This document shows positions 1-64,000 of a stretch of 64,000 bases of DNA, piece after piece (within the stretch, counting starts at the first letter, position 1; each line of letters begins with the position of its first letter). The notes beneath the pieces were generated by a model that had not been told where the DNA came from, ran no database searches, and saw only the letters and a program-made list of their open reading frames with translations. The stretch is from an uncultured Gammaproteobacteria bacterium (GTDB lineage Bacteria; Patescibacteriota; Patescibacteriia; UBA9934; GWF2-40-263): positions 1,886-65,885 of the forward strand of contig CAYNRK010000006.1 in assembly GCA_964399675.1 (NCBI GenBank), written 5' to 3'. Both the position numbers and the translations under genes were made by a program.

Positions 1-1259
1 CTTACTAAAAGTTCCTCTGCTCTCATTGGCTCAGCCATCACATCTTTAACCACTTTTTCCATTCTGGCAGACTGGGAACCTTTGATCAAAACTATATCAC
101 CTTTATTAATTTCTCTATCAAGCCACCGCCCGGCTTCCACAGGATCTTCAAAGTGTTCTGTATGATCCTTAGGAATCCCTGCTTCAATTGCGCCACGGCG
201 AATATCGCGCGACATCTCTCCAACTGTTAGCAACAAATCTGTTCCTGCCTCAGCTGCTCGCATCCCAAGCATTCTGTGCTCCTCCTCTGTGTATTGTCCA
301 AGCTCGGCCATGTGTCCTAAAACAGCAATCCGTTTTGCACTTTCCTCAGGTGAAAATGCATTAAGCACTTCAAGAGCCGCTGCCATAGAAGCCGGTGCTG
401 CGTTATAAGAATCATCCAAAATTAACGAACCTTTAATACCGGGGATCGGCATCATTCTGCCTGGTTCATGTTTCACTTTATTAACCGCACGCGAAATTTT
501 ATCATTTTCAATACCAAAATGTTTTGCAACAGCAATTGCCGCAAGAATGGACTTAACCGCTGCTTTGCCTAAGATATTATGAATCTCAAGATTTATTGTG
601 TTATGTGCTGAAGTTTCTACCGTAACATTAACAGTTGAAAATTGTTCGCCGGGCTCAAATGAAAAGTCCTGTCGAGTTGATAACTGATAATCAACCGCTT
701 TAACATCAGCGCTTGCAGAAAATCCAAACTTCACAATAGGCGCGTGTGCATGTTTTGATGCACCAATAATTCTCTTATCATCGCCATTTAAAACTACAAG
801 TCCATTATCCGGTACATACTCAAGTAGGTGTGCTTTTTCTTCCAACAGTTCATTAACGGAACGAAAGTTCTCAACATGAACAGGAGAAATTTCTGTCATG
901 ACCGCAACGTTTGGCTGAGCGATTTGACCCAGATAACTCATGTCACCGGGATTATCAATTCCATACTCAAGAACAAAAACTTGTGGAACTTTTTTTGGTT
1001 TTAGAAAGAGAACTCTTAACCAGCCAAAAATTGATCTACCGGGCGACTTACAACCCAGAATCGTCAGTGGAACACCAAACTCGTTATTGTAATTTTCAAT
1101 AGTAGTTCCAACTGTAAATTTTTGTGACATAAGCGCCACAATGGCATTTCTGGTTGAAGTCTTGCCAACTGACCCTGTAACAGCAATCACGATTGGCTTA
1201 TGCTCTTGGATCAGTTTTATTGCCTTTTTTCTGATTTGTTCTTGAATGAGTTTTTTCAT
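1..1259 (-). CDS. murF: UDP-MurNAc-tripeptide--D-Ala-D-Ala ligase (MurF-like Mur ligase); the window edge cuts off the C-terminus
   Basis: The reverse-strand ORF starts at the ATG at 1259-1257 (MKKLIQEQIRKK...). It has the P-loop VTGSVGKTST and the LILDDSYNA motif typical of MurF and lies directly downstream of ftsI on the same strand. It is missing from the ORF track because it runs off the window. Confidence 0.7.
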   Translation of the reverse strand, partial: MKKLIQEQIRKKAIKLIQEHKPIVIAVTGSVGKTSTRNAIVALMSQKFTVGTTIENYNNEFGVPLTILGCKSPGRSIFGWLRVLFLKPKKVPQVFVLEYGIDNPGDMSYLGQIAQPNVAVMTEISPVHVENFRSVNELLEEKAHLLEYVPDNGLVVLNGDDKRIIGASKHAHAPIVKFGFSASADVKAVDYQLSTRQDFSFEPGEQFSTVNVTVETSAHNTINLEIHNILGKAAVKSILAAIAVAKHFGIENDKISRAVNKVKHEPGRMMPIPGIKGSLILDDSYNAAPASMAAALEVLNAFSPEESAKRIAVLGHMAELGQYTEEEHRMLGMRAAEAGTDLLLTVGEMSRDIRRGAIEAGIPKDHTEHFEDPVEAGRWLDREINKGDIVLIKGSQSARMEKVVKDVMAEPMRAEELLV

Positions 1260-1294
1260 ATCTTTGAATGATTTGTCATCTCCAAGAATTATTC

Positions 1295-1386
1295 TGTCAT
1301 CTCGACTAAGCGAGCAAAGCGAGCGCACGGAGAGATCTCGCATATTCGAGATCCCTCGGCTCGGCTTTGCCTCGCTCGGGATGACA
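1295..1386. repeat. Family-A palindromic intergenic repeat, copy 1 (about 92 bp, ends TGTCATCTCGAC ... TCGCTCGGGATGACA)
   Basis: It shares ends and a central GAGATCT/AGATCTC core with the copies at 34254-34348 and 35904-35994. It lies between ftsI and murF. Confidence 0.6.
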
Positions 1387-1409
1387 CAATGATACGGTAT
1401 TACAATTTA

Positions 1410-3182
1410 TTATTCTAAATTTCTTACTGGAGGAATCTCAAAGTACTGTAGCAGAAATTCGGCCAAATCCCCAAACAATGGAGCGGCCGTAGATTCTGCC
1501 CATATAACATCTTTTGGATTATCAATTCTTACAATCATTGCAAACTTTGGATTTTCAACAGGACCAAATCCGACAAATGAACCAATTGTGTAATCCTCGC
1601 TATACCCTATTCCGTCTTTTTTCGGCACCTGCGCGGTTCCTGTTTTCCCTGCAATATAATATCCATCAACACCTGCCCGACGCCCATGCCCGCGTTCAAT
1701 CACAGAAACCAACATGGCACCTAACAGACGAGAAGTTTTTGAATCAATAACTTGGGCAATGTCTTTGGAAGAAGTTTTCTCAATTGTTCCATCAGAATGA
1801 CGAACCTCCTCAACAATGTATGGACGTTTAAGCACGCCCCCATTGGCAATCGCGGCAAAGGCTGAAACTATTTGAATTGGTGTTGTTGTGATCCCTTGTC
1901 CAAATGTAGCTGTGGCTGAATAAATCTCTGATTCATTTTCAAGAGAAGAAACATCTCCGGTAAGTTCTTTTTCAAGTTCTATCTCAGTTTTTTTTCCAAA
2001 TCCAAATTTGGAAACATATTCTTTAAACACATCTGTACCCATTTGTCGCATTGAAAAAATCATCCCTGTATTAATTGATTCTTCCAAAACCTTTGTCATA
2101 TCAACCAACCCATAAGATTTACCTTCTGCGTTTCCCAAAGGCTTTGGCCAACCATCAACCATAACGGATCCGGTGTCTTTAAACTGTGTTGTTGGAGTTA
2201 CTGCTTCAACATCAAGCGCAGCTGCCATGGTTATTGGTTTAAAAATTGAACCAGGCTCATAAGCATCAAAAATAGCCGGATTGTTAAATGAATTGATATC
2301 ATCGATTTCAAAATAAGTATTTGGATCAAAATCAGGCGCACCGCACATGGCTAAAATTTTTCCAGAATGCGGTTCCATAATAATGACAGATCCGGAATCC
2401 GCACCGTGTTTTTTAACGGATTTTTCAAGTGTTGAGCAGGCTTTGTATTGAATAGTGCGATCAAGAGTCAATACCAAATCAACACCATCAACAGCAGGTT
2501 CAATAGACCGCTCAGCAACAGCAATAAGTCGCCCGGCAATGTCGCGCTCAGATTGAATAAATCCTGTTGTGCCGGCAAGAAGTTTGTTGAAATATCCCTC
2601 AAGCCCATATTTCCCGGACTTGGAACCATCTTCATTTGAACCCAAAAAACCAATCACATGTCCGCTCATAAAAGGTTCGGGATAGATGCGAGTTTCCTCT
2701 CGAACATAATTTATACCGGGCAAATCTAATTCCAGAAGTTTTGCAAGCAATTCATCTGAGACTTCTCGTTCAATAGGTTCATAAGGATCGTCCTTTTGAT
2801 CTAAACGTTTTTCAAGCGCCTCGATCTTGTCAATATCATAATCAAAAATCTCAGCAAGTGCCTCTGCAGTGTCATCTGCTCGATCAATGTGTCGCGGATC
2901 AGCGTAAACAAAAGCGAGACGCTGGTTGGTTGCAATTGGAACCAACTTTTCGTCTTTAAGATCGTGAATGTAAATGCTGCCGCGTTCAGGATTTAATTCT
3001 TGAAAAATCTCATGTTGTCCGCTTGCAACAGCTTCATAAAAACCATGATCAATTACTTGTAAAATAATTAAACGAATTCCAATTGCACACGCAAACAAAA
3101 GTACGCATATTCGAAATGCTTCAATGCGCCAATCATTTGATTTCGATTGTTTTTTCTTCCAGCTCGGTTCTCTTTTACTCAT
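1410..3182 (-). CDS. ftsI: Peptidoglycan D,D-transpeptidase (FtsI/PBP2-type penicillin-binding protein)
   Basis: It has an N-terminal TM segment and the motifs SIFKP (SxxK), SIN-like and KTGTA. It is 590 aa and sits in a dcw-type position upstream of murF. Confidence 0.8.
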
Positions 3183-4392
3183 ACAAAATATCTAACCCAA
3201 ATCCAAAGAGTGATCCCCTTCCAGTAGGACTTCTCCCGGCAAGCACTTCCTCACCATCTGAAATTCCATCCCCATCTGTATCTGGATTGTTTGGATTAGA
3301 CCTATAAAAAATTTCTAAAATGTCTGTAAGCCCATCTCCATCCGCATCAAAATTTGCCTCAACTTTTTGTACTGGCAAACGCACATTAACTGAAGATATT
3401 ATATTTTGATTTAAACGAGATACGGAAGATTGTGTTAAAGCTTCCGGTAGGTTTGCTAAAATCGTTGCTAAAATATCTTTGAATTTAATAGGTTGTTCTG
3501 GTTTCTTAACAGTGACTGATTTATTAAATTCAGAAAGCTCAACTTTGATATCAATTGGAACAAGATCAGATGATGCTTCTGTTGTAAAAGCACCTGCTGC
3601 TTGAACGCGATACAATAAATGGTCCTCAACACCGATCCACAATCTCATTGTTAACCGTTCCAATTGTGCAGCACGACGATTTACAAAAAGACGTTCAGCA
3701 TCTGTTGGCTCTCTACCTTCTTTTGCTCGAACCAGATCTAACAAAAACGACTGTAATGCTTCTTTATCAAATCGCGCATCCAAAATTCTTACTTTCTTTT
3801 CATCTATTGTTTCTGTTAGACCATCAAACGTAACTAAGAAAATGTCAGCGAATCTTAAAACATAACGAAAACGTTCGATTGCTTTTGGCGTCCAAACAGA
3901 TGTTGATGTTGATGCTTCCATTGGTAAATCAATCCCTGGTAGGATTGATCCCCAGGATCTAAGCTCGCCTGGCTCAAAAACAATCCAGGTTTCTTCTTTT
4001 TCAAATTCCACTCCAGAAATTTCCGGTGCTGGTGCACGATAGGTTAGATAAATCTTTTGGTCTTTTGAACGAATCTCGCCGGAAAGGTCTGTAAAGTTTT
4101 CAGTTCTTGTTAAATGCTTAGCATCAAATGTTGTTTTATGCTCAATCTTGGTTAGATCAGAAATGTAAACATCTGATGTTGTGAAAACGGTTGTAATATC
4201 CCGAACAGCATCTCCTTGACGCGTCCAACCAAACAAAGATTCCTGATGAAAACTTTCAAGCTCAGACATGGCAATCAACATTTTCTTCATCTCCACTTCC
4301 GGATGAAATTCAGAAAACACAACCCAAGATGCAAATGTTACAGATAACACCACTGCCACGCCAATTAAAATAAAAATAAGGCTTTTATGCAT
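3175..4392 (-). CDS. Hypothetical membrane-anchored protein with a C-terminal DxDxDG (thrombospondin-3-like Ca-binding) repeat region
   Basis: I chose the start at ATG 4392 ([17 protein letters not shown]). The ORF-track N-terminal extension to 4482 is encoded by MITE copy 1. The C-terminus reads DADGDGLTD...[12 protein letters not shown]. Confidence 0.5.
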
Positions 4393-4544
4393 GAGACCGT
4401 TGAAATACTCCAGTGCGAGGTCAAAGTGAGGAATTTTTTTCAGAGATCGTTTCAGGATGACGAGGCGATATGGACATATCATTGAGGAATCATAAAACGA
4501 TCTCTGGGAAAAATAACCGCTTTGGAGCCGTGCTGGAGTATTTC
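4393..4544. mobile_element. Family-C MITE-like element, copy 1 (about 152 bp, 21-bp TIR GAGACCGTTGAAATACTCCAG, nested inner 12-bp inverted repeat)
   Basis: It is near-identical to 15517-15677. The terminal inverted repeats and an internal CAGAGATCGTTT...AAACGATCTCTG palindrome are visible. Confidence 0.65.
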
Positions 4545-4587
4545 AACGGTCTCCATAGCCCTATTTTACCTTTTTGTATCGATTTCG

Positions 4588-5040
4588 TTAAATTTCTGAA
4601 ATATCATCTTCTGAGAGAATTTTTCCAAAATACACACCAGCCTCTCCGGTATTCTCATTGCTTATCAAACGCAATGTTTGACCGTCTTTTGATTGATAGT
4701 CTGTAAACAAATAACGATCATCCTCTTCTGTTTCTGAATCGCCTTCAATTGCAGTTACGTTACCTGCATCCTCGTAATTAAATTCGAATTCCTTTCCCTG
4801 ATACAAAATCACATCAGATGGTTCAACCTCGTCGTGAACGCGATCAAAAAGGATAAGTTCCTCGGTATCAGGCGCAACAGAAAGAAGTCCTTCATTATCA
4901 TTGTAAAGCCAAAATATTTTTGTTCCATCATCAAGCGTTACTTCTGCACGGCCCATGTATTGGAACGGTTGATTTAAAACGCTGACTGATTCGCCAAGCT
5001 CTGTTAAAAGAAGTTGTGAAATATTCATAAATTGAATCAC
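4588..5040 (-). CDS. Hypothetical acidic protein (150 aa)
   Basis: It is a clean ORF with host-like AT-rich composition. I recognise no motif. Confidence 0.4.
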   Translation of the reverse strand: MIQFMNISQLLLTELGESVSVLNQPFQYMGRAEVTLDDGTKIFWLYNDNEGLLSVAPDTEELILFDRVHDEVEPSDVILYQGKEFEFNYEDAGNVTAIEGDSETEEDDRYLFTDYQSKDGQTLRLISNENTGEAGVYFGKILSEDDISEI

Positions 5041-5209
5041 CGGAGAAATTCCTCCTTAGTTTTGTATTCTTCGCCGATTATACTCACAAGTTGAAAATAA
5101 GTAAATCCTGTTTTCCCCAAATTTTTTTATTTTCAAATATGTGTAATTTTTTGACTATTTTTAGCCAAAACCACTTATCCTTCCGAAGCTCCAAAGGAGC
5201 GAAGGAGGG

Positions 5210-5238
5210 TTGACAAAAGTGCATTTTTGTGGTATCAT
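5210..5238 (+). promoter_or_regulatory. Sigma70-type promoter TTGACA-17-TATCAT for cassette 1
   Basis: TTGACA is at 5210-5215, the spacer is exactly 17 nt, and TATCAT is at 5233-5238. Confidence 0.5.
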
Positions 5239-5281
5239 TTTGCGTCATCCTGATTTCGATTGGGATACGCTCTGGGCCTTG

Positions 5282-5362
5282 GTCGAGCTCAACTCGACCT
5301 TGTAGCCCACTTTCCAACCGGGTCTTGTCGAGCTCAGCTCGACTCAGTGCCCCTTTCCAACA
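5282..5362 (+). promoter_or_regulatory. Two tandem copies of a hairpin-forming leader unit (GTCGAGCTCARCTCGAC + GCCCmCTTTCCAAC) in the 5' UTR of cassette 1
   Basis: Units are at 5282-5319 and 5327-5364. Each begins with a near-perfect palindrome and the second is followed by the SD AGGAGG at 5362-5367. Confidence 0.45.
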
Positions 5363-5372
5363 GGAGGAGACC

Positions 5373-6170
5373 ATGGGTCTTCGAACCAACGAGCGACTGG
5401 ATGACCTATGCACCACCGGGAGCTTGCTCTGGGAGCACGTCAAGGATCCGAGAGAGCCCGGACGAGACGGCCTGCTCAAGCGCGCGTTCCGTGTCGCGGA
5501 GTACAGGAACGTCGTGATCGAGCTGCCGGCCGGCGCCGTCGTCGAGCTGGTTGACACCGAGTTCGAGGGTGCCGGCACCTACTTCCACACCGAGGTCTTC
5601 GGAGTCAATCTGCACTTCCGGGACGGGCTCAAGCCCACGGCTGGTGAAGTCGTGATCTGCGACGTCCAGATCTACCTCGAGACCTGGGAGCCGGACTGGA
5701 GCGAGTTGAGCGAGGCCGAGCGGCGCAGGAGGCGTGGCTATCGGAACTACAAGTTCAAGCTCAACGCGACCCCGTGTGCCAAGTCGGACGCCCAGGCAAG
5801 GATGCGCTTGCACATCCGTGACGTGAACGCGGATGGCTACACGCGCATGCACAAGGACATCACAGGGGACGGAGAGCGCTTCGCGCACATGTCCCCGGAC
5901 TGGAAGCCGGACGGCTCCAAGCCCTGGGCCAGGAACCAGGACCTCCAGCTCCTGCAGATCCGGACCAAGGCCGGCAAGGGCGGTGGCAGTGGCAAGGCCG
6001 ACAAACCGGAGACCAAGGCCGGCAAGGGCAAGGGCAACGGCAAGGACAAGCCGCCGCAGAGGACCGAAGCCCAGGTCGTGCGTGAGGTCGACGGCGAGGC
6101 CAGGACGTCCATGCGCGACCTCTTGCGCAACGTCGTCCTTCCCACCACGACCACCCCCTCGGGCTCCTGA
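5373..6170 (+). CDS. Hypothetical protein, strongly GC-rich foreign gene (266 aa, Lys/Gly-rich C-terminal tail)
   Basis: ATG at 5373 lies 5 nt after AGGAGG. GC is about 65% by eye against an AT-rich host, with GC3-rich codons. The antisense ORFs here are high-GC artifacts. Confidence 0.6.
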   Translation: MGLRTNERLDDLCTTGSLLWEHVKDPREPGRDGLLKRAFRVAEYRNVVIELPAGAVVELVDTEFEGAGTYFHTEVFGVNLHFRDGLKPTAGEVVICDVQIYLETWEPDWSELSEAERRRRRGYRNYKFKLNATPCAKSDAQARMRLHIRDVNADGYTRMHKDITGDGERFAHMSPDWKPDGSKPWARNQDLQLLQIRTKAGKGGGSGKADKPETKAGKGKGNGKDKPPQRTEAQVVREVDGEARTSMRDLLRNVVLPTTTTPSGS

Positions 6171-6198
6171 GCCGCAAGGCTCTTCCCGCAAGGGATCT

Positions 6199-6247
6199 GA
6201 CGCCGCCAGCAACTCTCGCTGGCGGCGTCTTAATTTTCAAAAATTTT
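6199..6247 (+). terminator. Intrinsic terminator of cassette 1
   Basis: A perfect 12-bp stem GACGCCGCCAGC-aactctc-GCTGGCGGCGTC is followed by TTAATTTTCAAAAATTTT. Confidence 0.6.
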
Positions 6248-6252
6248 CCATC

Positions 6253-6445
6253 AACCTCCGACGAACCCCCAGGCCACCACCAACAGGTACGTTGTATAAT
6301 TTCGCCAGCACGAGCGAAGCGAGTCTGCCGAAATTATACAACGTGACTGTCCCCCATAATTCTCTACGAAGTCTGCCCGCAGCTCAGCTGCGGGCAGACT
6401 TTTCTAACCCCCCCCTTAATCCCCCCTTGAAAAGGGGGGAACTTC
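6253..6445. repeat. Family-B leader-like repeat, copy 1 (orphaned): CCTCCGACGAAC..., a long perfect hairpin ACGTTGTATAATTTCG/CGAAATTATACAACGT, and a G/C-rich distal hairpin
   Basis: It aligns with 44600-44775 and 48171-48400. On the minus strand it reads extended -10 (TTGTATAAT), hairpin, then GGAGG. Confidence 0.6.
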
Positions 6446-6447
6446 GA

Positions 6448-6975
6448 TTAAATCTTATACAAATACAAATTTGGTGAACCTTTGATCTCGTCAACTTTTA
6501 CAGAATCCCATTCAGGAATTGGCCAAACATAACTTACAACTTTGGTGCCCGGCTTTAACTCCTTTTCCAACTTTGGTTTAATTTTTTTGTAAGTTTCAGG
6601 CATTAAAAAAAGATAGACTGCTGTGTAGTCAGAAAGATCATGAGCAAATGCATTTGATAAAACTATTCTTACTTGACTATGTTTTCCAAAAAAATTCTGA
6701 AACTTTCCAATTAAAACTTGCAAAATGGAAAGCTCCACTCCGGTCGAAGCTGCGCCTGTATTTTTTGAAAGATGCCTGCAAACCCTGCCGTTTCCGCAAC
6801 CTAACTCAACAAACCGATCGTCTTTATTAAGTTCTAACAAATTCTCAATACGTTTTAAATCACGTTTCCACGTTGGCACCCATGGCGCTCCTGAAATCCC
6901 AGCGTATGCTGCTGAGATAAGTAGAATCATGAATATAACAAAAAGAAAAGTCCACATAATAAACAAGAATAACAC
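6448..6975 (-). CDS. Class I SAM-dependent methyltransferase with an N-terminal TM anchor
   Basis: It has the motif I VELGCGNG. It is a paralog of 15696-16238 and both end in LYLYKI. Confidence 0.6.
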   Translation of the reverse strand: MLFLFIMWTFLFVIFMILLISAAYAGISGAPWVPTWKRDLKRIENLLELNKDDRFVELGCGNGRVCRHLSKNTGAASTGVELSILQVLIGKFQNFFGKHSQVRIVLSNAFAHDLSDYTAVYLFLMPETYKKIKPKLEKELKPGTKVVSYVWPIPEWDSVKVDEIKGSPNLYLYKI

Positions 6976-7040
6976 AGGTTCACTTGATCGATAAGATCAT
7001 TTCGTTTATCATCTTTATCATTAAACTTAAAAATAAAATC

Positions 7041-7778
7041 ATGAAACCTTTTTTGATATTACAACTAAGACCTGAAAACCCAACATCTGATAATGAATTT
7101 GAGGCAATTGTAAATTTTAGCGGCCTTGATGAATCAGAAACTCATAGAATTAGAATGGAACAAGGTGGTCTGCCAGAAATAAATCTTAATGATTATTCTG
7201 GAATCATTGTTGGAGGCGGGCCATGGAACGTAAGCGATGATCAATCAAAAAAATCTAAAGAACAAAAAAACGCAGAAGTTTGGCTTGATAAATTAATTGA
7301 TGAAGTTATTGAAAAAGATTTTCCATTTCTTGGAGCTTGCTATGGATTTGGTGCGCTGGCCATAAAAAATAACGGCGTGGTAAATAAGGAACAATACACT
7401 GAGGAACCTAGTGCTATTGATATTACACTGACAGATGAAGCAAAAAACGACCCTTTGTTGCAAGGGCTTCCTGAAACATTTCGCGCAATGGTTGGTCACA
7501 AAGAATCTTGTCAAAAACTTCCTGAAAATGCTGTCTGGCTTGCCAGGGCTGAGGCATGTCCTTATGAAATGTTTCGTATTGGAAAAAATATTTACGCAAC
7601 GCAGTTCCATCCTGAACTAGAAACAGAGGGTTTTTGTCTTCGTGTTGAAATTTATAAAAATGCTGGCTATTTTCCACCAGAGGATGCTGAAAAATTAAAA
7701 GAAGAAGCAAGAAAAGAAAACATCATTGTGCCAATGATGCTATTAAAAAAGTTTATTGATACTTATCGATCTGAATAA
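7041..7778 (+). CDS. Class I glutamine amidotransferase-like protein
   Basis: The start is ATG at 7041 (MKPFLIL). It has the GATase1 nucleophile elbow GACYGFGA and a His later (FHPE). Confidence 0.55.
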   Translation: MKPFLILQLRPENPTSDNEFEAIVNFSGLDESETHRIRMEQGGLPEINLNDYSGIIVGGGPWNVSDDQSKKSKEQKNAEVWLDKLIDEVIEKDFPFLGACYGFGALAIKNNGVVNKEQYTEEPSAIDITLTDEAKNDPLLQGLPETFRAMVGHKESCQKLPENAVWLARAEACPYEMFRIGKNIYATQFHPELETEGFCLRVEIYKNAGYFPPEDAEKLKEEARKENIIVPMMLLKKFIDTYRSE

Positions 7779-8179
7779 TTAGAAATAAATCTAAAACAAG
7801 TTCCAATACAAATTGCTATAAGCAAAGAAATAATTGCTCTGACAACAAAAAATCTTACACTAAAATAATCTGCCTCAATAAAAAATCTTGCAGGGCCAAT
7901 AAGAGTCTGACCTGTAATAAACGCAGCAATTATACTCAATGGCATGCCTTTTTTATTAAGGTCTCTTAAAAGCGGAAGGTAAGCTAAAATTGGTCCAGGT
8001 GTTGCAACCCCAACAGCAGAAGCTTCAACAATGTTCTTTTCGTTTTCAACAAAAATTGCCTTTATCTTTTTTCTTGGCAAATAAACGCTAATAATTTGTG
8101 AAACAATAATCGCAATAATAACAACTGGCAAAATGTCAATGAAATTTTCTATTGCAGTTTTAAACAATTCAAAAATCAT
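7763..8179 (-). CDS. Putative permease, C-terminal half (polytopic membrane protein)
   Basis: It is a 138-aa hydrophobic ORF translationally coupled to 8176-8589. Confidence 0.4.
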   Translation of the reverse strand: MIFELFKTAIENFIDILPVVIIAIIVSQIISVYLPRKKIKAIFVENEKNIVEASAVGVATPGPILAYLPLLRDLNKKGMPLSIIAAFITGQTLIGPARFFIEADYFSVRFFVVRAIISLLIAICIGTCFRFISNYSDR

Positions 8180-8589
8180 AAAAACATTTCAAGTAAGAAA
8201 CCACCAAGGGTTATGAAAATCACACTAAGAATCATTCTGGTGCTGTAAAATTTAATTCCAAAATATTTAATTTCCGCAATATCTCTAATAACAGACTCGC
8301 TAATTGTTTCTCCTGCAATCAATGCAAAAACAACTCCAAAAGAAGCCCCCTTTAAAAACAAAGCGTATGCAATTGGATATGTAACATATCTTGGAATTGG
8401 AAGAACTACTCCCAAAAACGCTGCTATTGGAATTGCAATCCAAACACTATTTCCAAGCAATATGTTCAAAGAACCTTCAGGTAAATATATTTCGATAATT
8501 GCCCCAGCAAAAACTGCAACAAAAAATATGGGCAAAATAAAACCCAATTCTTTTATGGACCCTGTTGCAATTGCTTTGACTTTACTCAT
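8176..8589 (-). CDS. Putative permease, N-terminal half (polytopic membrane protein)
   Basis: It is hydrophobic throughout (137 aa). It overlaps the next ORF by 4 nt (ATGA), which suggests a two-part permease or a split gene. Confidence 0.4.
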   Translation of the reverse strand: MSKVKAIATGSIKELGFILPIFFVAVFAGAIIEIYLPEGSLNILLGNSVWIAIPIAAFLGVVLPIPRYVTYPIAYALFLKGASFGVVFALIAGETISESVIRDIAEIKYFGIKFYSTRMILSVIFITLGGFLLEMFL

Positions 8590-8607
8590 TAAACCATTAT
8601 ATCAAAT

Positions 8608-9615
8608 TTAATAATCTAGACCTTCTCTAGCCTTCACCCCTGAATAAAAATAATGATTTCGAAGTTTCATTTCAGTAACAAGATGAGCTGCATCTAAAAA
8701 CTCTTGCGGAGCATTGCGGCCGGTCATAATAAGCTCGGTTGTTTTTGGTTTAAGAGAAAGGATTTCTAACACTTCTTTAACTGACAGCATATTGAGATCT
8801 GTTGTTGAATTGATTTCGTCCATAATCACAAGATCATAATTTTGTTCAAACATTTTTTTGACTTCTTCCAGTCCCCGCCTTGCTTCTGCTTTATCAATGT
8901 CCTGAATTGAAAAATCAAACCTGCCGGTTTTTGGATCAATTCTGTCGCGGCCGGTTGCCAAATAATCAATTTTATTTTTTTCTAAAGCACTGCGCTCTGA
9001 GTAATGCGCTTCCCCACCCTTATCAAAATATACGATCCCAACTTTCTTTCCCGCACCTGTTGCGCGAATTGCTGTTCCCAAACTAGCAGTTGTTTTTCCT
9101 TTTCCATTTCCAGTATAAATTTGAATTAATCCGTAACCTTTGTGGCCTTTTATTGATTCTCCGGAACTTATTAACAAACCTTCACTCTCCTGAATTTTTC
9201 TTGCTGCTCGTGCGGGTTTCTCCTGAATGTCATCAGGTAAAGGCTTGCGAAGATCGATCCAGGTAAATTCATTGTGCTCGTGCGACAACTTAACCTCAAC
9301 ATCCTGAATTGGAAGAACGTAAAAAATTCCAATGATTGGTTCGTTTTCAACATCACCCTTAACTCCCCAAAGATCCACATGAACCGGTCTTGCATTTGTT
9401 GGATCGATTGTAATTCCAGTTTCCTCAAAGACTTCACGTTTCAGACAATCTCCTGGTTTTTCACTTTTGTCCATACGCCCGCCAGGCAATGTCCATTCTT
9501 TTGTCCGCCAATGCACACCTTCCCCACTTTCACGAATAAACAAAACTTTTCCTTGCGGATTCATTAGCAGTACTTTATTAGCAACGTATTTTTTTTCCAT
9601 ATATTTCTTTTGCAA
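8608..9615 (-). CDS. Fusion protein: N-terminal NUDIX hydrolase plus C-terminal cob(I)alamin adenosyltransferase (CobA/CobO/BtuR family)
   Basis: The Nudix box is GGRMDKSEKPGDCLKREVFEETGI. The C-terminal half has the P-loop GNGKGKTTASLG and a VIMDEI...MTGR architecture typical of CobA/CobO. Confidence 0.6.
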   Translation of the reverse strand: MQKKYMEKKYVANKVLLMNPQGKVLFIRESGEGVHWRTKEWTLPGGRMDKSEKPGDCLKREVFEETGITIDPTNARPVHVDLWGVKGDVENEPIIGIFYVLPIQDVEVKLSHEHNEFTWIDLRKPLPDDIQEKPARAARKIQESEGLLISSGESIKGHKGYGLIQIYTGNGKGKTTASLGTAIRATGAGKKVGIVYFDKGGEAHYSERSALEKNKIDYLATGRDRIDPKTGRFDFSIQDIDKAEARRGLEEVKKMFEQNYDLVIMDEINSTTDLNMLSVKEVLEILSLKPKTTELIMTGRNAPQEFLDAAHLVTEMKLRNHYFYSGVKAREGLDY

Positions 9616-9680
9616 AGTGTAGCAAAAAACAAGCTTAAATTAAATCCACAACCACAATCTAATCTTACATACCAAATCAC

Positions 9681-9706
9681 ATTTAAGTGACGGCCGTAAC
9701 TTAAAT
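9681..9706. promoter_or_regulatory. 26-bp near-perfect palindrome ATTTAAGTGACGGCCGTAACTTAAAT about 70 bp upstream of the Nudix-CobO gene
   Basis: It has dyad symmetry and sits in the promoter region. This is a candidate operator. Confidence 0.3.
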
Positions 9707-9890
9707 GAAACTTTTAAAATTTTTTAAATTCAAAATACTCTCCCTTCCATAAACGGTTGGGAGATTTTTGTTGAGTTTTGAAATCCGTGGGCCTGGCGTA
9801 GTGCGTTGTACGGGACCATACGTAATACCTGTGGAGTAAACACAGAAAATAAGATACGCTGGTGATGACATTTTTTAATAATCACAGCGT

Positions 9891-10280
9891 ATGACAATAG
9901 CAATAGATGTTTCAATATTAGAATTATTTCTACCAAAAGGAACCATGGACTGGTTCGATATTGTAGAAAGTAAAAACACAGACAATGAAGTCTGTATTAT
10001 TTTAGAAGAAAAAAATATACCACCGCTTTTACCAGAACAGAAAGATAAAAAAATAACCTCAAAAGGTTTTTACAGCATCACCATTACAGACTTTCCAATA
10101 AGAGGAAAAAGGACGTCGCTCACATTTAGGCGTAGAAGATGGAGGGTTGAAGGCCAACAAGAACTTCTCAAACGAGACATTCAGCTCTGTGCTCCGGGAA
10201 CACAGCTTGAAAAAGAATTTGCTTCTTTTTTAAAAGAACAAAGCGGAGAAGTCCGCCATCTCTTTGACGAGTATTGCTGA
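9891..10280 (+). CDS. IS transposase, N-terminal part (orfA)
   Basis: It is a 129-aa ORF. The downstream ORF overlaps it by 17 nt in the +1 frame. Confidence 0.5.
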   Translation: MTIAIDVSILELFLPKGTMDWFDIVESKNTDNEVCIILEEKNIPPLLPEQKDKKITSKGFYSITITDFPIRGKRTSLTFRRRRWRVEGQQELLKRDIQLCAPGTQLEKEFASFLKEQSGEVRHLFDEYC

Positions 10281-11247
10281 GTGGTGCTGTTTGGAAGCTA
10301 AACTCTTCGAACGTCAGTACAAAGACCACCTGAGTAATTACAAAACATGGAACCAGAAGTCACATGCTGACAAATGGCTACTCTTTGAACAAAACATCAG
10401 CTCACATTTAAGTCTGGATGAGGTGTCCATCTCAAACGGGGAGCTGTATACAATACTCACCAACAAAGCAGCCAAAGGAGGTAAAGGGTCTTTGGTTGTT
10501 ATATGCAAAGGAACCAAAACAGAAGATATTGTTAAGGTTTTTAAACGTATTCCATCAATTGAAAGGCAAAGAGTTCTTGAAGTCACCTTAGACTTCTGTC
10601 CAAGTATGGAAAAGTCTGTAAGGCATGCTTTCCCTAATGCCCGAGTTACAAGCGACCGTTTTCATGTTCAAAAGATTGTTACAGAAGCATTGCAGGATAT
10701 GCGCATTGAACTTCGACATAAAGCACTGAAATCTGAAAACAGAGAAGTTGAAAAAGCACGAAAGAAGTGTAAGAAACAAGGTAAGCAATACAAACAACCT
10801 AAGCTAAAAACATACTCAAACGGAGATACAAAGAAACAACTTTTAGCCAGAAGCAGATATCTTCTTTTCAAACCAAAGAGTAAATGGACAGACAACCAAA
10901 AAGAAAGGGCTGTTATTTTGTTTGAAACATTTCCTGAATTAGAAAGTGCTTACAATCTTTCAATGATGTTTAGGAACGTATATGAACAAGCTAAAACAAA
11001 AAAAGAAGCCAAACGGCTACTTTCAAACTGGTACAGCAAGGTTGAAAAAAAAGACTTCCCACATTTCATCACTACTGCCGAATACATTCAAAACCATGAA
11101 GAGACAATCCTTAACTATTTTCCAAACAGATCTACCAATGCTTCTGCTGAATCTTTCAATGCAAAGCTTAAAGGTTTCAGAGCACTGGTCAGAGGGGTAA
11201 GAGACAAGAAGTTTTTTCTTTATAGGGTTTCTAAGATTTGGGGGTAG
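10264..11247 (+). CDS. IS transposase, DDE catalytic part (ISL3-like, orfB); the transposase is frameshifted and possibly inactive
   Basis: It reads DEVSISNGELYTIL...VTSDRFHVQKIV...NASAESFNAKLK, which resembles the DDE_Tnp_ISL3 pattern. ISL3 transposases are normally one ORF. Confidence 0.55.
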   Translation: MTSIAEWCCLEAKLFERQYKDHLSNYKTWNQKSHADKWLLFEQNISSHLSLDEVSISNGELYTILTNKAAKGGKGSLVVICKGTKTEDIVKVFKRIPSIERQRVLEVTLDFCPSMEKSVRHAFPNARVTSDRFHVQKIVTEALQDMRIELRHKALKSENREVEKARKKCKKQGKQYKQPKLKTYSNGDTKKQLLARSRYLLFKPKSKWTDNQKERAVILFETFPELESAYNLSMMFRNVYEQAKTKKEAKRLLSNWYSKVEKKDFPHFITTAEYIQNHEETILNYFPNRSTNASAESFNAKLKGFRALVRGVRDKKFFLYRVSKIWG

Positions 11248-11396
11248 TCCACAGGAATTGCGTATGATCCGTTGTACGGTTTATCACCCAGTACAATAGG
11301 GGTGCAAATCCCCTCAGGTCCACGGATTTCAGAATTTGACTTAAGCTAAAATTTATGTCACTCTTTTTTTGGTTGATAAGCCGTACAAACACTATT

Positions 11397-11432
11397 GTCA
11401 GAAAACAAAAACCTCCGTTATCGGAGGTTTTT
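11397..11432. terminator. Bidirectional intrinsic terminator (AAAAACCTCCGTTATCGGAGGTTTTTGTT) after nrdJ
   Basis: An 8-bp stem is flanked by an A-run and a T-run, 30 nt past the nrdJ stop. Confidence 0.6.
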
Positions 11433-11459
11433 GTTATTTGATATCGACTTAATTTTTCT

Positions 11460-14400
11460 TTAACTACACCCACTTGTTGCTCCACAGTTCAAACATTTAT
11501 AACACGCTGCATTGCGAACCATTATGGAACCGCATGTATCGCATGCAGGTGCATCGGACTGATTATCAAATGTTTGAGTGTGAGCGCCTTGTTTTTCAAA
11601 TAATTTTGTTTGTTCAACAGCATCGTCTGATTCTTCTATCTTAATCAATGGTGTAATATCTTCAGCTTTTACATCACCAGCCACTTCATCCTCCTCAGCA
11701 ACATTTATACCTAAAGAAAGTTGTGCTTCTCGTGACAAAAACTTAATTGCAATCCAACGGAAAATGTAATCTGTAATAGACTTTGCAATACGAATTTGCG
11801 GATTGTTTGTGTAACCGGATGGCTCAAAGCGCATGTGCACGAACTTGTTAACCAAAACTTCGAGTGGCACACCATATTGCAAACCAATAGAAACAGAAGT
11901 TGCAAAACTATCCATTAACCCTGAAATTACAGATCCTTCTTTTGACATTGTTACAAATATCTCACCAGGCATTCCATCATCATACAAACCAACAGTAATA
12001 TATCCTTCGTAATTTCCAACAGAAAACTTGTGCGTTATAGATTTACGCTCGTCTGAAAGCCGTCTGCGTCGGAGTTTTCGCTCTTGCATAGTCAATTCTC
12101 TAGGCTCCTCCTTTTCGCCCAGGCTAAAGCCTGGGGCTACCTCCTCTTTAACCTCTCGGACATCTCGAACCTCTTTTTTATTAGCAGCCTTTGCATCACT
12201 TTCCTTTGAAGTTGTTAAAGCCTGTTGTCGTTTGGAACCGTCTCTATAAATCGCAATTGCTTTGAGCCCAAGCTTCCATCCTTGCATATACACATCAGCT
12301 ATATCCTGTGGAGTTGCCTCATGTGGCATGTTCACGGTTTTGGAAATTGCGCCGGAAATAAACGGTTGAACAGCAGCCATCATTTTTAAATGCCCATTGT
12401 AATGAATCGTTCGCTCGCCATTAGCTGGCTTAAACGCACAATCAAATACTGGCAAATGCTCCTCTTTTATATGCGGTGCGTGTTCAATTGTGTCTGTTTC
12501 CTCGATATAAGCCAAAATTTCCTTTTGTTCTGTTTCTGTATATCCTAACTTTTGAAGCGCCTCTGGCACAGTACCATTAACCATCTTTAACATTCCACCA
12601 CCAACTAACCATTTATACTTCACAAGCGCAATGTCTGGCTCAATACCTGTTGTATCACAATCCATTAAAAATGAAATAGTGCCTGTTGGAGCCAAAACGG
12701 AAATTTGAGCATTTCTAAGTCCATACTTGCTTCCATGTTCAACAACATTATCCCAAGCCTTTTTCGATTCTGTTAACAAATCCGCTGAAACTCCTTCTGA
12801 AGTCATTTCATAAGCTGCGTCACGATGCATGCGCATAACATCAATGCACGGCTTTTCGTTCTGTTTAAATCCAGTAAAAGCACCAAGCTTTTCTGCAATT
12901 TTAGTAGATTGATAATAACAATGTCCGCTTTGAAGCGAAGTAATTGCCGCTGCCAGATTTCGCCCTTCATCAGAATCATAAGCCAGCCCATCACCCATCA
13001 AAAGCGCCCCTAGGTTTGCATAACCAATTCCAACCGGTCTGTAATCTAAACTGTTTTGTTCAATAGCAGGAGTTGGATAAACAGCATTCCCAATAATTAT
13101 CTCCATAGCTGTGATGATAATTTCATTGGCTTTTTTAAATGCCTCAACATCAAAAACCATTTCACCATTTACTGACTTTCGAAACTTAAGAAGATTAAGC
13201 GAAGCAAGATTACAAGCACTGTCATCAAGGAACATGTATTCAGAACAAGGATTGGATGCATTGATTCGGTCGGTATTTTTACATGTGTGCCAGTCATTAA
13301 TGGTTGTGTCGTATTGCATTCCAGGATCTCCACACAACCAAGCTGCTTCGGCAATCTTGCCCATTAGTTCTTTTGCATTGTATTTTAGACTTGGCTTGCC
13401 GGTTAACACTTCTTTTGTTTCCCATTCATCGCCATTTTCAACAGCTTGCATAAACTCATCATTCACACGAACAGAGTTGTTTGCGTTTTGAAAATAAATG
13501 GAAGAATAAGCTGGACCATCAATCGAACCATCATAACCGGCGTCCATAAGTGTCCAAGCCTTTTTTTCTTCCTCAACCTTGCATGTAATAAATTCTTCAA
13601 TGTCTGGATGATCAATATTAAGAATAACCATTTTGGCAGCTCTTCGTGTTTTTCCACCACTCTTGATCACACCAGCAAATGAATCCAATCCTTTCATAAA
13701 AGACACTGGACCCGAAGCGCGCCCATTGCTTCCACCAAGATATTCTTGTTTTGATCGTAATTTTGAAAGGTTTGATCCAGCACCTGAGCCACCTTTGAAC
13801 AACATGCCTTCTGTAACACACAAATTGAGAATGGATCGCATGTCATCATGAACCGAATTTATAAAACACGCAGAGCATTGTTGAGGTCTTGTTGTCCCAA
13901 CATTAAACCAAACAGGCGAATTAAATGCAGCTTTCTGATTAACTAAAATGTGATGAAGCTCAGCCTCAAACGCGTCTGAGTCTTCCTTTGTTTCAAAATA
14001 TCCATCCTTGCGTCCCCAATTTGAAATCGTTGTTGCAACACGTGAAACTATCTGTTTGACTGAATGTTCACGATCATCTTTTCCAACTGTTCCAAAAAAG
14101 TATTTCGCAACCACAATATTTGTTGCTGTTTGAGACCAGGTTTTTGGTACCTCAACATCTTTTTGTTCAAAAACCAACTCGCCTTTAAAATCAGTGATTG
14201 TTGCATCCCGTGTTTCCCATTCAATCTCATCATATGGATGCACGCCTTCTTTTGTAAAATATCGATCTACTTTAATGCCTTTACCATATTGATCTTCCTT
14301 TGCATTATCGCGAGAACTTGAGCGATAACCTAAATATTTTTTTGAAACATGAATCAAATTGTTATCAACAAATGTTAAATTCACAATCTCTCGCACATCA

Positions 14401-14669
14401 GCAAACGACGGCGTGCTGTGTCCATCAAACTGACGAGTTAGTCTTGTTATAACTTGTGAAACCATTCGATCAGTAAGCAATGAATCTTTTACACCTGCCA
14501 CCAAACAGGCCTCACGAATCGAAACGAATAATTTTTGTTTATCAAAATCTTGCTCAGAACCATCTCGTTTTTTAACACTCTTCACAGATGTCATAAATTC
14601 CCATACAGAATCTGAAATCTTAGCTGTGTCCGTTTGAGTGGTTCGGACTTTGTTGGTGGCTTGATCCAT
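11460..14669 (-). CDS. nrdJ: Class II (adenosylcobalamin-dependent) ribonucleotide reductase with an N-terminal ATP-cone and a C-terminal Cys4 zinc ribbon
   Basis: It is 1069 aa. ATP-cone-like N-terminus (KRDGSEQDFDKQKLF). Class II core blocks (...CNLASLNL...; ...VLAPTGTIS...). It ends CDTCGSIMVRNAACYKCLNCGATSGCS. Confidence 0.8.
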   Translation of the reverse strand: MDQATNKVRTTQTDTAKISDSVWEFMTSVKSVKKRDGSEQDFDKQKLFVSIREACLVAGVKDSLLTDRMVSQVITRLTRQFDGHSTPSFADVREIVNLTFVDNNLIHVSKKYLGYRSSSRDNAKEDQYGKGIKVDRYFTKEGVHPYDEIEWETRDATITDFKGELVFEQKDVEVPKTWSQTATNIVVAKYFFGTVGKDDREHSVKQIVSRVATTISNWGRKDGYFETKEDSDAFEAELHHILVNQKAAFNSPVWFNVGTTRPQQCSACFINSVHDDMRSILNLCVTEGMLFKGGSGAGSNLSKLRSKQEYLGGSNGRASGPVSFMKGLDSFAGVIKSGGKTRRAAKMVILNIDHPDIEEFITCKVEEEKKAWTLMDAGYDGSIDGPAYSSIYFQNANNSVRVNDEFMQAVENGDEWETKEVLTGKPSLKYNAKELMGKIAEAAWLCGDPGMQYDTTINDWHTCKNTDRINASNPCSEYMFLDDSACNLASLNLLKFRKSVNGEMVFDVEAFKKANEIIITAMEIIIGNAVYPTPAIEQNSLDYRPVGIGYANLGALLMGDGLAYDSDEGRNLAAAITSLQSGHCYYQSTKIAEKLGAFTGFKQNEKPCIDVMRMHRDAAYEMTSEGVSADLLTESKKAWDNVVEHGSKYGLRNAQISVLAPTGTISFLMDCDTTGIEPDIALVKYKWLVGGGMLKMVNGTVPEALQKLGYTETEQKEILAYIEETDTIEHAPHIKEEHLPVFDCAFKPANGERTIHYNGHLKMMAAVQPFISGAISKTVNMPHEATPQDIADVYMQGWKLGLKAIAIYRDGSKRQQALTTSKESDAKAANKKEVRDVREVKEEVAPGFSLGEKEEPRELTMQERKLRRRRLSDERKSITHKFSVGNYEGYITVGLYDDGMPGEIFVTMSKEGSVISGLMDSFATSVSIGLQYGVPLEVLVNKFVHMRFEPSGYTNNPQIRIAKSITDYIFRWIAIKFLSREAQLSLGINVAEEDEVAGDVKAEDITPLIKIEESDDAVEQTKLFEKQGAHTQTFDNQSDAPACDTCGSIMVRNAACYKCLNCGATSGCS

Positions 14670-14822
14670 AATGATAATGAAAAGGGTTTCAAAATTTTAT
14701 TTTAAATAATGCATAAGCCGCAAGATCGTAAATTTTGAGTCAACCTAATTTGGGCAGACTAAAAACAATCCCTATGGGATCATTTCTATTACTCCTGGAA
14801 GCCTATATTCCCCTCCCCGCGG

Positions 14823-14872
14823 CGCACCACTACATGTTGTGGTCTAAGTTAATTGTATACCACTATATATTG
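14823..14872. promoter_or_regulatory. Two NrdR-box-like palindromes (CACCACTACATGTTGTGG and ACCACTATATATTGTGTG), centres about 32 bp apart, upstream of nrdJ
   Basis: They match the NrdR box consensus acaCwAtATaTwGtgt and the characteristic tandem spacing of about three helical turns. They lie 155-200 bp upstream of the nrdJ start. Confidence 0.5.
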
Positions 14873-14924
14873 TGTGTCAAAGAAATGGCTTATCCACAGT
14901 TTTTTGCGACACTTGGCACTCGAA

Positions 14925-15503
14925 CTAGAAACCCATGGTCAAATTGATGTTTGGTTTCTCTTGTTGTTTTAGCTCAAAATCCACTGGAATAGCTCGACGC
15001 CCACCCAATCTATCATTGTAAGCCAGCGCCTTATACTTAAGTCCGTATTCATAGACATCACGAGTTGCACGCACGTCTTCTATACAATAATCCTTGATCT
15101 TTTGAATCTCACCTTGCTTCCACCACTCAACAGCCATTAGCCCATGAGCGGTCTTCCCTTTCCCAACCGTTGCCTTGGCAACATCATCAAGCTTTAATCG
15201 AAATCCAAGAGCCTTATGAATTTCCGCCAAAATATCCAGGTTTGGAAAGGTTAGAAAATCACCACTGTAATAATTATTCATGATTGGAAGATCAAAATGG
15301 ATTTGGTTGTATCCGATAATCCGATCAGCGTGTTCTAGCCGTGGCCATAAATCTGGCAGCTCGTGAACTTCAAAAGCTTCAAAAGTATCAGTCTCATAAA
15401 AATAACAGCCGATCACTGATATCTTCAAAGCTTTTAAGTTAAAACCTCCAACATCGTTGAAGGTATTTTGTGTTTCAATATCTAGAACAACCTCTTTTTT
15501 CAT
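14925..15503 (-). CDS. DEDDy-type 3'-5' exonuclease (DnaQ/RNase D-like fold)
   Basis: I chose the start at ATG 15503 (MKKEVVLDIETQ). The Exo I motif is LDIET, Exo II is GYNQIHFDLPI and Exo III is YCIEDVRATRDVY. The ORF-track extension comes from MITE copy 2. Confidence 0.6.
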   Translation of the reverse strand: MKKEVVLDIETQNTFNDVGGFNLKALKISVIGCYFYETDTFEAFEVHELPDLWPRLEHADRIIGYNQIHFDLPIMNNYYSGDFLTFPNLDILAEIHKALGFRLKLDDVAKATVGKGKTAHGLMAVEWWKQGEIQKIKDYCIEDVRATRDVYEYGLKYKALAYNDRLGGRRAIPVDFELKQQEKPNINLTMGF

Positions 15504-15516
15504 AACCACAATATTA

Positions 15517-15677
15517 GAGACTGTTGGAATACTCCAGTGCGAGATCAAAGTGAGAAATTTTTTTCAGAAATAGTTTCAGGACGACGAGACGATATGGACA
15601 TATCGTTGAGGAATCATGAAACTATTTCTGGGAAAAATAGCCGCTTTGGAGCCGTGCTGGAGTATTTCAACGGTCTC
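15517..15677. mobile_element. Family-C MITE-like element, copy 2
   Basis: It is near-identical to 4393-4544, including the TIRs GAGACTGTTGGAATACTCCAG / CTGGAGTATTTCAACGGTCTC. Confidence 0.65.
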
Positions 15678-15695
15678 TAGTATAACATAGGATTT

Positions 15696-16238
15696 TTAAA
15701 TTTTGTAAAGATACAATTTTTCTGATCCAAATTGGACTTTATCAATAAGTTTCAAGGTTGGAAACGTGAATTGACGTGAGACAATTCGTGTTCCTGGGGG
15801 AAAGGTTTTTTTAAAAGTTGGTTCCAGTTTCTTGTTTACTTCATTAAAAAGATAAACAAAAATTACATCAGCTTTTGGAAATTTCTGAGAAAAAATATTC
15901 CCTTGATGAATTTTGACTTGATCTGACACTTTTTGAATTCGGCACTTTATAGAGCCAAGCATGCACAAAAGTTTTAATCGCTCAATCCCCACTCCTTTGG
16001 TTCCATGATATTTTGCTGCATGAATTAAAAACGACCCATCACCACACCCAAGATCTAATATTGTGTCATCTGGATGAATATCTCCAAGCTTGCAAATGGC
16101 ATCTGCCATCTTCCCTTTTGTCTTTACAAACGGAACGGTTTTGTGGCCTTGATAAATCATGTAAACAGCAAGGATCCCAATTGCAAGAGCAAGTAACTCT
16201 ATAAATAAAGCAAGAAGCAAACCAAGTTCAGAATTCAT
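15696..16238 (-). CDS. Membrane-anchored class I SAM-dependent methyltransferase (paralog of 6448-6975)
   Basis: The start is ATG at 16238 (MNSELGLLLALFIELL, TM). It has the motif I LDLGCGDG and the same C-terminal LYLYKI as its paralog. Confidence 0.6.
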   Translation of the reverse strand: MNSELGLLLALFIELLALAIGILAVYMIYQGHKTVPFVKTKGKMADAICKLGDIHPDDTILDLGCGDGSFLIHAAKYHGTKGVGIERLKLLCMLGSIKCRIQKVSDQVKIHQGNIFSQKFPKADVIFVYLFNEVNKKLEPTFKKTFPPGTRIVSRQFTFPTLKLIDKVQFGSEKLYLYKI

Positions 16239-16245
16239 AATTGTT

Positions 16246-17244
16246 CTAAAAAATTTCTTTAGCCGCTTGCCAAAGTCTTGGCTCGCCTGATTTATAAAGT
16301 TTGTACCACCATTCAGCTCCCCAAAGATATGCTTCGCTAAGTCCTGCGTCTTTTGCAAACTGCACATTCGTTTCAAACATTTCTTTATTAAAAGCTTTGT
16401 ACCATTCCTTTATTTCACGATTTTCAATTGACTCAGGGAACCAAGGTTCAGCCTGAAGCTCTGAAACAATAACTTTGTCTACAACATCATTGACAAGACC
16501 GGCGCGGAACAAATAAAACTTTGGGCTGATTGGATAAACAAAATATCCAAAAAAGTCATTCCATGTTTGACGATACATTGAAAGACCTAACACGTCTGCC
16601 AACTTTGCAGAATCGCGCCAAGGACCAATCTCACCACTAACAGTGATTTGAATTGGTCTGTTATCAAGTCTGCGCACCAGATCCACGCGCTCCTGGAGTT
16701 GTTCAGGAGTAATCGTAGGACATTCTCCAAATGGGAAAAAAGGTTCATTTTCCACTTGCCACCTAACAATTGCGGAAGAATCTTTATATCGATTCACTGC
16801 GCGTTCCAAAAACTGCAATACTGCTGCATGTTGTTGTTGTGCACTTAACATTTCCGCCCAGTCCGGAATATAACATTCAGGCCAGCGCGGAACTTTCATT
16901 CCAACCACAATCGTTAAATCAACATCATTCTTTTCAGAATACTTAACTAACCAATCAACTTTTTCCCATGAATACTTCCCCTGCTCACGTTCAACATCTG
17001 ACCAATACAAAGGCAAGCGCACATATGTTACTTCTAACTCATTGATAATTGCTTTGTATGTTTCCTGAACATCTAGTTTGAGCTGTTCTGTATACTTTGT
17101 TGAAAAAGTAACACCAAAAATCGGATCACTGTCAGGAATTTGATTTATCCATTTTGCCCCAAATGTAAAAACAAGAAGCGTCACAGCCCCCATTAAAATA
17201 AGAAACAAGACAAGATGTTTGGAATGTTTTTTGTGGATGTTCAT
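16246..17244 (-). CDS. Membrane-anchored glycoside hydrolase of clan GH-A (GH5-like)
   Basis: It has an N-terminal TM and the RWQVENEP catalytic acid/base motif characteristic of GH5/clan A. Confidence 0.55.
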   Translation of the reverse strand: MNIHKKHSKHLVLFLILMGAVTLLVFTFGAKWINQIPDSDPIFGVTFSTKYTEQLKLDVQETYKAIINELEVTYVRLPLYWSDVEREQGKYSWEKVDWLVKYSEKNDVDLTIVVGMKVPRWPECYIPDWAEMLSAQQQHAAVLQFLERAVNRYKDSSAIVRWQVENEPFFPFGECPTITPEQLQERVDLVRRLDNRPIQITVSGEIGPWRDSAKLADVLGLSMYRQTWNDFFGYFVYPISPKFYLFRAGLVNDVVDKVIVSELQAEPWFPESIENREIKEWYKAFNKEMFETNVQFAKDAGLSEAYLWGAEWWYKLYKSGEPRLWQAAKEIF

Positions 17245-17250
17245 GCTTAA

Positions 17251-18825
17251 TTAAATTTCCTCTCGTTTTTCGCGCAAAAACGCAAGCCAGCTTTCTGTGA
17301 TCTCAATACTGGCCTTAAACGGAGCTTCAATAATGAAGTCAAAAAAGAACAAAAAGATGTTAATTTTTGGAGCACGAATCGAAATCCAACGCCCAACCCG
17401 AACAAGTGGAACAAAGAGAATGTCGGAAATCGTTCCAAAAAATCCTCGTGAAGAATCAAGGACCACGAGTTCTCGTCTTGTATTTCTAATACGTAATCCA
17501 AAGTAAGCCACAAGAGAGAGGAAGAAAATAAAGAAAAAGATGGAAAGTGCGTTGAAATTGATATACAGCAATGCTTGGATCACAAGCCCAATGGTTACAA
17601 GAAACACAACTAAATACAAAAGGTTGAAGATGAAAAACATTGGACCTCGAAAGGCGCGTTTGCGTTTAAACACTAAAGCGAAATCATCAGAAATTCCAAG
17701 AAGTCCGTGGACTTCATCAAGAATATGTTTATTATTTTTCTTTTTTGCGATTCGAACAGTCAGCCCTATTACTGCAAGCAACAGCGGCGGGAATAAAATA
17801 TTTACAAGTAATGGAAAGTAATCAGTGGTGTGCAAAACAAAAAGTTCGTATGGATATTCAACAAGCACAGCCAGGATTGATTTTGTCAACAAAAGGAAAA
17901 AAGCTGCGCGAACCACTGTGCGTCTTAATCGAACACGGTGCGCCTTATACCTTACTCTTGCCGCTTCAGTAATTGCACTATCAAGCGTTGGTTTATCTCC
18001 AACTGCAACTGCTTGTTGAAATGCCTGAGGATTATCTTCAGCAATATCTGCAAGAAGTCGGAAAACAATGGCATGACGACGAACAAATCTATGAATGGCG
18101 TCTGATCCTGAATGGAAAATCTGATCCTCAACAGACTTGATAACTTTTGGAAGATTCATGTGAATCTCTTTAACAACTGAATCGCCTGCTTTTGCTTTTC
18201 GCCAATCCGGATAATAAAGCGTTAAAAGTCTGTAACGAAGAGTGGCTGTGTTTGATTTAAGAACAGTTCTGTGAACAGCAATGTAAAGTTGCAACTCCTG
18301 GTCTTTTTCAGCAATTACATTTGTCTGCCAGGTAATACGCTTTTTAAGTTCTTGATAAGCATAACTTGCAAGTGCTTCATCAGAACATGGTGGCCCAAGT
18401 CGATACTCAAGTTCAGTGGAAATCACATCAAGCAACCAAACATAAGTCTCTTGATCTTCTTTTGACTCTTCTTCAAGTCCTTCAAAAATCGGTTTGTATT
18501 TTTCTAAAATATCAGCAACAACTTCAATTTTACTTGTTGGGATTTTTTTGTTTGGCAAGTACTTTGCCCAAATAAGTTCTTTAAGCAGCTTCTCAGCCAA
18601 GAGCTTTTTATCTTCATCAGCAAGTCGACGCTTTAAAATTCGTTTAATTGCATTGCGGCGCAACAAATGTTCTTCATCATACTCAAGTGTGTTACGAATC
18701 GTTTCATAAACCGAAGCAGCCACTGAAACAGTTTCAGAAACTTTAATAACATCTTCTTCTGTTTTCTGTTCCTCGTGTTGCATCTGGGTAATAGTTGAGA
18801 TCAGATGCTCAAGTACTTTGTTCAT
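17251..18825 (-). CDS. Hypothetical protein with a large cytoplasmic N-terminal domain and a C-terminal multi-TM region (524 aa)
   Basis: It is a long clean ORF. Hydrophobic helices cluster in the last about 200 aa. Confidence 0.45.
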   Translation of the reverse strand: MNKVLEHLISTITQMQHEEQKTEEDVIKVSETVSVAASVYETIRNTLEYDEEHLLRRNAIKRILKRRLADEDKKLLAEKLLKELIWAKYLPNKKIPTSKIEVVADILEKYKPIFEGLEEESKEDQETYVWLLDVISTELEYRLGPPCSDEALASYAYQELKKRITWQTNVIAEKDQELQLYIAVHRTVLKSNTATLRYRLLTLYYPDWRKAKAGDSVVKEIHMNLPKVIKSVEDQIFHSGSDAIHRFVRRHAIVFRLLADIAEDNPQAFQQAVAVGDKPTLDSAITEAARVRYKAHRVRLRRTVVRAAFFLLLTKSILAVLVEYPYELFVLHTTDYFPLLVNILFPPLLLAVIGLTVRIAKKKNNKHILDEVHGLLGISDDFALVFKRKRAFRGPMFFIFNLLYLVVFLVTIGLVIQALLYINFNALSIFFFIFFLSLVAYFGLRIRNTRRELVVLDSSRGFFGTISDILFVPLVRVGRWISIRAPKINIFLFFFDFIIEAPFKASIEITESWLAFLREKREEI

Positions 18826-18840
18826 ATTTTTTCTTAATTG

Positions 18841-19500
18841 CTAAAGTGAGGCTGCTTGCATTTCTTTTTTTATTTGAAGCTGAATTTCTACTTGAGTTTT
18901 ACCTCGTTCTGCCAACTCTTCTGCTCTTTCAAAAATTGTTTTTACAAATCTTGGATCAGTGCCAAGAAGAATGCTCCAATCAAACAAATCGGCCTCACGA
19001 GCCCCTTCTTCATCCTGATGCATAAAATGAATTGTATATTCTTTTTCAGACACAGACCAACCAACAGAAAACATTAATATTCCATCCTGATCGTGTCGAC
19101 GAAGATAGCGACGGTAAACCTCATAATCATCAATTACGTATCTTTCAAGAGAATCAACACTGAGACCTTGCAATGTATCTTGATTCTCGTTTAGCCCTTC
19201 AACTATATCTCTTGCAACAATTGCATTGTCACCAATTGACACTTCCGCCTCTGAGTGAACCGGAAACTCACCTGGTTTAGTGCCGCCGTTAAATTTAACA
19301 ACAAACACTTCCTTGTCTTCATCCCACTCAATCTCAATCTGATGGGTACCAATCTGAATTGTCTCATAAAAATCAGAATCTTCTTCATGACCAAGTTCGT
19401 CATCAACAAATTGTTGATCTTTAACAGCCTGTTCTAAAAGTCTTGCTTCTTCAGGTGACCTGTCTGCTGGTTTACCCGAAGCTTCTCTAAATCTTGGCAT
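18841..19500 (-). CDS. Hypothetical acidic protein, short paralog of 19505-20692
   Basis: The start is ATG at 19500 (MPRFREASGKP). It shares the modules ...QIGTHQIEIEWDEDKEVF... and ...YTIHFMHQDEE... with its neighbour. Confidence 0.45.
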   Translation of the reverse strand: MPRFREASGKPADRSPEEARLLEQAVKDQQFVDDELGHEEDSDFYETIQIGTHQIEIEWDEDKEVFVVKFNGGTKPGEFPVHSEAEVSIGDNAIVARDIVEGLNENQDTLQGLSVDSLERYVIDDYEVYRRYLRRHDQDGILMFSVGWSVSEKEYTIHFMHQDEEGAREADLFDWSILLGTDPRFVKTIFERAEELAERGKTQVEIQLQIKKEMQAASL

Positions 19501-19504
19501 AATA

Positions 19505-20692
19505 TTAAAGCTTAGGAAGCTCTTCTTCGATAATTTTATAAATCTCACCTTGCCCCTTGCCTTGTTCTGAAAGCTCTACAGCCCTGTCAAATGCACGCTT
19601 TGCTTTTTGTGGTCGTTCACCAAGCTTGATATCAGGACTTGTAAATACATAATCTATTTCCAAATCCTGATTTTTTAAAAGAAAGTGGAGAATATATTCA
19701 TCTGTACGAGCACACCAATAAACATTAAGCAATGTTTCTCCATCTTTTTCATATCTCTCAAAATAACGACCATATTGATCTTTGGCTTCTTTAATAAATT
19801 TTTCTAATTGCAATCCGTTTTCACACTCAGGGTCGTCTTCAGTCAAAGCATCACAAACATCCTTCACAACCTCTAAATTGTCGCCTAAATTAACTTTTCG
19901 ATTGGTACTTAAGTCTTTCGTCGTTATTGTTGCCACATATTCACCTCTCTGCTCATCCCATGTTATTTCAATCTCAAAATCTCCAACTTGTAAAAACTCC
20001 TCATATTCTGGATCTGTTTCATGACCAAGCACTGAGTCAACAAAAATCCGATCTATAACTTCAGCTTTTATTTTCAAAACACTTTCAAGTATTTCTGAAA
20101 ACTCATCATTATTACTTATCCATTGAATTCTTTTGGAAAATTCTTCCATTACTGCCCTTGGTACTGTTTCGACCGTTCCATAACTGACTGGAAATATTGC
20201 CTTTGAAAAAATTTCGGTGGTGTTTGAAACCTCACAAAAATACGCCTCCTTTTCATCGTCAAAACCAATTTTAATTTTAACATCATTGTGCTCAACTGTT
20301 TCTGAATAAGAAGCAGGATCTTCTGATTCAATTAATCCAACAAACTCTAAATTAAAATCAATGTCTGAGAGCCCAAGAACATGATCTTCTAACATTTTAA
20401 AAACTTCCAGTGCGGTATCAGGAATACCTCCATACGTTTCTTCAGCTATTTTGAGTGCTTTGATTTCCCTAACACAATAATGAGCAACCTCTTCGGTTTC
20501 AATAGGAATAATCACTGATTCATCCTCAATTCTTTTATCACGTATCTCACAGAAAAACTGACCCCTTCTTGAATCCCAACCAACAGTAAACGTTGCAAAA
20601 AGTGTGTTTATCACTTCTGGTGAAAATTCTTTTCTTTCTTCTTCAGCTTCTTCTGAGCCACGAGAACCCCATTCAGGTCTTGGTGTTGGCAT
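19505..20692 (-). CDS. Hypothetical acidic protein with two internal copies of the module found in 18841-19500
   Basis: The start is ATG at 20692 (MPTPRPEW). Both paralogs start with the identical AATATTATGCC context. Confidence 0.45.
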   Translation of the reverse strand: MPTPRPEWGSRGSEEAEEERKEFSPEVINTLFATFTVGWDSRRGQFFCEIRDKRIEDESVIIPIETEEVAHYCVREIKALKIAEETYGGIPDTALEVFKMLEDHVLGLSDIDFNLEFVGLIESEDPASYSETVEHNDVKIKIGFDDEKEAYFCEVSNTTEIFSKAIFPVSYGTVETVPRAVMEEFSKRIQWISNNDEFSEILESVLKIKAEVIDRIFVDSVLGHETDPEYEEFLQVGDFEIEITWDEQRGEYVATITTKDLSTNRKVNLGDNLEVVKDVCDALTEDDPECENGLQLEKFIKEAKDQYGRYFERYEKDGETLLNVYWCARTDEYILHFLLKNQDLEIDYVFTSPDIKLGERPQKAKRAFDRAVELSEQGKGQGEIYKIIEEELPKL

Positions 20693-20696
20693 AATA

Positions 20697-22055
20697 TTAA
20701 ACAATAAGTGGTAAAGGATGAAGCTCGCTTGGGCGGCCAAGTACAAGATCTTCGATACGGTACACCCCATGCGTTGGTGCTTCAATATAGCCGTTCCAGG
20801 CCATGCGCGCCATGCCCCCTGAGTTTATCCAATCAAATAACCACTCATTTGTATAGCGTGCATCGTTCATTGGAACTCCACCACCAACATAATCAAGCCA
20901 AATACGGTTAAATTCCTCTTGTGAGCCGATTGGCGGGGCCATAACGACCGCAATGCCCAAACCGGTATAAAAAGACAACTCAGACGGTTTTGTCCACAAA
21001 ATATCAGTTGTTTTCAAAATCTCGTTAAAGCCCGAAAAGTATTCAGTGCGGCAATCAAACTCTGGTACAAGCACCCATTCTCCAAGCTCTCTTTTAAGCC
21101 CAGCGTCTTGCACTGCTTTTCGATAAAAACGAGCTGCGTCTTTTCTTACACCAGCAACAAGATTTAATCTGATTTGATGTTGTCGAATTTTTTGTCTTAA
21201 GCTTTTTAAAATCTTAACTCCAAGTTGACGCTGCGCTCCTGCTCCTCCAACACTGTATGTGACTGTTAATGGATGTTCGTTTTTTTTATTTTTGCCTCGA
21301 GCTTTTCCTAATTCACCTTTCAATGTTTTTGAATATCGATCCATAAAAATTCCTTGTGGATCAAGATTGGCTATTCTGCTCATTAAAAGATCCTTAAGTA
21401 CGGTTGACTTTGCTCCACCAATTAATTCTTTTGGCAATGGAAAACCTGTTGCAAAAATATTTTCATCTCGAACACCATACAACTTTAATCTTTCAACCAC
21501 ACGTCCATTGCTGGCTAAATACTTAATACGGCTTGAGTGCGGATGCATGGGTGCCCATGCGCGCGAGATATCAGCATCAGTTGTTAAGCACCAAATGTCT
21601 CCGGGATAATCATAGTAATCTGCAAAAAATGCTGGAATAAAAAAAGTTGTAACAAGCGGTAATGGATTCTCTGCAAGCTTATCAACCAAATGTTGTCCCA
21701 ATCCATTCTTGATCATATGAAAAATCTGCTTGACCTGAATGCTTGGCTTTGACAAATCTCGACGCGGATAAAACTTTGGAATCTGTTGCCAATGATCAAG
21801 TGCTTCAAAGAAAAAATCACCAATCACTGGAATTGGTTTAAGTCTGGAAATTGTTTCATAAATCTCCCGGCTCTGTTGCCAGAGCTTTTTGTCATGTTTT
21901 GGAATGCCTTTGTAATCATTGGCGGAAATAACCTCACCGCCACCAAGACTGCGAAGCGTGTGCGCTGCGCGCGAATGTCCGTATCCCATGTTCACATCAA
22001 CTACATAAGCTTTTTTTTCTCCTTTGTGTTTGTGAGTGTGATTTTTTTTCGGCAT
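20697..22055 (-). CDS. Glycosyltransferase, MGDG-synthase/UgtP-like (GT28-type)
   Basis: The N-terminal motif is VVDVNMGYGHSRAAHTL (G-x-GH). The size and a C-terminal GT-B-like region fit. The start is taken at ATG 22055, abutting the LOG gene. Confidence 0.4.
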   Translation of the reverse strand: MPKKNHTHKHKGEKKAYVVDVNMGYGHSRAAHTLRSLGGGEVISANDYKGIPKHDKKLWQQSREIYETISRLKPIPVIGDFFFEALDHWQQIPKFYPRRDLSKPSIQVKQIFHMIKNGLGQHLVDKLAENPLPLVTTFFIPAFFADYYDYPGDIWCLTTDADISRAWAPMHPHSSRIKYLASNGRVVERLKLYGVRDENIFATGFPLPKELIGGAKSTVLKDLLMSRIANLDPQGIFMDRYSKTLKGELGKARGKNKKNEHPLTVTYSVGGAGAQRQLGVKILKSLRQKIRQHQIRLNLVAGVRKDAARFYRKAVQDAGLKRELGEWVLVPEFDCRTEYFSGFNEILKTTDILWTKPSELSFYTGLGIAVVMAPPIGSQEEFNRIWLDYVGGGVPMNDARYTNEWLFDWINSGGMARMAWNGYIEAPTHGVYRIEDLVLGRPSELHPLPLIV

Positions 22056-22056
22056 A

Positions 22057-22788
22057 CTAAAAAAAGGTTCGCTCTTTTGATTTTGAAATAATCTCAAAAG
22101 CTTCTTCTGCTGTATCAACAATTTTAACAAGCTTTAAATCTTTTGCAGAAACTGTTTTGTATTGTTTTAATTGAACAGTATCAACCCATTTGAATAACCC
22201 TTCCCAAAAATCTTTTCCAACACAAACAATCGGTGTCTTTTGCATCTTCTTTGTTTGTACAAGTGTAATGATTTCAAAAAACTCATCCAATGTTCCAAAA
22301 CCTCCTGGAAAATAAACATATGCTTGCGCAGATGCAGCAAGCATGACTTTTCGAGTAAAGAAATAATGAAAACCACGACCGCGTGTAACAAACTTGTTAA
22401 TTCGCTGCTCAAACGGAAGTTGGATATTAAGACCGATTGATTCTCCTCCTCCCTGTTTTGCCCCCTTGTTTCCTCCTTCCATAATCCCGGGTCCGCCACC
22501 GGTAATAATTGTAAAACCTTTTTCTGCCAAGAGTTTCCCGAGTTTTACTGATTCTTTATACCACCTGTTTGTTGGTTTAAATCTAGCTGAGCCAAAAAAC
22601 GTAACTTCCCGACATGACTCTGACAAAAATTGAAATCCCTCTACAAACTCAGCCATTATTCGAAAAATTCTCCAAGTAATCTCATGAATGTGCGTTGGTT
22701 CTAATTTTTGATCATCTGCTGCAAGCGGCAACCTACAGACGTGATCTTTTGATCCATGAACCGGATCTTTGTGTGATTTTGATGACAT
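22057..22788 (-). CDS. LOG-family protein (cytokinin riboside 5'-monophosphate phosphoribohydrolase-like Rossmann protein)
   Basis: It has the PGGFGTLDEFFE motif and the GGGPGIMEG glycine-rich loop. Confidence 0.65.
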   Translation of the reverse strand: MSSKSHKDPVHGSKDHVCRLPLAADDQKLEPTHIHEITWRIFRIMAEFVEGFQFLSESCREVTFFGSARFKPTNRWYKESVKLGKLLAEKGFTIITGGGPGIMEGGNKGAKQGGGESIGLNIQLPFEQRINKFVTRGRGFHYFFTRKVMLAASAQAYVYFPGGFGTLDEFFEIITLVQTKKMQKTPIVCVGKDFWEGLFKWVDTVQLKQYKTVSAKDLKLVKIVDTAEEAFEIISKSKERTFF

Positions 22789-22807
22789 ATTGGTTTATTT
22801 TAACACA

Positions 22808-23341
22808 CTAAAGCAGATATTGCTTTAAAGCTTTTCTATGTGATTTATGTTGTGGACAAAAGAATTCTACAGCCTTCCAAAAGGTTTTTGAATGATTGAA
22901 GTGAACAGAGTGACAAAGTTCATGAACAATAATATAGTCAGCCAACTCTTTGGGAAGAAGCGAGAGTTTGTAATGAAATCCAAGCGAGCCGCTTGTTGAA
23001 CAACTCCCCCATTGTGCTTTATAGTTTCTTAATTTTATTGACTTGACTTCAAATTGAAACCGCTCTGAATGAGTGCTAATACACTCTTCAATTAATTCCA
23101 AAGTTTGTTCTTTGATTTTTTCTATTGAGATCCCTTGGTGTGTAAGATGAATTTTTTTCTTAAATTTTTGTGATTTAGAAACCTGACGATTAATCCAATC
23201 AATATTCTTGTTAATAAATCGTTTGATTTGTTCTTCTGATGGCGGCCGTCTTTTTGGAACAACCATTTCACATCGCCCATCCCAATGCACAACAATACTA
23301 ATATTTTTAGCACGAGAACTCTGCCTAACCGGAATGTTCAT
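22808..23341 (-). CDS. YgjP-like metal-dependent hydrolase (DUF45/WLM-type zinc metallopeptidase fold)
   Basis: The HELCHSVHFNHSKTFW motif (HExxH...NHS) is present. Confidence 0.6.
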   Translation of the reverse strand: MNIPVRQSSRAKNISIVVHWDGRCEMVVPKRRPPSEEQIKRFINKNIDWINRQVSKSQKFKKKIHLTHQGISIEKIKEQTLELIEECISTHSERFQFEVKSIKLRNYKAQWGSCSTSGSLGFHYKLSLLPKELADYIIVHELCHSVHFNHSKTFWKAVEFFCPQHKSHRKALKQYLL

Positions 23342-23367
23342 AGATGTTAATTATATCAGAAACAGAC

Positions 23368-23458
23368 GTGCCACCAGGAGACTCTCTCCTGGTGGCACTC
23401 TTAACAGGAATTGAAAAAGCACTAAGGGTGTTACCGGGATAGTCCTTCCCGGTAACAC
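23368..23458. other. Two perfect hairpins (GTGCCACCAGGAG-agactctc-TCCTGGTGGCAC at 23368-23398 and GTGTTACCGGGA-tagtcc-TTCCCGGTAACAC at 23428-23458) in the DUF45 5' leader / divergent intergenic
   Basis: The stems are 12-13 bp and perfect. The second is followed by CCCCTTGTTTTG on the plus strand. Confidence 0.5.
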
Positions 23459-23467
23459 CCCCTTGTT

Positions 23468-23496
23468 TTGACAAAAACCAAATTTTTATGTAATTT
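23468..23496 (+). promoter_or_regulatory. Sigma70-type promoter TTGACA-17-TAATTT
   Basis: The -35 is a perfect consensus and the spacer is 17 nt. It is followed by AAAAGGGG and the ATG at 23530. Confidence 0.5.
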
Positions 23497-23529
23497 TCTC
23501 TTGTTCTTCCAGAACAAAAGGGGTACAGG

Positions 23530-23736
23530 ATGTTGGATCTCACGCTTGGACAAACACACCGTCTCCAGCACATGGGCCAGAACGCAGTAATGGCCGCAGT
23601 CGAAGGACTTGGTCTTCAAAGGAGAGATGTTGACCTCCTCTTCATCACAGACCAGCTTCAACAACTTCTCAACGACGCAGTGCTTGGTGTGGTAACGCAA
23701 GCCGTTCGCCAGTCTCTGCCTGACGCTCCGAGGTAG
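23530..23736 (+). CDS. Small hypothetical protein (68 aa) with moderately elevated GC
   Basis: The ORF has its own promoter and a weak SD. Its composition is higher in GC than the flanks and I recognise no motif. Confidence 0.35.
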   Translation: MLDLTLGQTHRLQHMGQNAVMAAVEGLGLQRRDVDLLFITDQLQQLLNDAVLGVVTQAVRQSLPDAPR

Positions 23737-23828
23737 TTCGCCTGAACAACCTCATTTTCTTTTTAACCAACCAGACTAGACAAAAAAAATCAAAATTGTT
23801 ATAGTTCCTGCGCATTAAACTTACACCT

Positions 23829-24077
23829 ATGTCAAAATCCTGCATTATCACAGGCAAAAAGACCCGAACCGGATACAATGTGTCAAAATCCAATCGTCGA
23901 ACAAAGCGGAAACTAAAGCCAAATTTGCAAAAGAAGCGGCTTCTGAATCCTGCAACAGGACGAATGGTCACGGTCATAATCTCAACTTCTGGAATGCGAA
24001 CCCTTAAAAAGTGGGATCGCGAAGGAAAAAAATACGACCTGGCACAAATCAAAAAACAAGGGTCATTGTCAAAGTAA
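23829..24077 (+). CDS. rpmB: 50S ribosomal protein L28
   Basis: MSKSCIITGKKTRTGYNVSKSNRRTKRKLKPNLQKKR... is the classic L28 pattern. Confidence 0.8.
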   Translation: MSKSCIITGKKTRTGYNVSKSNRRTKRKLKPNLQKKRLLNPATGRMVTVIISTSGMRTLKKWDREGKKYDLAQIKKQGSLSK

Positions 24078-24078
24078 A

Positions 24079-24108
24079 ACACCCTCGCTCAGAGGGTGTT
24101 TTCGATTT
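24079..24108. terminator. Bidirectional intrinsic terminator between rpmB and hflX
   Basis: AACACCCTC-gctcag-AGGGTGTT is followed by a T-rich run. Confidence 0.55.
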
Positions 24109-25210
24109 CCTTTACCAATCCTTCCAATCCATCCTTTTTTTCAGCTGAAATCCAAATGTGATCTTGATCAAACAATTTTTCATCAATTCTCTTCATGTCT
24201 TTTTTAGAAATCTGATCAATCTTATTTAAAACTAAAAGCTGTGGCTTTTCATTAATTCCCAACTTTTCCAAAATATCATCCACTACTTTCATTTGTTGAA
24301 ACATATGCTCGTCTGAGGCATCAACAACATGAAGCAAAATATTAGCCTCAACAGACTCGGACAAAGTTGATGCAAACGCTTTTAAAAGTTCAGGTGGAAG
24401 TTGTTTTATAAATCCAATTGTGTCTGAAACAAGACATGTTTTTCTTTTCCCTGGCAAAAATAATTCGCCAACGCGAGTATCAAGCGTTGCAAACAATTCA
24501 TCTGCCACGTATTCCTTGCGTCCAGTAAGTGAATTGAGCAAAGTTGTTTTTCCAGCATTGGTGTACCCAACAATTGCAACTGTTTTTAAATTTCTTCTTG
24601 TTCGAGAATCACGCTGCAGCTTTCGACCCTTTTCATACTTTTCCAATTTCTTTTTGATCTTTCGTTCTTTTTCTTTTAAGTGACGTTTCATTCGCTCAAC
24701 GTTTGTCTCACCAACCCCAACTGTTCCAATTCCACCGGCTTGACGCGAAAGCTCCATTCCCATACCAAAAATTCGTGGGCCCATGTGACGAATACTTGCA
24801 AGTTCAATCTCTAGCTTTGCTTCAGTGGTTTGTGCATGCTTTGCAAAAATTTTTAAAATAAGATCAATCCTGTCCCAAACCTGAATGTTAACTTTTCCAA
24901 GCACTTCTGAGAGCTCATAAACTTGCCTGGGTTTTAAACGATCATTAATAATCAAAAGCGACACCCCCTTTTCCTCTCCTTCTTCTGCAAGCTCGTGCAC
25001 CTTTCCGGTTCCAATAAATGTTCTCGGATGTGGTGCAAAACGTTTCTGCCATTTTTTAACAATCACAATTCCGCCGTAAGTATTTACAAGTTCTTCAAGT
25101 TCAAGCATCCGATCCATTGCATGCTCCTTTAACATGCGTGGATGAATGAGATCGATTAGAATGGCTTTTTGTTCTTTCTTCATGAAAGAATCATAGCATA
25201 AAAGAAACAT
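24089..25210 (-). CDS. hflX: GTPase HflX
   Basis: It has the G1 motif GYTNAGKTTLLN, G3 DTIGFI and G4 NKID, with an N-terminal HflX-type domain. An alternative start is MKKEQK at 25183. Confidence 0.7.
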   Translation of the reverse strand: MFLLCYDSFMKKEQKAILIDLIHPRMLKEHAMDRMLELEELVNTYGGIVIVKKWQKRFAPHPRTFIGTGKVHELAEEGEEKGVSLLIINDRLKPRQVYELSEVLGKVNIQVWDRIDLILKIFAKHAQTTEAKLEIELASIRHMGPRIFGMGMELSRQAGGIGTVGVGETNVERMKRHLKEKERKIKKKLEKYEKGRKLQRDSRTRRNLKTVAIVGYTNAGKTTLLNSLTGRKEYVADELFATLDTRVGELFLPGKRKTCLVSDTIGFIKQLPPELLKAFASTLSESVEANILLHVVDASDEHMFQQMKVVDDILEKLGINEKPQLLVLNKIDQISKKDMKRIDEKLFDQDHIWISAEKKDGLEGLVKEIENTL

Positions 25211-25263
25211 CCGCCGTCGCTCCGTTGGAGCTATGGCGGACAGGCCCGACCAGAAGGCCAGGC

Positions 25264-25638
25264 TTAGAAAGAGTCGGGGTTGGCGAGAATTCTGAGATTC
25301 CCCAAAAGAGGAGTATAGAGCTGTCGGACTGAATCTGGTTCCAAAGTCCGATGCACTTCACCTACGCACACCATCTCGAGAAGGTTCACTCTTCCCGAGC
25401 TGTCACGGACCAAGGTTGCTGCTGTGTCGTAGTCCTTGCGTTCCACAAGGTAGCGCAGTGCGTACCAGACAAAGCTGATCTCGCCAAGCAGCAGAACCCT
25501 GTGCGCAGGCTCGAGCCTTGGGGCTTTGCTTTTCGATGCGGCGAGAAGCGAGTGGTCGAGAACCTGTCCAGGTTCCTTTTCCAGGATTTGCATCACGTCT
25601 CGAAGGGTTTCTGCTGTGACCTTATCTTGATGACTCAT
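25264..25638 (-). CDS. Hypothetical protein (124 aa), GC-elevated cassette 3
   Basis: ATG at 25638 lies 5 nt after GGAG. It has its own promoter and terminator. GC is about 54% by eye against about 38% in the flanks. Confidence 0.5.
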   Translation of the reverse strand: MSHQDKVTAETLRDVMQILEKEPGQVLDHSLLAASKSKAPRLEPAHRVLLLGEISFVWYALRYLVERKDYDTAATLVRDSSGRVNLLEMVCVGEVHRTLEPDSVRQLYTPLLGNLRILANPDSF

Positions 25639-25668
25639 CACAACTCCGGTTGCATTCAACAAGAAAAG

Positions 25669-25697
25669 AGGTTACATGAAAAATCTCTTTGTGTCAA
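25669..25697 (-). promoter_or_regulatory. Promoter TTGACA-17-TAACCT (minus strand) for cassette 3
   Basis: The reverse complement of 25692-25697 is TTGACA. The spacer is exactly 17 nt and the -10 is TAACCT. Confidence 0.45.
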
Positions 25698-25699
25698 TC

Positions 25700-25732
25700 A
25701 AAAAACCCAGAACTTGAGTCTGGGCTTTTTTT
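25700..25732. terminator. Bidirectional intrinsic terminator downstream of hupB
   Basis: AAAAAACCCAGAACTTGAGTCTGGGCTTTTTTT. Confidence 0.6.
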
Positions 25733-25774
25733 CCGATTGCGAGTTTTCCACAGCCGGATTTGAATTTTCTCTAT

Positions 25775-26056
25775 CTAGAGCACTGCTTCCTTAGCAGCCT
25801 TTGCTACTCGGAATTTGACGACCGTTTTTGCTGGAATGTGAATTGATTCACCGGTCATGGGGTTTCGTCCCATGCGGGCAGCTCGGTCCTTTTTGACGAG
25901 CTTTCCAAGCCCTGGGAGTGGAAATTCCCCATTATTTACTACTTCTCGGTAGGCAAGCTCAACGAACTTGTCCCAATGCTCTGAGGCTTCCTTCTTTGAA
26001 ACCCCCAACATTTCAGCCAAAGCATTCACGAATTGGCTTTTGGTCAATTTTGGCAT
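25775..26056 (-). CDS. hup: DNA-binding protein HU
   Basis: It is 93 aa and reads MPKLTKSQFVNALAE...GRNPMTGESIHIPAKTVVKFRV, the HU/IHF fold signature. Confidence 0.8.
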   Translation of the reverse strand: MPKLTKSQFVNALAEMLGVSKKEASEHWDKFVELAYREVVNNGEFPLPGLGKLVKKDRAARMGRNPMTGESIHIPAKTVVKFRVAKAAKEAVL

Positions 26057-26123
26057 AATTGTGGAAAACTTAGGAATTACGATGATTATATTAACATAAC
26101 CCTTATTTTTTGGGAATATGCAA

Positions 26124-26519
26124 TTATCTTTGTTGTGTAAAGTATTCTCTAGCCTTTTTTAAATCACCAACAATGATTGTTGCCATTTCTTCTTCACCGG
26201 GAAACGGAATTAACTCACGAACCTTGTCTAATAAAACTACGTTCAGATTTTTCCCTGTTAACTCAATGTTTTTATCAAGTAAATGAACTTCCATTTTCAA
26301 ACGATAGCCAGAACGCCCATCATTTATACAAACAAGAGATGGATGCATAATCCCATCAACTTCTGTTTCTCCTACATAAACCCCAAGAGCTGGAATTATC
26401 ACGCCTTGCTCTACGGCAATGTTTGCTGTTGGACATCCAAGTTTTGTAGCCCTTCCTTCTCCTTTTTCAACTCTGCCACTAAATGAAATTTGTTGCATAT
26501 TATTTGTAAAAACGAACAT
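26124..26519 (-). CDS. Riboflavin kinase domain protein (standalone RibF C-terminal domain)
   Basis: GRVEKGEGRATKLGCPTANI matches the RFK G-x-V-x-x-G-x-x-x-G...PTAN motif. Confidence 0.6.
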   Translation of the reverse strand: MFVFTNNMQQISFSGRVEKGEGRATKLGCPTANIAVEQGVIIPALGVYVGETEVDGIMHPSLVCINDGRSGYRLKMEVHLLDKNIELTGKNLNVVLLDKVRELIPFPGEEEMATIIVGDLKKAREYFTQQR

Positions 26520-26558
26520 CTACCAGCGTATCTGATATTTCTATATGCTGCAACTATT

Positions 26559-27167
26559 TCAATGGTCTCTCATTATTTCCTTAACATGCCCGATTGCCTT
26601 AATTACAATTTTGTTCATGTCCTCATAACTAAGCTGTTTGATTGCACGAGAAATTGGAATCCACTTTGCATCTTTAACATGCTGAGTTGGATCAGGTGAA
26701 AGCTTTGCGTTTTCCAATGTATCAAACAAAAAGTAATGGATGTCTTTATGGATAAGGGTTCCTCTCTTTTCAAATTGATCACGAAACCAAATATCAATAG
26801 TGCCTAGGTCTTCTAAAAACCGAATCTCTTGAAGCCCAAGCTCTTCCAATGTTTCACGCGCAGCAGCTTCCTCTATGTCCTCGCCTTTTTCAACATGACC
26901 TTTTGGAAATGTCCACTTTCCATAACTATCCTGCATCATTGCAAACCAAACTCGTCTACCCTTTCTTTTAAACACAACACCACCAGCTGAAACTTCTTTT
27001 TCTGCTTGCTGTTTTTTGGTTGAAGATCGAGTCGTTTTCTTTTTTGTCTTTGTGTCAACTGATTTTCTATTAACTTTAGATCGATGACTTACTCTAGTCG
27101 ACTTCCTCTGTTTCGTACGTCCCGAGGATGACTTCGATCGCTGTGTTTTTTTGCGGGTCAATGCCAT
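26559..27167 (-). CDS. NUDIX hydrolase with a basic N-terminal extension
   Basis: The Nudix box is GHVEKGEDIEEAAARETLEELG. The start is uncertain. ATG at 27167 would overlap ctpA by about 74 nt, so a later non-ATG start is possible. Confidence 0.55.
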   Translation of the reverse strand: MALTRKKTQRSKSSSGRTKQRKSTRVSHRSKVNRKSVDTKTKKKTTRSSTKKQQAEKEVSAGGVVFKRKGRRVWFAMMQDSYGKWTFPKGHVEKGEDIEEAAARETLEELGLQEIRFLEDLGTIDIWFRDQFEKRGTLIHKDIHYFLFDTLENAKLSPDPTQHVKDAKWIPISRAIKQLSYEDMNKIVIKAIGHVKEIMRDH

Positions 27168-28356
27168 TTTGATAGTTTTCAATAGTAAATGGTATTTCAA
27201 TGTCAGGATCAATTCCTGTTTCATTGATGCTTCGACCTTTTGGTGTGTACCAGGTTGCAATCGTGAGTTTTACAGCTGATCCATCTTTGAGCATTCTATA
27301 ATCTTGTACTGATCCTTTTCCAAATGTTGTTACTCCAATAAGCTCGGCTAAATCATAATCTTGAAGAGCTCCTGCAACGATTTCTGATCCGGAAGCACTT
27401 CCATTGTTAACAAGTACAATCGTCTTAATGTCGCTAAGACGAGGGGCTGTTGCTCCCTTAAATGATTTGGCACTGGTTTTTGCGCGCTCAATCACAACCG
27501 GCTGATACCCAACCCAAGCGGACGCAATATCAATTGCAGCCGTAAGCAGTCCGCCGGGATTACTTCTTAGATCCAAAACAATTCCTTTAACATTCTGTGC
27601 AAGCGCCTCTTGCACTGCTTCATTAAACAAAGGCACAGTGTCATCGTTAAACGTAGTGATGTCTATTTCCATTATGTTATTCTCGTCTATCTCCCATTTC
27701 ACACTATCTATCACAATAGTGTCACGAATGATTGTGAGCTCAAATAATGAATCCAAACCATTTCTGCTAACTGACAAAACAACGCGCGTTCCTTTTTCTC
27801 CACGTATTTTTGTGACAGCTTCTTCAATTGACATTCCACTGGTCTCAGCCCCATCTATGAGAACAATCCAATCTCCAGGCAGTGCGCCAGCACGTTCTGC
27901 CGGTGAGTTTTTAAGTGGTGCAACAATCTGCAACTTTTCATCCTTGATTCCAATCTCTGCTCCAATACCTTCAAAAGAGCCGTTTAGATTTGCCAAAAAT
28001 TTACCGGACTGTTCAGGGTCAAGAAAAACAGAGTAAGGGTCATCAAGGCCGGAAAGCATTCCTTTTAGCGCGCCATAATAGAGGTCTTTGTCTGAAACCG
28101 GTTGATCATAAAATTTTTCTTTTACAAGATTCCACACATCCCAAAATATATCGAAATCAACATCATTTGCACGCGAAGTAATTAATGAACTTTTATTAAT
28201 AATCTGCCCTTCACCATCTGGCACAATTTCACGCACAGCTTTTTGCTTTCCAATAAAAATTCCCAAACTAAATGCGGCTATCACAAGCAATGCACATAGA
28301 AGAATAACTATCGGTCGTGGAAGCCTTGGTTTTTGTTTTATAAATCGTGAGTTCAT
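27094..28356 (-). CDS. ctpA: Carboxyl-terminal processing protease (S41 family) with a PDZ domain
   Basis: There is a PDZ (GDWIVLIDG), an S41 catalytic block VNNGSASGSEIVAGALQD and LRSNPGG. Confidence 0.75.
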   Translation of the reverse strand: MNSRFIKQKPRLPRPIVILLCALLVIAAFSLGIFIGKQKAVREIVPDGEGQIINKSSLITSRANDVDFDIFWDVWNLVKEKFYDQPVSDKDLYYGALKGMLSGLDDPYSVFLDPEQSGKFLANLNGSFEGIGAEIGIKDEKLQIVAPLKNSPAERAGALPGDWIVLIDGAETSGMSIEEAVTKIRGEKGTRVVLSVSRNGLDSLFELTIIRDTIVIDSVKWEIDENNIMEIDITTFNDDTVPLFNEAVQEALAQNVKGIVLDLRSNPGGLLTAAIDIASAWVGYQPVVIERAKTSAKSFKGATAPRLSDIKTIVLVNNGSASGSEIVAGALQDYDLAELIGVTTFGKGSVQDYRMLKDGSAVKLTIATWYTPKGRSINETGIDPDIEIPFTIENYQNGIDPQKNTAIEVILGTYETEEVD

Positions 28357-28423
28357 ACCGCATAGGATACCGATTATGAAAACCCTTGTCGAGCTTACCT
28401 AAGTATGCGTACAATATCGCCAT

Positions 28424-29755
28424 ATGCCCAAACATTGGCGACACATTATCTTTTTCCTCTTTGTTCTTGCTTTTTTTATTTCCGCACCGCTTATTGTTTT
28501 ATACACGGCCGGATATCGTTATCATTTTGGAACAAACCAAATCGTACAAACAGGCGTGTTATCAGTTGCTTCTGTACCCCGTTCATCAAATGTAATAATT
28601 GACGGTCAAACAACATCTGAAAAAACACCTGTTGTGTTTGATGATATTTTCCCAGGAGAACATGTTGTTCAAATAGAAAAAGCCGGCTATACAGCCTGGC
28701 AAAAAACAGTTCGTGTAGAAAGCAGAAAGACATCGTTTGCAACAGACGCTGTTCTGTTCTTAAATCAAGTACCCATTAAACAAAATGACCAATCGATTAT
28801 TAAAGGCTCAGTAAATCCAAATCAAACAAGTCTTGCTTATCTTGTAAAAACCAAAACATTCTTGGAACTTCGGGTAATGGAAAATCCCGATCAAGAAGCA
28901 AGGCTGCTTTTAAGAGTGTCTTATGATCCGCATGCAAAGTATGTTCTTGATTGGTCAAAAAATGGTAACCATTTGCTTTTTGATGTTCAGCGCGGACCTT
29001 TACATGAACTTACGCTTATATCACTTATCACCGGCTCGGTTACTGAAGTAAATATTAGTGAGCGTATTTCCAGTTATTGGTGGGATGTGGGAGCAGACGA
29101 AATGCTTTATGTGCGTGGACGTTTTTCTTTGTTTACCTTAAATGCAAACGCAGGCGAACAAACCAGACTGGCACATAATTACATGGCAAGAACATATAAT
29201 GGAAATGAACTCGTGGTTACGCCTTCAAAAAATCAAACAACTGTTTCATTGTCTCAACCGGATGGCAGTTCTAAAATTCTGGCGTACATTCCATTTGGGG
29301 AATATGCTTTTGAAACCGTTCGTGAAGAACTTGTGTTGCTCAGTGAGAAACAAAGTAAAAAAATTGTTCTTTTAAATCCAAAAGATCAGCAGCCAATTCT
29401 TTTTCAAGCAGATGCTAATTTATGGAAGTGGAATAATGAACAAGAACTTCTTGTCTACACTGATGGTTTTGAAATTCAAGTGTTTGATACAAAATCTAAC
29501 AAAAATTATACAGTCACAAGGTCTAGCTCTCGTTTTGACTTTGTCACATGGCACCCTGACCACAACATTCTTTTTGTTGAACAAGACAATACGTTATTTA
29601 CAACCGAATATTTTGGTTCGGAAAAAAATCAAACCCACCTTACTGATGGATTTGATCTTGAACACATTTGGTTTTCAAAAAACAATGATGATTTATTTTT
29701 TGTAACAGTTGAGAATGATCAGCAAGCAATTTATACTCGACACTTACAAAAATAA
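28424..29755 (+). CDS. Membrane-anchored PEGA-domain protein with a C-terminal beta-propeller-like region
   Basis: It has an N-terminal TM. The PEGA-like segment is SNVIIDGQTTSEKTPVVFDDIFPGEHVVQIEKAGYTAWQ. Confidence 0.5.
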   Translation: MPKHWRHIIFFLFVLAFFISAPLIVLYTAGYRYHFGTNQIVQTGVLSVASVPRSSNVIIDGQTTSEKTPVVFDDIFPGEHVVQIEKAGYTAWQKTVRVESRKTSFATDAVLFLNQVPIKQNDQSIIKGSVNPNQTSLAYLVKTKTFLELRVMENPDQEARLLLRVSYDPHAKYVLDWSKNGNHLLFDVQRGPLHELTLISLITGSVTEVNISERISSYWWDVGADEMLYVRGRFSLFTLNANAGEQTRLAHNYMARTYNGNELVVTPSKNQTTVSLSQPDGSSKILAYIPFGEYAFETVREELVLLSEKQSKKIVLLNPKDQQPILFQADANLWKWNNEQELLVYTDGFEIQVFDTKSNKNYTVTRSSSRFDFVTWHPDHNILFVEQDNTLFTTEYFGSEKNQTHLTDGFDLEHIWFSKNNDDLFFVTVENDQQAIYTRHLQK

Positions 29756-29773
29756 TCTTACTGCGCTTTCAGT

Positions 29774-30856
29774 CTATAACTCAACAAAGCTATTGTCTCC
29801 TAAAATGAGTCGATGGCCGGTTTTTGGATGACTCCGACGGTAATCAACCAATGAAGCGTTGAGCCCAATAAGACTATTAACTATCCGACGTGTTGTATCA
29901 ATAGTTGCGCCATCAAAAACAATGGAATGTTCAACTTCTGTGTGTGTGATTGTGACGTTGTTTCCAATGGCTGAGTAAGGGCCAATATAACTTGAAGTTA
30001 CAACACAATTCTCTCCAATTACAACCGGACCGCGAATAAGTGTGTCCGGACTTATTGTTGAACCTTTCCCAATGCTTACCAAACCTTGAACTTGCGCATT
30101 CTCTGGCACATTGCAATCAACACAAAAATCTTCACGACTCAGATCATCCATGATAAGTGCGTTCCCTTCAATCAGAGCGTCCGGTGTTCCAGTATCTTTC
30201 CACCAACCTGTAATCTCTTCATGTCCGGTTTTTCCATTTCGAATATACCAAGTGATAATATCAGTGATCTCGTACTCACCTCGTCCTGAGGGCTGTAATG
30301 TTTTAAAAGCTTCAAAAAACTTTTCATCAAATAAATAAATACCTGTTACAGCATACGGTGATGGGGGGTCTTTTGGTTTTTCAACAGTGCGTCTGAGTGT
30401 TCCGTCGTTATCAAACTCAGCAACTCCAAATCTTTGAGGGTCTTTTACATGGGACAGTGCAATCATGCAATCAAGATCCTCATTTTGAAATCGGTCAACA
30501 AATCGATTAATACTTCCGAGAATTATATTATCTCCCAAGAAAAACAAAAATCTTTCTCCTCGCAAATGTTCTTCAGCGTTTGCTACAACGTGTGCCAGAC
30601 CTTTGGCACCGCCGCGTTGTTCAACATATTTAATTTGAGCTCCAAATTCAGATCCGTTTCCAAACGCCTCGTACATCATTTCAATCTCACCTGGATTCAC
30701 ATTGATAATAAGATCTTTGATTCCAGCATTTGTAATTTTCTTAATGACATACCAAAGCATTGGCTTATTTGCCATTGGAATCAGGTGCTTGTTTCTAGTC
30801 CATGTGATGGGGCGAAGTCTTGTTGCATGCCCACCTGCTGCAATAAGTGCTTTCAT
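29774..30856 (-). CDS. rmlA: Glucose-1-phosphate thymidylyltransferase, long form (nucleotidyltransferase + left-handed beta-helix)
   Basis: It reads MKALIAAGGHATRLRPIT...KHLIP (the sugar-nucleotidyl transferase signature). It is 360 aa with C-terminal hexapeptide-like repeats. Confidence 0.7.
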   Translation of the reverse strand: MKALIAAGGHATRLRPITWTRNKHLIPMANKPMLWYVIKKITNAGIKDLIINVNPGEIEMMYEAFGNGSEFGAQIKYVEQRGGAKGLAHVVANAEEHLRGERFLFFLGDNIILGSINRFVDRFQNEDLDCMIALSHVKDPQRFGVAEFDNDGTLRRTVEKPKDPPSPYAVTGIYLFDEKFFEAFKTLQPSGRGEYEITDIITWYIRNGKTGHEEITGWWKDTGTPDALIEGNALIMDDLSREDFCVDCNVPENAQVQGLVSIGKGSTISPDTLIRGPVVIGENCVVTSSYIGPYSAIGNNVTITHTEVEHSIVFDGATIDTTRRIVNSLIGLNASLVDYRRSHPKTGHRLILGDNSFVEL

Positions 30857-30952
30857 AAAATATAAGTCAAAATTACATTGGCCACTTTACGCCTTTGAAA
30901 AACAAGCGTCAATAAGTTGCTTGACGAACTTTGGGGTTCATAAAAAGACACC

Positions 30953-30981
30953 TTGACGCAATCAAGAAAATAAATTACTCT
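30953..30981 (+). promoter_or_regulatory. Candidate promoter TTGACG-17-TACTCT for cassette 4
   Basis: The -35 is near-consensus and the spacer is 17 nt. A second TTGACG lies at 30921. Confidence 0.3.
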
Positions 30982-31019
30982 TCTTTTCTGACGGACTGGC
31001 TGTCACCACGGAGGAACTC

Positions 31020-31634
31020 ATGACTGTCTGGATCTCGCTCGAAGAAGCAAGAAAAAGGCTTGGCGATGACGTTGTCATCTGCCTGGAGCCCGAAGGAGTG
31101 CCTGACATCGAGGATGAAGGGAGACCTGAAAGAAAGAGCCTGGCTGACAAGCTTCCTGGGCTCTGGGTGTTCGATCCGAGAACGGGTCGGATCCAGCGCG
31201 GAGACGGCAAGTTCCACGCAGCCGGAGTGGTCAAGCACCCGGGCGGCTGGAACCTGGCCGCGGTCATCGAGGAGCCGAGCGTGGAACCGCCCGAAGAGGG
31301 TCCACACGTAGTCGGTCACGTGATCGTGGAGGTCAACCCGCGTGGGTTCGTGCGCAGACGGCTGGGCAAAGGCCTCAGCGGCGCGATCCACGAGCTCATG
31401 CCAAGCTCGATCAGCAAGGGCGAAGGTGCTGGTGAGGAGGAAGAACCGGTCGGCTACTTCGAGGCCAACTGCCAGCGCATCTGCGGCTCGATCGCGGTGT
31501 ATCTGCGTGAGGTCGACTTCCCGGACGACGAAGGCATGACTCCGGAGAGGTTCCGGAAGTGCTCCGAGGACGGACGTTCGCTCAGCGCGCTCGCAGTCGC
31601 TGGTCTGCTGCACGGGAGCCCTGTCACGGGCTAG
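31020..31634 (+). CDS. Hypothetical protein (204 aa), GC-rich cassette 4
   Basis: ATG lies 5 nt after GGAGGA. Codons are GC3-rich (about 65% GC by eye). The antisense 221-aa ORF is a GC artifact. Confidence 0.55.
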   Translation: MTVWISLEEARKRLGDDVVICLEPEGVPDIEDEGRPERKSLADKLPGLWVFDPRTGRIQRGDGKFHAAGVVKHPGGWNLAAVIEEPSVEPPEEGPHVVGHVIVEVNPRGFVRRRLGKGLSGAIHELMPSSISKGEGAGEEEEPVGYFEANCQRICGSIAVYLREVDFPDDEGMTPERFRKCSEDGRSLSALAVAGLLHGSPVTG

Positions 31635-31663
31635 AAACACTCGACACTCAACATCTCTCTCCT

Positions 31664-31691
31664 ACGGGCTTCCCCAGCCCGTTTTCATTTT
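31664..31691 (+). terminator. Intrinsic terminator of cassette 4
   Basis: ACGGGC-ttcccca-GCCCGT is followed by TTTCATTTT. Confidence 0.5.
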
Positions 31692-31815
31692 GAAAATTGA
31701 ACCAGGTGCATAAGCATCAAAAATAACTGTCACCAAATAGATCCATAATTTACATTACAAAAGAAGCTGGCGAGCAAAGAATTCTGTGCACAAACAAAAA
31801 CAACCCTTTCGGAAC

Positions 31816-31837
31816 AATCCTAACGATCGTTAGGATT
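31816..31837. promoter_or_regulatory. Perfect 22-bp palindrome AATCCTAACGATCGTTAGGATT abutting the stop codon of the wHTH/Cas2-like gene
   Basis: It is exactly self-complementary. A near-identical copy lies at the gene's start (32365-32386). Confidence 0.6.
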
Positions 31838-31838
31838 G

Positions 31839-32357
31839 TTAGAGAATTTTTCCCTCCACCACCTTCGCCCATTCTCCAATTCCAATCTCATCAAGGAGCT
31901 GCCTCATCTCATCGGTAACAGCCTTTCTTGTTCCCCAAATACTTTTTTGAATTTGTACAAAACCAGCTTTCTTTAAATATTTACGAAAAAGATCACGAGT
32001 TTTTCGAACATCTTCTGGAATGTCAAAGATGATCAGACAGTATTCATCATCAAAGAGTTCGTTTTGTTCTAAAAGAATTCTGTCTTTCAATGACTGTACT
32101 AGACCCTTTTTTGTTAATTGAAACTCAATACGGTCGCCTTTTTCTAGTATTTCAATTAGACCCCTTTCAATGAGTTGATACTCAAGCTCGAGATGATTTA
32201 TCTTCGCTTTTCTTTTCCTATAAAAATCAAATTCCCGAGCCATTGCTCTGACACCAGTACCTGAACACGGGTAGGAATAAGGATGCGATTTTTCCAATCT
32301 TTGTATTCTGTTAGTCAACTTTTGAAGTTGATATCGAGTATTTGGAATTTTAGACAT
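31839..32357 (-). CDS. Putative transcriptional regulator: N-terminal winged-helix-like region plus a C-terminal Cas2/VapD-like domain (paralog of 49589-50134)
   Basis: The ATG start is at 32357 (MSKIPNT). The C-terminal pattern YCLIIFDIPEDVRKTRDLFRKYLKKAGFVQIQKSIWGT resembles the Cas2 beta1-alpha1 core. Its composition is AT-rich like the host. Cognate palindromes lie at both ends. Confidence 0.45.
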   Translation of the reverse strand: MSKIPNTRYQLQKLTNRIQRLEKSHPYSYPCSGTGVRAMAREFDFYRKRKAKINHLELEYQLIERGLIEILEKGDRIEFQLTKKGLVQSLKDRILLEQNELFDDEYCLIIFDIPEDVRKTRDLFRKYLKKAGFVQIQKSIWGTRKAVTDEMRQLLDEIGIGEWAKVVEGKIL

Positions 32358-32364
32358 AAGCAAA

Positions 32365-32386
32365 AATCCTAACGATCGTTATGATT
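32365..32386. promoter_or_regulatory. Second copy of the 22-bp palindrome (AATCCTAACGATCGTTATGATT), 8 bp upstream of the regulator start codon
   Basis: It differs by one base from 31816-31837. It overlaps the expected RBS/promoter and is a likely autoregulatory operator. Confidence 0.55.
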
Positions 32387-32530
32387 TCTCTGAAACAGTG
32401 TGGGAAGAGCTAAACGAAAAACTCCCCACCACTACTAATGGAAGGGAGTATTTATTATAATTACATATTAGCAATTTTTTTTGAATCTGTCAATGTGTAT
32501 GACAACTAATTTTCATAAAAAAACAAAATT

Positions 32531-32567
32531 CAGATAACAAGAAAACCACCAGGACAATACCTTGGTG
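32531..32567 (-). terminator. Intrinsic terminator of cassette 5 (minus strand)
   Basis: The stem CCACCAAGG/CCTGGTGG is followed by TTTTCTTGTT on the minus strand. Confidence 0.45.
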
Positions 32568-32581
32568 GCCGTACGTCTTGC

Positions 32582-33307
32582 TCAGACGAGCAAGGACATG
32601 ACTGCGCGCATGTGACCGCTGAGAAAGCCAGCTGCCCTTGCTTCGCGCAGGACACTGCGAGTGATCCAGGCGAAGTTCTCGGGCTGACCGGTCTTTTTGA
32701 CTTCTTGGTTGACCAGACCCTCATCAGCCACACGAATGTGTCCGTACTTGTTGACCTTTTCGAAGTGTCGACCCCCGTCTTCGACTGCGTCCTCCCAGGC
32801 AATATGCGACGCCCATCCCACCTTCTGTGGAGATAGAACCAGGTCAGCAAACGGAACAGGCTTGATGGGCCGACCTCCACGATCCAGCTCCCCTTGCAGT
32901 GCCTTGCGATGATGATCCAGATTGGATTGTGAGAACTGCACTGGTGGGGCAACAAGGACTCGTGTGTTGCGACCTTGGGGCACTTCGATTCCAATGTTGC
33001 CTGGCTCAGCAAGCATGCGCACAAGGATCCTGTTGGGCTCGTGCACGATCAAGGCAACGAACCCCTTTCCAACCGTGAAAAGCATGGGCTGCTTCCAGCT
33101 CGCAACCTCTCGACCGGCCGCACCGGCGATCCTTACACCACGCACGCTGTAGAAGCGTCCATCAGGACGCATGAGCCCGGCGTCGGAAACCTTCCAGTCT
33201 GGCCTGAGCCACGAAATGGAGCATTCTTCCGACGCCATTGCCAGCGCATCCGCACGCTTATGAGCGAAAGTGAAAAAAGACGGCATATTGGTAAAGGTCT
33301 TAACCAT
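32582..33307 (-). CDS. Hypothetical protein (241 aa), GC-rich cassette 5
   Basis: ATG at 33307 lies 8 nt after AAGGAGA. GC is about 62% by eye. It is inserted within the dTDP-sugar gene cluster. Confidence 0.55.
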   Translation of the reverse strand: MVKTFTNMPSFFTFAHKRADALAMASEECSISWLRPDWKVSDAGLMRPDGRFYSVRGVRIAGAAGREVASWKQPMLFTVGKGFVALIVHEPNRILVRMLAEPGNIGIEVPQGRNTRVLVAPPVQFSQSNLDHHRKALQGELDRGGRPIKPVPFADLVLSPQKVGWASHIAWEDAVEDGGRHFEKVNKYGHIRVADEGLVNQEVKKTGQPENFAWITRSVLREARAAGFLSGHMRAVMSLLV

Positions 33308-33333
33308 GATCACTGTCTCCTTGCTGAAAAGAA

Positions 33334-33362
33334 AAATTAGCAGTCTTTATCAAAATTGTCAA
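33334..33362 (-). promoter_or_regulatory. Promoter TTGACA-17-TAATTT (minus strand) for cassette 5
   Basis: The reverse complement of 33357-33362 is TTGACA. The spacer is 17 nt and the -10 TAATTT is identical to the -10 at 23491. Confidence 0.5.
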
Positions 33363-33363
33363 T

Positions 33364-33391
33364 CAAAAAAGAGCCGTTCGGCTCTTTTTTA
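33364..33391. terminator. Bidirectional intrinsic terminator after rmlD
   Basis: AAAAAAGAGCCGTTCGGCTCTTTTTT. Confidence 0.6.
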
Positions 33392-33401
33392 TTTATTTAT
33401 T

Positions 33402-34259
33402 TTATTCTCCCCTTTTTGCTTTTGCGTACTTTTCTAATGTGTCTCTTAATGCCTCTTGTACAGATCTCATTGCTATTCCAAATTCTCCCAATCGCGTGCT
33501 TTTCAAAAAGTTGTTTGACCGTCCTTTCTTTGCCAACCCTTGTTTTACTAAATCATCATTTGAAATCCATTCACACGAATGATTCTGATCCACTAATTCC
33601 TTATACAATCCAAGCAGCTCTCTGTGTCTCATGGTTCCTGGATTAGTAACATGGAAAATTCCTTCGGCTCGTTTGCTAAGAAGCTGATAAAAAACATCAA
33701 CCATATCATCAACAATTGAAACTGAATTTTCAACATCAATTACTTTTTCAAAACCCGCGAGCTTATCAATCAAATTTCCTGAAGATGGCTTCCAATCTAT
33801 TGGCATACGAATTCGTCCGATCCCAACATTAGGAAGTGTTGAAAGAACCAAGTCAGCTGCAAACTTTGCTCGTGAATAAACAGGACGCGGGTTTCCAAAA
33901 TCATCCTCGCGCCATGCATTATCTTCGTGCGGCGAGTGTCCATAAAAAATACATCCGGAACCAATGTGCAGCAAATACTTCCCTGTCTCTGCACACGCTT
34001 GCGCAAGCATAATAGGAAGCACAGTGTTTCCTTCAATCGTTTCCAGTTGATGATCTTCACACCAGTCCACGTTTGGTTTTCCTTTTACACCAGCCGCATT
34101 AAAAACAACATCCGGCTGCGTTCTGTTAATTTCATCAATTGCGTCCTGCACGCTCTTTACGTTCACGGGCGAAATAAAAGCTTCATCCCCCCAAGCCTCC
34201 TTACAACGATTACCAATGTAACCGTTTCCAAAAATCAAAATTTTCATAGTTTTTGTCAT
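33402..34259 (-). CDS. rmlD: dTDP-4-dehydrorhamnose reductase-like NAD(P)-dependent reductase
   Basis: The start is ATG at 34259 (MTKTMKILIFG) or 34247. It has an N-terminal Rossmann fold and the YSRAK (YxxxK) motif. It is adjacent to rmlB. The ORF-track N-terminal extension reads through repeat A2. Confidence 0.6.
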   Translation of the reverse strand: MTKTMKILIFGNGYIGNRCKEAWGDEAFISPVNVKSVQDAIDEINRTQPDVVFNAAGVKGKPNVDWCEDHQLETIEGNTVLPIMLAQACAETGKYLLHIGSGCIFYGHSPHEDNAWREDDFGNPRPVYSRAKFAADLVLSTLPNVGIGRIRMPIDWKPSSGNLIDKLAGFEKVIDVENSVSIVDDMVDVFYQLLSKRAEGIFHVTNPGTMRHRELLGLYKELVDQNHSCEWISNDDLVKQGLAKKGRSNNFLKSTRLGEFGIAMRSVQEALRDTLEKYAKAKRGE

Positions 34260-34348
34260 TTCGAGCGAGCTAGGTGAGCCGAGAAATCTCGCATTCCAGA
34301 TCTCTCCGCTCCCCACGATCCTTCGGATCGGGGTCGGTCGAGATGACA
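34254..34348. repeat. Family-A palindromic repeat, copy 2 (fills the rmlB-stop/rmlD-start gap exactly)
   Basis: The ends are TGTCATTTCGAGCGA ... TCGGTCGAGATGACA. Confidence 0.6.
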
Positions 34349-34353
34349 TGCTG

Positions 34354-35358
34354 TTATCTTAAATTATATTGCTGTTTGTAATAATCTTTATAAGCACCTG
34401 AACGGCATCTATCAATCCACTCTTGATTGTCTTTTAACCATTGCACTGTTTGACCCAATCCTTCATCAAAATTTACTTTTGGTTCCCAGCCAAGTTCTGT
34501 TCTTAACTTCTGACTGTTTAATGCATATCGTCGATCATGCCCGGCCCGATCTTTTACATATTCAATATGAGATTCATCTCGTCCTGTAAGTCCAATCATC
34601 TTTCTTACAATATCCAGGTTTGGCACGCGATACCCTGTTCCAATGTTATAAGCTTCGCCAAGGTTGCCTTTTTGCGCAATCAAGTCAATTGCCCTGCAAT
34701 GATCTTCTGTAAAAATCCATTCACGGATTTGCATTCCATCTCCATAAACAGGAACGATTTTACCATTAAATAAATTGGATGTAAACAATGGGATCAGCTT
34801 TTCAGGAAATTGATATGGGCCATAAAAATTAACAGAGTGAGTGATAATAACCGGAGTTCCATAAGTTATTGCATAAGCGTGGCACATATGATCAGCCGCA
34901 GCTTTTGAAGCCGAGTATGGGCTTCTTGGCTCAAATGGCGAACCCTCTTCTGACTCCCCTTCCATAACAGCGCCATAAACTTCGTCTGTTGAAATGTGAA
35001 CCATACGAGGAATGTTGTGTTTGCGAACACCCTCAAGCAATGTGTAAACGCCATAGATATTTGTATCAACAAATGCACGAGGTTCTAAAATTGATCGATC
35101 AACATGAGTCTCAGCAGCATAGTTGATAATCAGATCAACGCCTTTTGATAAAACCTGGTCCACATCATTTTCGTTTGCAATATCACCTTTTACAAATTGA
35201 TAACGCTTGTCGTTTTCAATCTCTTTGAGATTTTCAAGATTTCCAGCGTAAGTTAGTTTGTCAAAGTTAACAACTTCAACATCGTCATATTTTTTTAACA
35301 AATAGTGGATCATGTTTGTTCCCATGAATCCAGCTCCTCCGGTGATCAATATTTTCAT
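34354..35358 (-). CDS. rmlB: dTDP-glucose 4,6-dehydratase
   Basis: It reads MKILITGGAGFMGTN..., has the YSASKAAADH catalytic YxxxK and is 334 aa. Confidence 0.8.
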   Translation of the reverse strand: MKILITGGAGFMGTNMIHYLLKKYDDVEVVNFDKLTYAGNLENLKEIENDKRYQFVKGDIANENDVDQVLSKGVDLIINYAAETHVDRSILEPRAFVDTNIYGVYTLLEGVRKHNIPRMVHISTDEVYGAVMEGESEEGSPFEPRSPYSASKAAADHMCHAYAITYGTPVIITHSVNFYGPYQFPEKLIPLFTSNLFNGKIVPVYGDGMQIREWIFTEDHCRAIDLIAQKGNLGEAYNIGTGYRVPNLDIVRKMIGLTGRDESHIEYVKDRAGHDRRYALNSQKLRTELGWEPKVNFDEGLGQTVQWLKDNQEWIDRCRSGAYKDYYKQQYNLR

Positions 35359-35894
35359 ATGTTCAAATGTTTTTTAACCAAATACCAGGATGAGATCACT
35401 GTTCCGTCCCAAATATCTCCACTCTGAATTGCTTCATCGATTTGTTCTGCTGTCATTTCAATAATATCTATCTCTTCATTGTCTTCTAATTTTTGTTTTG
35501 CTGGCTCAAGATCTGTTGCCAAATAAACTATTCCCCGTTCTTTTGAAATAGATGGAGCTGATGCTTTCCACCCGATTCTAACGATTTTATTTGGCTTATA
35601 CCCAGCCTCTTCAATGCACTCTCTTACAAATGCCTCATCTGGAGTTTCGTCTTTTTCAATCCCACCAGCTGGAATAGCAACAGAAATCTTGTCAAACAAA
35701 TATCTATATTCTTTAAGCATTATAAAGTTGCCGTTTTCTTTTTGAAGAAAACCTTCAACATACTCTGTGCCGTATGCATTTGCATGATAGTAATATGTTC
35801 GTTTCTGACCATCAACCTCATAATCATCAACTAAAAATCGTATGTGATCGTTTTCAATCACTGGTTCTGTTTTAATTGTTTTCCATTTTTTCAT
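35355..35894 (-). CDS. NUDIX hydrolase (ADP-sugar/NDP-sugar pyrophosphatase-like)
   Basis: The Nudix box is GGIEKDETPDEAFVRECIEEAGY. The start is ATG at 35894. The earlier ATG at 35909 lies inside repeat A3. Confidence 0.6.
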   Translation of the reverse strand: MKKWKTIKTEPVIENDHIRFLVDDYEVDGQKRTYYYHANAYGTEYVEGFLQKENGNFIMLKEYRYLFDKISVAIPAGGIEKDETPDEAFVRECIEEAGYKPNKIVRIGWKASAPSISKERGIVYLATDLEPAKQKLEDNEEIDIIEMTAEQIDEAIQSGDIWDGTVISSWYLVKKHLNI

Positions 35895-35903
35895 ATTCAC
35901 TTC

Positions 35904-35994
35904 TGTCATCCCGAGCGACCCCGGCGCAGCCGGGGGAGCCGAAGGATCTCGAATTTGAGATTTCTCCGCTCGCTAGTGCTCGGTCGAAATGACA
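35904..35994. repeat. Family-A palindromic repeat, copy 3 (overlaps the last codons of the HIT gene)
   Basis: The ends are TGTCATCCCGAGCGA ... GCTCGGTCGAAATGACA, in reverse-complement orientation relative to copy 1. Confidence 0.6.
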
Positions 35995-36389
35995 GATCTA
36001 ATCTGATTAGCGATTTTTTCAAGCTCCTCTGGATCCCCTTGTTTTTGCGGCCACATTTTCAATCCATCATCTTTGAATCTAGGAACAATGTGAACGTGTG
36101 TGTGAAAAACCGATTGCCCAGCTGCCTCGCCAATGTTTGAAGTAACATTTAGTCCGTCAGCATTTGTGATTTTTTGAATTATTGGACCCAACTTTCTAAC
36201 AGTTGCAAAAACATGGTTCATGTCCTCTTCTGAAGATTCAAACATATTTGCTTTTTCGTTTTTTGGAACAACAAGCACATGACCATTGTGCACTGGAAAC
36301 GCATCCAAAAACGCAACCGTGTACTCGTCCTCATAAATGATCTGTGCGGGAATTTCTTTATTTATAATTTTTGTGAAAATAGATGACAT
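35973..36389 (-). CDS. HIT-family hydrolase (histidine triad protein)
   Basis: The HTHVHIVPR histidine triad is present. Confidence 0.7.
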   Translation of the reverse strand: MSSIFTKIINKEIPAQIIYEDEYTVAFLDAFPVHNGHVLVVPKNEKANMFESSEEDMNHVFATVRKLGPIIQKITNADGLNVTSNIGEAAGQSVFHTHVHIVPRFKDDGLKMWPQKQGDPEELEKIANQIRSVISTEH

Positions 36390-36398
36390 ATTTATATT

Positions 36399-36516
36399 TG
36401 GATCGCTTCTGGATCGCTACCCGGTAGTCTGGATCGCTACCCGGTAGTCTGGATCGCTACCCGGTAGCGGTTTAAGCCTTTAAAAATGGGCCCAGACCGC
36501 TATCGGGTAGCGATTC
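36399..36516. repeat. Three perfect tandem copies of the 20-bp unit TGGATCGCTACCCGGTAGTC (the last copy ends in CG) plus one inverted partner (CTATCGGGTAGCGATT); each unit contains the near-palindrome GCTACCCGGTAGC
   Basis: I read the direct repeats at 36410-36469, the partial unit at 36400 and the inverted copy at 36500-36516. The array lies in the HIT gene's upstream region. Confidence 0.6.
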
Positions 36517-36518
36517 TT

Positions 36519-36884
36519 TTATTTTGATCTTAAAAGTCCAAGAAAAAATAATGGAATGATGAGCCCCAAAAGACTCACGAAAAATCGATTTGTACCAAGC
36601 CCCTCACCAGTAAGCCAGATTATCATAGATAAAAATATTCCAAAAGCAACAGCAACCAGCAATTGAATCTTTGGCCGATCTTGATAAGTTCTGACCGAAA
36701 TTGACCACCAGTAGCCAAACACCAAACTAAAAAACAGAAAAATATGCACTGAAAAATATCTTGCAACAAAGCCGGATCGTATTGTGTCAAAAAGCCAAAA
36801 AGTAACATAAGAAACCAGGCTTGTTAAAAATCCTGTTTTTGCAATCTGCGCCTGCCACTTTCCTTTTTTTAAAAACATATTCAA
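36519..36884 (-). CDS. Small polytopic membrane protein (121 aa)
   Basis: The ORF is hydrophobic and overlaps the upstream gene by 4 nt. Confidence 0.4.
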   Translation of the reverse strand: MNMFLKKGKWQAQIAKTGFLTSLVSYVTFWLFDTIRSGFVARYFSVHIFLFFSLVFGYWWSISVRTYQDRPKIQLLVAVAFGIFLSMIIWLTGEGLGTNRFFVSLLGLIIPLFFLGLLRSK

Positions 36885-38299
36885 TCTTTAAGAAATCTCA
36901 TTATATCTAAAAATCTAAATGGGCTCCGTTTCCAAATAACGTTTATCTCTTTTATTTGCAAGCTTGCGCCAAGTTCTGCAATTCCAGGAGTTGAAAAAGT
37001 AATCTTCCAACTTTTTTTATCCATTAAGAGCTCGTCTTTTTTAAAACTTGCTTTTGCAACATTCCAATCTCCACGTTGTTCTGGTTTTTTGTACTGAGCA
37101 AAAATATAATCAACTTCAAGTGCATCCAAATCTGTATTGTAGAGCAAGCGAACAGGATCAGGATTAAAATATTGATCTGAGGAAAACGATATCATGCCAT
37201 CAATAAAAATTTCCGTGTTTGATTTTGGAACTGTTATTGGGACCACTCCAAAATGCGGAATGCTCGCGCGATACAAAACATACGGTTCATTCATTTCCAC
37301 AAACTCACCAGCAAGCTTAATGACCTGCACTCCTTCAGCGTTTCTTGTTTGAAAAGAAGGATGCTTTCCATTTGTCCAAAAACTCACAGACCTTGCAGGC
37401 TCACGATACCCAACTTCATCTCCCAAATAAACTCGATTCAAAAATGCAATATGTTGCTGTGTGGTTTTTATGTTTCTGACAAAAATATCTCGATTTATAT
37501 TTAGCACAACTTTATAAACTCCTTCTGACAATCCTTCTCTTTCAAGTGTTATCCGCCTGAGTTCTGACGGCTTTGCATTTGCACTTATATTACCGTCATC
37601 TTTTTCTTTTGCATCTGTTACAGGCTGGCCGTCTTCATTAAACACAACAATCGATACTGGATCTTGTCCATCTTCCCGATTCATATCCATGTATTCAAAA
37701 ACAAAATTCAGCTTTTCGTTTTTAATGTAAGTTTTAAATTCGTGATGACCGCGAAGTGTTGCAGCAATGGTTTGGGTTTTAAACGTAGGTTGATACTGTA
37801 AATCTCGATAGGGCTGTTCCAACTCTGCTCGATAGGTTGCGATTGTTTTTCTGGATGATGAATCTGACAAAAATTCATCAATCGATTCAAATTGCTTTTC
37901 TCTTTGCAAAAGAACCTGTCCATCTGATTCGATTCGATCCCAATTTGATTCATCAATAATCTTGTTTTCAAGCGAAGTAAAAGTGTATGCTTCGGGTTTT
38001 GTTGATGCAAGTCCGCCAAGTTCAATAATTGGCACGCTGTTGTTTTTATAGACGATCTCAAGTTCTATCTCATCAAAGTCGCGGTGCGGGTGCAAAAAGA
38101 AAAAAACCGGATCATCAATAATTGTATTACCATTTTCAACTCGACTATCCGGAAGCAACTGATCAACAAAAGCGGATCTGTCTGTTACATCATGTTTTGT
38201 CACAAACTCACCGCTTATTACCAACTCCTTATTAAACAACCAACCAAGAACCGCAAGCGGAATGATTATGATTATAAATTGTACGAGTTTAACCTTCAT
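36881..38299 (-). CDS. Hypothetical membrane-anchored extracytoplasmic protein (472 aa)
   Basis: It has an N-terminal TM and is in an operon with GT-C and CDP-alcohol phosphatidyltransferase genes. Confidence 0.45.
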   Translation of the reverse strand: MKVKLVQFIIIIIPLAVLGWLFNKELVISGEFVTKHDVTDRSAFVDQLLPDSRVENGNTIIDDPVFFFLHPHRDFDEIELEIVYKNNSVPIIELGGLASTKPEAYTFTSLENKIIDESNWDRIESDGQVLLQREKQFESIDEFLSDSSSRKTIATYRAELEQPYRDLQYQPTFKTQTIAATLRGHHEFKTYIKNEKLNFVFEYMDMNREDGQDPVSIVVFNEDGQPVTDAKEKDDGNISANAKPSELRRITLEREGLSEGVYKVVLNINRDIFVRNIKTTQQHIAFLNRVYLGDEVGYREPARSVSFWTNGKHPSFQTRNAEGVQVIKLAGEFVEMNEPYVLYRASIPHFGVVPITVPKSNTEIFIDGMISFSSDQYFNPDPVRLLYNTDLDALEVDYIFAQYKKPEQRGDWNVAKASFKKDELLMDKKSWKITFSTPGIAELGASLQIKEINVIWKRSPFRFLDIMRFLKD

Positions 38300-39870
38300 T
38301 TCTTAAATAGTTTATAAAGGGATTCTTTATCAAATGTTTTTTCTTTTTTGATTTGTAATCCAAGCTTTTTTAATTTTCTTTGATTCAAGTACTCCAAATC
38401 TTCGTCTGGAAAAGTTATTCCATAATAATAAAGTGAATGTGATTCAACAATAGCCGGCATAAGAGAATAGGTTTGATCTGATCGAAGTGGATACAAAACA
38501 TTTCTGTATGGGAAAAAGAGTTTGTCTGATCGATCAACAATAATTATTGAATCATTGGGTGTTTGTGCAAGAATCTCATTACGAATCTCTTTTGATGCTT
38601 GGAGTGTTTTTGAAACACGAATCAATCCATCTTGCCCAGCAGAAAACGTTGCAAAAACATTTAAGCAAAAAACCGCTGCAAGAATGGCGATAAGAACCGG
38701 TGTGTGGAAAGTTTTTCTTTGAGCTTGTTGAGAAATCCAAACAAGCGCATATGCAATAAATGGAATTGAGAAGATATAAAGTGGAAGCCAGTAACGGACA
38801 TAAGAATTTGCAATGGTGATTTGGGTTGGATCAGGATTATCAAAAAAGACCCAGCTTCCATAAAACAAAACCAACCAAACACACGCAGCTGTTCCAATCA
38901 AGAAAAATAACCATCGATGAACACGTTTCTTTTTTTCCTTTTGTTGCAAAAAAACTGAAACACCCACAAGAGCCAAAAGAGACAGCCACCAAAAAAGCAC
39001 AAAGCCATAATTTCTAAAATGTTGTTTGGCTATGCGAGGGTGAAGCCCGAACGGGAATAAACTCGAGCTTTGGTCAACAAGTTCTTCTGTTGTGCTTGCT
39101 ACCGAATCCTCAATAGTGTAGCCGCTATTGAAAATCCCGTTAAAGGTTACTTGATTGAAAAAAAGAATAATGGCAACACCCAAAACTAAACCAATGATTG
39201 CTTGCGTAACATTTTTTCGATTCCAATACTTGTAAAACAGCAAAGCTATTATGAACGTTGCAGGAAGCACCCATAATGCTTCTGAAGTTCTGACAAAAAT
39301 AGACAAACCAATAAACAGTCCGCCCAGAAAGAAATTCTTTCTATGTTCAACAAAGAAAAAATAGAGGGCAATCACGAGCAAGCAGACAAACAAAACATTA
39401 TGCATTAACCCGCGGGCACTGTAATACCAAATCGCAGGATGAAACAAAAAAAGAAGTGAGCTTACAAATGCAACATCTTTTTTAAACCAAACCTCCATTA
39501 ATCGATAAAAAAGCCATGCTGTTGCAATAACAATAAGCGGCGTTAAGATAGCAAGAATAGATGATCCGAAAATTGAAGCTATAACACCATATAAAACAGG
39601 TAGCCCCAAAAAACTTCCCGGCAACAACTTCCCTTCATATGAGACAACACTGCGAGGACGAATTGCGTTATCAAAATATTCGTTAATGGGTGAAGAGGCC
39701 TGAAGCGATCCGGTCTCTGCAAATTGTTTTGCAAAAAAAGCATTGGCGGTTTCATCCGGAGAAATGTAGATGTTTCCATTTTGCGCAAGAATTAAAGAGC
39801 TGATAAAAAATACAACCGCACAAGCGGCAAAAATCCATATTCTTTGTTTGTTCATTTTTTTAAGCACCAT
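38296..39870 (-). CDS. GT-C fold membrane glycosyltransferase (ArnT/PMT-like)
   Basis: It has 11 or more predicted TM helices. An N-terminal SPDET (DE-type) loop motif is present and the layout is ArnT-like. Confidence 0.5.
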   Translation of the reverse strand: MVLKKMNKQRIWIFAACAVVFFISSLILAQNGNIYISPDETANAFFAKQFAETGSLQASSPINEYFDNAIRPRSVVSYEGKLLPGSFLGLPVLYGVIASIFGSSILAILTPLIVIATAWLFYRLMEVWFKKDVAFVSSLLFLFHPAIWYYSARGLMHNVLFVCLLVIALYFFFVEHRKNFFLGGLFIGLSIFVRTSEALWVLPATFIIALLFYKYWNRKNVTQAIIGLVLGVAIILFFNQVTFNGIFNSGYTIEDSVASTTEELVDQSSSLFPFGLHPRIAKQHFRNYGFVLFWWLSLLALVGVSVFLQQKEKKKRVHRWLFFLIGTAACVWLVLFYGSWVFFDNPDPTQITIANSYVRYWLPLYIFSIPFIAYALVWISQQAQRKTFHTPVLIAILAAVFCLNVFATFSAGQDGLIRVSKTLQASKEIRNEILAQTPNDSIIIVDRSDKLFFPYRNVLYPLRSDQTYSLMPAIVESHSLYYYGITFPDEDLEYLNQRKLKKLGLQIKKEKTFDKESLYKLFKK

Positions 39871-40438
39871 AAGTGAACAAACTAATTACTGCCATCACAA
39901 CAGCAATCGATAGCGTGCCGATCGAAATTGGAATAAATAAATCAAGTCCAGCCCACAGCGCAATAAGCAGAAGACACACGCCAAGGACTTGCAAAAACAT
40001 TTTTGTTTTTCCAAAAACATTTGCGCTGATTTTTTTTCCTTCCAATCGTTGAAAGTATGCACCAAGAATAATCAATGACTCAACAATAATTATCACTAAA
40101 CCAAAAATTACGTTTACATACTTAGTGACAACAATAAGTACAACCAGTCCAATAAATAATTTGTCAGCGATTGGGTCATACAATGTACCCCAATCTGTAA
40201 TCTGTTTTCTAAGACGCGCAAGCGAACCATCAATCGCGTCTGTAAACGCGATTAGAATAAAAATCGGTATTCCAATTCCAAACTGTTCGGTCATCAAAAA
40301 CCACATCACTATTGGCACGCACAGCATGCGAAATATAGTGATCATGTTTGGCGTAATGAATTTTGGAATCAGCGGAATGATCGTATACCGCATGATGTGA
40401 TCATGCGGATAGAGCTTGTATGGATCTCGCTGCTTCAT
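39860..40438 (-). CDS. CDP-alcohol phosphatidyltransferase family protein
   Basis: The signature D-x2-DG-x2-AR...G-x3-D-x3-D is present as DAIDGSLARL...GTLYDPIADK. Confidence 0.65.
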   Translation of the reverse strand: MKQRDPYKLYPHDHIMRYTIIPLIPKFITPNMITIFRMLCVPIVMWFLMTEQFGIGIPIFILIAFTDAIDGSLARLRKQITDWGTLYDPIADKLFIGLVVLIVVTKYVNVIFGLVIIIVESLIILGAYFQRLEGKKISANVFGKTKMFLQVLGVCLLLIALWAGLDLFIPISIGTLSIAVVMAVISLFTYGA

Positions 40439-40471
40439 ACTGTGCTACAATAATTAACGAAATATTCTTTT

Positions 40472-42583
40472 ATGCGAGTTCTCTCTTCAGCCTACTTTAC
40501 CACTTCCTCTGTGCTTTTCCTAGCGCTTTTTGTTTTAAATACTTTTGTTTGGAAAAATCCATGGGCGGGTATTATTCTGTTGATTTTTTTCTTTATTAGG
40601 TACGGTTCGCTTGTTGGAAAACAATTAAGCCCGGATGAACCCTCTGCGCACTGGTGGCTTGGATCATTTATAATTTTGTCATGCGTAAGCATTTTTGGAT
40701 CTTTGGCATATTATATTTGGAGCATGCCTGCTGCCCTATTCCAAATTCTTGCAATTCTCATTATCGGATTTGCGCATTTAAAAACCAAACACCATATAAA
40801 AAATCCGTTCCGTCATGTTCATAAACTTTTTAAAATAAAAGAGCACAAACTCCCTCAAGCAACATTGATATCCTCGGCCATTATTTTATTTCTGGTCTTT
40901 TTTATTTTACTTTACCTTGGAGATCACCAAATCGTTGATGCAGTACGATCACAATGGGAACGCATGGACTCTTCTCTTTTCTTGCTAATGGGATTGAGTC
41001 TGTTTTTGTTATTTGGCCTACTAATGCGAGGCAAAGAAAAATCAATGGTTCTTGTGTTGGTGTCTGTTGTTTTGTTTGCTTTTGTTTCTGTTGCTGCAAT
41101 AGCTTTTCCAATCGGTTTTGGATTTGACACATTTATTCATGAAGCAACGGTTACTCACATTGCAGAATTTGGCACAATCAGCCCAAAGCCATTTTATTAT
41201 ATTGGCCAATATTCAATTGTACTTTTTTTGCATCACGCATTTTCCTTACCACTTGAAATCATCAATACTTATCTTGTTCCGGTATTAACCGCCTTATTTC
41301 TCCCATCTGTTTGGTTCTTTGCTGCTGCGCACATGCTTAAGAAAAAACAAGATGCAATGGCAACGCTCATGGGGCTGTTCCTTTTACCGCTTTCGCTTTT
41401 TATAATTTCAACACCTCAAGCGCTTGCCAACCTTTGGATCTTGCTCACAATCCTTATGAGCATTCCGATCTTGTTGGGCAAACCTGTTCTTAAAAGGCTG
41501 TGGCTTATTGTTCCGGTATTAAGCGCGCTGTTCATCCACCCAATCGCCGGGATTCCGATTGTCTTGTATGTTACATTATTATTTTTACATCCTGAAGATC
41601 AGCCCACGCAATGGAAACAAAAAGCTAAAACATTATTCTGGCTTATTGCAGCTTTGGCAGCAATAGTTTTACCACTCAGCTTTCTTGTAAACTCAGTCCT
41701 TGCCGGAAACGGACCTTCTCTTGATCTGTCTGGATTTAGCTTTTCTAGTATTTTGAATCTTAATATCTTTTTTGAAAATCGATTTAATCCAATTCTTGAT
41801 TTTGTTTATTTGTATGGTTTTAATGCATCGCTCATTCTCTTTTTGATTGCCGGCTTTGCATGGTTTGAATATAAAAAAGATCTGCCTCAACGATTTTCCA
41901 TAACACTAATTATGGCAGCTGCGCTGTTGGTGAACTTCATTCTGATGAAAACAATTGTAGACTTTTCATTTTTGATTGATTACGAACGCCTTAACTATGC
42001 AAACCGTTTGGTGCCCTTGATGATCTTTTTCCTTGTGCCGTATCTGCTTCTTGGATTTGGACATTTTGTAATGAACATTCGATCGCGTCCAATAGCGATC
42101 AAAGCGTTTTCAATTGTGCTCTTAGCAACAATTGGCACAAGTGCGTTTTATCTTGCTTATCCACGTCGCGATGCATATGCAACAAGTCATGGATTCAATG
42201 TTGGCCAGGCTGATATTAAAACGGTTCATGAAATTGAAAACTGGTCTAATAATGAACCATATCTTGTTCTTGCCAATCAATCTGTTTCTGCAGCAGCAAT
42301 ATCGGAAATTGATTTTCGTTACTATAACAATCTGTTTTTCTATCCAATACCAACCGGCGGTGATCTTTATCAAAAATTTTTGAGCATGAATGATCATCCT
42401 ACACGCGACATAGCAAAAGAAGCTCTGAAGCTTGTGCCAATGCACGGAGATGTAAATATGCTTTACTATGTTGTAAACACCTACTGGTGGCAAGCGCCCA
42501 GAATAATTGAAACAGCAAAAACAACCGCCAATGAATGGCGGTCGGTTGATAATGTTGTTTTTATCTTCCGTTACGATTTTTAA
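40472..42583 (+). CDS. Large polytopic membrane protein (703 aa), possibly a GT-C-like glycosyltransferase or polymerase
   Basis: It has many TM helices over the first about 560 aa and a soluble C-terminal domain. Confidence 0.4.
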   Translation: MRVLSSAYFTTSSVLFLALFVLNTFVWKNPWAGIILLIFFFIRYGSLVGKQLSPDEPSAHWWLGSFIILSCVSIFGSLAYYIWSMPAALFQILAILIIGFAHLKTKHHIKNPFRHVHKLFKIKEHKLPQATLISSAIILFLVFFILLYLGDHQIVDAVRSQWERMDSSLFLLMGLSLFLLFGLLMRGKEKSMVLVLVSVVLFAFVSVAAIAFPIGFGFDTFIHEATVTHIAEFGTISPKPFYYIGQYSIVLFLHHAFSLPLEIINTYLVPVLTALFLPSVWFFAAAHMLKKKQDAMATLMGLFLLPLSLFIISTPQALANLWILLTILMSIPILLGKPVLKRLWLIVPVLSALFIHPIAGIPIVLYVTLLFLHPEDQPTQWKQKAKTLFWLIAALAAIVLPLSFLVNSVLAGNGPSLDLSGFSFSSILNLNIFFENRFNPILDFVYLYGFNASLILFLIAGFAWFEYKKDLPQRFSITLIMAAALLVNFILMKTIVDFSFLIDYERLNYANRLVPLMIFFLVPYLLLGFGHFVMNIRSRPIAIKAFSIVLLATIGTSAFYLAYPRRDAYATSHGFNVGQADIKTVHEIENWSNNEPYLVLANQSVSAAAISEIDFRYYNNLFFYPIPTGGDLYQKFLSMNDHPTRDIAKEALKLVPMHGDVNMLYYVVNTYWWQAPRIIETAKTTANEWRSVDNVVFIFRYDF

Positions 42584-42587
42584 GTAG

Positions 42588-42636
42588 CAAGACTATTTTC
42601 CGACGATCGTCGGAAAATAGTCTTGTTTTTGTTTTG
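42588..42636 (+). terminator. Intrinsic terminator with a perfect 17-bp stem (CAAGACTATTTTCCGACGA/TCGTCGGAAAATAGTCTTG)
   Basis: It is followed by TTTTTGTTTTG. Confidence 0.65.
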
Positions 42637-42671
42637 CAAAAGCTCGGCCACGTCGCTCAAGAGCGACGTGG

Positions 42672-42700
42672 TTGACAATTTGAGGTTTTCAAGACATAAT
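42672..42700 (+). promoter_or_regulatory. Promoter TTGACA-17-CATAAT for cassette 6, preceded by the hairpin CCACGTCGCTC-aaga-GCGACGTGG
   Basis: The -35 is a perfect consensus, the spacer is 17 nt, and the hairpin abuts the -35. Confidence 0.45.
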
Positions 42701-42745
42701 CAATCGTCACAAAAACGTGGCAAAAGTGAGAAAGGAGGGCTTGTT

Positions 42746-43345
42746 GTGAGCCAGTTCTTTTCAGTGGCCGCGAACGTTTTGATCGTCGTGGTCATGGTGA
42801 TCTACTTCAAACAGGTTGTGAAAGGGGTTTCAGTCCCGAACCCATCGGCCTGGCTTATCTGGATCATCATTGGGCTCATGAATATGGTGAGCTACTTCCT
42901 GGTCGTGCGCGGTGATCTGTGGCAATCGTTGATCACCATTGTTACCTTCGCAGGTTTCATATTCATCTTTGTTTATGCCACAGTGAAAGGAAAATTCGCC
43001 GGCTTTAGCAAAGCGGACATGTTCTATTTCATCCCGGCTCTTGTGGTCGGAGTGATATGGCAGACAACCGGCAATGCAGATCTTGCAAACATCAGTTTGC
43101 AAATCGTGTACCTCCTCTCTTACCTCCCGATCGTACACGGACTACTCAGTCATAGACTCCGCGAAAAGTCACTGCCCTGGAATCTGGCGTCGATATCCTA
43201 CTGCCTGATGATTCTGGCCATTGTGACCGCTGACTCCTGGCGCTGGATTGCGCTCGTCCATCCAATTGCCAATGGAATCGTCGGAAACGGCAGCGTTATC
43301 CTGGCCATCCATCTGCAAGCACGAAAAACTCGGAAGGCAAAGTAA
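42746..43345 (+). CDS. Hypothetical 6-TM membrane protein (199 aa), GC-elevated cassette 6
   Basis: The GTG start lies 7 nt after AAGGAGG. GC is about 52% by eye. Confidence 0.45.
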   Translation: MSQFFSVAANVLIVVVMVIYFKQVVKGVSVPNPSAWLIWIIIGLMNMVSYFLVVRGDLWQSLITIVTFAGFIFIFVYATVKGKFAGFSKADMFYFIPALVVGVIWQTTGNADLANISLQIVYLLSYLPIVHGLLSHRLREKSLPWNLASISYCLMILAIVTADSWRWIALVHPIANGIVGNGSVILAIHLQARKTRKAK

Positions 43346-43396
43346 GCCGCCCGTCAGCCTCGTTGGAGAATCAAATCTCCCACGGGGTGTTTCTTT

Positions 43397-44599
43397 TTAA
43401 AGAGGAAACAACTTTTCCAACTCGTCCACGTACTTTTTAACTGAATGCTTTTCAGCTTCCTTTTGAATCTTTTCTGTCCAATCCCAATACTTTTCTTTAT
43501 TATCAATCAAATCTTGAATCTTGCGCACAAGGTTTTTTTTATTTCCCGGTTCAAACAACCAACCGTTCTCCCCGTCTTTTACAAGCTCAGGAATACCTCC
43601 GATGCTTGCGGCAAGCACAGGCACACCAACACAGAAACTTTCATAAATAATCGTTGGTGAATTTTCATAACAGATTGATGGCAAAACCATTACGTCAGAG
43701 AAGGCAAGAAGTTTATTTAGATTGCCCATTGAAACAAAACCATGTCGATGAATACGAGAATCACGTCTACACCATTCATTTACATATTCTTCCAGTGATC
43801 CTGTTCCTGCAATATATAACTCAACTTCATCGCCAAAATCATTCATTGCTTCTAAAAGGAGAGTGATCCCCTTGTGCATTTCAAGCTGTCCAACAAACAC
43901 CAACCGCACCGGACCTGGAATTCGCTCTTTTCTCATTGCTTGTATTTTGAGCGAAACTGGATTTGGAATAACTTTAACATCAACTTTTTTGAACATGCCC
44001 CTTTCTTTATAAAACTGTGCCAAAAACCTTGAGGGTGAAATAAAAACATTTGGCAAGCCAAAGACTTTCTCAATCGTGCGCTCATACCAAGTCCGAAACA
44101 ACGATTCATTTAGCCAAGTTTTTTCATTTCCATACATAAGCAATCCGCTTGGCACTGAAAGTTGAACATCATGAAGAGTGTGAATGTGAAAAATTTTCTT
44201 TTTCTGAATGGTCTTGGATATTTTCAAACCAATCCCCTTTAAATTGTGAGTGATAATAATATCTGGCTTTTCCTTTTCAATTACTAATTTCATTGCTTTG
44301 GCAGGCAACGGACTAAAAAGATCAATCAAATGCCACAGTGCTCGAACTAAAAATGGCTTATTGCCCTCTGTTAAATGATAAAGATTCAGAGGATAAAACC
44401 TATAAACATCTTCTATTTGTCTTTCAGTAATCTGTGGAAAAAGACTTGAAATACCACTGTACTTTTTTGTACTAAGCACAAACACTTTGTGACCACGGCT
44501 ATACAACTCATCAGCAATTCTTTGTGCAACAAGCTCGGCCCCGCCCCTGACCATTGGTGGATATAGATTTGAAACAATACCAATTTTCATATTTTTCAT
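43397..44599 (-). CDS. Glycosyltransferase family 4 (GT-B, group 1)
   Basis: The start is ATG at 44599 (MKNMKIGIV). The C-terminal E-x7-E block is ENSPTIIYESFCVGVPVLAA. The ORF-track extension covers repeat B2. Confidence 0.65.
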   Translation of the reverse strand: MKNMKIGIVSNLYPPMVRGGAELVAQRIADELYSRGHKVFVLSTKKYSGISSLFPQITERQIEDVYRFYPLNLYHLTEGNKPFLVRALWHLIDLFSPLPAKAMKLVIEKEKPDIIITHNLKGIGLKISKTIQKKKIFHIHTLHDVQLSVPSGLLMYGNEKTWLNESLFRTWYERTIEKVFGLPNVFISPSRFLAQFYKERGMFKKVDVKVIPNPVSLKIQAMRKERIPGPVRLVFVGQLEMHKGITLLLEAMNDFGDEVELYIAGTGSLEEYVNEWCRRDSRIHRHGFVSMGNLNKLLAFSDVMVLPSICYENSPTIIYESFCVGVPVLAASIGGIPELVKDGENGWLFEPGNKKNLVRKIQDLIDNKEKYWDWTEKIQKEAEKHSVKKYVDELEKLFPL

Positions 44600-44775
44600 A
44601 ATCCTCCGACGAACCATCAGGTTATCATCAACAGGTACGTTGGATAATTTCGCCAGCACGAGCGATAGCGAGTCTGCCGAAATTATACAACGTGACTGTC
44701 CTTCAAAGTTCTCTACGGAGATTGCTTCGCCCCTTTTCACGAAAGGGGGCTCGCAACGACGCAGGGGGCAATGAC
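44600..44775. repeat. Family-B leader-like repeat, copy 2 (immediately upstream of the GT4 start codon)
   Basis: It reads AATCCTCCGACGAAC...ACGTTGGATAATTTCG...CGAAATTATACAACGT...GCCCCTTTTCACGAAAGGGGGC. Confidence 0.6.
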
Positions 44776-44781
44776 GCAAAG

Positions 44782-45948
44782 CTAATAAGATCGATTGCTC
44801 TGTTGAGACAAGACTGAACAATAAGTTTGTTCAAGCTTGGTAATCAAAGGATCCCAGTGAAATTCTGCTTCTGCTCTGGCGCGTGCTGATGCGCCGAGTC
44901 GCTTTCGCAAATCTGTTTGTTCAAGCAAAAGCAAAATCGCTTTTTTAAGCTCCTCTTCATCACCTGCCGGAACAAGCAACCCCGTATTCCCATCTTGCAC
45001 CACTGTTCTTACTCCTGGCAAGTCTGAGGCAATTGTTGGAATCCCACTTGCTGCAGCTTCGAGTGCAACCAAACCAAATGCTTCAGCACGTTGCGTTGAT
45101 GGAAAAACATGAATGTCTGAACCACTGTAATACTTAGGCAAATCCTTATCTGAAACATTACCAACAAAAACAACGTGATCAAAAAGACCCAACTTCTCCG
45201 CTGTTGCTGCATAGCTTTGCTGAAGGCTTCCGGAACCAACAATCAACAATTTCCAATCATAAGATTTTAAACTGGAAAGTGTTTGCAAAAGAATTGGTAG
45301 GCCTTTGAAGTGATGTGCAGGATCAAGACCGCCAACAAATAAAAGAACTGGAGTTGTTTTTTTAATATTATGACTTTCTTTTATAAAAACATTGTCGCTT
45401 GGACGAAATCGTTCCAAATCAATTCCAAACGGATGAATCTCTAATCGATCCATAGCGCCATGTACATCTGCAAGCGCGGACGATTCTGCATAATCTTTTG
45501 TGCTGGCAAGTATACGATCCACACGCCCAATTAACCATGGAAACAAAAGTCGTCTATGCATTCCAAAAACCGCACCCTTAACACCGGAAGCAACTGCATC
45601 CATATGATACGAGAGAACTAATCCTTGATCCTTTCGCATGGCCTTTCGCACAACAACCGGTTCAGCACCTCCAAAAAACGGATAGTGAAGATGAACCAAA
45701 TCAAAACCTGACAAGCGTTTGTAAAGCGATGGCATTACCCCAGCATTTCCAACATGAATCAAACTTGGAATACGATGGATATGTTTTGGATCCTCAACCT
45801 CCTGTTTTTTCGTTGTAAAAACATGGACATTATATCCTCTGTCTCTTAGACGCTCTGTGTACTCAAACGCAACATTCCCCATCCCACCCCGATATGGTGG
45901 ATAAGTACAAACAACTTGAGCGATTTTGATTTGTTTTTGTTCTACCAC
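44782..45948 (-). CDS. Glycosyltransferase family 4
   Basis: It reads QRAEAFGLVALEAAASGIPTIASDLPG and has GT-B architecture. Confidence 0.65.
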   Translation of the reverse strand: MVEQKQIKIAQVVCTYPPYRGGMGNVAFEYTERLRDRGYNVHVFTTKKQEVEDPKHIHRIPSLIHVGNAGVMPSLYKRLSGFDLVHLHYPFFGGAEPVVVRKAMRKDQGLVLSYHMDAVASGVKGAVFGMHRRLLFPWLIGRVDRILASTKDYAESSALADVHGAMDRLEIHPFGIDLERFRPSDNVFIKESHNIKKTTPVLLFVGGLDPAHHFKGLPILLQTLSSLKSYDWKLLIVGSGSLQQSYAATAEKLGLFDHVVFVGNVSDKDLPKYYSGSDIHVFPSTQRAEAFGLVALEAAASGIPTIASDLPGVRTVVQDGNTGLLVPAGDEEELKKAILLLLEQTDLRKRLGASARARAEAEFHWDPLITKLEQTYCSVLSQQSNRSY

Positions 45949-46994
45949 ACAATAAATTGTTTTAATATCGACCAGATGATTTGAAGCACGGGGTTTCCAA
46001 TTTCCTCAACAACTTTACTTGATGTTTCTTGATGATCAATCTTTCCTGTAAAAATTGACACAATCTTTTCATCACTAACTTTTCTAATAATTTTTGAGCG
46101 CTTACGAGACTTAAACACGTAAACCCAAGTGCTTGGTTTTAGAAATTGAAAATAAACAAATAACTTTTCTTTGATCCAACCGCCTTTTATTGCAAAAAAC
46201 AAAAGCGCAATTTCCATTACAAACAAGAATGGCAAAAGAACCAAAATCGTTCCGCACTTAAGATGCGAAAAATGAACTAAAATTCTATTTCGTTCCATCC
46301 AATAAAACTTTGTAATGGATCGCTTGAATTCATAATCATGAAAAGCAATCGATTTCATTGATAGAACGTTTTTGAATCCAGCCAAACGAATTCTCCAACC
46401 AAGTTCCAAATCCTCGTGATAGAGAAACAAAAACGGATCAAGAAGACCAACTTGTTTTAAAACTGTTGCTCTGTACAAAACCGCTGCTCCACTTGCGTAT
46501 GCAATTTCTTCCCCGTCTTTGCGATCAACATCAGACACTTTTGCACCGTTGTCTCTGACAAAACCAAAACCCAAAAAATGAACCATGCCACCTGTTGAGT
46601 TTAAAACATTTTCTTGCCTCCAAAGTTTCATTACTGACTGAACTGATCCAATCTCTTTATCTGACTCAGCAAGTGCAACTGCTTCTTTAATTGCTTGGGG
46701 TTCAAGTTTTAAATCATTATTGTGAAGATAAATATAATCAGCACCCTCAAGAAGTGCGTGTTCGGTTCCCAAATTATTTCCACCAGCAAATCCCAGATTC
46801 TTTCCACTTGGAAAAAATGTAATACCATCCATTTTTCTTAAAACCTCTTGCGACCCATCTTTTGAATCATTATCAACCACAATAATTTCCAACCTGTCTT
46901 TTGGATAGTCAAGATTGTCTAAAGCAGAAAAAACCTCTTTAAGGTATTTTTTTCCATTATAAGATAGGTAAATTATCGCAACTTTTGGAAGCAT
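45942..46994 (-). CDS. Glycosyltransferase family 2 with a C-terminal membrane region
   Basis: It has an N-terminal GT-A domain with VDNDSKDGS (DxD) and TM helices in the C-terminal third. Confidence 0.6.
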   Translation of the reverse strand: MLPKVAIIYLSYNGKKYLKEVFSALDNLDYPKDRLEIIVVDNDSKDGSQEVLRKMDGITFFPSGKNLGFAGGNNLGTEHALLEGADYIYLHNNDLKLEPQAIKEAVALAESDKEIGSVQSVMKLWRQENVLNSTGGMVHFLGFGFVRDNGAKVSDVDRKDGEEIAYASGAAVLYRATVLKQVGLLDPFLFLYHEDLELGWRIRLAGFKNVLSMKSIAFHDYEFKRSITKFYWMERNRILVHFSHLKCGTILVLLPFLFVMEIALLFFAIKGGWIKEKLFVYFQFLKPSTWVYVFKSRKRSKIIRKVSDEKIVSIFTGKIDHQETSSKVVEEIGNPVLQIIWSILKQFIVW

Positions 46995-46995
46995 A

Positions 46996-47160
46996 GATTT
47001 TTAATTGAAATAGATTCGAAATGCGGAAATAGATTGAAATATGTAGAAATATGTGGAAATAAGGTTGTGTTCAATCTATTTCTACTTATTTCAATTAGTT
47101 TCCATTTATTTCTATCTATTTCCGTACTCTGAATTCGTTTCCACCTATTTCTACTTATAA
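46996..47160. repeat. Array of helically phased GAAATA(G/T) direct repeats followed by mirrored TATTTC repeats (a long imperfect inverted repeat) upstream of the GT2 gene
   Basis: There are about 6 forward and about 7 reverse copies at about 10-11-bp spacing. The left half is the approximate reverse complement of the right half. Confidence 0.5.
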
Positions 47161-47492
47161 ATCTCCTCATCAACCTCCTCAATCGCCAATTTTCTCACTA
47201 ATTTTGTAATCTCCTGTTCAATAGCCTCCATTTTAACAAACATCCGAAACACCAAAAAGAACAAACCAATAATTGAAAGGTAAATAATCAGATCAGCTCC
47301 TCGACCAACACCAACCAATCGAGCCAGCACATCAGAAGTCTGTGGCAAAAGCGTTACAACAGAAGCTGCAATCCAAAAAACAACCCAAAACAAAAGCCAG
47401 GCTATTGTAAGCCCTCCCTTTTTGAATTGCGTAATTGTCCTTGTTATGGCAAAGAGCGCAAACGCAACAATTAATCCTTGAATGATTGACAT
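47151..47492 (-). CDS. Small membrane protein, DUF2304-like partner of the GT2 polyprenyl-phosphate glycosyltransferase
   Basis: It is 113 aa with 3 TM helices and lies immediately downstream of the DPM1-like GT2 with 1-nt spacing, as is typical for this pairing. Confidence 0.45.
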   Translation of the reverse strand: MSIIQGLIVAFALFAITRTITQFKKGGLTIAWLLFWVVFWIAASVVTLLPQTSDVLARLVGVGRGADLIIYLSIIGLFFLVFRMFVKMEAIEQEITKLVRKLAIEEVDEEIYK

Positions 47493-47493
47493 A

Positions 47494-48159
47494 TCACATC
47501 ATGATTCTACGCAAGACTAATTTTACAAGAGTTTTAATTCCAACAAAAAATCCCTGACCTTTTGAAAGTGAGTACTCAGTGTAGATTGCTTTTATTGGAA
47601 CTTCTTTTAGAACAAGTTTGTTGCGCTTAGTTTCAGCAATAATTTCTGAGGAAACTTCCATGCGATTTGTTTGCAGCTCAATCTTTGAAAGCGCAAACTC
47701 TGTAAACGCACGATATCCGGATTGACTATCAGACACCCAGGCACCAAACAAAACAAAAGTTGTTAAGTTCCCAAGAATCTGAGCAACCTGTCTGTACCAT
47801 GGCATTCCAACTCTGGTTTTCATTCTTGTTCCAATCACAACATCCGCCCCTTTTTCTATTGCATGTACAAACTTGTTTATCTCTGATGGATCGTGTTGGC
47901 CATCAGCATCCAATGTGACAACAACCTCAGCATTTCGTTTTTTTGCCATTTCAAAACCAGTACCAATCGCTGCACCCAACCCCCTATTTATCACATGACT
48001 AACAACAACAGCACCTTGCACACGAGCAATCTGCGCAGTCCGATCAGTTGACCCATCATCCACCACCACAACCTCATCAACAAAATCCCGCGTTCCTTTC
48101 AGAACCTCGGCAATCGTTGTTTCTTCATTGTAAGCAGGAATAACTGCAATAATTTTCAT
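47494..48159 (-). CDS. GT2 polyprenyl-phosphate glycosyltransferase (DPM1/GtrB-like)
   Basis: It reads MKIIAVIPAYNEE...VVVVDDGSTDRT and is 221 aa. Confidence 0.65.
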   Translation of the reverse strand: MKIIAVIPAYNEETTIAEVLKGTRDFVDEVVVVDDGSTDRTAQIARVQGAVVVSHVINRGLGAAIGTGFEMAKKRNAEVVVTLDADGQHDPSEINKFVHAIEKGADVVIGTRMKTRVGMPWYRQVAQILGNLTTFVLFGAWVSDSQSGYRAFTEFALSKIELQTNRMEVSSEIIAETKRNKLVLKEVPIKAIYTEYSLSKGQGFFVGIKTLVKLVLRRIMM

Positions 48160-48170
48160 AGATTGATCTT

Positions 48171-48400
48171 AATCCTCCGACGAACTCTCAGTATCTCCAC
48201 AACAGGTACGTTGTATATAATTTCGCCAGCACGGAACAAAGTGAGTACTGCCGAAATTATATACAACGTGACTGTCCCCCATAATTCTTTACGAAGATTG
48301 CTTCGCTTCGCTCGCAATGACACAAGGTGCAGGACACGAGGGAATTCTTTACGGAGATTGCTTCGCCCCGTTTCACGAAAGGGGGCTCGCAACGACGCAT
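48171..48400. repeat. Family-B leader-like repeat, copy 3 (with an internal duplication), immediately upstream of the GT2 start
   Basis: The perfect hairpin arms are ACGTTGTATATAATTTCG / CGAAATTATATACAACGT. The 2-nt TA insertion is present in both arms. Confidence 0.6.
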
Positions 48401-48458
48401 GGAAAAGTAGCAAAGACGCAGAGGGAGAGCGAGGACGCAGTGTGATTAGGCAGTATGA

Positions 48459-49475
48459 TTAAATCGACGTCAGCAGAATCTTATTTGCTTTCATATATTC
48501 AATAGTCTTCTTCAACCCATCTTCAAGCCTCACAAGCGGGAACCACCCCAAATCTTTGGCCTTGTTAATCCTTGGAAGCGACAGCTCTGATAAAAACTCA
48601 AAATCCTCACCCTTAACAATCTTTGACGAGCTTGTGGTCATTTGAATTATCATCTGAGCAACTTCATTAAGAGACAGGTCAATATCACTTCCTAAGTTTA
48701 CTGGGCCTGGATATTCCAGGGCGTTCATAAGCCGTGCAATTCCATCAACAATATCACTTACATAAGCGAGTGATGTACGGAAATCTTTTCCACCATTTAG
48801 AACCAGATCCTTTCCATCCAGGGCGTTTAAAATAAAATCCGGAATCATATGACCATCAAAAAGAGGCATGCGCGGTCCATAGGTTCTAAAGATGCGAGCT
48901 ATACGAATATCAATTGCGTGCACTTGTCTGTATGTCTCAAACATTGTTTCAGAAAATCTCTTGCCTTCGTCATAACACGCTCGAACTGACAAGTGATCCA
49001 CGATCCCTTTTGCATCTTCTTGAACATGTGCTTTTGTATCTGTTCGTGCTCCATAAACAACAGAACTTGATGCAAGCAAAATCTTTGCGCGATACTTTTT
49101 TGCAAGCTCTAAAACATGATAATTCCCAAGAGAGTTTGAAAGTAATGTTTGAACTTTAAACTCATTAAACTTTTTAATTGATGTTGGGCATGCAAAATGA
49201 TAGATCTCTTGAATACCTTGAAACGGAAGTTTGAATGCAGCAAGTTCTGAATGGCTTTCAAGATCAAACACCTCATTAACATCTAATCTAATGAATCGAA
49301 AGTCTGGGTGTTGTAAAAGACCACTGATATTACTGTGATCGCTGGTTGAAAAATTATCAACGCAAATCACACGATGACCCTCTTTGAGCAAATGCTCACA
49401 CAAATGGGATCCAATAAAACCAGCCCCACCGGTAACAAGTATGTTATTTTTTTCAAATGTAAGTGCTTGTGGCAT
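48459..49475 (-). CDS. NAD-dependent epimerase/dehydratase (UDP-glucuronate decarboxylase/UXS-like)
   Basis: It has VTGGAGFIGSHLCEHL and the YDEGKR (YxxxK) motif, and is 338 aa. Confidence 0.6.
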   Translation of the reverse strand: MPQALTFEKNNILVTGGAGFIGSHLCEHLLKEGHRVICVDNFSTSDHSNISGLLQHPDFRFIRLDVNEVFDLESHSELAAFKLPFQGIQEIYHFACPTSIKKFNEFKVQTLLSNSLGNYHVLELAKKYRAKILLASSSVVYGARTDTKAHVQEDAKGIVDHLSVRACYDEGKRFSETMFETYRQVHAIDIRIARIFRTYGPRMPLFDGHMIPDFILNALDGKDLVLNGGKDFRTSLAYVSDIVDGIARLMNALEYPGPVNLGSDIDLSLNEVAQMIIQMTTSSSKIVKGEDFEFLSELSLPRINKAKDLGWFPLVRLEDGLKKTIEYMKANKILLTSI

Positions 49476-49564
49476 ATGTTCAATTATAGCAGGGGCTGGG
49501 CACTGGGCGCTAGGGGCTGGGCACCCGGACGAGCGTCCGTTACCTCACACACTCCTTACGGCGT

Positions 49565-49596
49565 ACATTATTTCCGCATATGAGAATTTTATGTCC
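49565..49596. promoter_or_regulatory. Degenerate copy of the 30-bp palindrome ACATTATTTYC-n8-GAAAATAATGT at the 3' end of the second wHTH/Cas2-like gene
   Basis: It reads ACATTATTTCCGCATATGAGAATTTTATGTCC. Confidence 0.4.
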
Positions 49597-50134
49597 ATTC
49601 ATTTCCAACAATGACTTTCACCCACTTGTCTATTCCAAGCAATTGAGAAATCGCAACTAGCTCATCTGCAACATCTTTATTCGTTGACAAAACACTTAAC
49701 TGAAATTTTTTAAATCCCACTGAGTAAAGAAAGTGACGCCAGCTGTCTCGAGCCTTGGATGCACCGTTTGGGAAATCAAACATTACAAAACAAACCTGAT
49801 CATTTGGAAGCTCGATATCTTTTGTTCGAACTAGTTGTTTAAGATGTTGAACCAATGCATGCGAGGAAATCTCCACCAACATCTTGTTGCCAACTTTCTT
49901 TGACTCAATCCATTTTTTCTCTTGAAGATCTTTTATTACCCGTCTTTTTTCACGGTCGGCCTGAATCTGTTCCCACACTTCATCAGGCAACCTTGTCGAA
50001 TGCATGTATCGAGGACCAGCATAAGGTGGAACAAAAGTAACTACTTTTCCCATTAAATCTAAACCTCCAAGTAGTAACTCGATAACTTCTTCCTTTACTG
50101 TTTTCGATTCATTATCAATCCTAGGTCTTGCCAT
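49589..50134 (-). CDS. Putative regulator, wHTH + Cas2/VapD-like C-terminal domain (paralog of 31839-32357)
   Basis: Its C-terminal VCFVMFDFPNGASKARDSWRHFLYSVGFKKFQLSVL parallels LIIFDIPEDVRKTRDLFRKYLKKAGFVQIQKSIW in the paralog. Confidence 0.45.
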   Translation of the reverse strand: MARPRIDNESKTVKEEVIELLLGGLDLMGKVVTFVPPYAGPRYMHSTRLPDEVWEQIQADREKRRVIKDLQEKKWIESKKVGNKMLVEISSHALVQHLKQLVRTKDIELPNDQVCFVMFDFPNGASKARDSWRHFLYSVGFKKFQLSVLSTNKDVADELVAISQLLGIDKWVKVIVGNEWT

Positions 50135-50138
50135 ATGT

Positions 50139-50169
50139 ACATTATTTTCTCATATGGGAAAATAATGTA
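50139..50169. promoter_or_regulatory. 30-bp palindrome ACATTATTTTC-tcatatgg-GAAAATAATGT between the regulator start and the NUDIX gene
   Basis: The 11-bp arms are perfect. It lies 5 bp upstream of the regulator ATG. Confidence 0.55.
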
Positions 50170-50185
50170 CAAGAGTTTTTGATCA

Positions 50186-50647
50186 TTATTTCAGATATCC
50201 CAACTTTTTAAAAAGTTTAATTGATGGCGGAGTCAATTTTAATTTTTTAAGCTCATCGATTTGAGTCCAGCTATGAGTTACCAGATCGTCTTCTAGTTTA
50301 ATCTCAATCTCGTCTGCATTTTTGTCATTAATCACGATCTTGAATACATTAAAAACCATCTCACAGACCACATCCTCACCAGTACCCTTAAGGGTCTTTT
50401 CACATTCACCTCGACCAGAATCATCGACTAATTCAATCTCATACAACGAGATATCGATTCCGGTTTCTTCTTTTACTTCACGAATCAAAGCAGACTCTTT
50501 GTCTTCACCTTGATCAATACCTCCACCGGGGATATGCCAACTATCAGAATAGACACCTCCTTTATTAGGATCTTTCATTCCCTGAAACAGCTTTCCGTCT
50601 TTTGAAAAAATAAGTGCTGCTACAATATCTCTTTTAATTCGTTTCAT
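50186..50647 (-). CDS. NUDIX hydrolase
   Basis: The Nudix box is GGGIDQGEDKESALIREVKEETGI. Confidence 0.65.
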   Translation of the reverse strand: MKRIKRDIVAALIFSKDGKLFQGMKDPNKGGVYSDSWHIPGGGIDQGEDKESALIREVKEETGIDISLYEIELVDDSGRGECEKTLKGTGEDVVCEMVFNVFKIVINDKNADEIEIKLEDDLVTHSWTQIDELKKLKLTPPSIKLFKKLGYLK

Positions 50648-50677
50648 AATTTTCTGAATAGCTTATTGATCTGTGTG

Positions 50678-50708
50678 CATTGTTTTCTCATATGGGAAAA
50701 TAATGTCC
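50678..50708. promoter_or_regulatory. Second near-perfect copy of the 30-bp palindrome (CATTGTTTTCTCATATGGGAAAATAATGTCC) upstream of the NUDIX gene
   Basis: It shares the same core as 50139-50169. Confidence 0.5.
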
Positions 50709-50748
50709 ACAGTTCAGGCTATCTTTGACGGGTTGTCTTTGGATTAAT

Positions 50749-52824
50749 TCAAAGCCCCCAGGAAGCTGAGTTTATCCCGTTTCTGTCAGACTTGTTATTG
50801 GCAAAAAAAGTTCCAATCAGTTTAGCGTAACCATTGTAAACACGAATATGTGGGCCGCCCCCTGGTCCGGCAGCTGTAACAATTGAAGCTCCGGGCCATT
50901 CGCTTAGATTTCCAACTGACAAACGAACTCCACCACGAAAATTTTTATCATAGGCAAAAAAAGTCCCCAGCCATGTTCCCTGTCCATCATAAATCTGAAC
51001 CTGTGGACCGCCGCCGTTATCCGTTCCAGTTACAATCTCATCATCACCATCTCCATCCAAATCCCCGCTTGCCACAAAAATCCCTTTATCATAAGTCTTT
51101 GCGTAAGCATAAAATTCACTTATCAGTTCTGCATCAATAGAGTACACGTGCACCAAAGGTTCCATTTCTGAACCATGGCCAATAATAATCTCATCTTTTC
51201 CATTTCCATCAACATCTCCAAGAGCCACTCGCGTACTCAGCTCCCTGTTGTCTTCGGTACTAAATACAAACGATGAAACCAATGCACCTTGCCAGGTCAA
51301 TACTTTTACTCCACCACCTATTGCACCATCCGTGCTCACTGCAATCTCTTCTTTTCCATTTCCATTTACATCCCCGGTTGCAACAAAAAAACCATTATAC
51401 TCTTCCTCTTCATAAGCAAAAAAACTATTTAGTTCTTTTCCAATTAAACTAAAAATCTTGACTTGTGCTTTTGCCTGTGACGGAACAGTAATAATTTCTT
51501 CAACTCCATCCCCAGTCACATCTCCCATTGCCAAACGCACACCTGTTTGCAAATCTTCATACGCATCAAACTCATACAAAAACTCTCCAGAATTAGTGTG
51601 CACACGAATCATTGAACTATCTTGTTCAGACGATACGGCAATAAGATGAGATGATTGAGTAGTGCCAGGACTTACTAATTTTTTTTCGTCCTCATCAGCG
51701 AACGCGTCTGATATCTCCATTGCTTTTGCAATATTTAATCTGCCAGCCCCAAGCTGTCCGGAAAACTGAGGAGTTAAATTAATTGGATCAACAGAGAGCT
51801 GCAAAACAGTCTTTATATCTTTTGGTGTAAGCGAGGGATGATACCCCTTAAGAAGTGCGGCTGCCCCTGAAATAAGCGGTGCTGCCACAGATGTTCCTGA
51901 CCAACCGTTTTGATAAAAACCATCTGCAAAAAGCAACAAAGACTCATCTTGATAAACCGTACTGAATATTTCCTCACCAGGCGCTGAAATATCTGTGCAC
52001 TCATTGCCATAATTTGAAAATGAAGATTTGCTTGTTTGACGAGTGGTCGAGGCAACACCAATGATCCAATCATGCTCTGCCAGCTCACCATAACAAACCG
52101 GATAAATTGGTGTTGAGTTAATATTAGTCCCAGGTTCGTCGGCGTTTCCAACCGCTGCTACAACAACGATTCCGGCATCATATGCATCTTGTAATGCTAA
52201 ACGTAAATGCGGATCTGAATCAAAACCAGTAAAACTCAAGTTGATTACATGTGCACCGTTTTCCATTGCATATTGCACTCCTTTAGCAGCTTGCAGCGAA
52301 TTGCCCACACCTTCATCATCCAAAATTCTCACAGACATAAGCTGCACATTCCAATTTACTCCCGCGATTCCCAAGTTGTTATTACCTTTTGCACCGATCA
52401 AACCAGCGATTATTGTTCCATGAGAAATTGCTTTCTCATCAAAACTTTGACCAAAGTCTGGTGTGGCATGTTCATTGTCCTCAATAAAATTCCAACCATT
52501 CACATCGTCAACATATCCATTTTTATCATTATCAATTCCATCTCCTGCAACCTCGTCTTCATTAATCCAAATATTATCAATAAGGTCTGGGTGATCCATA
52601 TCGATCCCGGTATCAAGAACTGCAACAACAACACCTGAATCCCCTGTTGCTATATCCCAGGCTGCCGGTGCATCAATCTCATTCAGATACCACTGATTTT
52701 CAAAAAGCGAATCGTTTGGAGTTAATGCAGAAACAGGTATTGCCAAAACAAAAAGCAGACAAATAATTATGCCCTTTAAAAAAACTTTTTGTAATTGCAT
52801 ATCTGCGATGTTTTTAAAAATCAT
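50749..52824 (-). CDS. Secreted subtilisin-like serine protease (S8) with C-terminal FG-GAP repeats
   Basis: The catalytic triad blocks are VAVLDTGID, HGTIIAGLI and GTSVAAPLISGAAA. The repeats read GDVTGDGVEEII, GDVNGNGKEEIAV and GDLDGDGDDEIV. Confidence 0.75.
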   Translation of the reverse strand: MIFKNIADMQLQKVFLKGIIICLLFVLAIPVSALTPNDSLFENQWYLNEIDAPAAWDIATGDSGVVVAVLDTGIDMDHPDLIDNIWINEDEVAGDGIDNDKNGYVDDVNGWNFIEDNEHATPDFGQSFDEKAISHGTIIAGLIGAKGNNNLGIAGVNWNVQLMSVRILDDEGVGNSLQAAKGVQYAMENGAHVINLSFTGFDSDPHLRLALQDAYDAGIVVVAAVGNADEPGTNINSTPIYPVCYGELAEHDWIIGVASTTRQTSKSSFSNYGNECTDISAPGEEIFSTVYQDESLLLFADGFYQNGWSGTSVAAPLISGAAALLKGYHPSLTPKDIKTVLQLSVDPINLTPQFSGQLGAGRLNIAKAMEISDAFADEDEKKLVSPGTTQSSHLIAVSSEQDSSMIRVHTNSGEFLYEFDAYEDLQTGVRLAMGDVTGDGVEEIITVPSQAKAQVKIFSLIGKELNSFFAYEEEEYNGFFVATGDVNGNGKEEIAVSTDGAIGGGVKVLTWQGALVSSFVFSTEDNRELSTRVALGDVDGNGKDEIIIGHGSEMEPLVHVYSIDAELISEFYAYAKTYDKGIFVASGDLDGDGDDEIVTGTDNGGGPQVQIYDGQGTWLGTFFAYDKNFRGGVRLSVGNLSEWPGASIVTAAGPGGGPHIRVYNGYAKLIGTFFANNKSDRNGINSASWGL

Positions 52825-54837
52825 CTACGGATTCCAAATTGCAATTGTTCCCCCAAAACGATTTAAAGAATCAAATGCGAAAAAGCCTCCAATGGCATTT
52901 CCTTGCGTGTTAAATACACGAACATGTGGACCTCCTGATTGAAATGGAATTGTAAAAATTTCCTCATGTCCATTTTGATCTATGTCAGCAATACCAACTT
53001 GTACACCTCCTTTAAAATTTGCATCATAAGCAAGAAATGATCGCTGATATTTTCCAAACTGATCAAAAATCATGACCACTGGTTCACTATACTGACCTGC
53101 TGAGACAATAATCTCATTATCTCCATCCATATCAATGTCTCCAATAGAAGTTGCAAATCCGCGCATTGTTTCATTACCTAATTCAAACTCTCGAACATAT
53201 CTACCATTTCCATCAAAAATTCGTACTCGTTGATCCGTGCCCGAGCCAAGGCTCATTACAAGTTCTGATTCAACATCATCGTCAACATTCCCAACTGAAA
53301 CATGTATTGCGTGCGGTGTGCGACCAAAAGGGAAAAAAGAGCCTTTTAGTTGTCCGCGGTTATTAAAAATTCTCACCTGACCATTTCCACCCTGATCAGA
53401 AGTAACAATAATTTCATCTATTCCATCTCCATTAACATCACCTGAGGCTACAAAAATTCCAAGTCTGTCCCCAGGATCCAGGGCAAAAAACTGTCCAAGA
53501 ACTTTTCCATTAAGATCAAAAATCCTCACCTGCGGACCACCGCCCGGACCGGCCCCTGTAATCATTTCCTCCACGCCATTACCATTTATATCTCCCATTG
53601 CCAACCTGACGCCACCATGAAACTCCGGATGATACGCATAGAAAACACTTTTTATTTCGCCTGCTCCATTAACTCGTTTTACAACAGGATCCGAGCCGCG
53701 ACCCTGAGAAACAACAAAAGATCCTGATGGTGTGACCGAGCGTGCTCGTCCATAAGTTGCCCCGCCACCAGTAAACCCAGCAGCAAACTCAATCGCCCTT
53801 TTAACATTTAATCTCCCGGCGCCTAAACTTATGCGTGCATTAACAGAAGTTTCTTTTACCGGATCAACAGCTAGTTTCAAAATGGATCGAACTTGATTTG
53901 GTGTAAGTGATGGATACAAAGAACGAAGTTGTGCAGCTGCAGCAGCAACCATTGGTGCTGCAACCGAAGTTCCTTCCCATGGCGAACCATACGCAGTGGA
54001 AAGCAACAAAACAGCCGGGTCGTGATACACCGCACCAAAAACATTTGTTCCGGGCGCGGAAAGATCAACGCAGTGTGTTCCAAAATTTGAAAACGATGCT
54101 TTTTTATCTTTCTTGTTAGTGGCTGCAACTCCTATTATAACATTCTTTTCAAGATGCTGATCCATGCACGCAGGATAAATTAGGTCAATGTCTGTATTTA
54201 AATTTCCGTTTCCAATGGCCGAGACTATGACCACACCTTGTTCATGTGCCCACTCAATCGTTTGAAGTAAACGTTCGTCAAGTTCTGTTGTTGTAAAACT
54301 CAAATTAATCACGTCCGCTCCGTTGTTAACAGCGTACTCAATAGCACTGCGAACACTCAATGTACTACCCGCCCCATTTTCATCCAGAATACGAAGCGGC
54401 ATGATTCGAACGTTTTGAGCAATCCCAGCAATACCAACATCGTTTGAAGTTTGTGCGGCAATGATTCCTGAAATAAGAGTACCGTGAGAAATAACAGAAT
54501 CTTTCAATGGGTTTTCAATATTTGGTGAAGGATCAGGATCAGAATCAACAAAATCCCAACCAAACGCATCATCTTCAAAACCATTCCGATCATTATCAAT
54601 TCCATCCCCATTAATTTCATCTTCGTTTCTCCAATATCTTCCAATCAAATCTTCGTGATCCAAATCAAACCCAGCATCCAAAACAGCCACAATCGCTTGG
54701 TGCGAACCCAAAGCATGATCTGTGGCTTTTATCTGGTCGAGATACCACTGTTCAGATAAAAACAAATCAGTCGCAGCAATTGCCTGCGCTGGGTTAAGCA
54801 AAAAAGTCAAAATGAGAAAAAAATAAAATACCCTCAT
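52825..54837 (-). CDS. Secreted subtilisin-like serine protease (S8) with C-terminal FG-GAP repeats (paralog)
   Basis: The blocks are VAVLDAGFD, HGTLISGII and GTSVAAPMVAAAAA. There are multiple GD-x-NGDG-x-EII repeats. Confidence 0.75.
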   Translation of the reverse strand: MRVFYFFLILTFLLNPAQAIAATDLFLSEQWYLDQIKATDHALGSHQAIVAVLDAGFDLDHEDLIGRYWRNEDEINGDGIDNDRNGFEDDAFGWDFVDSDPDPSPNIENPLKDSVISHGTLISGIIAAQTSNDVGIAGIAQNVRIMPLRILDENGAGSTLSVRSAIEYAVNNGADVINLSFTTTELDERLLQTIEWAHEQGVVIVSAIGNGNLNTDIDLIYPACMDQHLEKNVIIGVAATNKKDKKASFSNFGTHCVDLSAPGTNVFGAVYHDPAVLLLSTAYGSPWEGTSVAAPMVAAAAAQLRSLYPSLTPNQVRSILKLAVDPVKETSVNARISLGAGRLNVKRAIEFAAGFTGGGATYGRARSVTPSGSFVVSQGRGSDPVVKRVNGAGEIKSVFYAYHPEFHGGVRLAMGDINGNGVEEMITGAGPGGGPQVRIFDLNGKVLGQFFALDPGDRLGIFVASGDVNGDGIDEIIVTSDQGGNGQVRIFNNRGQLKGSFFPFGRTPHAIHVSVGNVDDDVESELVMSLGSGTDQRVRIFDGNGRYVREFELGNETMRGFATSIGDIDMDGDNEIIVSAGQYSEPVVMIFDQFGKYQRSFLAYDANFKGGVQVGIADIDQNGHEEIFTIPFQSGGPHVRVFNTQGNAIGGFFAFDSLNRFGGTIAIWNP

Positions 54838-54871
54838 AACGAAGGCATTTTAACAAAATTGAGCAAAATGT

Positions 54872-56401
54872 CTAAAAATTATCATTTAAACTAAGCACTG
54901 ATGCTTTTGCATCATCAACCACATAATCATCTGCAGATTCAATTGACTCACCAAAACTATAGTTTCCATAAAACGCGTCCGGAATGTCATCGATTTGTTT
55001 GTTCCAATCTGTGCCATATAAATCTATTGCAATTTCTTCTGAAGCAATTGCACGAAGCTGCCCGCCCTTTGAAACCGTATACACAGTTGGCACACTTAAA
55101 AACTTAACCATTTTTGTACCTGGATGATAAGTAACATTCTTTCCAAGTGTAAGTGAAGCCATAAAATCTGTTGAAACTTCTACAACTGAATCAAAATTCT
55201 CATACCAAGTGAAGTAAATTTTTTCATTTGGAAACGCATGACGCTTTCCATCACTTGAGTAAAAGTAAACTGCCCGACACGGATCGGTTTCATCGCTTGC
55301 AACAGAACAATATGTTTTTATAAGTTGCCCTGGAAGTGCTTCTGGAATTTCTGTTTCAGTCTCGGTCTCTATTTCCTCTTCTGGATCAGGAATCACTTCT
55401 ATCACTTCTGGCACATATTTATATACAAGTGATGTTACATCATAATCAGAACCCGCTGCCCAAATCTGGCCGTCTGCATCATGAAACACATCGTAAAAAA
55501 TATAGTTGGTGTCGGAATAAGTATCAACATCCCAAGTCACACCACCATCCAATGAAACAACCAGAATTTTTTCACCGGCTATTGCGATGTTTTGACCAAA
55601 CGACTCAACAGCCAATAAATTTTCATTTCCAATTCCTGAAATTGAAATTGACGACCATGTCAATCCCCGGTCTGAAGTCTTTAGTACAGAACCCTGGCTT
55701 CCAACTGAAAATCCAACTGAATCGTCAAGAAAAGAAATGCTGTTCAAATTCTCATACGTTCCACTTATAATTTCAGCCCAACTCATAGAGTTCGATGTAA
55801 AAAATATTTTTCCATCATCTCCAACAACCCAACCATCTCCGTTGTCTTTTACAAAGACATCATTAAGATCCACAGAACTGCTGGTAGAAGTTAAAGACCA
55901 CGTCTTACTTGTTTCAACATAATAGTAAACTGTTCCGTCTGCTCCAACAAAGAAACCCACTGTGCCATTTACGTCAATTGCGTTTATGTCTTGGGTTGTT
56001 AAAAGCGATATGTTCTGCCATGTCAAACCATTATCAACTGAGCTTAATGCAGAACCATCCTCACCAACGGCAAGAATCTTTCCGTCTGGCAATAATCCAA
56101 AATCAAAATAAAATTTCGTTGATTCACTTACTCCTTCGTTCCAATTCTGACCATCTTCTGAATAAATTGTTTTTCCAGAATTACCGGTTCCTAAATAATT
56201 TGAACCGCTTTGAAAAAACGCTCGCATGCTTTGAATGTCGCCTTCTGATTGAGACACCCAGTCGCCGGCGGCGTGAGCTGAAAGCGAACCGAGAAACAAA
56301 AGAACAAAAGAACAAAAGAAAAATAATATAGGGTAGCCCCAGGCTTTAGCCTGGGTGTGATTGTTTTGCATATTAATAAAAGTATAACACATTTCCTTCA
56401 T
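54872..56401 (-). CDS. Secreted BNR/Asp-box beta-propeller protein with a C-terminal about 150-aa domain shared with the neighbouring giant protein
   Basis: The Asp-boxes are SVDNGLTWQ, SDRGLTWS and SLDGGVTWD. Its C-terminal YFYSSDGKRHAFPNEKIYFTWYENF... matches the N-terminus of 56608-60405. Confidence 0.55.
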   Translation of the reverse strand: MKEMCYTFINMQNNHTQAKAWGYPILFFFCSFVLLFLGSLSAHAAGDWVSQSEGDIQSMRAFFQSGSNYLGTGNSGKTIYSEDGQNWNEGVSESTKFYFDFGLLPDGKILAVGEDGSALSSVDNGLTWQNISLLTTQDINAIDVNGTVGFFVGADGTVYYYVETSKTWSLTSTSSSVDLNDVFVKDNGDGWVVGDDGKIFFTSNSMSWAEIISGTYENLNSISFLDDSVGFSVGSQGSVLKTSDRGLTWSSISISGIGNENLLAVESFGQNIAIAGEKILVVSLDGGVTWDVDTYSDTNYIFYDVFHDADGQIWAAGSDYDVTSLVYKYVPEVIEVIPDPEEEIETETETEIPEALPGQLIKTYCSVASDETDPCRAVYFYSSDGKRHAFPNEKIYFTWYENFDSVVEVSTDFMASLTLGKNVTYHPGTKMVKFLSVPTVYTVSKGGQLRAIASEEIAIDLYGTDWNKQIDDIPDAFYGNYSFGESIESADDYVVDDAKASVLSLNDNF

Positions 56402-56440
56402 TGCTAACCCCCTCTAACTCCCCCTTGAAAAGGGGGAGAA

Positions 56441-56474
56441 TTTTCAAACCAAAATCCGCATCATAGATGCGGAT
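56441..56474 (-). terminator. Intrinsic terminator of the giant surface-protein gene
   Basis: The perfect stem ATCCGCATC-tat-GATGCGGAT is followed by TTTTGGTTTG on the minus strand. Confidence 0.55.
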
Positions 56475-56607
56475 AATGGCTCCTTAAGATCCCAGTTTCG
56501 GTAAGCCTAGGATCGCGGCATCAGCGTTGATCCGAATCGCTTGTGAAACGTGTGGACGGTTAAAGATTTGAGATGTTCCTGGGCGAACCAGTACTAATCA
56601 TGATCGA

Positions 56608-59600
56608 CTATTTAGTCCAGGTTTCAGCACCAAGAGGAAGGTTCTTAACTTTGTAGCTTGAGAACCAGTCACCTCCATCGGTGTCACCTGAGTAGTCTGC
56701 CATATTATCTTGGTGGGTCGAACTTGAGAAGTCAGACCAGATAATATTCTTGAGCACTGCGTCTGCATCAGCTGTTTCTGAACAGTCGTTTGAAGACTCA
56801 GCGAGCAACTGATCAATAGTTGCCACTTCTGTGTCATCGTTCAAACAAACAAGTGTTGTAAGATTTGTGTTACTTGTATCACCTGTCAGATACATTGAGA
56901 AGTAGTCTGTGTTGTTTGAAGATGATGCGTCAGTTACGTTGAATCCTTGTGGTGTTCCACGGACAACATAAGTAACAGTCTCACCAGCACTGATAACCTC
57001 TTCAGTGGCCCATGAGATAAATAGGTCTTCGTCACCCTCAAGCAATCCGCTTGTAGACTCGACCGTATTTGCATCCTCTTCTTGCAACAGAACGCTATCT
57101 GTAATATCAGATCCATTCTTATACAACTTCATGGATTCGACCTCAAGTGTGTCTCCAGCACCACCACCATCAGTCCAACTAACTGTAAAGTTCACTTGCT
57201 TAAGAGCAATAGAACCTTGTGAGTCGGCTGTTACGGTGAACTTGTAAAGATCAGTTGCCTGGCCGTTTACAAGAGTGCTGTTTGTTAGATCAACATGTGA
57301 GAATGTTGGAAGACTCTTCCATACACGAATCTCATTACCATCACGGTCTGTTGCAGCAGCTGATTGCTGTACACCCTGACCGTTGGCGTAGGTTACTGAG
57401 TCAAGTGTAAGTGCTGAGTTTGCAGCAACTGATGCACCACCGGATCCAATGGTTCCAAACAATAGTTTACCGGTTAGAACCTTATAGGAGTTGGTTGGCA
57501 CTTCAATACTTAGACCTGAGATAAGAGCTGCACCGTTTGCAACACTGTCCCCGCTAGTCTGGTTAAAGACTGCTGTTCCAAGCAATTCGTCTCCATCATA
57601 TAGACGTGCCTCTGTTGGCACACCTACAGCACCAGAAGCAACTGAGAGTTGAACTTTGCTGATTGTGAAGGAGTCGTTTGTTGCTGTAAATCGGTACTTA
57701 GCAGCTGTTACTTCTTGTCCACCAGCAGTTGCAAATGCAACTGGTGAAGAACCGTCAAGAGATGTTGCAAAGGTACCAGAACTCATATAAGTGATGGTCT
57801 GACCTTCTTTGTCTGATCCACTTACAGAAGCAGCGGCCTCAGATGTTGTTCCGCTTACATCAAGCTCTGCTTTCAATGTGTCCGCACCGTCAGTTCCGTC
57901 GGCTGCGTCATCTCCTACGTCAGCGTAAGCATCAACGTAGATTGTTTCACCTTTAGCAAGTAGGTAGTTGATTGACCAACTGTTTGCTGTTGTAACAGTC
58001 CCCTTAATTGTTGAGGTTGTCTGATCTCCAGCAGGACCATACTTAATGTAAAGGTTTGTGTAGTCAGCAGTTGCAAGTGCTGCACCTGCGTCATCGTCAG
58101 CATCAAAGTCAACGTTGATTGTGTTGAGGTTGATGTCTTCTGTTGTTCCAGCGTATACAGTCCATGAACCTACCTTGTACTCAACAAGAGGGTCTACAAC
58201 TGTTTGGTTAGCATAAGCTGTGTTCTTAGCAACAGTAAGGGCTCCTTGCTTAATTGTAAGCTGGTTAGCACTTACAGCTGCAGCAGGTCGACTTACGTAA
58301 TCTCCGGTTGTCATTCTATATACGTTGTTTGTAGCTGCGTGTGCAGGAATAGAAGCGGTAATCTTATCCTCTGCATCAGCAGTTGCTGTAATACTATCTG
58401 TTCCGTCGTTGTCGTAAACGTCAGCGCGGACTTCAAGTGTTACTGGTGTTCCTGGGTACACAACAAGGGATGAACCAAATGTGTACTCAGTGTATGCAGT
58501 TGCTTGAGAGTCCTCATTCAGTGTTGATGTGCTTCCGACTTGTGTGCCATCAGCATAAACAGCACCGTTTCGAAGACTTCCAATATCGTCGTCTGCAGCA
58601 TCATTAGTGTCAACAGCAGTGAATGTAAAGCGCAAGCTTTCGATCTTCAAATTCTCACCAAAAGCTTTTACTTCATACTTACCAAGTGTTGCACCGGATG
58701 CGGTGTTTGTTATGTCTCCAGATGGAGATGTTGACATCTTTGTGAACGTCAATGTTCCACTGTTTACTGTTTGTGCACCAGCTGAACGTGCGCTAAATGT
58801 TGTACTGTTAGCCAAAACTAGATCAGCTTGACCATAGTCTTCGTCAACAAATACAGCGTCAGCTGCATCACGCAATGTCATGGTGATTGTACGACCAGAT
58901 CCACCAGTGACGTCTGCTAGTACTTTTACTACATGGTTTCCAGTATTCAATCTAACTGGATCGGCTGATAAATCAAAGGTGACATAGCCATCGCCATTTT
59001 GTTGTGCAACAGCTGAACCTTTCATTACACCAGCAACATACAAACGGAAGTTTCCAACATCAGCTTTAGCAATAGAGCCGATGTTTCGGAATCGAAGTGT
59101 GTGCAATAAAGCTTCGTTTGTTGTCACACTTACTGTGTTCTGCCATACATTCAAGTCAGCTTGTGCATCAACACTTGCCGCTGATGGGGTTGTGCTTGAA
59201 GCAAAAGAAATTGAAGTAAATGTACTTGGAGCAGAAGCAATTGTGTGTGTTGCGCCTGAAATTGGGAATGAACCTGCTGCAGCGTATGAACCGGAGAATC
59301 CGATATCAGATGCTGCTGCGAGTTGTACACCAACTGTTTGGCCAGATGTGCTTGCTGCAATGTTTGATCGAACAGAAACTGTCAAGGTTGATCCTGCTGG
59401 GACTGTAAAGAGTCCTGCTGAATCATTCCAAGTAGCTCTTCCACTTGATAGTGTTGCTGAATCACTTGTTCGGACCCAACCTTCAAACAAATACATGTTA
59501 GAAGTTGTACTATCTGATGAAACACCTGTTCGGTTTACTGCAAAACTTGTTACTACGACGTCAGCACTTGTTGAGTTTGTGAAGTCATAAGAAGCAAGAT

Positions 59601-60405
59601 GTGCAAGACCTTGGCTTTCAAGCAATGTTGAAGCTGATGGTGAGCTTGCTGAGAGACCGACTGAAACGTCTTGTGACTCTGCATAAGTTGTTGTCTCAAC
59701 CATTTGAGCTGCGTCAGTCAAGTTTGACTCCTTAGCTGCAAGGTCGGTTCCTGAAGTAAGTCCTGAAAGGCTAACTCCAGTTCCTGAGAGGACGAATCCG
59801 CTCTGGTATCCGTTTGCTGACATACCAGCGCTTGACACTTTACGTGCTGAACCGTCGGTAATCAGGTAATTGTCGGTTCCATCTGACCAAAGCATTCCTT
59901 CGTATCCGTCAGAAGCGTCAGTCAATGAATCTCCAACCGTGTAGTCTACGAAGAATACATCTGGAACATCATCGATGAACGTGTTCCAACTGTCTCCGGC
60001 AAGGCCGACTGCAGTTGCCTCATCCTCAACCCAATGGATTGATCCGTCTGAGGAAGTTGCATAAACCTTGTCATCACTCGAAATTTTAACCCATCGTGCA
60101 CCAGGTCGGTAAACAATGTTTCCTGCGAGTGTGATGTCTGCGAGCTCTTCGTCTGTAATAGTTACAACGCCACTAAAGTCGCTGTACCATGTGAAGAACG
60201 TCTTTTCGTTTGGAAAAGAATATCGTTGACCATCTGAACCGTAGTAATAAACAGTTGAAAGGGTCTCACCCTTAATCAAGTCGCCGAATGAAGCGGCTGC
60301 AGCTTGTTGTGGGATGAATGCTGTGAGCCCAACAGTCCAAAAGACCATTGCTGCACCAACAGCGAGAACGACTGTATTCTTTGCCAATCGTAATGAATTA
60401 CTCAT
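56608..60405 (-). CDS. Giant secreted Ser/Thr/Ala-rich surface protein (1265 aa; S-layer or adhesin-like with repeated beta-sandwich-like segments)
   Basis: It has a signal peptide/TM (MSNSLRLAKNTVVLAVGAAMVFWTV) and low-complexity T/S/A/G/V-rich repeats. Its N-terminal domain is homologous to the C-terminus of the upstream BNR protein. Confidence 0.6.
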   Translation of the reverse strand: MSNSLRLAKNTVVLAVGAAMVFWTVGLTAFIPQQAAAASFGDLIKGETLSTVYYYGSDGQRYSFPNEKTFFTWYSDFSGVVTITDEELADITLAGNIVYRPGARWVKISSDDKVYATSSDGSIHWVEDEATAVGLAGDSWNTFIDDVPDVFFVDYTVGDSLTDASDGYEGMLWSDGTDNYLITDGSARKVSSAGMSANGYQSGFVLSGTGVSLSGLTSGTDLAAKESNLTDAAQMVETTTYAESQDVSVGLSASSPSASTLLESQGLAHLASYDFTNSTSADVVVTSFAVNRTGVSSDSTTSNMYLFEGWVRTSDSATLSSGRATWNDSAGLFTVPAGSTLTVSVRSNIAASTSGQTVGVQLAAASDIGFSGSYAAAGSFPISGATHTIASAPSTFTSISFASSTTPSAASVDAQADLNVWQNTVSVTTNEALLHTLRFRNIGSIAKADVGNFRLYVAGVMKGSAVAQQNGDGYVTFDLSADPVRLNTGNHVVKVLADVTGGSGRTITMTLRDAADAVFVDEDYGQADLVLANSTTFSARSAGAQTVNSGTLTFTKMSTSPSGDITNTASGATLGKYEVKAFGENLKIESLRFTFTAVDTNDAADDDIGSLRNGAVYADGTQVGSTSTLNEDSQATAYTEYTFGSSLVVYPGTPVTLEVRADVYDNDGTDSITATADAEDKITASIPAHAATNNVYRMTTGDYVSRPAAAVSANQLTIKQGALTVAKNTAYANQTVVDPLVEYKVGSWTVYAGTTEDINLNTINVDFDADDDAGAALATADYTNLYIKYGPAGDQTTSTIKGTVTTANSWSINYLLAKGETIYVDAYADVGDDAADGTDGADTLKAELDVSGTTSEAAASVSGSDKEGQTITYMSSGTFATSLDGSSPVAFATAGGQEVTAAKYRFTATNDSFTISKVQLSVASGAVGVPTEARLYDGDELLGTAVFNQTSGDSVANGAALISGLSIEVPTNSYKVLTGKLLFGTIGSGGASVAANSALTLDSVTYANGQGVQQSAAATDRDGNEIRVWKSLPTFSHVDLTNSTLVNGQATDLYKFTVTADSQGSIALKQVNFTVSWTDGGGAGDTLEVESMKLYKNGSDITDSVLLQEEDANTVESTSGLLEGDEDLFISWATEEVISAGETVTYVVRGTPQGFNVTDASSSNNTDYFSMYLTGDTSNTNLTTLVCLNDDTEVATIDQLLAESSNDCSETADADAVLKNIIWSDFSSSTHQDNMADYSGDTDGGDWFSSYKVKNLPLGAETWTK

Positions 60406-60552
60406 AATTTGTTTTTTCCTTTTTCCCGTATAGGGATTAGTTTCAAATTAGTAGACAGCGACGCAAAACGCCTCGACCTTTTTAGCTAACTACGAATTAA
60501 TAAGGTGACCTCTCCATTACAATTTAATGAAGAAGTGAAGAAAGCATCGTTC

Positions 60553-61413
60553 TTATTGAACGAGACTCATTTCAAGTTCTTTTAACACTTGGAACGCGCG
60601 TCTGTAAGCACTCTCTTTTTGTAATGCTTTTGCAAGCTCAATTTTCTTTGTTTGTTCTGTGCTTAACTTAATCTCATCATAAGCTGCAAGCTGCTTATTA
60701 AATTCCGTTTCAAGCTCCTTTGCTGAATCTTCGTCTTGTGAAACTTCATGTGTTGTAATAATAACTTCTACTGCCTGCTCTTTTGTGTTATCAATAATCT
60801 CCTGAACTTCTGCCACCTCTTCCTCTGTAAGACCGGCTGAAGCCTGAACTGTTGTTTTATAAACCTCGGTTTTGCGACCTACCACTTTTGCAAGTTCAGC
60901 ATTTTCTCCACCCATCTCCTCTTTAATATTAACTACATTTTGTTTAAACTTTGAAACAGCAAGCTGAATGGCTTGAACACGATCTGATCGTGTGGATGCT
61001 GAAAGCGTAACCATTTCTTCAAGACGACGATTAGCAAATTCGATTTGAAGCTCTGTATTTTGTTCTGGTGTAAGAGCGATTGCTAATCTTACACGCTCCA
61101 TACTTAGTTTAACCGGATACAGCCTTTCACCCGGAAGAGCTTGATAGGAAGCGTTGACTGCTGAAAACCAACCAGTGAACAAAAGAACGAACACAGCAAG
61201 ACTTGCTGCCATTGGCTTAAGTGCTGCGTGTGCAAATTGCCAAATATAATATTCGGTATAATCTCTAAATCCGTAAGAAGTCTTTTCGTTGTTTTTTGGA
61301 AAATCAAAATCTCCCGCAAACTTGTTCCACATCTTTGCAGTATCAATACCACCACCAAGTTCTGGTGCATCTTTCATTGACTCTAGTAGTTTTGTAAATT
61401 CATGATCTTTCAT
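60553..61413 (-). CDS. Putative anti-sigma factor (single TM, coiled-coil extracytoplasmic domain)
   Basis: It overlaps the ECF sigma gene by 14 nt (ATGA coupling) and has a TM at about aa 60-80. Confidence 0.45.
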   Translation of the reverse strand: MKDHEFTKLLESMKDAPELGGGIDTAKMWNKFAGDFDFPKNNEKTSYGFRDYTEYYIWQFAHAALKPMAASLAVFVLLFTGWFSAVNASYQALPGERLYPVKLSMERVRLAIALTPEQNTELQIEFANRRLEEMVTLSASTRSDRVQAIQLAVSKFKQNVVNIKEEMGGENAELAKVVGRKTEVYKTTVQASAGLTEEEVAEVQEIIDNTKEQAVEVIITTHEVSQDEDSAKELETEFNKQLAAYDEIKLSTEQTKKIELAKALQKESAYRRAFQVLKELEMSLVQ

Positions 61414-61948
61414 AAAGATCTTTGAGTTTTTTGAATGCTCTGTGCAACATCACTGCTGTTGCATTGTCTGTCTTTCCAATGTGTTGGGCAATATCTTTAA
61501 CGCGATAACCATCTAAATGTCTCATTACAATTACCTCTTGTTCTTCTTCTGGAAGCTTTTTAATGAGTTTGAGCATGAACCCTGCGTCTACCTGATCCAT
61601 TATTCTCTCAGCAGTGACTTTAGACGGAATTGGTAAAGGTTCTCCGGTTTCGTACTCAATTGAAGTTATTTCAACTTTTGAATGTTTTCTGTAGTGCTCA
61701 GCAACAGTGTTTCTGGCGATTGTGTAAAGAAGTCCGGAAAAATGTTTTACCTCTGTGCGAGTGATGTAATTCCATGTCTGAATGAGCACCTCAGAATAAC
61801 AGTCTTCTGCATCGTGTGTTCTACGTAATCTCATCGACAAAAAACGCATGAGTGCGCTGCTATGCTTATCAACCAAGCTGGCAAATGCTGACTTGTCGTT
61901 GAAAGCTCTAATTCTCAGCAATAGAAATTGTTCTCTCTTGTCAGACAC
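61400..61948 (-). CDS. ECF-type RNA polymerase sigma-70 factor
   Basis: It has region 2 (YSEVLIQTWNYI) and region 4 HTH (VKDIAQHIGKTDNATAVMLHRAFKKL). It is 182 aa with a GTG start. Confidence 0.65.
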   Translation of the reverse strand: MSDKREQFLLLRIRAFNDKSAFASLVDKHSSALMRFLSMRLRRTHDAEDCYSEVLIQTWNYITRTEVKHFSGLLYTIARNTVAEHYRKHSKVEITSIEYETGEPLPIPSKVTAERIMDQVDAGFMLKLIKKLPEEEQEVIVMRHLDGYRVKDIAQHIGKTDNATAVMLHRAFKKLKDLYERS

Positions 61949-62148
61949 AGTGTTGAAGTTAATGAAAAAGTATTACAGAACGAAGGAAGAATACGCTAAC
62001 CTAAGATAAAAATCAAGGGCAACACATGACAAACTTGACAAACTACTATTTTTTGGCTACACTAGTGTGGACAAACAACATTATCCACACAGTGTCACCT
62101 GGTGACAGTAACCAGGTTACACCTTTAACACCTCATTACAATACATTT

Positions 62149-62439
62149 ATGAAACCAGTTATTCGACTTTCTGTCTCTGAAGCAGCCAAACTGTTTGGTG
62201 TAAGCCAAAGAACGGTTCGTCGTGCAATCAAAGACCAAGAAATCACGTATGTGGTAGTTCAGGGTCGATACAAAATCAACTTTGAATCACTTCTCCGTTG
62301 GTCACAGCGCACAACAACCATTCGAAACAAAAGAGACAAACATGGGATTGGTCAGTTTGTAAACCAGTGGAACATGAAAAACAAACTATTCTCACCAAAC
62401 CCAAAAAGTATTGATCAAGCCGGGGAGGAAGCAAATTAA
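62149..62439 (+). CDS. Small HTH DNA-binding protein (excisionase/MerR-like helix-turn-helix)
   Basis: The start is ATG at 62149 (MKPVIRLSVSEAAKLFGVSQRTVRRAIKDQEI). The upstream part of the ORF-track ORF contains a TTGACA-17-TACACT promoter-like sequence instead. Confidence 0.5.
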   Translation: MKPVIRLSVSEAAKLFGVSQRTVRRAIKDQEITYVVVQGRYKINFESLLRWSQRTTTIRNKRDKHGIGQFVNQWNMKNKLFSPNPKSIDQAGEEAN

Positions 62440-62444
62440 TTTCT

Positions 62445-64000
62445 ATGAAGCGCTCTCTGATCATTTTTCTGGTCAGCGTCATTCTGTACGGGCTTATTCC
62501 GGGACAAACACTTGCTTTTACAGATGACAAAGAGTTCGTTCGAACAGCGAACTATTTTTTGTTATCTGGAAAACATTTAGAGGGCGAAACGCGCGTTCAA
62601 ACACTTGCTTCATTTGACTTACTTGTAATCCCTGTTGAAGCTCAAATTTATAACAAACCATTTTTTACTCACGCGCGTCAGCTCAATCCAGATATTATCA
62701 TTCTACCTTATATTGCAACTGTGAGTTGGAACGATCTTTATTGGAACGATCCTCTTCACCAAAAACTTTACAAAGGCATAACAAATGACATGTGGCTAAA
62801 AAACGGATCTGGAAAACAAACATCTGTCTGGTCAAATACACGCGCCCTTAATCTAAACACCAAATGGAAAACTCACCTTGCCCACTTTGTAAAAAATAGT
62901 GTTCTGTCCTCTGGGCTTTGGGATGGTGTTTTTTATGATGAGGTTCAAGACTCAATTAGCTGGCTGGGATCGGTTGATGTTAACAAAGATGGTAACAATG
63001 ATTCACGATCTCAAGCAGACTCGCTTTGGGCAAAAAATTATAAGGAACTATTTTCAATTACACGAAGCTTACTTGGTGACAATGAAATTATTGTGATTAA
63101 CGGAAGCTCAAACAAAGAATTTGCTCCGTACTTAAACGGACGCATGTTTGAAACTTTTTCATCTAATAATTCCAAAATGTCTGACTGGAGCGAGCAAGCC
63201 GGCGAGTACCTTGAACTGGAAAAAGACGCTGGATTTGAACCAATCAATATCCTCAACGTAAACACAGGAAATACTGGAAACAAAAATGATTATCAAAAAG
63301 TTCGATTCGGAATCACCACCACTCTTTTGGGAGATGGTTATTTCTCTTTTGATCACGGAACACAAAGCCATGCTCAAACCTGGACCTATGACGAGTTCAC
63401 GGCCCATCTAGGGGCCCCAAAAACCTCTCTACACAACACAGTAAATCCTCAAAATGGAACTCTTGCAGCTTCCCTTCTCTATCGCGACTTTGAGCAAGGC
63501 AAGGTTTTGGTTAACGCCACAAACTCAACACAACAAGTTCTTCTTGACGGTGAGTATGAAAAAATCCACGGCACACAGGATCCGTTTGTAAATGATGGTT
63601 CGATTATCTCAGAAGTTACACTTAGCCCAAAGGATGGGATTATTCTTTTGCGTCCAATTGAAAAAATCACCAACTCTACATTTTTGAATGGTTCATTTGC
63701 ACGAATTTTCTCAAAGGACGGGGATACAAAGCGAACCGGTTTCTTTGCGTATGAAAGCTCTCAGCATGGTGGAACACAAGTAAACATGTTTGATCTTGAT
63801 CTTGATGGTAAACTAGAAATGGTAGTTGCTGGAAAAACATGGGTTGAGATTTATGATGACAACGGCGATTTACACGCACGCTTTGCTCCATATACCGAAA
63901 CCTACGACCAAGGTATAAATATATCTGTTGGTGATATTGAAAGTGATGGGTCTATTGAGATTGTAACTGGAACAGAAAATGGTGGCGGCCCGCAAGTTCG
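62445..64000 (+). CDS. Secreted protein with a putative glycoside-hydrolase-like (TIM-barrel-type) domain and C-terminal FG-GAP repeats (partial at the window end)
   Basis: ATG at 62445 follows GGGGAGGAA. There is a signal peptide (MKRSLIIFLVSVILYG) and the terminal repeats read DLDLDGKLEMVVAG and GDIESDGSIEIVTGTENGGGPQV. It is not in the ORF track because it has no stop inside the window. Confidence 0.5.
   Translation, partial: MKRSLIIFLVSVILYGLIPGQTLAFTDDKEFVRTANYFLLSGKHLEGETRVQTLASFDLLVIPVEAQIYNKPFFTHARQLNPDIIILPYIATVSWNDLYWNDPLHQKLYKGITNDMWLKNGSGKQTSVWSNTRALNLNTKWKTHLAHFVKNSVLSSGLWDGVFYDEVQDSISWLGSVDVNKDGNNDSRSQADSLWAKNYKELFSITRSLLGDNEIIVINGSSNKEFAPYLNGRMFETFSSNNSKMSDWSEQAGEYLELEKDAGFEPINILNVNTGNTGNKNDYQKVRFGITTTLLGDGYFSFDHGTQSHAQTWTYDEFTAHLGAPKTSLHNTVNPQNGTLAASLLYRDFEQGKVLVNATNSTQQVLLDGEYEKIHGTQDPFVNDGSIISEVTLSPKDGIILLRPIEKITNSTFLNGSFARIFSKDGDTKRTGFFAYESSQHGGTQVNMFDLDLDGKLEMVVAGKTWVEIYDDNGDLHARFAPYTETYDQGINISVGDIESDGSIEIVTGTENGGGPQV

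Follow-up and report, generated by a model that had tools for sequence, protein, structure and literature searches.

What kind of element is the non-coding sequence, here called family B, that occurs three times on the minus strand of the window, the 64,000-nucleotide stretch of DNA analysed here from the genome of an uncultured Uhrbacteria (CPR) bacterium? The first-pass annotation had described a conserved 5' leader, consisting of an extended -10, a perfect stem with compensatory changes, a G/C hairpin and GGAGGA, placed in front of envelope glycosyltransferase genes. Our analysis partly confirmed this observation, with an anatomy different from that described, and partly supported its interpretation. 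On balance, family B is probably a palindromic intergenic repeat of the REP/REPIN/ERIC/Correia/MITE kind, non-coding and specific to this lineage, inserted in a formerly compact glycan operon.

Copies and anatomy of the repeat

The three homologous copies claimed earlier are indeed present on the minus strand, with three matches against zero expected and pairwise identities of 81–88% across 124–140 nt; the sample comprises these three copies in ~74 kb from one population. The core, GGACAGTCACG...CGTACCTGTTG, lies at 6281-6352 (copy 1), 44629-44701 (copy 2) and 48200-48277 (copy 3), always in the sense orientation relative to the flanking genes. The composite that holds copy 1 (6229..6447, minus strand) runs from a methyltransferase stop codon (6448-6450) to the terminator of a convergent foreign gene, and its palindromic unit, CTTCGTAGAGAATT ... 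GTTCGTCGGAGG (6255..6371), has arms at 6329-6344 and 6289-6304, TATAAT at 6333-6338 and a loop at 6309-6324. Copy 2 belongs to an intergenic insert (44591..44781, minus strand) between the stop codon of the upstream GT4 gene (44782-44784) and the ATG of the downstream GT4 gene (44590); its unit, CTCCGTAGAGAACT ... GTTCGTCGGAGG (44603..44720), has arms at 44678-44693 and 44637-44652, with TATAAT at 44682-44687. Copy 3 likewise belongs to an insert (48160..48458, minus strand) from the epimerase stop codon (48459-48461) to the GT2 ATG (48159), and its unit, CTTCGTAAAGAATT ... GTTCGTCGGAGG (48174..48296), has 18-nt arms at 48252-48269 and 48208-48225, TATAAT at 48256-48261 in the 5' arm and a loop at 48229-48246. 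Kinship among the copies is mosaic: the 5' tail of copy 1 is copy-3-like (1/20 differences), and its loop and 3' end are copy-2-like (0/16 differences in the loop).

Each unit, of ~117–123 nt, is one extended imperfect palindrome throughout, in which an outermost helix (CTYCG : CGGAG), a second (GAAY : GTTC) and a third (GACAG : CTGTT) enclose a 16–18-bp core, ACGTTGTA(TA)TAATTTCG : CGAAATTA(TA)TACAACGT, and innermost a short helix (CAG : CTG) with a variable 16–18-nt loop. The consensus fold covers the full unit, GGAGG included. A long hairpin is predicted in each copy, with z-scores of -5.2, -3.7 and -5.6 for copies 1, 2 and 3, and in 3/3 copies the sense RNA folds better than the antisense RNA (-47.1/-44.5/-48.6 versus -36.2/-41.8/-34.9 kcal/mol); a U-tract 3' of the hairpin is absent in all three copies. 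The perfect stem reported for every copy holds for copy 1, in its shorter 16-bp form (6329-6344 with 6289-6304), and for copy 3, where a TA insert in both arms leaves a perfect 18-bp stem; it fails for copy 2, in which C 44643 faces T 44687 without compensation, the kind of stem mutation that the first-pass annotation had itself named as evidence against its reading. The G/C hairpin described between stem and GGAGG has no conserved counterpart, the 14-nt spacer there being the most variable segment (9/14 columns variable).

These properties bear on the earlier proposal that the repeat is a conserved structured 5' leader or cis-regulatory RNA (riboswitch-like, attenuator or protein-binding), whose pairing is under selection and which controls envelope glycosyltransferase genes. 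We consider this proposal very unlikely, even though the stable folds, the advantage of the sense strand, the shared sense orientation, the symmetric TA indel and the position of two copies shortly before glycosyltransferase start codons all speak for it, as does an outer helix that would sequester GGAGG. Several C-to-U changes in the outer helices, some of them one-sided, retain G.U pairs in the sense RNA, and these mildly favour a constraint at the RNA level. The compensatory changes offered as proof of structural selection, however, did not materialise: 23/24 stem pairs are invariant, one is broken, none shows a compensatory substitution, and the sole compensated change is the TA/TA indel, which falls within a (TA)n run. 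Across the three copies, 5/58 columns vary in the arms as against 16/32 in loop and spacer (p=1.8e-5), and since the arms are invariant while loop and spacer differ by 30–55% among copies, sequence recognition rather than pairing alone is indicated. A variable spacer between invariant arms is normal in REPIN/MITE-type repeats, in which symmetric changes are common (PMC3116915).

The -10-like hexamer and the GGAGG block

The extended -10 (TGnTATAAT) was said to precede the stem, but the hexamer lies inside the 5' arm, of which TTGTATAAT is a portion, and because the stem is palindromic this 9-mer can be read on the plus strand as well. TATAAT is a perfect hexamer in all copies; TG adjoins it directly (TGTATAAT), so that TGnTATAAT is not matched, no -35 was found at any copy, and a promoter scan called nothing at 3/3 copies. 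Moreover, a transcript started from a TATAAT within the stem would lose the 5' arm, and the promoter and RNA-hairpin readings are therefore mutually exclusive.

It is improbable, in our assessment, that family B is a DNA-level promoter or operator cassette which rewires genes into a regulon, with TATAAT as a real, perhaps bidirectional, -10 and the palindrome as the operator of a dimeric regulator, or with the conserved GAGAAY-N15-CGTT as an ECF-sigma-type promoter. Such a cassette would suit the operator-like conservation of the arm sequences, a new promoter would be useful where formerly coupled genes were parted by an insertion, and genes for an ECF sigma factor (61400-61948) and for two PaaX-like regulators lie in the vicinity. 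The perfect hexamer, counted in its favour as reading on both strands, is nevertheless not strictly kept, as the sole stem substitution of copy 2 faces the first T of TATAAT and destroys the plus-strand hexamer. Both -35 and TGn are missing, and TATAAT stands ~85–95 nt 5' of the ATG, as against 6–11 nt in the recognisable promoters of this genome (9/36 genes, versus 0/36 in a control window). Arms of 16–27 bp around a spacer varying from 16 to 18 nt are unlike known operators; the AAC-to-CGT spacing of 15 falls short of the 16–17 usual in ECF-type promoters, the region upstream of the ECF sigma gene holds no matching motif, and transcription from the orphan copy 1 would run into a terminator.

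As for the GGAGGA reported about 12 nt before the ATG, GGAGG stands 12 nt 5' of the GT4 ATG in copy 2 and 14 nt 5' of the GT2 ATG in copy 3, whereas copy 1 reads GGAGGT, has TTG in place of ATG and is followed by no gene on the minus strand that it could regulate. GGAGG was not found upstream of the remaining 34/36 genes checked, yet it is kept in the orphan copy 1, which makes a structural end likelier than a ribosome-binding site; since the consensus palindrome extends through the unit ends, GGAGG constitutes the 3' terminal arm. Copy 1 continues directly into the intrinsic terminator of the convergent gene (6199..6229, plus strand), whose T-tract and the A-rich 3' end of the copy are reverse complements of each other. 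That gene (plus strand, ATG ~5373, end 6170, 65% GC) is a horizontally acquired high-GC gene, and the site is unrelated to the operon holding copies 2 and 3. A systematic placement before glycosyltransferase genes is thus not seen: copy 1 is an orphan, and among at least eight glycosyltransferase-type genes in ~70 kb of the genome only two carry family B, six or more nearby being free of it. The portability attributed to the unit does hold, as it occupies three unrelated places.

Insertion sites in related genomes

The operon was compared with that of five relatives (L008/L010/L011, L012/L013, L136, L137), which have the same gene order and a GT2 with 75–80% identity. At the epimerase/GT2 junction, 299 nt long in the window, the genes overlap by 4 nt in five of five relatives (L008, L010, L011, L012, L013, L136, L137), and the window and the relatives share the codon at which the epimerase ends. 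The GT4/GT4 junction, 191 nt long in the window, is a 4-nt overlap in three of the four relatives whose sequence reaches it (L008, L010, L012, L137) and an 8-nt gap in the fourth (L136). With an intergenic distance of 0 or at most 8 nt and no element at either site in the five relatives, the idea of a leader that is conserved finds no support, and the cis-regulatory reading is already weakened by this comparison. Because these genes overlap or stand almost end to end in all the relatives compared, a mobile-type intergenic repeat is indicated, not a conserved regulatory leader; judged from these sequences, copies 2 and 3 are apparently derived insertions into a compact epimerase-GT2-DUF2304-GT2-GT4-GT4 operon. 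Presence in one lineage may, formally, also be compatible with loss in the ancestor of all sampled relatives. A third junction of this operon (46995-47150) contains a different palindrome with 57-nt arms, and at the matching junction in the relatives the genes either overlap or lie no more than 5 nt apart.

Searches with blastn and nhmmer found no family B in the relatives or in 1.24 Mb of retrieved loci, two scans of genome contigs, two of metagenome contigs and one of viral contigs yielded chance matches only, and nothing matched in the phage and plasmid collections. An Rfam scan with a cut-off as loose as E<=10 returned nothing but generic hairpins, which also counts against a leader. Within the population no polymorphism of the copies was seen, though they differ from one another by 12–19%, and recent movement is thus not apparent, which weighs against the mobile reading. 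The break points of many independent assemblies fall inside the element, as suits a repeat.

In every copy, the unit forms a mosaic with other REP-like hairpin modules, all on the minus strand. Upstream of copy 3 lie module A1 (GCGTCGTTGCGAGCCCCC..GGGGCGAAGCAATC, 48343..48398), of repeat family D8, then a solo left-end motif, CTCCGTAAAGAATT (48343-48356), and module A2 (GTGTCATTGCGAGCGAAGCGAAGCAATC, 48296..48323), a 26-mer of which is exact in 105 IMG/VR contigs. Copy 2 is preceded by module A (44720..44762), also of family D8 and 95% identical to A1 of copy 3, and in copy 1 its place is taken by a G+C hairpin, GTCTGCCCGCAGC-TGA-GCTGCGGGCAGAC (6371..6399). This mosaic is a BIME-like arrangement.

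A non-mobile origin has also to be weighed, in which ectopic recombination or gene conversion spread a local intergenic segment and intra-strand template switching (quasipalindrome correction) perfected the palindrome, with neither enzyme nor selection. The mosaic relationships among the copies would fit it, as would the partial or solo fragments GCGTCATTGC and CTCCGTAAAGAATT adjoining copies 2 and 3, and TTGAAAATT of copy 1 resembles the native GT4/GT2 start ATGAAAATT, which is gene-derived in the relatives, as though the copying had taken a gene start with it. Neither a target-site duplication at the copies nor a related transposase, RAYT included, was found in ~74 kb, and the window contains no Y1_Tnp gene; these absences weigh against mobility as well. 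We still hold this origin to be unlikely, as it leaves the entry of the first copy into a 4-nt gene overlap unexplained, gives no reason why one unit should have reached two junctions as well as an unrelated locus at a distance of 38 kb, and accounts through template switching for symmetry within a copy, not for arm identity between copies that differ by 30–55% in loop and spacer.

Known repeats and consequences for the operon

Among the known systems nearest to family B are REPINs and REP sequences, which are mobilised by RAYT (Y1 HUH) transposases (Bertels & Rainey 2011, PMC3116915; Corneloup et al. 2021, PMC8266576). Family B shares with REPINs two invariant inverted blocks around a less conserved spacer, a length of ~70–120 nt, an extragenic position, a predicted long hairpin in ssDNA or mRNA and symmetric pair-keeping changes, and in relative L012 the orthologous operon contains two Y1_Tnp genes flanked by REP-like hairpins. 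It differs in that no RAYT was found in ~74 kb and no GTAG stands immediately 5' of the stem, and in that its conserved ends, the CTYCGTARAGAAYT tail and the GTTCGTCGGAGG block, are asymmetric and its orientation is single. Enterobacterial BIMEs likewise are mosaics of palindromic units (compare modules A1, A2 or the G+C hairpin, then unit B) between co-transcribed genes, although unrelated in sequence; family B, like them, has no U-tract after it and is therefore probably transcribed through. BIMEs bind gyrase, IHF or Pol I and stabilise mRNA.

ERIC/IRU and the Neisseria Correia elements (CREE/NEMIS) are, like family B, imperfect palindromes of ~120 nt in transcribed intergenic DNA that can carry -10-like hexamers and whose long-duplex transcripts are plausible RNase III substrates. 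They exist in hundreds of copies, against three known for family B, which shows no TA target duplication, IHF-site evidence or sequence similarity to them. Classical TIR-bounded MITEs are comparably short, non-coding and dispersed near gene starts, with inverted-repeat ends, but in family B the palindrome takes in the whole unit, defined sharp ends and a target duplication are missing, and every copy is fused to other hairpin modules. The window does contain a MITE of the classical type, 161 nt long with a unique interior and sharp, perfect 21-nt terminal repeats, at 4393-4553 and 15517-15677, as well as a single-copy ISL3 transposase gene unrelated to family B. JUMPstart/ops and LoaP/RfaH-type antitermination leaders are similar as conserved non-coding sequences upstream of polysaccharide genes; family B, however, has no ops-like GGCGGTAG, lies within the operon and not at its head, and is not conserved in the operons of relatives, and the window showed no NusG paralogue.

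Under the mobile-type reading, the invariant arms would be held by sequence-specific recognition, whether by a copying enzyme, for which the best precedent is a Y1/HUH RAYT-type transposase working on a single-strand hairpin, or by a DNA- or RNA-binding protein of the host, and the symmetric TA indel may reflect either correction templated by the hairpin or inheritance from a variant master copy. The uniform orientation could arise if only one orientation is tolerated inside an operon, or from strand-specific insertion; a functional expression module would equally be expected to show such a shared orientation and to end, as 2/3 copies do, 12–14 nt ahead of a start codon. The host operon is probably transcribed from a leaderless-type promoter at the epimerase ATG. 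Family B, lying inside this transcribed operon, would thus be co-transcribed and fold in the sense mRNA as an interrupted hairpin of ~40 pairs which, having no U-tract, would not terminate transcription. Any effect on promoter activity, processing or translation is one that we infer: translation of the downstream gene would likely be uncoupled from that of the upstream gene, family B may provide a site of mRNA processing or stability, and GGAGG could act as a substitute ribosome-binding site.

The family-B repeat and its copies

A pattern scan of the window for the shared core GGACAGTCACG...CGTACCTGTTG located three matches on the minus strand (6281-6352, 44629-44701 and 48200-48277), against none in 100 shuffles. 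A profile HMM of the unit (nhmmer) likewise returned exactly three copies in the window, with no weaker match and none at the ISL3-family DDE transposase gene (PF01610; 9891-11247, plus strand), which is preceded by a 129-aa ORF and is single-copy in the collection by exact-protein look-up. The copies are 81-88% identical to one another over 124-140 nt, and their fold z-scores against shuffled sequence are -5.2, -3.7 and -5.6 for copies 1, 2 and 3, respectively. Given the shuffle result and these scores, the first-pass annotation was right to report both a repeat and a hairpin.

The surveyed DNA of this genome amounts to about 74 kb, comprising the window and contig extensions of 3.3 kb to the left and 6.4 kb to the right, neither of which carries a further copy. 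Across all contigs of the same population, recovered from several samples, the element is 100% identical in sequence, and in many of these assemblies a contig breaks inside it. Exact patterns were searched in collections that apparently do not include the source samples, although JGI contigs bearing the element exist (for example, locus L003). The flank pattern GGACAGTCACG-N40-70-CGTACCTGTTG found no relative of the element in GTDB representative genome contigs or JGI metagenome contigs, the inner-arm pattern gave seven matches in the GTDB contigs, all due to chance on checking, and the arm pattern gave a single chance match in metagenome and viral (IMG/VR) contigs. BLAST against phage and plasmid collections produced no match. 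When the element was translated in six frames and the products were joined into one protein query, probably a poor design, no mis-called ORFs over other copies came to light, and the corresponding HMMER search of 1.84 billion representatives yielded only two spurious low-complexity matches. The Rfam scan suggested by the first-pass annotation gave no meaningful match: Rfam 15 returned none at the gathering score and, at E<=10, just generic hairpin and miRNA matches far below threshold.

Anatomy and sequence constraint of the unit

RNAalifold analysis of the three copies predicted pairing across the whole unit through a series of helices which, from outside to inside, are CUYCG:CGGAG, GAAY:GUUC, GACAG:CUGUU, a 16-18-bp core and CAG:CUG, closing on a loop of 16-18 nt. 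The conserved block GTTCGTCGGAGG is thus the 3' arm of an imperfect palindrome of about 117-123 nt, whose 5' arm is CTYCGTARAGAAYT. This arrangement bears directly on the proposed promoter. The sequence TTGTATAAT, which had been placed upstream of the stem, is contained in the stem's 5' arm, ACGTTGTATAATTTCG, and since the stem is palindromic the plus strand contains this 9-mer too. An extended -10 of the form TGnTATAAT carries its TG at -15/-14; here, in TTGTATAAT, the TG abuts TATAAT, and the copy 3 counterpart is TGTATATAAT. No -35 is present at any copy, and the promoter scan called nothing at all three. Moreover, initiation from TATAAT as a -10 would place the transcript's 5' end past the 5' arm and leave it without the hairpin, so that the promoter and RNA-hairpin readings are mutually exclusive.

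The stem is perfect in copy 1 (16 bp) and copy 3 (18 bp), as described in the first pass, but not in copy 2, where an uncompensated T.C mismatch sets C 44643 opposite T 44687. The conserved G/C hairpin that had been reported between the stem and GGAGG is absent, and the 14-nt stretch at this position is the most variable part of the unit (9/14 columns). Nor does the element resemble an intrinsic terminator: the bases after its hairpin are GGTGG, GATGA or GTGGA, with no U-tract, and no minus-strand terminator was called at any copy.

Compensatory changes had been taken as a sign of selection on structure. In the 24-pair structure common to the three copies, 23 pairs are invariant, no pair has both of its bases altered and a single pair is disrupted, which, for these three sequences, does not bear out that interpretation. 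The sole 'compensated' change is a TA/TA indel located in a (TA)n run, and it could have arisen by slippage followed by hairpin-templated correction. The arms, of about 27 nt, are identical in all copies except for one substitution and one symmetric indel. Variable columns account for 5/58 in the arms, four of them belonging to the indel, versus 16/32 in the loop and spacer (Fisher p=1.8e-5), with the loop contributing 7/18. Together with the pair counts, this distribution indicates that the constraint on the arms lies in their sequence and not merely in their pairing. The RNAalifold covariation term was -0.21 kcal/mol, a value with almost no statistical power for three sequences. The sense strand folds better than the antisense strand (-47.1, -44.5 and -48.6 versus -36.2, -41.8 and -34.9 kcal/mol for copies 1, 2 and 3) and contains more G.U pairs (6, 1 and 5 versus 1, 0 and 1), a mild hint, not significant with three sequences, that a sense-strand transcript or single strand matters.

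At its 3' end the unit approaches a start codon in two of the three cases. The GT4 gene behind copy 2 (43397-44590, minus strand) and the GT2 gene behind copy 3 (47494-48159, minus strand) have their ATG 12 and 14 nt past the element end, respectively, and these are also the distances from its GGAGG. The annotated GGAGG before ATG therefore stands for copies 2 and 3; copy 1 reads GGAGGT and has no gene. A Shine-Dalgarno GGAGG would be expected 5-10 nt before the start codon and in general use across the genome. In a rough count based on the first ATG of each ORF, 34 of the 36 ATG-started genes in the window lack GGAGG, the two exceptions being those behind the element. By the same rough count, a TATAAT-like hexamer ends 6-11 nt before the ATG in 9/36 genes versus 0/36 in a control window, which suggests that leaderless-type initiation is frequent in this Uhrbacteria genome; the epimerase gene, first in the glycan operon, has TATAAT 7 nt upstream of its ATG. 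The GGAGG block pairs with the 5' end of the element and is kept in the orphan copy 1. Considering its near-absence at other starts and its presence in that orphan copy, we read GGAGG first as the structural end of the element; a role as ribosome-binding site may be secondary at most.

Operon junctions and the copy 1 locus in relatives

By the source names of GT2 homologues, the organism belongs to Candidatus Uhrbacteria, within Patescibacteria. The nearest other genomes encode GT2 proteins 75-80% identical to that of the window, and five of them were examined (L008/L010/L011, L012/L013, L136 and L137). All keep the gene order S8 peptidases, epimerase, GT2, DUF2304, GT2, GT4, GT4. At the epimerase-GT2 junction, occupied in the window by copy 3, the genes overlap by 4 nt in 5/5 relatives versus a distance of 299 nt in the window. 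At the GT4-GT4 junction, the position of copy 2, the relatives have a 4-nt overlap, or an 8-nt gap in L136, compared with 191 nt in the window. The epimerase ends at the same codon in the window and in the relatives, and the MKI starts of both genes downstream of copies 2 and 3 are native. Neither the five relatives nor a further 1.24 Mb of retrieved loci showed any similarity to the element. The compact orthologous junctions and the absence of the element from these genomes argue that copies 2 and 3 were derived by insertion into a formerly compact, translationally coupled operon, and on this comparison they are very probably lineage-specific insertions. The notion of a conserved 5' leader does not survive it, as none of the five relatives has a match to the element or more than an 8-nt gap at either junction.

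A third junction of the operon, DUF2304-GT2 (46995-47150), is opened by a different, imperfect palindrome of 156 nt with 57-nt arms of GAAATAG-like units (fold z = -5.8). In the relatives these genes overlap or lie <=5 nt apart, and in L012 a Y1_Tnp gene is found there. The operon of L012, likewise a Uhrbacteria genome, contains two such RAYT/IS200-like genes, one at this junction and one at the operon end (L012 9347-9455, 9891-10484 and 13907-14812), flanked by long REP-like palindromes, such as GTAGCCGCAGGCTTTAGCCTGCGCG...CGCGCAGGCTAAAGCCTGCGGCTAC and repeated AACGCAACCTGGTTGC units; a GTCATTCTGAGCGAAGCGAAGAATC module separates its GT2 and DUF2304 genes. Separately, AAACAACGT occurs just before the start codon at two non-homologous overlapping junctions (L008 ~13227-13237 and L012 ~8671-8681). 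The element arm contains ACAACGT, which can be set beside these junctions, a post hoc likeness that may be due to chance.

Placement in front of envelope glycosyltransferase genes, also part of the first reading, applies to copies 2 (GT4) and 3 (GT2) only, since copy 1 is an orphan and other genes of this type lack the element. Within the ~74 kb, it is absent from the GT2 gene at 45942-46994, the GT4 gene at 44782-45948 and a PMT_2-family gene, as well as from two GT4 genes and a Wzy-type gene past the right end of the window. Upstream of the epimerase, a perfect or near-perfect 36-nt palindrome, TGTACATTATTTTCTCATATGGGAAAATAATGTACA, occurs three times (49562-49597, 50136-50171 and 50674-50709), adjoining NUDIX and PaaX-like gene starts and lying ~90-120 nt upstream of the epimerase ATG. 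These palindromes resemble operator sites for the PaaX-like regulator, and it may be here that the glycan operon is really controlled.

Copy 1 has no downstream gene. After its GGAGGT come a mini-ORF of four codons and then TTGAAAATTAAG, which leads directly into a hairpin at 6199-6229, the plus-strand intrinsic terminator of a convergent gene. The latter is a 266-aa ORF on the plus strand (ATG at ~5373, to 6170) without a Pfam match, with a GC3 of 0.88 versus ~0.3 in host genes and with its own signals: a TTGACA-17-TATCAT promoter with TG, an AGGAGG and the terminator. This codon composition and the dedicated signals mark it as a foreign high-GC island of about 1 kb, which is no chimera because it is present in several independent assemblies. 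The island (~5200-6230) has 63-70% GC in a genome of ~39% GC, and its ORF carries lysine/glycine-rich 48-nt tandem repeats. A role of copy 1 as leader for ORF 5406-6212 or ORF 5860-6240, both on the minus strand, was rejected, as codon-position GC places coding on the plus strand. At the equivalent locus the element is absent from two relatives: in one, 80% identical, the methyltransferase gene is followed by another terminator hairpin, and in the other, 62% identical, by truD. No trace of a truD remnant was found after copy 1 (truD follows the methyltransferase in L135).

Classification, spread and meaning of the element

Each copy is fused upstream to other hairpin modules, which gives the region a mosaic, BIME-like organization and likens the element to BIMEs. 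A fused module, GCGTCGTTGCGAGCCCCC...GGGGCGAAGCAATC, lies upstream of copies 2 and 3, copy 3 additionally has GTCATTGCGAGCGAAGCGAAGCAATC and a solo CTCCGTAAAGAATT within its array, and copy 1 has a different G+C hairpin at the position of that module. The 26-mer GTCATTGCGAGCGAAGCGAAGCAATC (48296-48321) has exact matches in 105 IMG/VR contigs of diverse environmental origin (loci L028-L132), mostly as an inverted doublet with GGATTGCTTCG...CTCGCAATGAC at 20-40 nt, and so represents a very widespread REP/REPIN-like sequence; a full-text literature search for its string returned no paper. Another REPIN-like inverted doublet of widespread type, GTCATTTCGACCGAGCGAAGCGAG...CTCGCTATCGCTCGCTCGGGATGACA, separates two minus-strand genes ~0.5 kb past the window's right end in this genome (L138 5844-5937). 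The hairpin module CCCCCTTTTCAAGGGGG followed by (A/G)TTA(A/G)GGGGG recurs after genes here (6410-6438, 56408-56436 and L015 13219-13252), and near-identical modules of this type stand directly before ATG codons in phage contigs L028 and L097.

REPINs consist of two invariant inverted 16-mers with a variable spacer, and symmetric changes in them are common (PMC3116915). The family-B element is alike in its two conserved inverted blocks, less conserved spacer and hairpin. A REP-RAYT system also comprises a RAYT (Y1_Tnp-type) gene that the same REP flanks, and its repeats are numerous and over-represented outside genes. For family B, three copies were seen in ~74 kb, and two Uhrbacteria Y1_Tnp proteins matched nothing in the window by tblastn. 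A classical MITE has sharp terminal inverted repeats and a target-site duplication; the element ends, CTCCGTAGAGAAC and GTTCGTCGGAG, are inverted repeats, but no direct repeat flanks any of the three copies, each of which is joined at its left end to a further hairpin module. A MITE would also have a parent IS with matching terminal repeats, and in the window the profile HMM picked out nothing besides the three copies. The window does contain a true MITE of 161 nt (4393-4553 and 15517-15677; 92% identical), with 21-nt terminal inverted repeats, GAGACCGTTGAAATACTCCAG, perfect in the first copy and with 2 mismatches at one end in the second, each copy being at, or overlapping, the start of a minus-strand gene (3175-4482 and 14925-15548). 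A literature search on MITEs in Patescibacteria returned nothing relevant.

Two further candidates were discarded, and a third found no support. An integron attC is contradicted by the lack of both GTTRRRY and RYYYAAC in the arms, and JUMPstart/ops by the lack of GGCGGTAG. For an ECF-type promoter (GAGAAY-N15-CGTT) the spacing does not fit, and the region upstream of the ECF sigma gene showed neither a motif of this kind nor any other in common with the element. That gene, encoding a 182-aa ECF-type sigma factor, and its DUF5667 partner (60553-61948, minus strand) are divergent from an HTH_17 gene (62026-62439, plus strand); these genes lie upstream of a 1265-aa protein without a Pfam match, a BNR-repeat protein and two S8 peptidases.

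Taken as a whole, the reading of family B as an inserted palindromic intergenic repeat is the one we favor, with some reserve. Established for the element are its repetition, insertion, sequence-invariant arms, whole-unit palindrome, lack of a U-tract and location inside an operon. It would be co-transcribed and fold in the sense mRNA into a long duplex with interruptions, and it would abolish the stop/start coupling of the downstream gene, for which its GGAGG may stand in as a ribosome-binding site; it may also serve as a processing or stability site. The arms are presumably kept because something recognizes them, the best precedent being Y1/HUH transposases acting on single-strand hairpins. 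Ectopic recombination stays a live alternative as the spreading route, given that no target duplication and, in ~74 kb, no cognate transposase was found, and that copy 1 combines parts resembling copy 2 with others resembling copy 3.

An improbable reading, in our view, is that the inserted palindrome now works, by co-option, as an intercistronic RNA switch of a new kind in this CPR bacterium. Shine-Dalgarno sequences are almost lacking in this genome, which otherwise seems to rely on leaderless-type starts or on translational coupling. The element would then supply a GGAGG sequestered by the outermost helix of a hairpin with ~40 pairs, and translation of the downstream glycosyltransferase would need unfolding of the hairpin or RNase III cleavage. 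If this were true, surface-glycan genes would be individually tunable within one operon.

Under the favored reading, an inserted repeat, a tempting misinterpretation is corrected: a perfect hairpin with TATAAT and GGAGG before genes resembles a regulatory leader, but the relatives show that the insertion is recent. The features seen in the first pass were real; a conserved, structure-selected promoter-plus-leader fails on the comparison with relatives and on the pair counts. Three junctions of one operon have been opened by palindromic insertions where the relatives' genes overlap or lie <=8 nt apart, and these insertions necessarily alter the translation of downstream surface-glycan genes. 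Copies 2 and 3, moreover, form direct repeats at a distance of 3.6 kb, through which glycosyltransferase genes could be deleted or rearranged. Apart from these points, the element is of an ordinary kind. It adds to palindromic intergenic repeats, a known type, in a phylum with few such elements described, and indicates that they can colonize even the very small, tightly packed genomes of CPR bacteria (Patescibacteria).

Follow-up and report, generated by a model that had tools for sequence, protein, structure and literature searches.

The 2.5-kb segment between rmlA and the rmlD-like gene consists of three self-contained genes, and we interpret it as one form of an accessory region that varies between lineages at the rmlD-rmlA junction, a reading to which, taken as a whole and including the functions proposed for the three units, we assign a probability of about 0.55. 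The island is long-resident and has diverged together with its flanks; it is not a recent foreign insert. Positions refer to the window, the whole 64-kb stretch of DNA that was analysed.

A variable junction in a 6-deoxyhexose operon

The gene coordinates and strands proposed by an earlier, sequence-only reading of this DNA were all borne out. The genes of the island and its surroundings are:

29774..30856, minus strand: long-form rmlA, glucose-1-phosphate thymidylyltransferase; a conserved gene flanking the island
31020..31634, plus strand: 204-aa GC-rich gene (GC 63%), product with a Nudix fold, from an unannotated family restricted to CPR
31839..32357, minus strand: 172-aa PaaX_M/Cas2-like winged-helix regulator (GC 36%; PF20803, PF09827)
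32582..33307, minus strand: 241-aa GC-rich gene (GC 57%), single-domain EvaA-type NDP-hexose 2,3-dehydratase homologue (PF03559, fold, residues)
33402..34247, minus strand: 'rmlD', NRS/ER-type bifunctional dTDP/UDP-4-keto-6-deoxyglucose 3,5-epimerase/4-reductase, 281 aa, conserved flank of the island
34354-35358, minus strand: RmlB 4,6-dehydratase (Pfam match)
35355-35909, minus strand: canonical Nudix hydrolase (Pfam match)
35973-36389, minus strand: HIT protein (Pfam match)

This arrangement follows the conserved order of the Uhrbacteria (CPR) 6-deoxyhexose operon: HIT, Nudix, RmlB, NRS/ER-type epimerase-reductase, variable region and RmlA. The rmlA product scored 388.6 bits against TIGR01208 (cut-off 320 bits) and matched PF00483 with an E of 1.4e-51; RmlA identity across 30 Uhrbacteria loci is 76-83%. 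The gene first read as rmlD keeps its position in the operon but not its identity. A classical RmlD was rejected, as the product matches bifunctional NRS/ER proteins in the PDB (4qqr, E 3e-43; 7jid, E 5e-25) far better than classical RmlD (1kbz, E 9e-5) and reaches 59.7 bits against TIGR01214, for which the cut-off is 224 bits. Its true start is MKILIFGNG, and orthologues begin MKILIFG. Since this product is a bifunctional 3,5-epimerase/4-reductase, rmlC is not needed, and gene calls and a Pfam search found no RmlC encoded in the flanking operon, which is thus not of the classical RmlABCD type with a separate RmlC epimerase and RmlD reductase. The HIT/Nudix/RmlB synteny upstream is kept in loci L001, L004 and most of L006-L045. 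The same locus was present, identical, on a second scaffold (L005), and the exact 204-aa and regulator proteins recur on 7 and 9 contigs, respectively, from several sources; the segment is therefore not an assembly artefact.

Comparison with 40 other Uhrbacteria loci revealed that the rmlD-rmlA junction is either empty or filled with differing content. Seven loci have a junction of 8-111 bp (L015, L016, L018, L021, L025, L028 and L036), and about 20 others hold 0.8-4.5 kb, mostly Nudix-superfamily genes with or without a regulator; PF00293 was identified in four of those cassette proteins that were tested, and an FdtA/cupin was also present. All three genes occur together at the junction of L017, and where relatives carry the same genes their composition is never host-like. 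Two genomes with 98% identical RmlA (L017/L045) differ by a 1.6-kb block at this point. Wherever the context was readable (L001/L017, L004/L013, L008, L012, L026, L030, L040 and L042-L045), homologues of the 241-aa protein (HexDeh) or of the 204-aa protein lie inside the rml operon.

These empty and filled states support the earlier suggestion of an insertion hotspot or small accessory island. Short direct repeats, which had been suggested as possible marks of the insertion junctions, did not materialize: no target-site duplication or direct repeat at the island junctions rose above AT-rich chance matches. Neither integrase nor transposase was found in the region, where Pfam accounts otherwise for the three genes of the island, and the 64-kb window has no tRNA gene. 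The island is thus without the recombinase, tRNA target and flanking repeats of a mobile element; what it has are empty sites in relatives (the seven loci above) and an atypical composition (a GC3 excess in 29 of 29 genes).

A single-domain EvaA homologue and a related Nudix-fold protein

The 241-aa product had been guessed to be a Nudix-fold NDP-hexose 2,3-dehydratase-like protein, and profile and fold comparisons both bear this out. It scored 67.4 bits against Pfam PF03559 (Hexose_dehydrat; cut-off 25 bits, E 1.5e-18) in a match spanning profile positions 9-203 of 203, its family profile matches each half of EvaA (4j7g) separately (E 2.4e-19), and EvaA is its top Foldseek match. The glutamates of the EPGN and EDGGRF motifs are invariant across 22 homologues and align to EvaA E139 and E190, which have a catalytic role (PMC8987622). 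All 32 family members are single-domain proteins of 225-276 aa, which sets them apart from the EvaA type, where a single chain of about 470 aa carries two Nudix-like domains in tandem. We placed the start of the gene at ATG 33307 because of an AAGGAG at 33322-33317 and homology at the N terminus.

To our knowledge, the characterised 2,3-dehydratases all have two domains. They give an unstable 3,4-diketo product, and a partner 3-ketoreductase is expected; gene calls and Pfam identified no such partner, or other enzyme completing a 2,6-dideoxysugar, in the island or operon, where the sole reductase is the NRS/ER-type SDR. On phage contigs, a single-domain homologue adjoins an SDR and an RmlC-like epimerase. 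Members of the 241-aa family lie within the RmlA/RmlB operon at every readable locus, and RmlA and RmlB make dTDP-4-keto-6-deoxyglucose, the known substrate of EvaA-type enzymes. The 241-aa protein would most likely act on this compound as a dimer, and would thereby open a branch leading off rhamnose to a 2-deoxy sugar or one modified in some other way; we infer this substrate and product, and with them any effect on surface glycans.

The 204-aa protein adopts the Nudix alpha/beta/alpha sandwich fold, and its family is a remote relative of the 2,3-dehydratase domain. A Nudix box (GX5EX7REUXEEXGU), strict or loose, was detected in none of 26 family members but was recovered in the control Nudix proteins, and a Pfam search returned no PF00293 match. 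A GGAGG ribosome-binding site precedes its ATG at 31020. Given that only 3 of the roughly 12 loci with HexDeh or the 204-aa gene have both, they are not obligate partners. The 204-aa protein may be a second NDP-sugar-acting enzyme, or a partner or pseudo-subunit resembling the non-catalytic second domain of EvaA. Neither GC-rich gene encodes a protein with housekeeping homologues, and across 5.8 billion proteins the named matches to both families all come from CPR.

A palindrome-bracketed regulator and the transcription signals of the island

The AT-rich gene between the two cassettes, correctly anticipated as encoding a winged-helix/Cas2-like protein, matched PF20803 (PaaX middle, Cas2-like domain) at 53.9 bits (cut-off 24 bits, E 2e-14) and PF09827 (Cas2) marginally (E 3.9e-5; 24.2 bits against a 23.8-bit cut-off). 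It matches only the first 40-45 Cas2 profile positions, and PADLOC returned partial Cas2 hits only. A true CRISPR-associated Cas2 was rejected on account of this partial domain and the lack of a CRISPR array in the 64-kb window. With 23.7 bits against the PaaX equivalog TIGR02277 (cut-off 264.55 bits), and 172 aa without the C-terminal domain, the protein is also not a full three-domain PaaX of about 300 aa. Two palindromic sites bracket the gene:

31813..31840, unstranded: palindrome copy 1, AACAATCCTAACGATCGTTAGGATTGTT, perfect, 28 bp, overlapping the regulator stop codon
32364..32387, unstranded: palindrome copy 2, AATCCTAACGATCGTTATGATT, with a G->T change (21/22), 7 nt upstream of the regulator ATG

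Both copies had been described as perfect 22-bp palindromes; the bracketing holds, but only copy 1 is perfect, the G->T change in copy 2 leaving one mismatch. No more than two copies of the 22-nt palindrome are present in the whole 64 kb, against a chance expectation of 0.00. Copy 1 is likely to be an operator and/or a terminator hairpin, and copy 2, which includes the likely Shine-Dalgarno (AGGA) of the regulator, an autoregulatory operator. Of 10 loci with PaaX-like genes, 7 have gene-specific repeats of 19-26 nt on both sides of the gene, among them a second Nudix/PaaX-like/SDR locus of the window (49589-50647); the two PaaX-like genes of the window share 34% identity and differ in their repeats. 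We propose that the regulator is a small PaaX_M/Cas2-like winged-helix repressor that would bind both palindromes bracketing its own gene, giving autoregulation and gated transcription across the island; operator binding is here a prediction from architecture.

Promoters were scored by hexamer match out of 12, with the -10 box compared to TATAAT. The signals of the island are:

30884..30912, minus strand: promoter-like site of rmlA, TTGACG-17-TAAAGT (scan 9/12)
30953..30981, plus strand: weak promoter candidate of the 204-aa gene, TTGACG-17-TACTCT (TTGACG 30953-30958, TACTCT 30976-30981)
31664..31692, plus strand: intrinsic terminator of the 204-aa gene, 7-bp stem with 5 GC pairs, then a T run
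32175-32204, plus strand: weak internal promoter-like site (scan 9/12)
32465..32493, minus strand: strongest promoter-like site of the region, TTGACA-17-TAATAT with extended TG, driving the regulator gene (scan 10/12)
32546..32568, minus strand: terminator-like hairpin downstream of the 241-aa gene, CCACCAAGG/CCTGGTGG then TTTTCTTGTT, read from the sequence
33334..33362, minus strand: weak promoter candidate of the 241-aa gene, TTGACA-17-TAATTT (TTGACA 33362-33357, TAATTT 33339-33334)
33365..33390, unstranded: bidirectional terminator hairpin, AAAAAAGAGCCG TTCG CGGCTCTTTTTT, 11-bp stem

Three promoter-like sites passed the scan, no excess over the 2.5 expected from shuffles. The promoter hexamers quoted earlier for the two cassettes are present, but both fall below the scan threshold, their -10 boxes matching TATAAT at 3/6 positions. 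The hairpin at 32546..32568 went unreported by the scanner because its stem is bulged. The hairpin at 33365..33390 ends the upstream HIT-Nudix-RmlB-epimerase/reductase transcript, and rmlA would form a separate transcription unit here. Judged by these signals, the island appears to comprise three autonomous transcription units.

Composition and divergence of the cassettes

The description of two GC-rich cassettes was accurate: GC content is 62-66% over 31050-31649 and 55-58% over 32550-33299, in a background of 35-42%. GC3 is 0.74 in the 204-aa gene and 0.61-0.62 in the 241-aa gene, as compared with 0.26-0.36 in neighbouring genes and a median of 0.31 over the 57 ORFs of the window (robust z of the 241-aa gene, 7.6). 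Cassette GC3 lies above that of the host in every one of 29 genes (by +0.09 to +0.46), and regulator GC3 minus host GC3 ranges from -0.16 to +0.01.

Cassette identity correlates with flank identity (Spearman 0.72 and 0.88). Between L017 and L045 the flanks have a dS of 0.62-0.65 and a dN of 0.013-0.033, and HexDeh a dS of 0.88 and a dN of 0.13; its omega of about 0.15 indicates purifying selection. Cassette proteins evolve about 4-10 times faster than the flanks. We analysed polarised third-position changes in four trios, by parsimony on diverged sequences and with small counts, trios 3 and 4 sharing genomes; cassette equilibrium GC3 was 0.44, 0.69, 0.84 and 0.71 (current GC3 0.48, 0.70, 0.82 and 0.82), with host equilibria below these at 0.36, 0.52, 0.62 and 0.49, and GC-to-AT (S->W) rates were under flank rates in three of the four trios (p 0.04, 0.0016 and 0.00012). 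The cassette substitution pattern keeps GC instead of decaying toward AT. Of the original framing as an insert, the variable island therefore stands, but not the recent foreign origin, the segment being old and co-diverging with its flanks. Co-divergence may alternatively reflect preferential exchange between close relatives, and the maintained GC excess could be due to selection on codons or mRNA, or to GC-biased conversion at a recombining locus.

A wider interpretation, which we consider doubtful, is that the rmlD-rmlA junction is an undescribed diversification locus, at which fast-evolving Nudix-fold genes, among them single-domain 2,3-dehydratase homologues and an unannotated family, form a pool that is swapped in and out. 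Their GC would be kept far over the genome level, gene by gene, through codon or mRNA selection or biased gene conversion, and small PaaX/Cas2-like proteins, with genes bracketed by inverted repeats of their own, would control or even mobilise them. If true, it would imply variation in the nucleotide-sugar output and surface glycan of the cell.

We think it quite unlikely that the GC-rich cassettes were recently imported, one at a time, from a high-GC donor (a member of the Uhrbacteria or of a different phylum, or else a mobile element) with their composition as yet un-ameliorated. Some Uhrbacteria do reach 59-62% GC, yet high-GC members either have an empty junction (L018) or yielded no rmlD-like gene (L031, L038), and the restriction of both families to CPR also argues against import. 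Sharp composition boundaries, a promoter, ribosome-binding site and terminator for each gene, and junction content that varies even at 98% RmlA identity would fit such an event, as would other GC-rich single-gene units in the same genome, of which at least one, at 25264-25638, occupies a junction that measures 32-160 bp in most relatives. However, orthologues are found at the same site down to 55% RmlA identity, their divergence tracks the flanks, and cassette dS in the closest pair is just modestly over flank dS. Likewise, cassette equilibrium GC3 is near current GC3, S->W rates are not raised, and the region is free of integrase, transposase, tRNA gene and target-site duplication.

Alternative roles for the island

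The Nudix-fold proteins could instead be NDP-sugar sensors or house-cleaning hydrolases, taking part with the PaaX-like protein in an NrtR-like two-part regulation of rml. This we regard as improbable: both EvaA catalytic glutamates are invariant in the 241-aa family, and a sensor dedicated to one fixed metabolite would not usually show such fast protein evolution, although neither family carries a Nudix box. Of the 6 loci with the 204-aa gene, 4 have a PaaX-like gene adjoining its 3' end, and elsewhere, for example in the second locus (49589-50647), PaaX-like genes lie beside Nudix genes, as such a partnership would predict; cassettes nonetheless occur without a PaaX-like gene in L013, L026, L030, L040, L042, L044 and L045. 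Very unlikely is a conflict/defence locus, or a mobile PaaX/Cas2-like module, in which the Nudix proteins are fast-evolving effectors and the repeat-bracketed gene creates the hotspot, for the fast evolution, the high presence/absence turnover, the Cas2-like domain, the inverted or palindromic repeats resembling transposable-element ends and the L017/L045 indel boundary abutting one regulator repeat are outweighed by cassette proteins without PADLOC or PHROG match, a window with no CRISPR array or tRNA, PaaX-like genes that are not identical multi-copy elements, type-B repeats that include TTGACA and overlap promoter positions in operator-like fashion, and overall purifying selection (omega 0.15).

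Comparison with known systems

The 241-aa protein shares the domain family and Nudix-like fold of EvaA/TylX3/OleV-type enzymes (PF03559; 4j7g), keeps both glutamates essential in EvaA, and is encoded near RmlA and RmlB. Unlike these enzymes, it has one domain where they have two fused, its gene is fast-evolving and anomalous in composition, its partner 3-ketoreductase is missing, and its setting is a CPR rhamnose operon rather than an actinomycete antibiotic cluster. The regulator resembles the PaaX repressor of phenylacetate catabolism (TIGR02277, PF20803) in its winged helix, its Cas2-like middle domain and the palindromic DNA sites by its own gene; it differs in being about half as long, lacking the C-terminal domain and scoring far under the family cut-off, in its association with nucleotide-sugar and Nudix genes, and in having a site at either end of its gene. 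As in NrtR, AraR and NadQ, structural hits and gene adjacency place a Nudix-fold ligand-binding module next to a winged-helix DNA binder; here, however, each module has a gene of its own, the DNA-binding one is of the PaaX_M type, and only their adjacency points to a coupling.

At the level of the locus, each GC-rich gene sits between conserved genes and comes with a promoter-like site, a ribosome-binding site and a terminator of its own, much like phage 'morons' and integron cassettes; in contrast to those, there is no attC-like site, integrase, prophage context or PHROG hit, and inheritance is vertical, together with the flanks. The rfb polysaccharide/O-antigen regions likewise have conserved nucleotide-sugar genes flanking variable, sugar-related genes of atypical composition, with empty and filled states among relatives. 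Here, however, the rml genes enclose the variable part, which measures just 1-4 kb and is dominated by the Nudix superfamily rather than by glycosyltransferases, flippases and polymerases, and it is GC-richer, not AT-richer, than the genome, with a composition excess that has been maintained through long divergence.

A GC-rich island inside the rhamnose operon

ORF coordinates within 30860-33400 confirm that three genes separate rmlA from the gene called 'rmlD' by the first, sequence-only reading, on the strands it had given. The island, its flanks and their candidate transcription signals are arranged as follows.

29774-30856, minus strand: rmlA, island flank
30912-30884, minus strand: promoter-like site, rmlA's own
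31020-31634, plus strand: 204-aa ORF, GC 63%, GC3 0.74; weak TTGACG-17-TACTCT site, GGAGG ribosome-binding site
31664-31692, plus strand: clean terminator of the 204-aa gene
31839-32357, minus strand: 172-aa ORF (regulator), GC 36%
32493-32465, minus strand: promoter-like site of the regulator, 10/12, the top promoter match of the region
32582-33307, minus strand: 241-aa ORF, GC 57%, GC3 0.62; TTGACA-17-TAATTT site, AAGGAG ribosome-binding site, hairpin followed by a T run
33365-33390, both strands: bidirectional terminator closing the upstream operon
33402-34247, minus strand: 'rmlD', island flank

Against a window GC of about 40%, a GC3 of 0.26-0.36 in the genes neighbouring the island and a median GC3 of 0.31 over 57 non-overlapping window ORFs, the 204-aa and 241-aa genes are extreme outliers. 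Judged by these signals, each of the three island genes looks like its own transcription unit; both promoters originally quoted for the GC-rich cassettes are present, but their -10 boxes fit the consensus at only three of six positions each. Long antisense ORFs overlie the GC-rich genes (for example 30975-31640), and we reject them as genes and treat them as a probable by-product of GC-rich codon usage, the GC3 signal and homology sitting in the sense frames. Structured RNAs are likewise ruled out, as both blocks code for conserved, confidently modelled protein families; an Rfam search of the window gave no match. Nor is the locus an assembly artefact, because an identical copy lies on a second scaffold and several contigs assembled independently carry the island proteins again. 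We found neither this locus nor GC-rich cassettes of CPR bacteria described in the literature.

The flanks are predicted to encode a complete three-enzyme rhamnose pathway. The original naming holds for rmlA, of the long form (TIGR01208, 388.6 bits), and for rmlB; 'rmlD', however, is not a classical RmlD (E 9e-5) but is closest to the bifunctional 3,5-epimerase/4-reductases 4qqr (E 3e-43) and 7jid, which accounts for the absence of rmlC from the operon. The 20-mer TCTGGATCGCTACCCGGTAG occurs in three perfect tandem copies (36408-36467) directly upstream of the HIT start (36389), heading the conserved HIT-Nudix-RmlB-reductase operon; these may be a regulatory site array.

A single-domain dehydratase homologue and a small new family

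The suggestion that the 241-aa product is a Nudix-fold protein resembling NDP-hexose 2,3-dehydratases, offered initially as speculation, is borne out. Pfam Hexose_dehydrat matches it at 67.4 bits (cut-off 25 bits), a profile built from 22 homologues matches both halves of the 2,3-dehydratase EvaA (4j7g, E 2.4e-19), and EvaA is the top fold match of its AF2 model (pLDDT 81), followed by NDP-sugar Nudix hydrolases. Mutating E139 or E190 abolishes EvaA activity (PMC8987622); these residues align with the E of EPGN and the E of EDGGRF, both invariant in the 241-aa family. All 32 detectable members, 225-276 aa long, have a single domain, an uncharacterised dehydratase architecture, and the named ones belong to Candidatus Uhrbacteria.

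The only relatives on viral contigs are distant ones, 22-25% identical and AT-rich, set within sugar clusters. In AT-rich IMG/VR contigs (L046-L052; for example L047, 4154-6143), a Hexose_dehydrat homologue of one domain and 245 aa is flanked by a short SDR and an RmlC-like epimerase, adjoining radical-SAM and glycosyltransferase genes. Such homologues, encoded on marine viral contigs, have a host-like, AT-rich composition; phage sugar clusters are thus another setting for single-domain proteins of this type.

The 204-aa protein has no match in Pfam, NCBIfam, PDB sequences, PADLOC or PHROG. Its family is small: a word search finds 28 proteins, and 1.84 billion representatives yield 84 clusters; the distant members scanned gave no Nudix or dehydratase Pfam match, and viral contigs hold no relatives. 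A weak link to the dehydratase family emerged from profile-profile comparison (E 1.8e-4 over 102 columns, probability 49%), and we regard the 204-aa proteins as a new Nudix-fold family. A Nudix box occurs in neither family, and searches of defence and phage libraries gave no match for the cassette proteins. The notion that the two proteins form an obligate heterodimer, a split EvaA, is weakened by their frequent occurrence apart.

The rmlD/rmlA junction varies among relatives

We compared 36 loci retrieved through RmlA and nine through the cassette proteins, almost all from Uhrbacteria. The order HIT-(Nudix)-RmlB-epimerase/reductase-[gap]-RmlA-PEGA-S41 is conserved. The gap measures 8-111 bp in seven loci (L015, L016, L018, L021, L025, L028 and L036) and 0.8-4.5 kb in about twenty others, which upholds the earlier proposal of an insertion hotspot or accessory island in a sugar-nucleotide operon. 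Filled gaps contain the dehydratase homologue in nine loci and the 204-aa family in six, with a distant member of the latter in L006; they also hold PaaX-like genes, several NUDIX-domain families, and FdtA/cupin, PP2C, inositol-phosphatase and HD proteins. The 204-aa homologue of L042 sits between RmlB and the reductase, beside an FdtA-like gene, and in all readable contexts both cassette families lie inside an rml operon. This constant setting, the varied gap content and the viral sugar context make the junction a true variable slot, its cargo linked in function to nucleotide sugars.

The loci L017 and L045, despite 98% identity in RmlA, differ by a 1.6-kb block comprising the regulator and the 204-aa gene, one edge of which falls directly after the dehydratase terminator. 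Direct repeats or target-site duplications, anticipated at the island junctions, were not found on comparing 30860-30960 with 33365-33400, which returned only a 12-nt AT-rich inverted match and a 34-nt, 71% AT-rich match. The window contains no tRNA gene and no CRISPR array.

PaaX-like regulators bracketed by gene-specific repeats

The 172-aa protein combines, in a short chain, a winged helix with a PaaX_M (Cas2-like) domain; it scores far under the PaaX equivalog cut-off and matches Cas2 only in part. The palindrome said to bracket its gene in two perfect copies does bracket it, and occurs twice in 64 kb where none is expected by chance. Copy 1 is perfect, extends to 28 bp (31813-31840) and overlaps the regulator stop codon; copy 2 (32364-32387), 7 nt upstream of the ATG, has one mismatch.

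On comparing 285 nt at either end of ten PaaX-like genes, we found a gene-specific repeat of 11-26 nt at both ends in seven (E from 1e-11 to 0.015), including the regulator, a second window gene (49589-50134) and those of L010, L012, L017 and L043. The L010 gene, the closest regulator homologue (49% identical), has the repeat core CGACGGCCGTCG. Those of L012, L017 and L043 share a bracketing element, TGTTGACATCTTTTC...TGTCAACA, with -35-like hexamers. This type-B element spans about 38 bp, with arms TGTTGACA(T/A)(C/T)TTTTC and TGTCAACA and the hexamers on both strands. Its copies are:

L017: 6404-6445 and 7036-7075
L012: 7159-7184 and 7810-7835
L043: 7647-7685 and 8202-8240

The presence/absence edge of the PaaX and 204-aa block that distinguishes L017 from L045 abuts a type-B element. 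A further palindrome in L017, perfect over 36 bp, shares its CGATCG core with the window palindrome.

In the simplest reading, a dimeric repressor would bind an operator at either end of its own gene; the upstream palindrome site overlaps the likely Shine-Dalgarno sequence of the regulator. Alternatively, the bracketing repeats could be element ends. That they render the regulator invertible, its orientation differing between the window and L001/L017, was discarded: the oppositely oriented genes are another subtype (30-32% identical, with other repeats), as against 49% for the co-oriented L010 gene.

Another locus built along comparable lines (47494-50647) lies wholly on the minus strand:

50186-50647, minus strand: canonical Nudix gene
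50136-50171: palindrome with 14-nt arms, repeat of the PaaX-like gene
49589-50134, minus strand: PaaX-like gene, 34% identical to the first, between the Nudix gene and the SDR
49563-49586: degenerate copy of the repeat
48459-49475, minus strand: NDP-sugar SDR
47494-48159, minus strand: GT2

The cassettes are old, fast-evolving and consistently GC-rich

Identities in RmlA and the dehydratase are 98% and 79% for L017/L045, 96% and 63% for L017/L012, and 92% and 69% for L044/L026; where RmlA is near 80% identical, cassette identity is 45-50%. Cassette and flank identities correlate (Spearman 0.72 for the dehydratase, 0.88 for the 204-aa family). In the closest pair, L017/L045, dS is modestly higher in the dehydratase (0.62-0.65 in the flanks, 0.88 in the dehydratase) and dN is raised (0.013-0.033 against 0.13), and the data thus fit a dehydratase that shares the history of its flanks, with a protein rate 4-10 times higher and net purifying selection. 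The island is old and fast-evolving.

GC3 of Nudix-superfamily cassettes exceeded the mean of flanking genes by 0.09-0.46 in 29 of 29 occurrences, from about 18 genomes with host GC3 of 0.30 to 0.65, and PaaX-like genes lay at or below their host (-0.16 to +0.01). We polarised third-position changes in four trios.

GC3 in the four trios, from parsimony counts
Trio 1: cassette equilibrium 0.44, cassette current 0.48, flank equilibrium 0.36
Trio 2: cassette equilibrium 0.69, cassette current 0.70, flank equilibrium 0.52
Trio 3: cassette equilibrium 0.84, cassette current 0.82, flank equilibrium 0.62
Trio 4: cassette equilibrium 0.71, cassette current 0.82, flank equilibrium 0.49

Cassette equilibria by parsimony lie near current values and well above those of the flanks. 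GC-to-AT rates were lower in cassettes than in flanks in three of four trios (p 0.04, 0.0016 and 0.00012); AT-to-GC rates were higher in all four, significantly in none singly. Being small parsimony counts on diverged sequences, these data are only suggestive of a maintained GC bias rather than the decay of a foreign composition. A gene-specific, long-maintained GC3 excess in genes co-diverging with AT-rich flanks runs contrary to what amelioration theory predicts for foreign genes; selection and biased gene conversion are candidate causes.

The main rival, recent horizontal acquisition of the island genes, is disfavoured by the co-divergence of cassettes and flanks, their CPR-only distribution and the substitution pattern, although other GC-rich single-gene units in this genome look recently inserted. 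Since the genome holds such units, a GC-rich gene pool feeding these genomes is a possibility.

Other GC-rich features of the window were noted. The self-contained single-gene unit at 5211-6230 (GC 62-64%, GC3 about 0.83) has the following parts:

5211-5245: promoter, TTGACA-17-TATCAT
5373-6170: CDS, 265 aa, Lys/Gly-rich tail
6199-6229: terminator

Its 5' leader carries two tandem hairpin copies of GTCGAGCTCA(A/G)CTCGAC, each followed by CC(A/C)CTTTCCAAC; its product has no Pfam or PHROG match and no homologue in any fetched locus. In the stretch 25187-25700, between HU and HflX, a GC-rich gene for 124 aa (25264-25638, minus strand) has a TTGACA-17-TAACCT site of its own and no homologue in the other loci; it looks like a genome-specific insertion, because the junction is 567 bp here and 32-160 bp in most related loci. 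A 240-aa membrane-protein ORF beside glycosyltransferase genes (42623-43345) has GC3 0.61 (median 0.31) at an overall GC of only 49%. The 31-nt element TATACAACGTGACTGTCCCCCATAATTCTCT recurs with one mismatch (6335-6365 and 48260-48290) in hairpin-rich, GC-richer intergenic DNA, after the 5211-6230 cassette and after the GT2 gene, and may be a REP/MITE-like intergenic repeat.

A proposed accessory branch of the rhamnose pathway

We favour reading the island as a branch module, accessory and regulated, of the rhamnose operon. In this view the most likely substrate of the 241-aa enzyme is the RmlB product, and its 204-aa neighbour would be either a related enzyme acting on NDP-sugars or a partner. 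Counting against this branch module are the lack of a 3-ketoreductase, the uncharacterised single-domain architecture of the 241-aa protein, the frequent separation of the 241-aa and 204-aa genes and the weak promoter matches.

CPR bacteria are uncultured episymbionts that probably attach to hosts and to phages through their surface glycans; to our knowledge, almost nothing is known of how these glycans vary. The locus offers a concrete, testable handle: a three-enzyme rhamnose pathway into which a variable slot is built, a half-size 2,3-dehydratase, a new Nudix-fold family and a recurring regulator design of presumed operator, gene and operator. Whereas EvaA has two domains, the 241-aa protein has one and is about half the size, and it may resemble the ancestor from which EvaA-type enzymes arose by duplication.

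Follow-up and report, generated by a model that had tools for sequence, protein, structure and literature searches.

Paralogous PaaX-like proteins with Cas2-type domains, each bracketed by its own palindrome, are candidate self-regulating repressors in Patescibacteria

In the 64-kb stretch of DNA analyzed here (the window), two minus-strand genes encode proteins of 172 amino acids (paralog 1, positions 31839 to 32357) and 181 amino acids (paralog 2, positions 49589 to 50134) that are 34% identical across 108 amino acids (E = 4e-21), which confirms their initial annotation as paralogs. Both have the same two-domain architecture, an N-terminal winged helix followed by a C-terminal Cas2-like (PaaX_M) domain. 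The Pfam model of the latter, PF20803, was matched at 53.9 bits by paralog 1 and at 26.3 bits by paralog 2 (cut-off, 24), and paralog 1 also matched PF09827 at 24.2 bits; paralog 2 scored under the Cas2 profile cut-offs. We found that for the AlphaFold (AF2) models of both proteins, with pLDDT values of 88 for paralog 1 and 81.7 for paralog 2, the first Foldseek match was PaaX of Escherichia coli (PDB 8a39, from E. coli W), followed by Cas2 chains at probabilities of 0.93 to 1.0. Over approximately 72 residues of paralog 1, the better-fitting Cas2 chains superimposed with an rmsd of 2.3 to 3.3 Å, and others with values up to approximately 4.8 Å. The winged-helix part matched AspA and DNA binders of the FadR and MarR types. 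The C-terminal core is thus a Cas2-type ferredoxin fold, as had been proposed from the sequence, while the choice originally posed between a Cas2/VapD fold and a PaaX-like protein is a false one, since the middle domain of PaaX is itself Cas2-like and PaaX is the top match.

The Pfam set of PaaX consists of PF07848, PF20803, and PF08223. The first of these, the N-terminal PaaX winged helix, gave no Pfam match at E ≤ 1, and the full-length Foldseek match to 8a39 covers the N-terminal domain. PF08223 (PaaX_C) had no Pfam match in either paralog; both proteins stop after the Cas2-like domain, so the PaaX_C domain is missing. The score for the PaaX equivalog model TIGR02277 was 23.8 bits (cut-off, 264.55), and the alignment of the family profile to PaaX spans PaaX residues 59 to 114. 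Among solved structures, the closest sequence relative of the family profile is a type II-A Cas2 (E = 2e-4), and the family and Cas2 have in common the motif [FY]D[IF]...R...L...GF..Q.S[VI][WF]. In the family alignment, only F, D, P, R, Q, and S are invariant, among them the Asp that follows strand 1 in Cas2 (D112). Because this Asp is invariant, the Cas2-like domain may be enzymatic, and it may act as a nuclease. Family members are often labeled "CRISPR-associated endonuclease Cas2" in public annotation, which is misleading. The window contains no CRISPR-like array or repeats and no cas1, as first reported, and Cas1 was neither one of the commonest Pfam families in neighboring genes nor among the genes called beside the homologs examined.

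Paralog 1 lies between two copies of one palindrome. The downstream copy (31813 to 31840) is a 28-bp perfect palindrome with a CGATCG center that overlaps the stop codon by 2 nt; its core, AATCCTAACGATCGTTAGGATT, is exact at 31816 to 31837, 1 nt from the stop codon. In the upstream copy (32362 to 32389), the core at 32365 to 32386 is AATCCTAACGATCGTTATGATT, with 1 mismatch, and lies 7 nt from the ATG and not 8 nt as first given; both copies are otherwise where the initial annotation had placed them. No match to this palindrome was found in 100 shuffles. Farther upstream on the minus strand is a promoter-like site (32465 to 32493; TTGACA and TAATAT separated by 17 nt, with a TG upstream), whose -35 element, CATTGACA, does not vary across the six members of the subfamily of paralog 1. 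Between this site and the palindrome is a minus-strand, terminator-like leader hairpin with a U run (32412 to 32449; fold z-score, -3.99), and the order of promoter, hairpin with U run, and palindrome is kept in 6/6 aligned subfamily members. Provided the predicted promoter is used, the upstream palindrome would lie within the transcribed leader. An Rfam search of the whole window at the gathering threshold, and of the paralog 1 locus at E ≤ 1, returned nothing meaningful. In a metagenome-wide scan of a collection that lacks the source organism, the palindrome had 7 single matches, 4 of them on contigs of unrelated composition (46 to 65% GC), and no family gene was near any of the 7. Paralog 1 forms an independent unit within a dTDP-sugar gene cluster. 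We also considered whether it interrupts a split NDP-hexose dehydratase gene and rejected this, since the downstream GC-rich open reading frame contains no dehydratase domain.

Paralog 2 follows a minus-strand NUDIX hydrolase gene (50186 to 50647; PF00293, 55.5 bits) that has copies of a second palindrome on either side. The middle copy (50136 to 50171), 36 bp long with a CATATG center, lies between the NUDIX stop codon and the paralog 2 ATG and is exact at 50139 to 50168, 1 nt from that ATG. A copy with 2 mismatches (50677 to 50706) is found 29 nt before the NUDIX ATG. The third copy (49566 to 49595) is also in its annotated place and is degenerate, differing at 5/22 specified bases; it retains one arm (half-site) and the CATATG center, and its other arm lies over the paralog 2 stop codon. 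This palindrome also had no match in shuffles, and chance predicts none of the copies at either locus (two of the first palindrome; two good and one degenerate of the second). None of the three copies differs among nine independent assemblies of the source organism, so they are not assembly artifacts, and the context of the NUDIX gene and paralog 2 is conserved across all strains. The copy at 50677 to 50706 is probably the operator of an operon comprising the NUDIX gene and paralog 2, and these two genes are probably coregulated. The reported NUDIX adjacency does not extend to paralog 1, from which the nearest NUDIX gene (35355 to 35909) is three genes and approximately 3 kb distant. We found no close homologs of paralog 2, which by sequence comparison appears to be a divergent orphan limited to this species.

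The two proteins belong to a very large, undescribed family of 5,185 clusters at E ≤ 1e-10 (clusters at 50% identity, ~5,000), and in the library searched we found no paper pairing PaaX with Cas2 or with Patescibacteria terms. Nearly all members of the best 150 clusters are 150 to 220 amino acids long, and the family is almost entirely found in Patescibacteria, with several paralogs per genome. A single peptide pattern recovered more than 581 loci from GTDB genomes, and from these matches we drew 80 other family loci for comparison, among which a metagenome-assembled genome (MAG) had up to 5 paralogs. Neighboring genes are diverse, unrelated housekeeping genes. The family protein is better conserved than its syntenic neighbors (99% versus 79%, 93% versus 82%, and 88% versus 79%), which indicates vertical inheritance and purifying selection.

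Across the 80 loci, long near-perfect palindromes are 6 to 9 times more common at the ends of family genes than at control genes. Compared with control genes of the same loci, they were found upstream of 31/75 family genes versus 18/248 controls (P = 4e-11) and downstream of 23/75 versus 17/248 (P = 5e-7), so that a strict palindrome is present at roughly 40% of loci upstream and 30% downstream. The same palindrome stands at either end in 12 of 15 loci. Upstream and downstream copies within a locus have a median identity of 90% over 30 bp, compared to 47% between loci, and paralogs that share a MAG each have a different palindrome. There are 1 to 4 copies per 8.5-kb locus and 2 or 3 within the 64 kb of the window. 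The bracket of palindrome, gene, and palindrome is present in three separate subfamilies. The initial suggestion that these are cognate sites of sequence-specific autoregulators, or else self-contained modules, is thus strengthened by the family-wide comparison.

The palindromes also have a characteristic center and a characteristic position. Self-complementarity of the central 4 nt was found in 34/50 palindromes that flank family genes and in 7/58 palindromes elsewhere; this points to a symmetry of double-stranded DNA and would suit a symmetric dimer as the recognizing protein. On the gene side, 23/35 palindromes have a -10-like box (5/6 matches or better) within 30 nt, compared to 9/35 on the far side, and most of the gene-side boxes lie 1 to 14 nt past the palindrome. 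For most family members, the upstream palindrome covers the -35 and spacer region, just before the -10 box, and in the paralog 1 subfamily and paralog 2, it is 3' of the predicted promoter, 1 to 32 nt before the ATG. In this respect the family matches a generic autoregulated winged-helix repressor, whose palindromic site would overlap the promoter of the gene that encodes it.

From the fold, the family, the anatomy and statistics of the palindromes, and their position relative to promoters, we infer dimerization, binding of protein to palindrome, repression, and a role for the downstream copy. We think it probable that both genes encode minimal PaaX-type DNA-binding proteins that act as homodimeric, self-regulating repressors with private operators. 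The analogy of PaaX and Cas2 dimers suggests that the homodimer interface would be formed by the Cas2-like domain, and the dimer would recognize the two-fold symmetric palindrome found at either end of the gene that encodes it. The copy nearest the promoter would serve as the autoregulatory operator. In paralog 1 and its subfamily, this operator would be in the leader, beside the start codon; for paralog 2, one operator copy would stand ahead of the NUDIX-paralog 2 operon and another against the ATG. The stop-codon copy would be a second binding site that could close a repression loop of approximately 0.55 kb, or it might act as a roadblock or as a bidirectional terminator insulating the unit from its neighbors. 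Autoregulators do not usually have a site at the stop codon, and this counts against our reading, as do the loci without a strict palindrome, the invariant Cas2 Asp, and the weak covariation, the length, and the mirrored symmetry described below. Since paralogs of one genome have different palindromes, we propose that they form non-cross-reacting protein-site pairs.

We asked whether palindrome sequence covaries with protein sequence. Proteins that are 80 to 85% identical may bear quite different arms, and a Mantel-type comparison of half-sites with regions of the protein gave a weak, nonsignificant correlation (winged helix, r = 0.12 to 0.13, P ~0.06 to 0.07). The presence of FDIPE or FDISQ in the protein tracks the type of palindrome center slightly more closely than the null (adjusted mutual information of 0.27 to 0.29 versus a null 95th percentile of 0.24), probably as a phylogenetic effect. 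Palindromes of 40 to 58 bp also exceed the length that one winged-helix dimer would require. Diverged copies stay perfectly symmetric through mirrored changes (loci L011, L015, and L065), which protein contacts alone do not account for; this suggests that the arms are constrained as hairpins or cruciforms or that one arm is corrected with the other as template.

An element acting in RNA would account for several of these features. The palindromes would then form a hairpin at each end of the mRNA, the 5' one a translational operator that masks the start region and the 3' one a terminator or stability element, bound or cleaved through the Cas2-like, RNase-like domain. The leader position of the upstream palindrome in the paralog 1 subfamily and paralog 2 is consistent with this, as are the downstream copies that abut the stop codon (median gap, 18 nt), the A and T tracts that flank some copies in the manner of bidirectional terminators (L001, L070, and L072), and the mirrored changes, which would be compensatory. 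However, an RNA loop does not need a self-complementary center, and mismatches within the palindromes are G:T and A:C at equal frequency (23 versus 21), so the sense strand shows no preference for wobble pairs. In the main subfamily, moreover, the upstream palindrome precedes the -10 box and would therefore not be transcribed from that promoter. We consider an RNA-level element unlikely. The self-complementary centers and the lack of a G:U bias, together with the absence of a partner gene, also argue against the toxin-like or RNA-processing role initially suggested.

A bolder reading, which we regard as improbable, is that the units of palindrome, gene, and palindrome are an unrecognized, phylum-wide Patescibacteria module in which the Cas2-like domain, besides serving as a dimer interface, acts on the dyad center (CGATCG, CCATGG, or CATATG) of its private palindrome by nicking, hairpin formation, or cruciform recognition. 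If this were true, the units would be domesticated or active selfish elements or protein-programmed transcription insulators, and they would give insight into the work of Cas2-like domains on palindromic DNA outside CRISPR.

The units could also be selfish or mobile one-gene cassettes with palindromic ends, comparable to IS200/IS605 elements, REP-RAYT, or integron cassettes, with the Cas2-like domain as a nuclease on the palindrome. Matching palindromes at both ends, diverse neighbors, multiple paralogs per genome, the invariant Cas2 Asp, and the independence of paralog 1 within its gene cluster would all be expected of such a cassette. In contrast, orthologs are syntenic and better conserved than their neighbors, each paralog has its own palindrome, and we saw no identical family copies within one genome. 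There is no HUH, Tyr, or Ser recombinase motif among the invariant residues of the family alignment, and we found no relatives in 2.9 million viral contigs and no match in PHROGs. Strain assemblies did not differ in the presence of the genes or in the palindromes, apart from one assembly that lacks 52 bp of the intergenic region upstream, and no empty sites were seen (8 or 9 places shown per paralog, of 17 to 18 contigs). Mobility is thus a disfavored explanation that we judge quite improbable.

Another possibility, which we consider very unlikely, is that intrinsic terminators or generic hairpins of this kind are common between the genes of these AT-rich genomes and have no link to the protein. 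Solo palindromes do occur far from any family member in the window (42586 to 42627 and 9680 to 9707) and in other loci (L001, 4944 to 4983; L064, 7470 to 7505), several of them with T runs, but generic hairpins would not explain the enrichment at family genes over same-locus controls, the near identity of copies within a locus and their difference between loci, centers unlike those of palindromes elsewhere, or a -10 box on the gene side. Finally, the proposal that a Cas2/VapD-like nuclease or toxin is functionally coupled to NUDIX hydrolases, to which the palindromes common to paralog 2 and its NUDIX neighbor and the conserved Cas2-type motif FDIP...R...Q.S might point, can hardly be upheld, since the downstream neighbor is NUDIX at 2/77 related loci and the 25 commonest families among 74 upstream neighbors do not include it, no conserved small partner gene or antitoxin-like partner was found beside family loci, the family profile matches VapD (3ui3) only at E = 0.1, and PADLOC yields Cas2 models as its sole matches.

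The bracketed layout therefore recurs family-wide in Patescibacteria and most likely marks self-regulating repressors, not NUDIX-tied nucleases. Patescibacteria have genomes of approximately 1 Mb with few recognized regulators. If the proteins and palindromes are indeed protein-operator pairs, the family may account for much of the gene regulation of this phylum and would provide a natural set of non-cross-reacting repressor/operator pairs; it would also present the PaaX architecture in minimal form and tie Cas2-like domains to the recognition of palindromic DNA outside CRISPR.

Among known systems, VapD and type II toxin-antitoxin modules differ in that the family has no significant VapD similarity and no adjacent antitoxin partner. 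REP-RAYT and IS200/IS605 are alike in anatomy alone, a unit of approximately 0.6 to 0.7 kb with one small gene between palindrome copies; their HUH/Tyr motif is missing in family proteins, and their palindromes are dispersed in large numbers, whereas those of the family, within the window and the loci compared, are private to the locus, in 2 to 4 copies, syntenic, and conserved. Cas2 has in common with the window proteins the ferredoxin-like fold and the invariant Asp after strand 1, but it is a stand-alone protein of approximately 90 to 110 amino acids, while the window proteins (172 and 181 amino acids) are fused to a winged helix, lack cas1 or a CRISPR array, and are encoded in multiple copies amid housekeeping genes. 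The short PaaX-like protein of the Rv0674 type (PDB 3kfw), which is actinobacterial and likewise uncharacterized and shortened, gave a full-length Foldseek match to paralog 1 over 168 aligned columns, at low probability (0.57) and 14% identity. PaaX represses phenylacetate catabolism in E. coli W and binds palindromic operators. It is 316 amino acids long compared to approximately 175 for the window proteins without PaaX_C, and the latter differ in that their putative operator is duplicated at both gene ends and no paa genes are near either paralog, where we found sugar-nucleotide, glycosyltransferase, NUDIX, and housekeeping genes. The order of domains is the same in PaaX and the window proteins, an N-terminal winged helix and then a Cas2-like domain, which in PaaX is central.

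The two winged-helix proteins with a Cas2-like (PaaX_M) domain, paralog 1 (31839-32357, minus strand, 172 aa) and paralog 2 (49589-50134, minus strand, 181 aa), share 34% identity over 108 aa (E 4e-21), and each gene is bracketed by its own palindrome. As the initial annotation had proposed, palindrome 1 (AATCCTAACGATCGTTAGGATT) lies at the stop and before the start of the paralog 1 gene: an exact copy at 31816-31837 grows to a 28-bp perfect palindrome (31813-31840) overlapping the stop codon, and the other copy, 7 nt 5' of the ATG at 32365-32386, has a single mismatch. No match to this palindrome was found in shuffled sequence. Three copies of palindrome 2 had also been claimed. One is exact at 50139-50168 and grows to 36 bp, leaving 1 nt between it and the ATG of paralog 2; another (50677-50706) precedes the NUDIX gene and has two mismatches; the third (49566-49595), which overlaps the stop codon, keeps only one arm and the CATATG center. 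Every palindrome copy is identical across nine independent assemblies of the source organism. The contig is AT-rich (GC ~39%), and homology results show its Patescibacterial origin. No CRISPR array was found in the 64 kb searched, in agreement with the annotation.

Both paralogs pass the gathering threshold (24 bits) of PF20803, the Cas2-like central domain of PaaX, with scores of 53.9 and 26.3 bits, respectively, and paralog 1 also scores just above threshold with Cas2 models. In the AlphaFold2 models (pLDDT 88 for paralog 1 and 81.7 for paralog 2), a helical and beta-hairpin N-terminal part, forming a winged helix, precedes a beta-alpha-beta-beta-alpha-beta domain. Foldseek placed Escherichia coli PaaX (8a39) on top for both models, followed by many Cas2 chains at probability 0.93-1.0, so the Cas2-like C-terminal core predicted by the annotation is upheld; paralog 1 superimposes on the better-fitting Cas2 chains with an rmsd of 2.3-3.3 Å over about 72 residues. 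The family profile matches type II-A Cas2 in its C-terminal half and AspA, FadR-type, and MarR-type winged helices in its N-terminal half. The Cas2 signature [FY]D[IF]P..R...R..L...GF..Q.S[VI]W is kept, with F, D, P, R, Q, and S as invariant residues.

A profile run against 1.84 billion representative proteins yielded 5,185 clusters at E<=1e-10, and nearly all of the best 150 are 150-220 aa long. One peptide pattern retrieved more than 581 family loci from GTDB genomes, overwhelmingly Patescibacteria MAGs by record titles, and up to five copies per MAG occur among the 80 loci kept for comparison. We found no viral relatives among 2.9 million viral contigs. Some public annotations label family members "CRISPR-associated endonuclease Cas2" or "PaaX domain protein."

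Across these 80 loci, dyad-symmetric palindromes of 30-58 bp adjoin the family gene, upstream in 31/75 family genes compared to 18/248 control genes in the same loci (p = 4e-11) and downstream in 23/75 compared to 17/248 (p = 5e-7). Of the 15 loci with two copies, 12 have the same palindrome on both sides, and identity over 30 bp has a median of 90% within a locus versus 47% between loci. Paralogs of one MAG have different palindromes, and those of two syntenic orthologues with 69% protein identity (loci L001 and L002) share just the central ~10 bp. The bracket is also seen in a 176-aa subfamily (L112, L114) and in the paralog 1 subfamily (L082, L083, L084, L109, L110), where the center is CGATCG in all. 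Bracketing of this kind characterizes the family at large. A 38-bp palindrome not adjoining any family gene (L064, 7470-7505, MAG DAIPKT01) closely resembles the bracket palindrome at L046, on another contig of the same MAG, a hint at additional target sites for some paralogs, i.e., a regulon. In the window, two palindromes of the same style have no adjoining family gene: 42586-42627 (42 bp, CGATCG center, 3 nt past the stop of a 703-aa membrane protein gene) and 9680-9707 (28 bp, CGGCCG center, in a divergent intergenic region). These may be sites for paralogs whose genes lie in other parts of the genome.

Since the palindromes were detected from their outer arms alone, their centers are free of detection bias. 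The center was even in 48/50 flanking palindromes, and its four central bases were self-complementary in 34/50, compared to 7/58 elsewhere in the loci; CCATGG, CGATCG, CTATAG, CTCGAG, and CGTACG were the commonest. Such centers fit two-fold symmetric recognition of duplex DNA. A -10-like box (>=5/6 matches) occurs within 30 nt past the upstream palindrome in 23/35 cases, compared to 9/35 on the opposite side, mostly 1-14 nt past it and in several cases as TGnTATAAT. This places the palindrome over the -35/spacer region, the classical position of a repressor. The best-supported model, which we think probable, is that each family protein is a homodimeric, self-regulating winged-helix repressor with a private palindromic putative operator. 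The Cas2-like domain would form the dimer interface, by analogy with PaaX and Cas2 dimers, each paralog would recognize its own putative operator, and the second copy at the gene 3' end could serve looping, roadblock, or termination. This model is weakened because the palindromes are long, diverging copies alter in mirrored fashion, the Cas2 Asp is invariant, and the protein-site covariation test is weak. Proteins with FDIPE at the Cas2 "active site" motif (residues 111-115 of paralog 1) tend toward CGATCG or CTATAG centers and those with FDISQ toward CCATGG (adjusted mutual information 0.27-0.29 versus a null 95th percentile of 0.24), an association that is probably phylogenetic.

An RNA-level hairpin function of the palindromes appears unlikely. 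The loop of an RNA or single-strand hairpin does not require a self-complementary center, and G:T mismatches (23) are as common as A:C mismatches (21), with nothing to suggest that wobble pairs are tolerated in the sense transcript. In its favor, the palindrome of the paralog 1 subfamily is probably transcribed and therefore may serve as a roadblock or act on RNA. All six members share the order promoter-like site, leader hairpin with U run, palindrome, and ATG. The CATTGACA -35 is invariant and the -10 is TGnTnnAAT; upstream of paralog 1 the site is a strong TTGACA-17-TAATAT with TG. The hairpin and U run lie ~45-50 nt past the predicted start site; z-scores lie between -3.4 and -7.0 in five of six members (-3.99 for the terminator-like hairpin of paralog 1 at 32412-32449) and at -2.2 in L084. 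This conserved leader (window 32412-32493, minus strand; L082 2833-2915; L083 2861-2940; L084 568-650; L109 1046-1160; L110 797-885) has no Rfam match and could be an attenuator or small RNA.

The gene order around paralog 1 is HIT, NUDIX, RmlB, RmlD, a single-domain hexose dehydratase, paralog 1, a GC-rich ORF, and an RmlA-like gene; paralog 1 is an independent unit within this dTDP-sugar cluster. GC-rich islands (53-65% GC) at 30975-31640 and 32530-33313 flank it and are not chimeras, as they are present in every examined assembly spanning them. These and a third island (5400-6500) were possibly acquired horizontally. The ORFs at 5229-6170 (plus strand) and 31020-31634 (plus strand) have no Pfam or PHROG matches, and 32582-33313 (minus strand) is a single-domain NDP-hexose 2,3-dehydratase-like ORF. 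Dispersed MITE- or REP-like intergenic direct repeats with blocks of ~20-40 bp (6296-6363, 44644-44763, and 48260-48399; 4517-4553 and 15641-15677) include one at the edge of the 5400-6500 island. Three independent Logan contigs from the same organism (L098, L099, L100) end 28-29 bp past the paralog 1 stop, precisely where the palindrome lies. Such assemblies appear to be broken by perfect palindromes, an effect that could conceal these sites in short-read MAGs.

There is a slim chance that the family is a selfish or mobile cassette. Family proteins are more conserved than their syntenic neighbors (99% versus 79%, 93% versus 82%, 88% versus 79%, and 81% versus 74% identity) and the neighboring genes are diverse housekeeping genes, a pattern that indicates purifying selection and vertical descent rather than recent mobility. 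It is quite improbable that the palindromes are unrelated terminators. The median distance from the stop codon to the start of the downstream copy is 18 nt; this copy frequently overlaps the stop codon and often lies between convergent genes, and some copies have A and T tracts. In L083 (3524-3555) and L109 (1745-1765), the downstream palindrome lies within an extended reading frame that gives the annotated protein a C-terminal extension; this reflects either loss of the stop codon before it or readthrough in the called ORF. The annotation's NUDIX-coupled nuclease or toxin is scarcely tenable, as NUDIX is the downstream neighbor at only 2/77 loci. At the paralog 2 locus, where the NUDIX gene comes first, palindrome 2 copies before both genes and over the last stop codon suggest a co-regulated operon; no close homologue of paralog 2 was found outside its own species.

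The fold and Pfam domain are already known. A literature search for PaaX together with Cas2 or Patescibacteria terms found no reports, and within the literature searched neither the family as such nor its systematic bracketing by private palindromes has been described previously. In contrast to PaaX, both paralogs lack the C-terminal PaaX_C domain and score far below the PaaX equivalog cut-off; thus, they are shortened PaaX-like proteins, neither PaaX orthologues nor CRISPR Cas2. We regard the family as a PaaX-type regulator in minimal form; the chance that it is something more unusual is modest.
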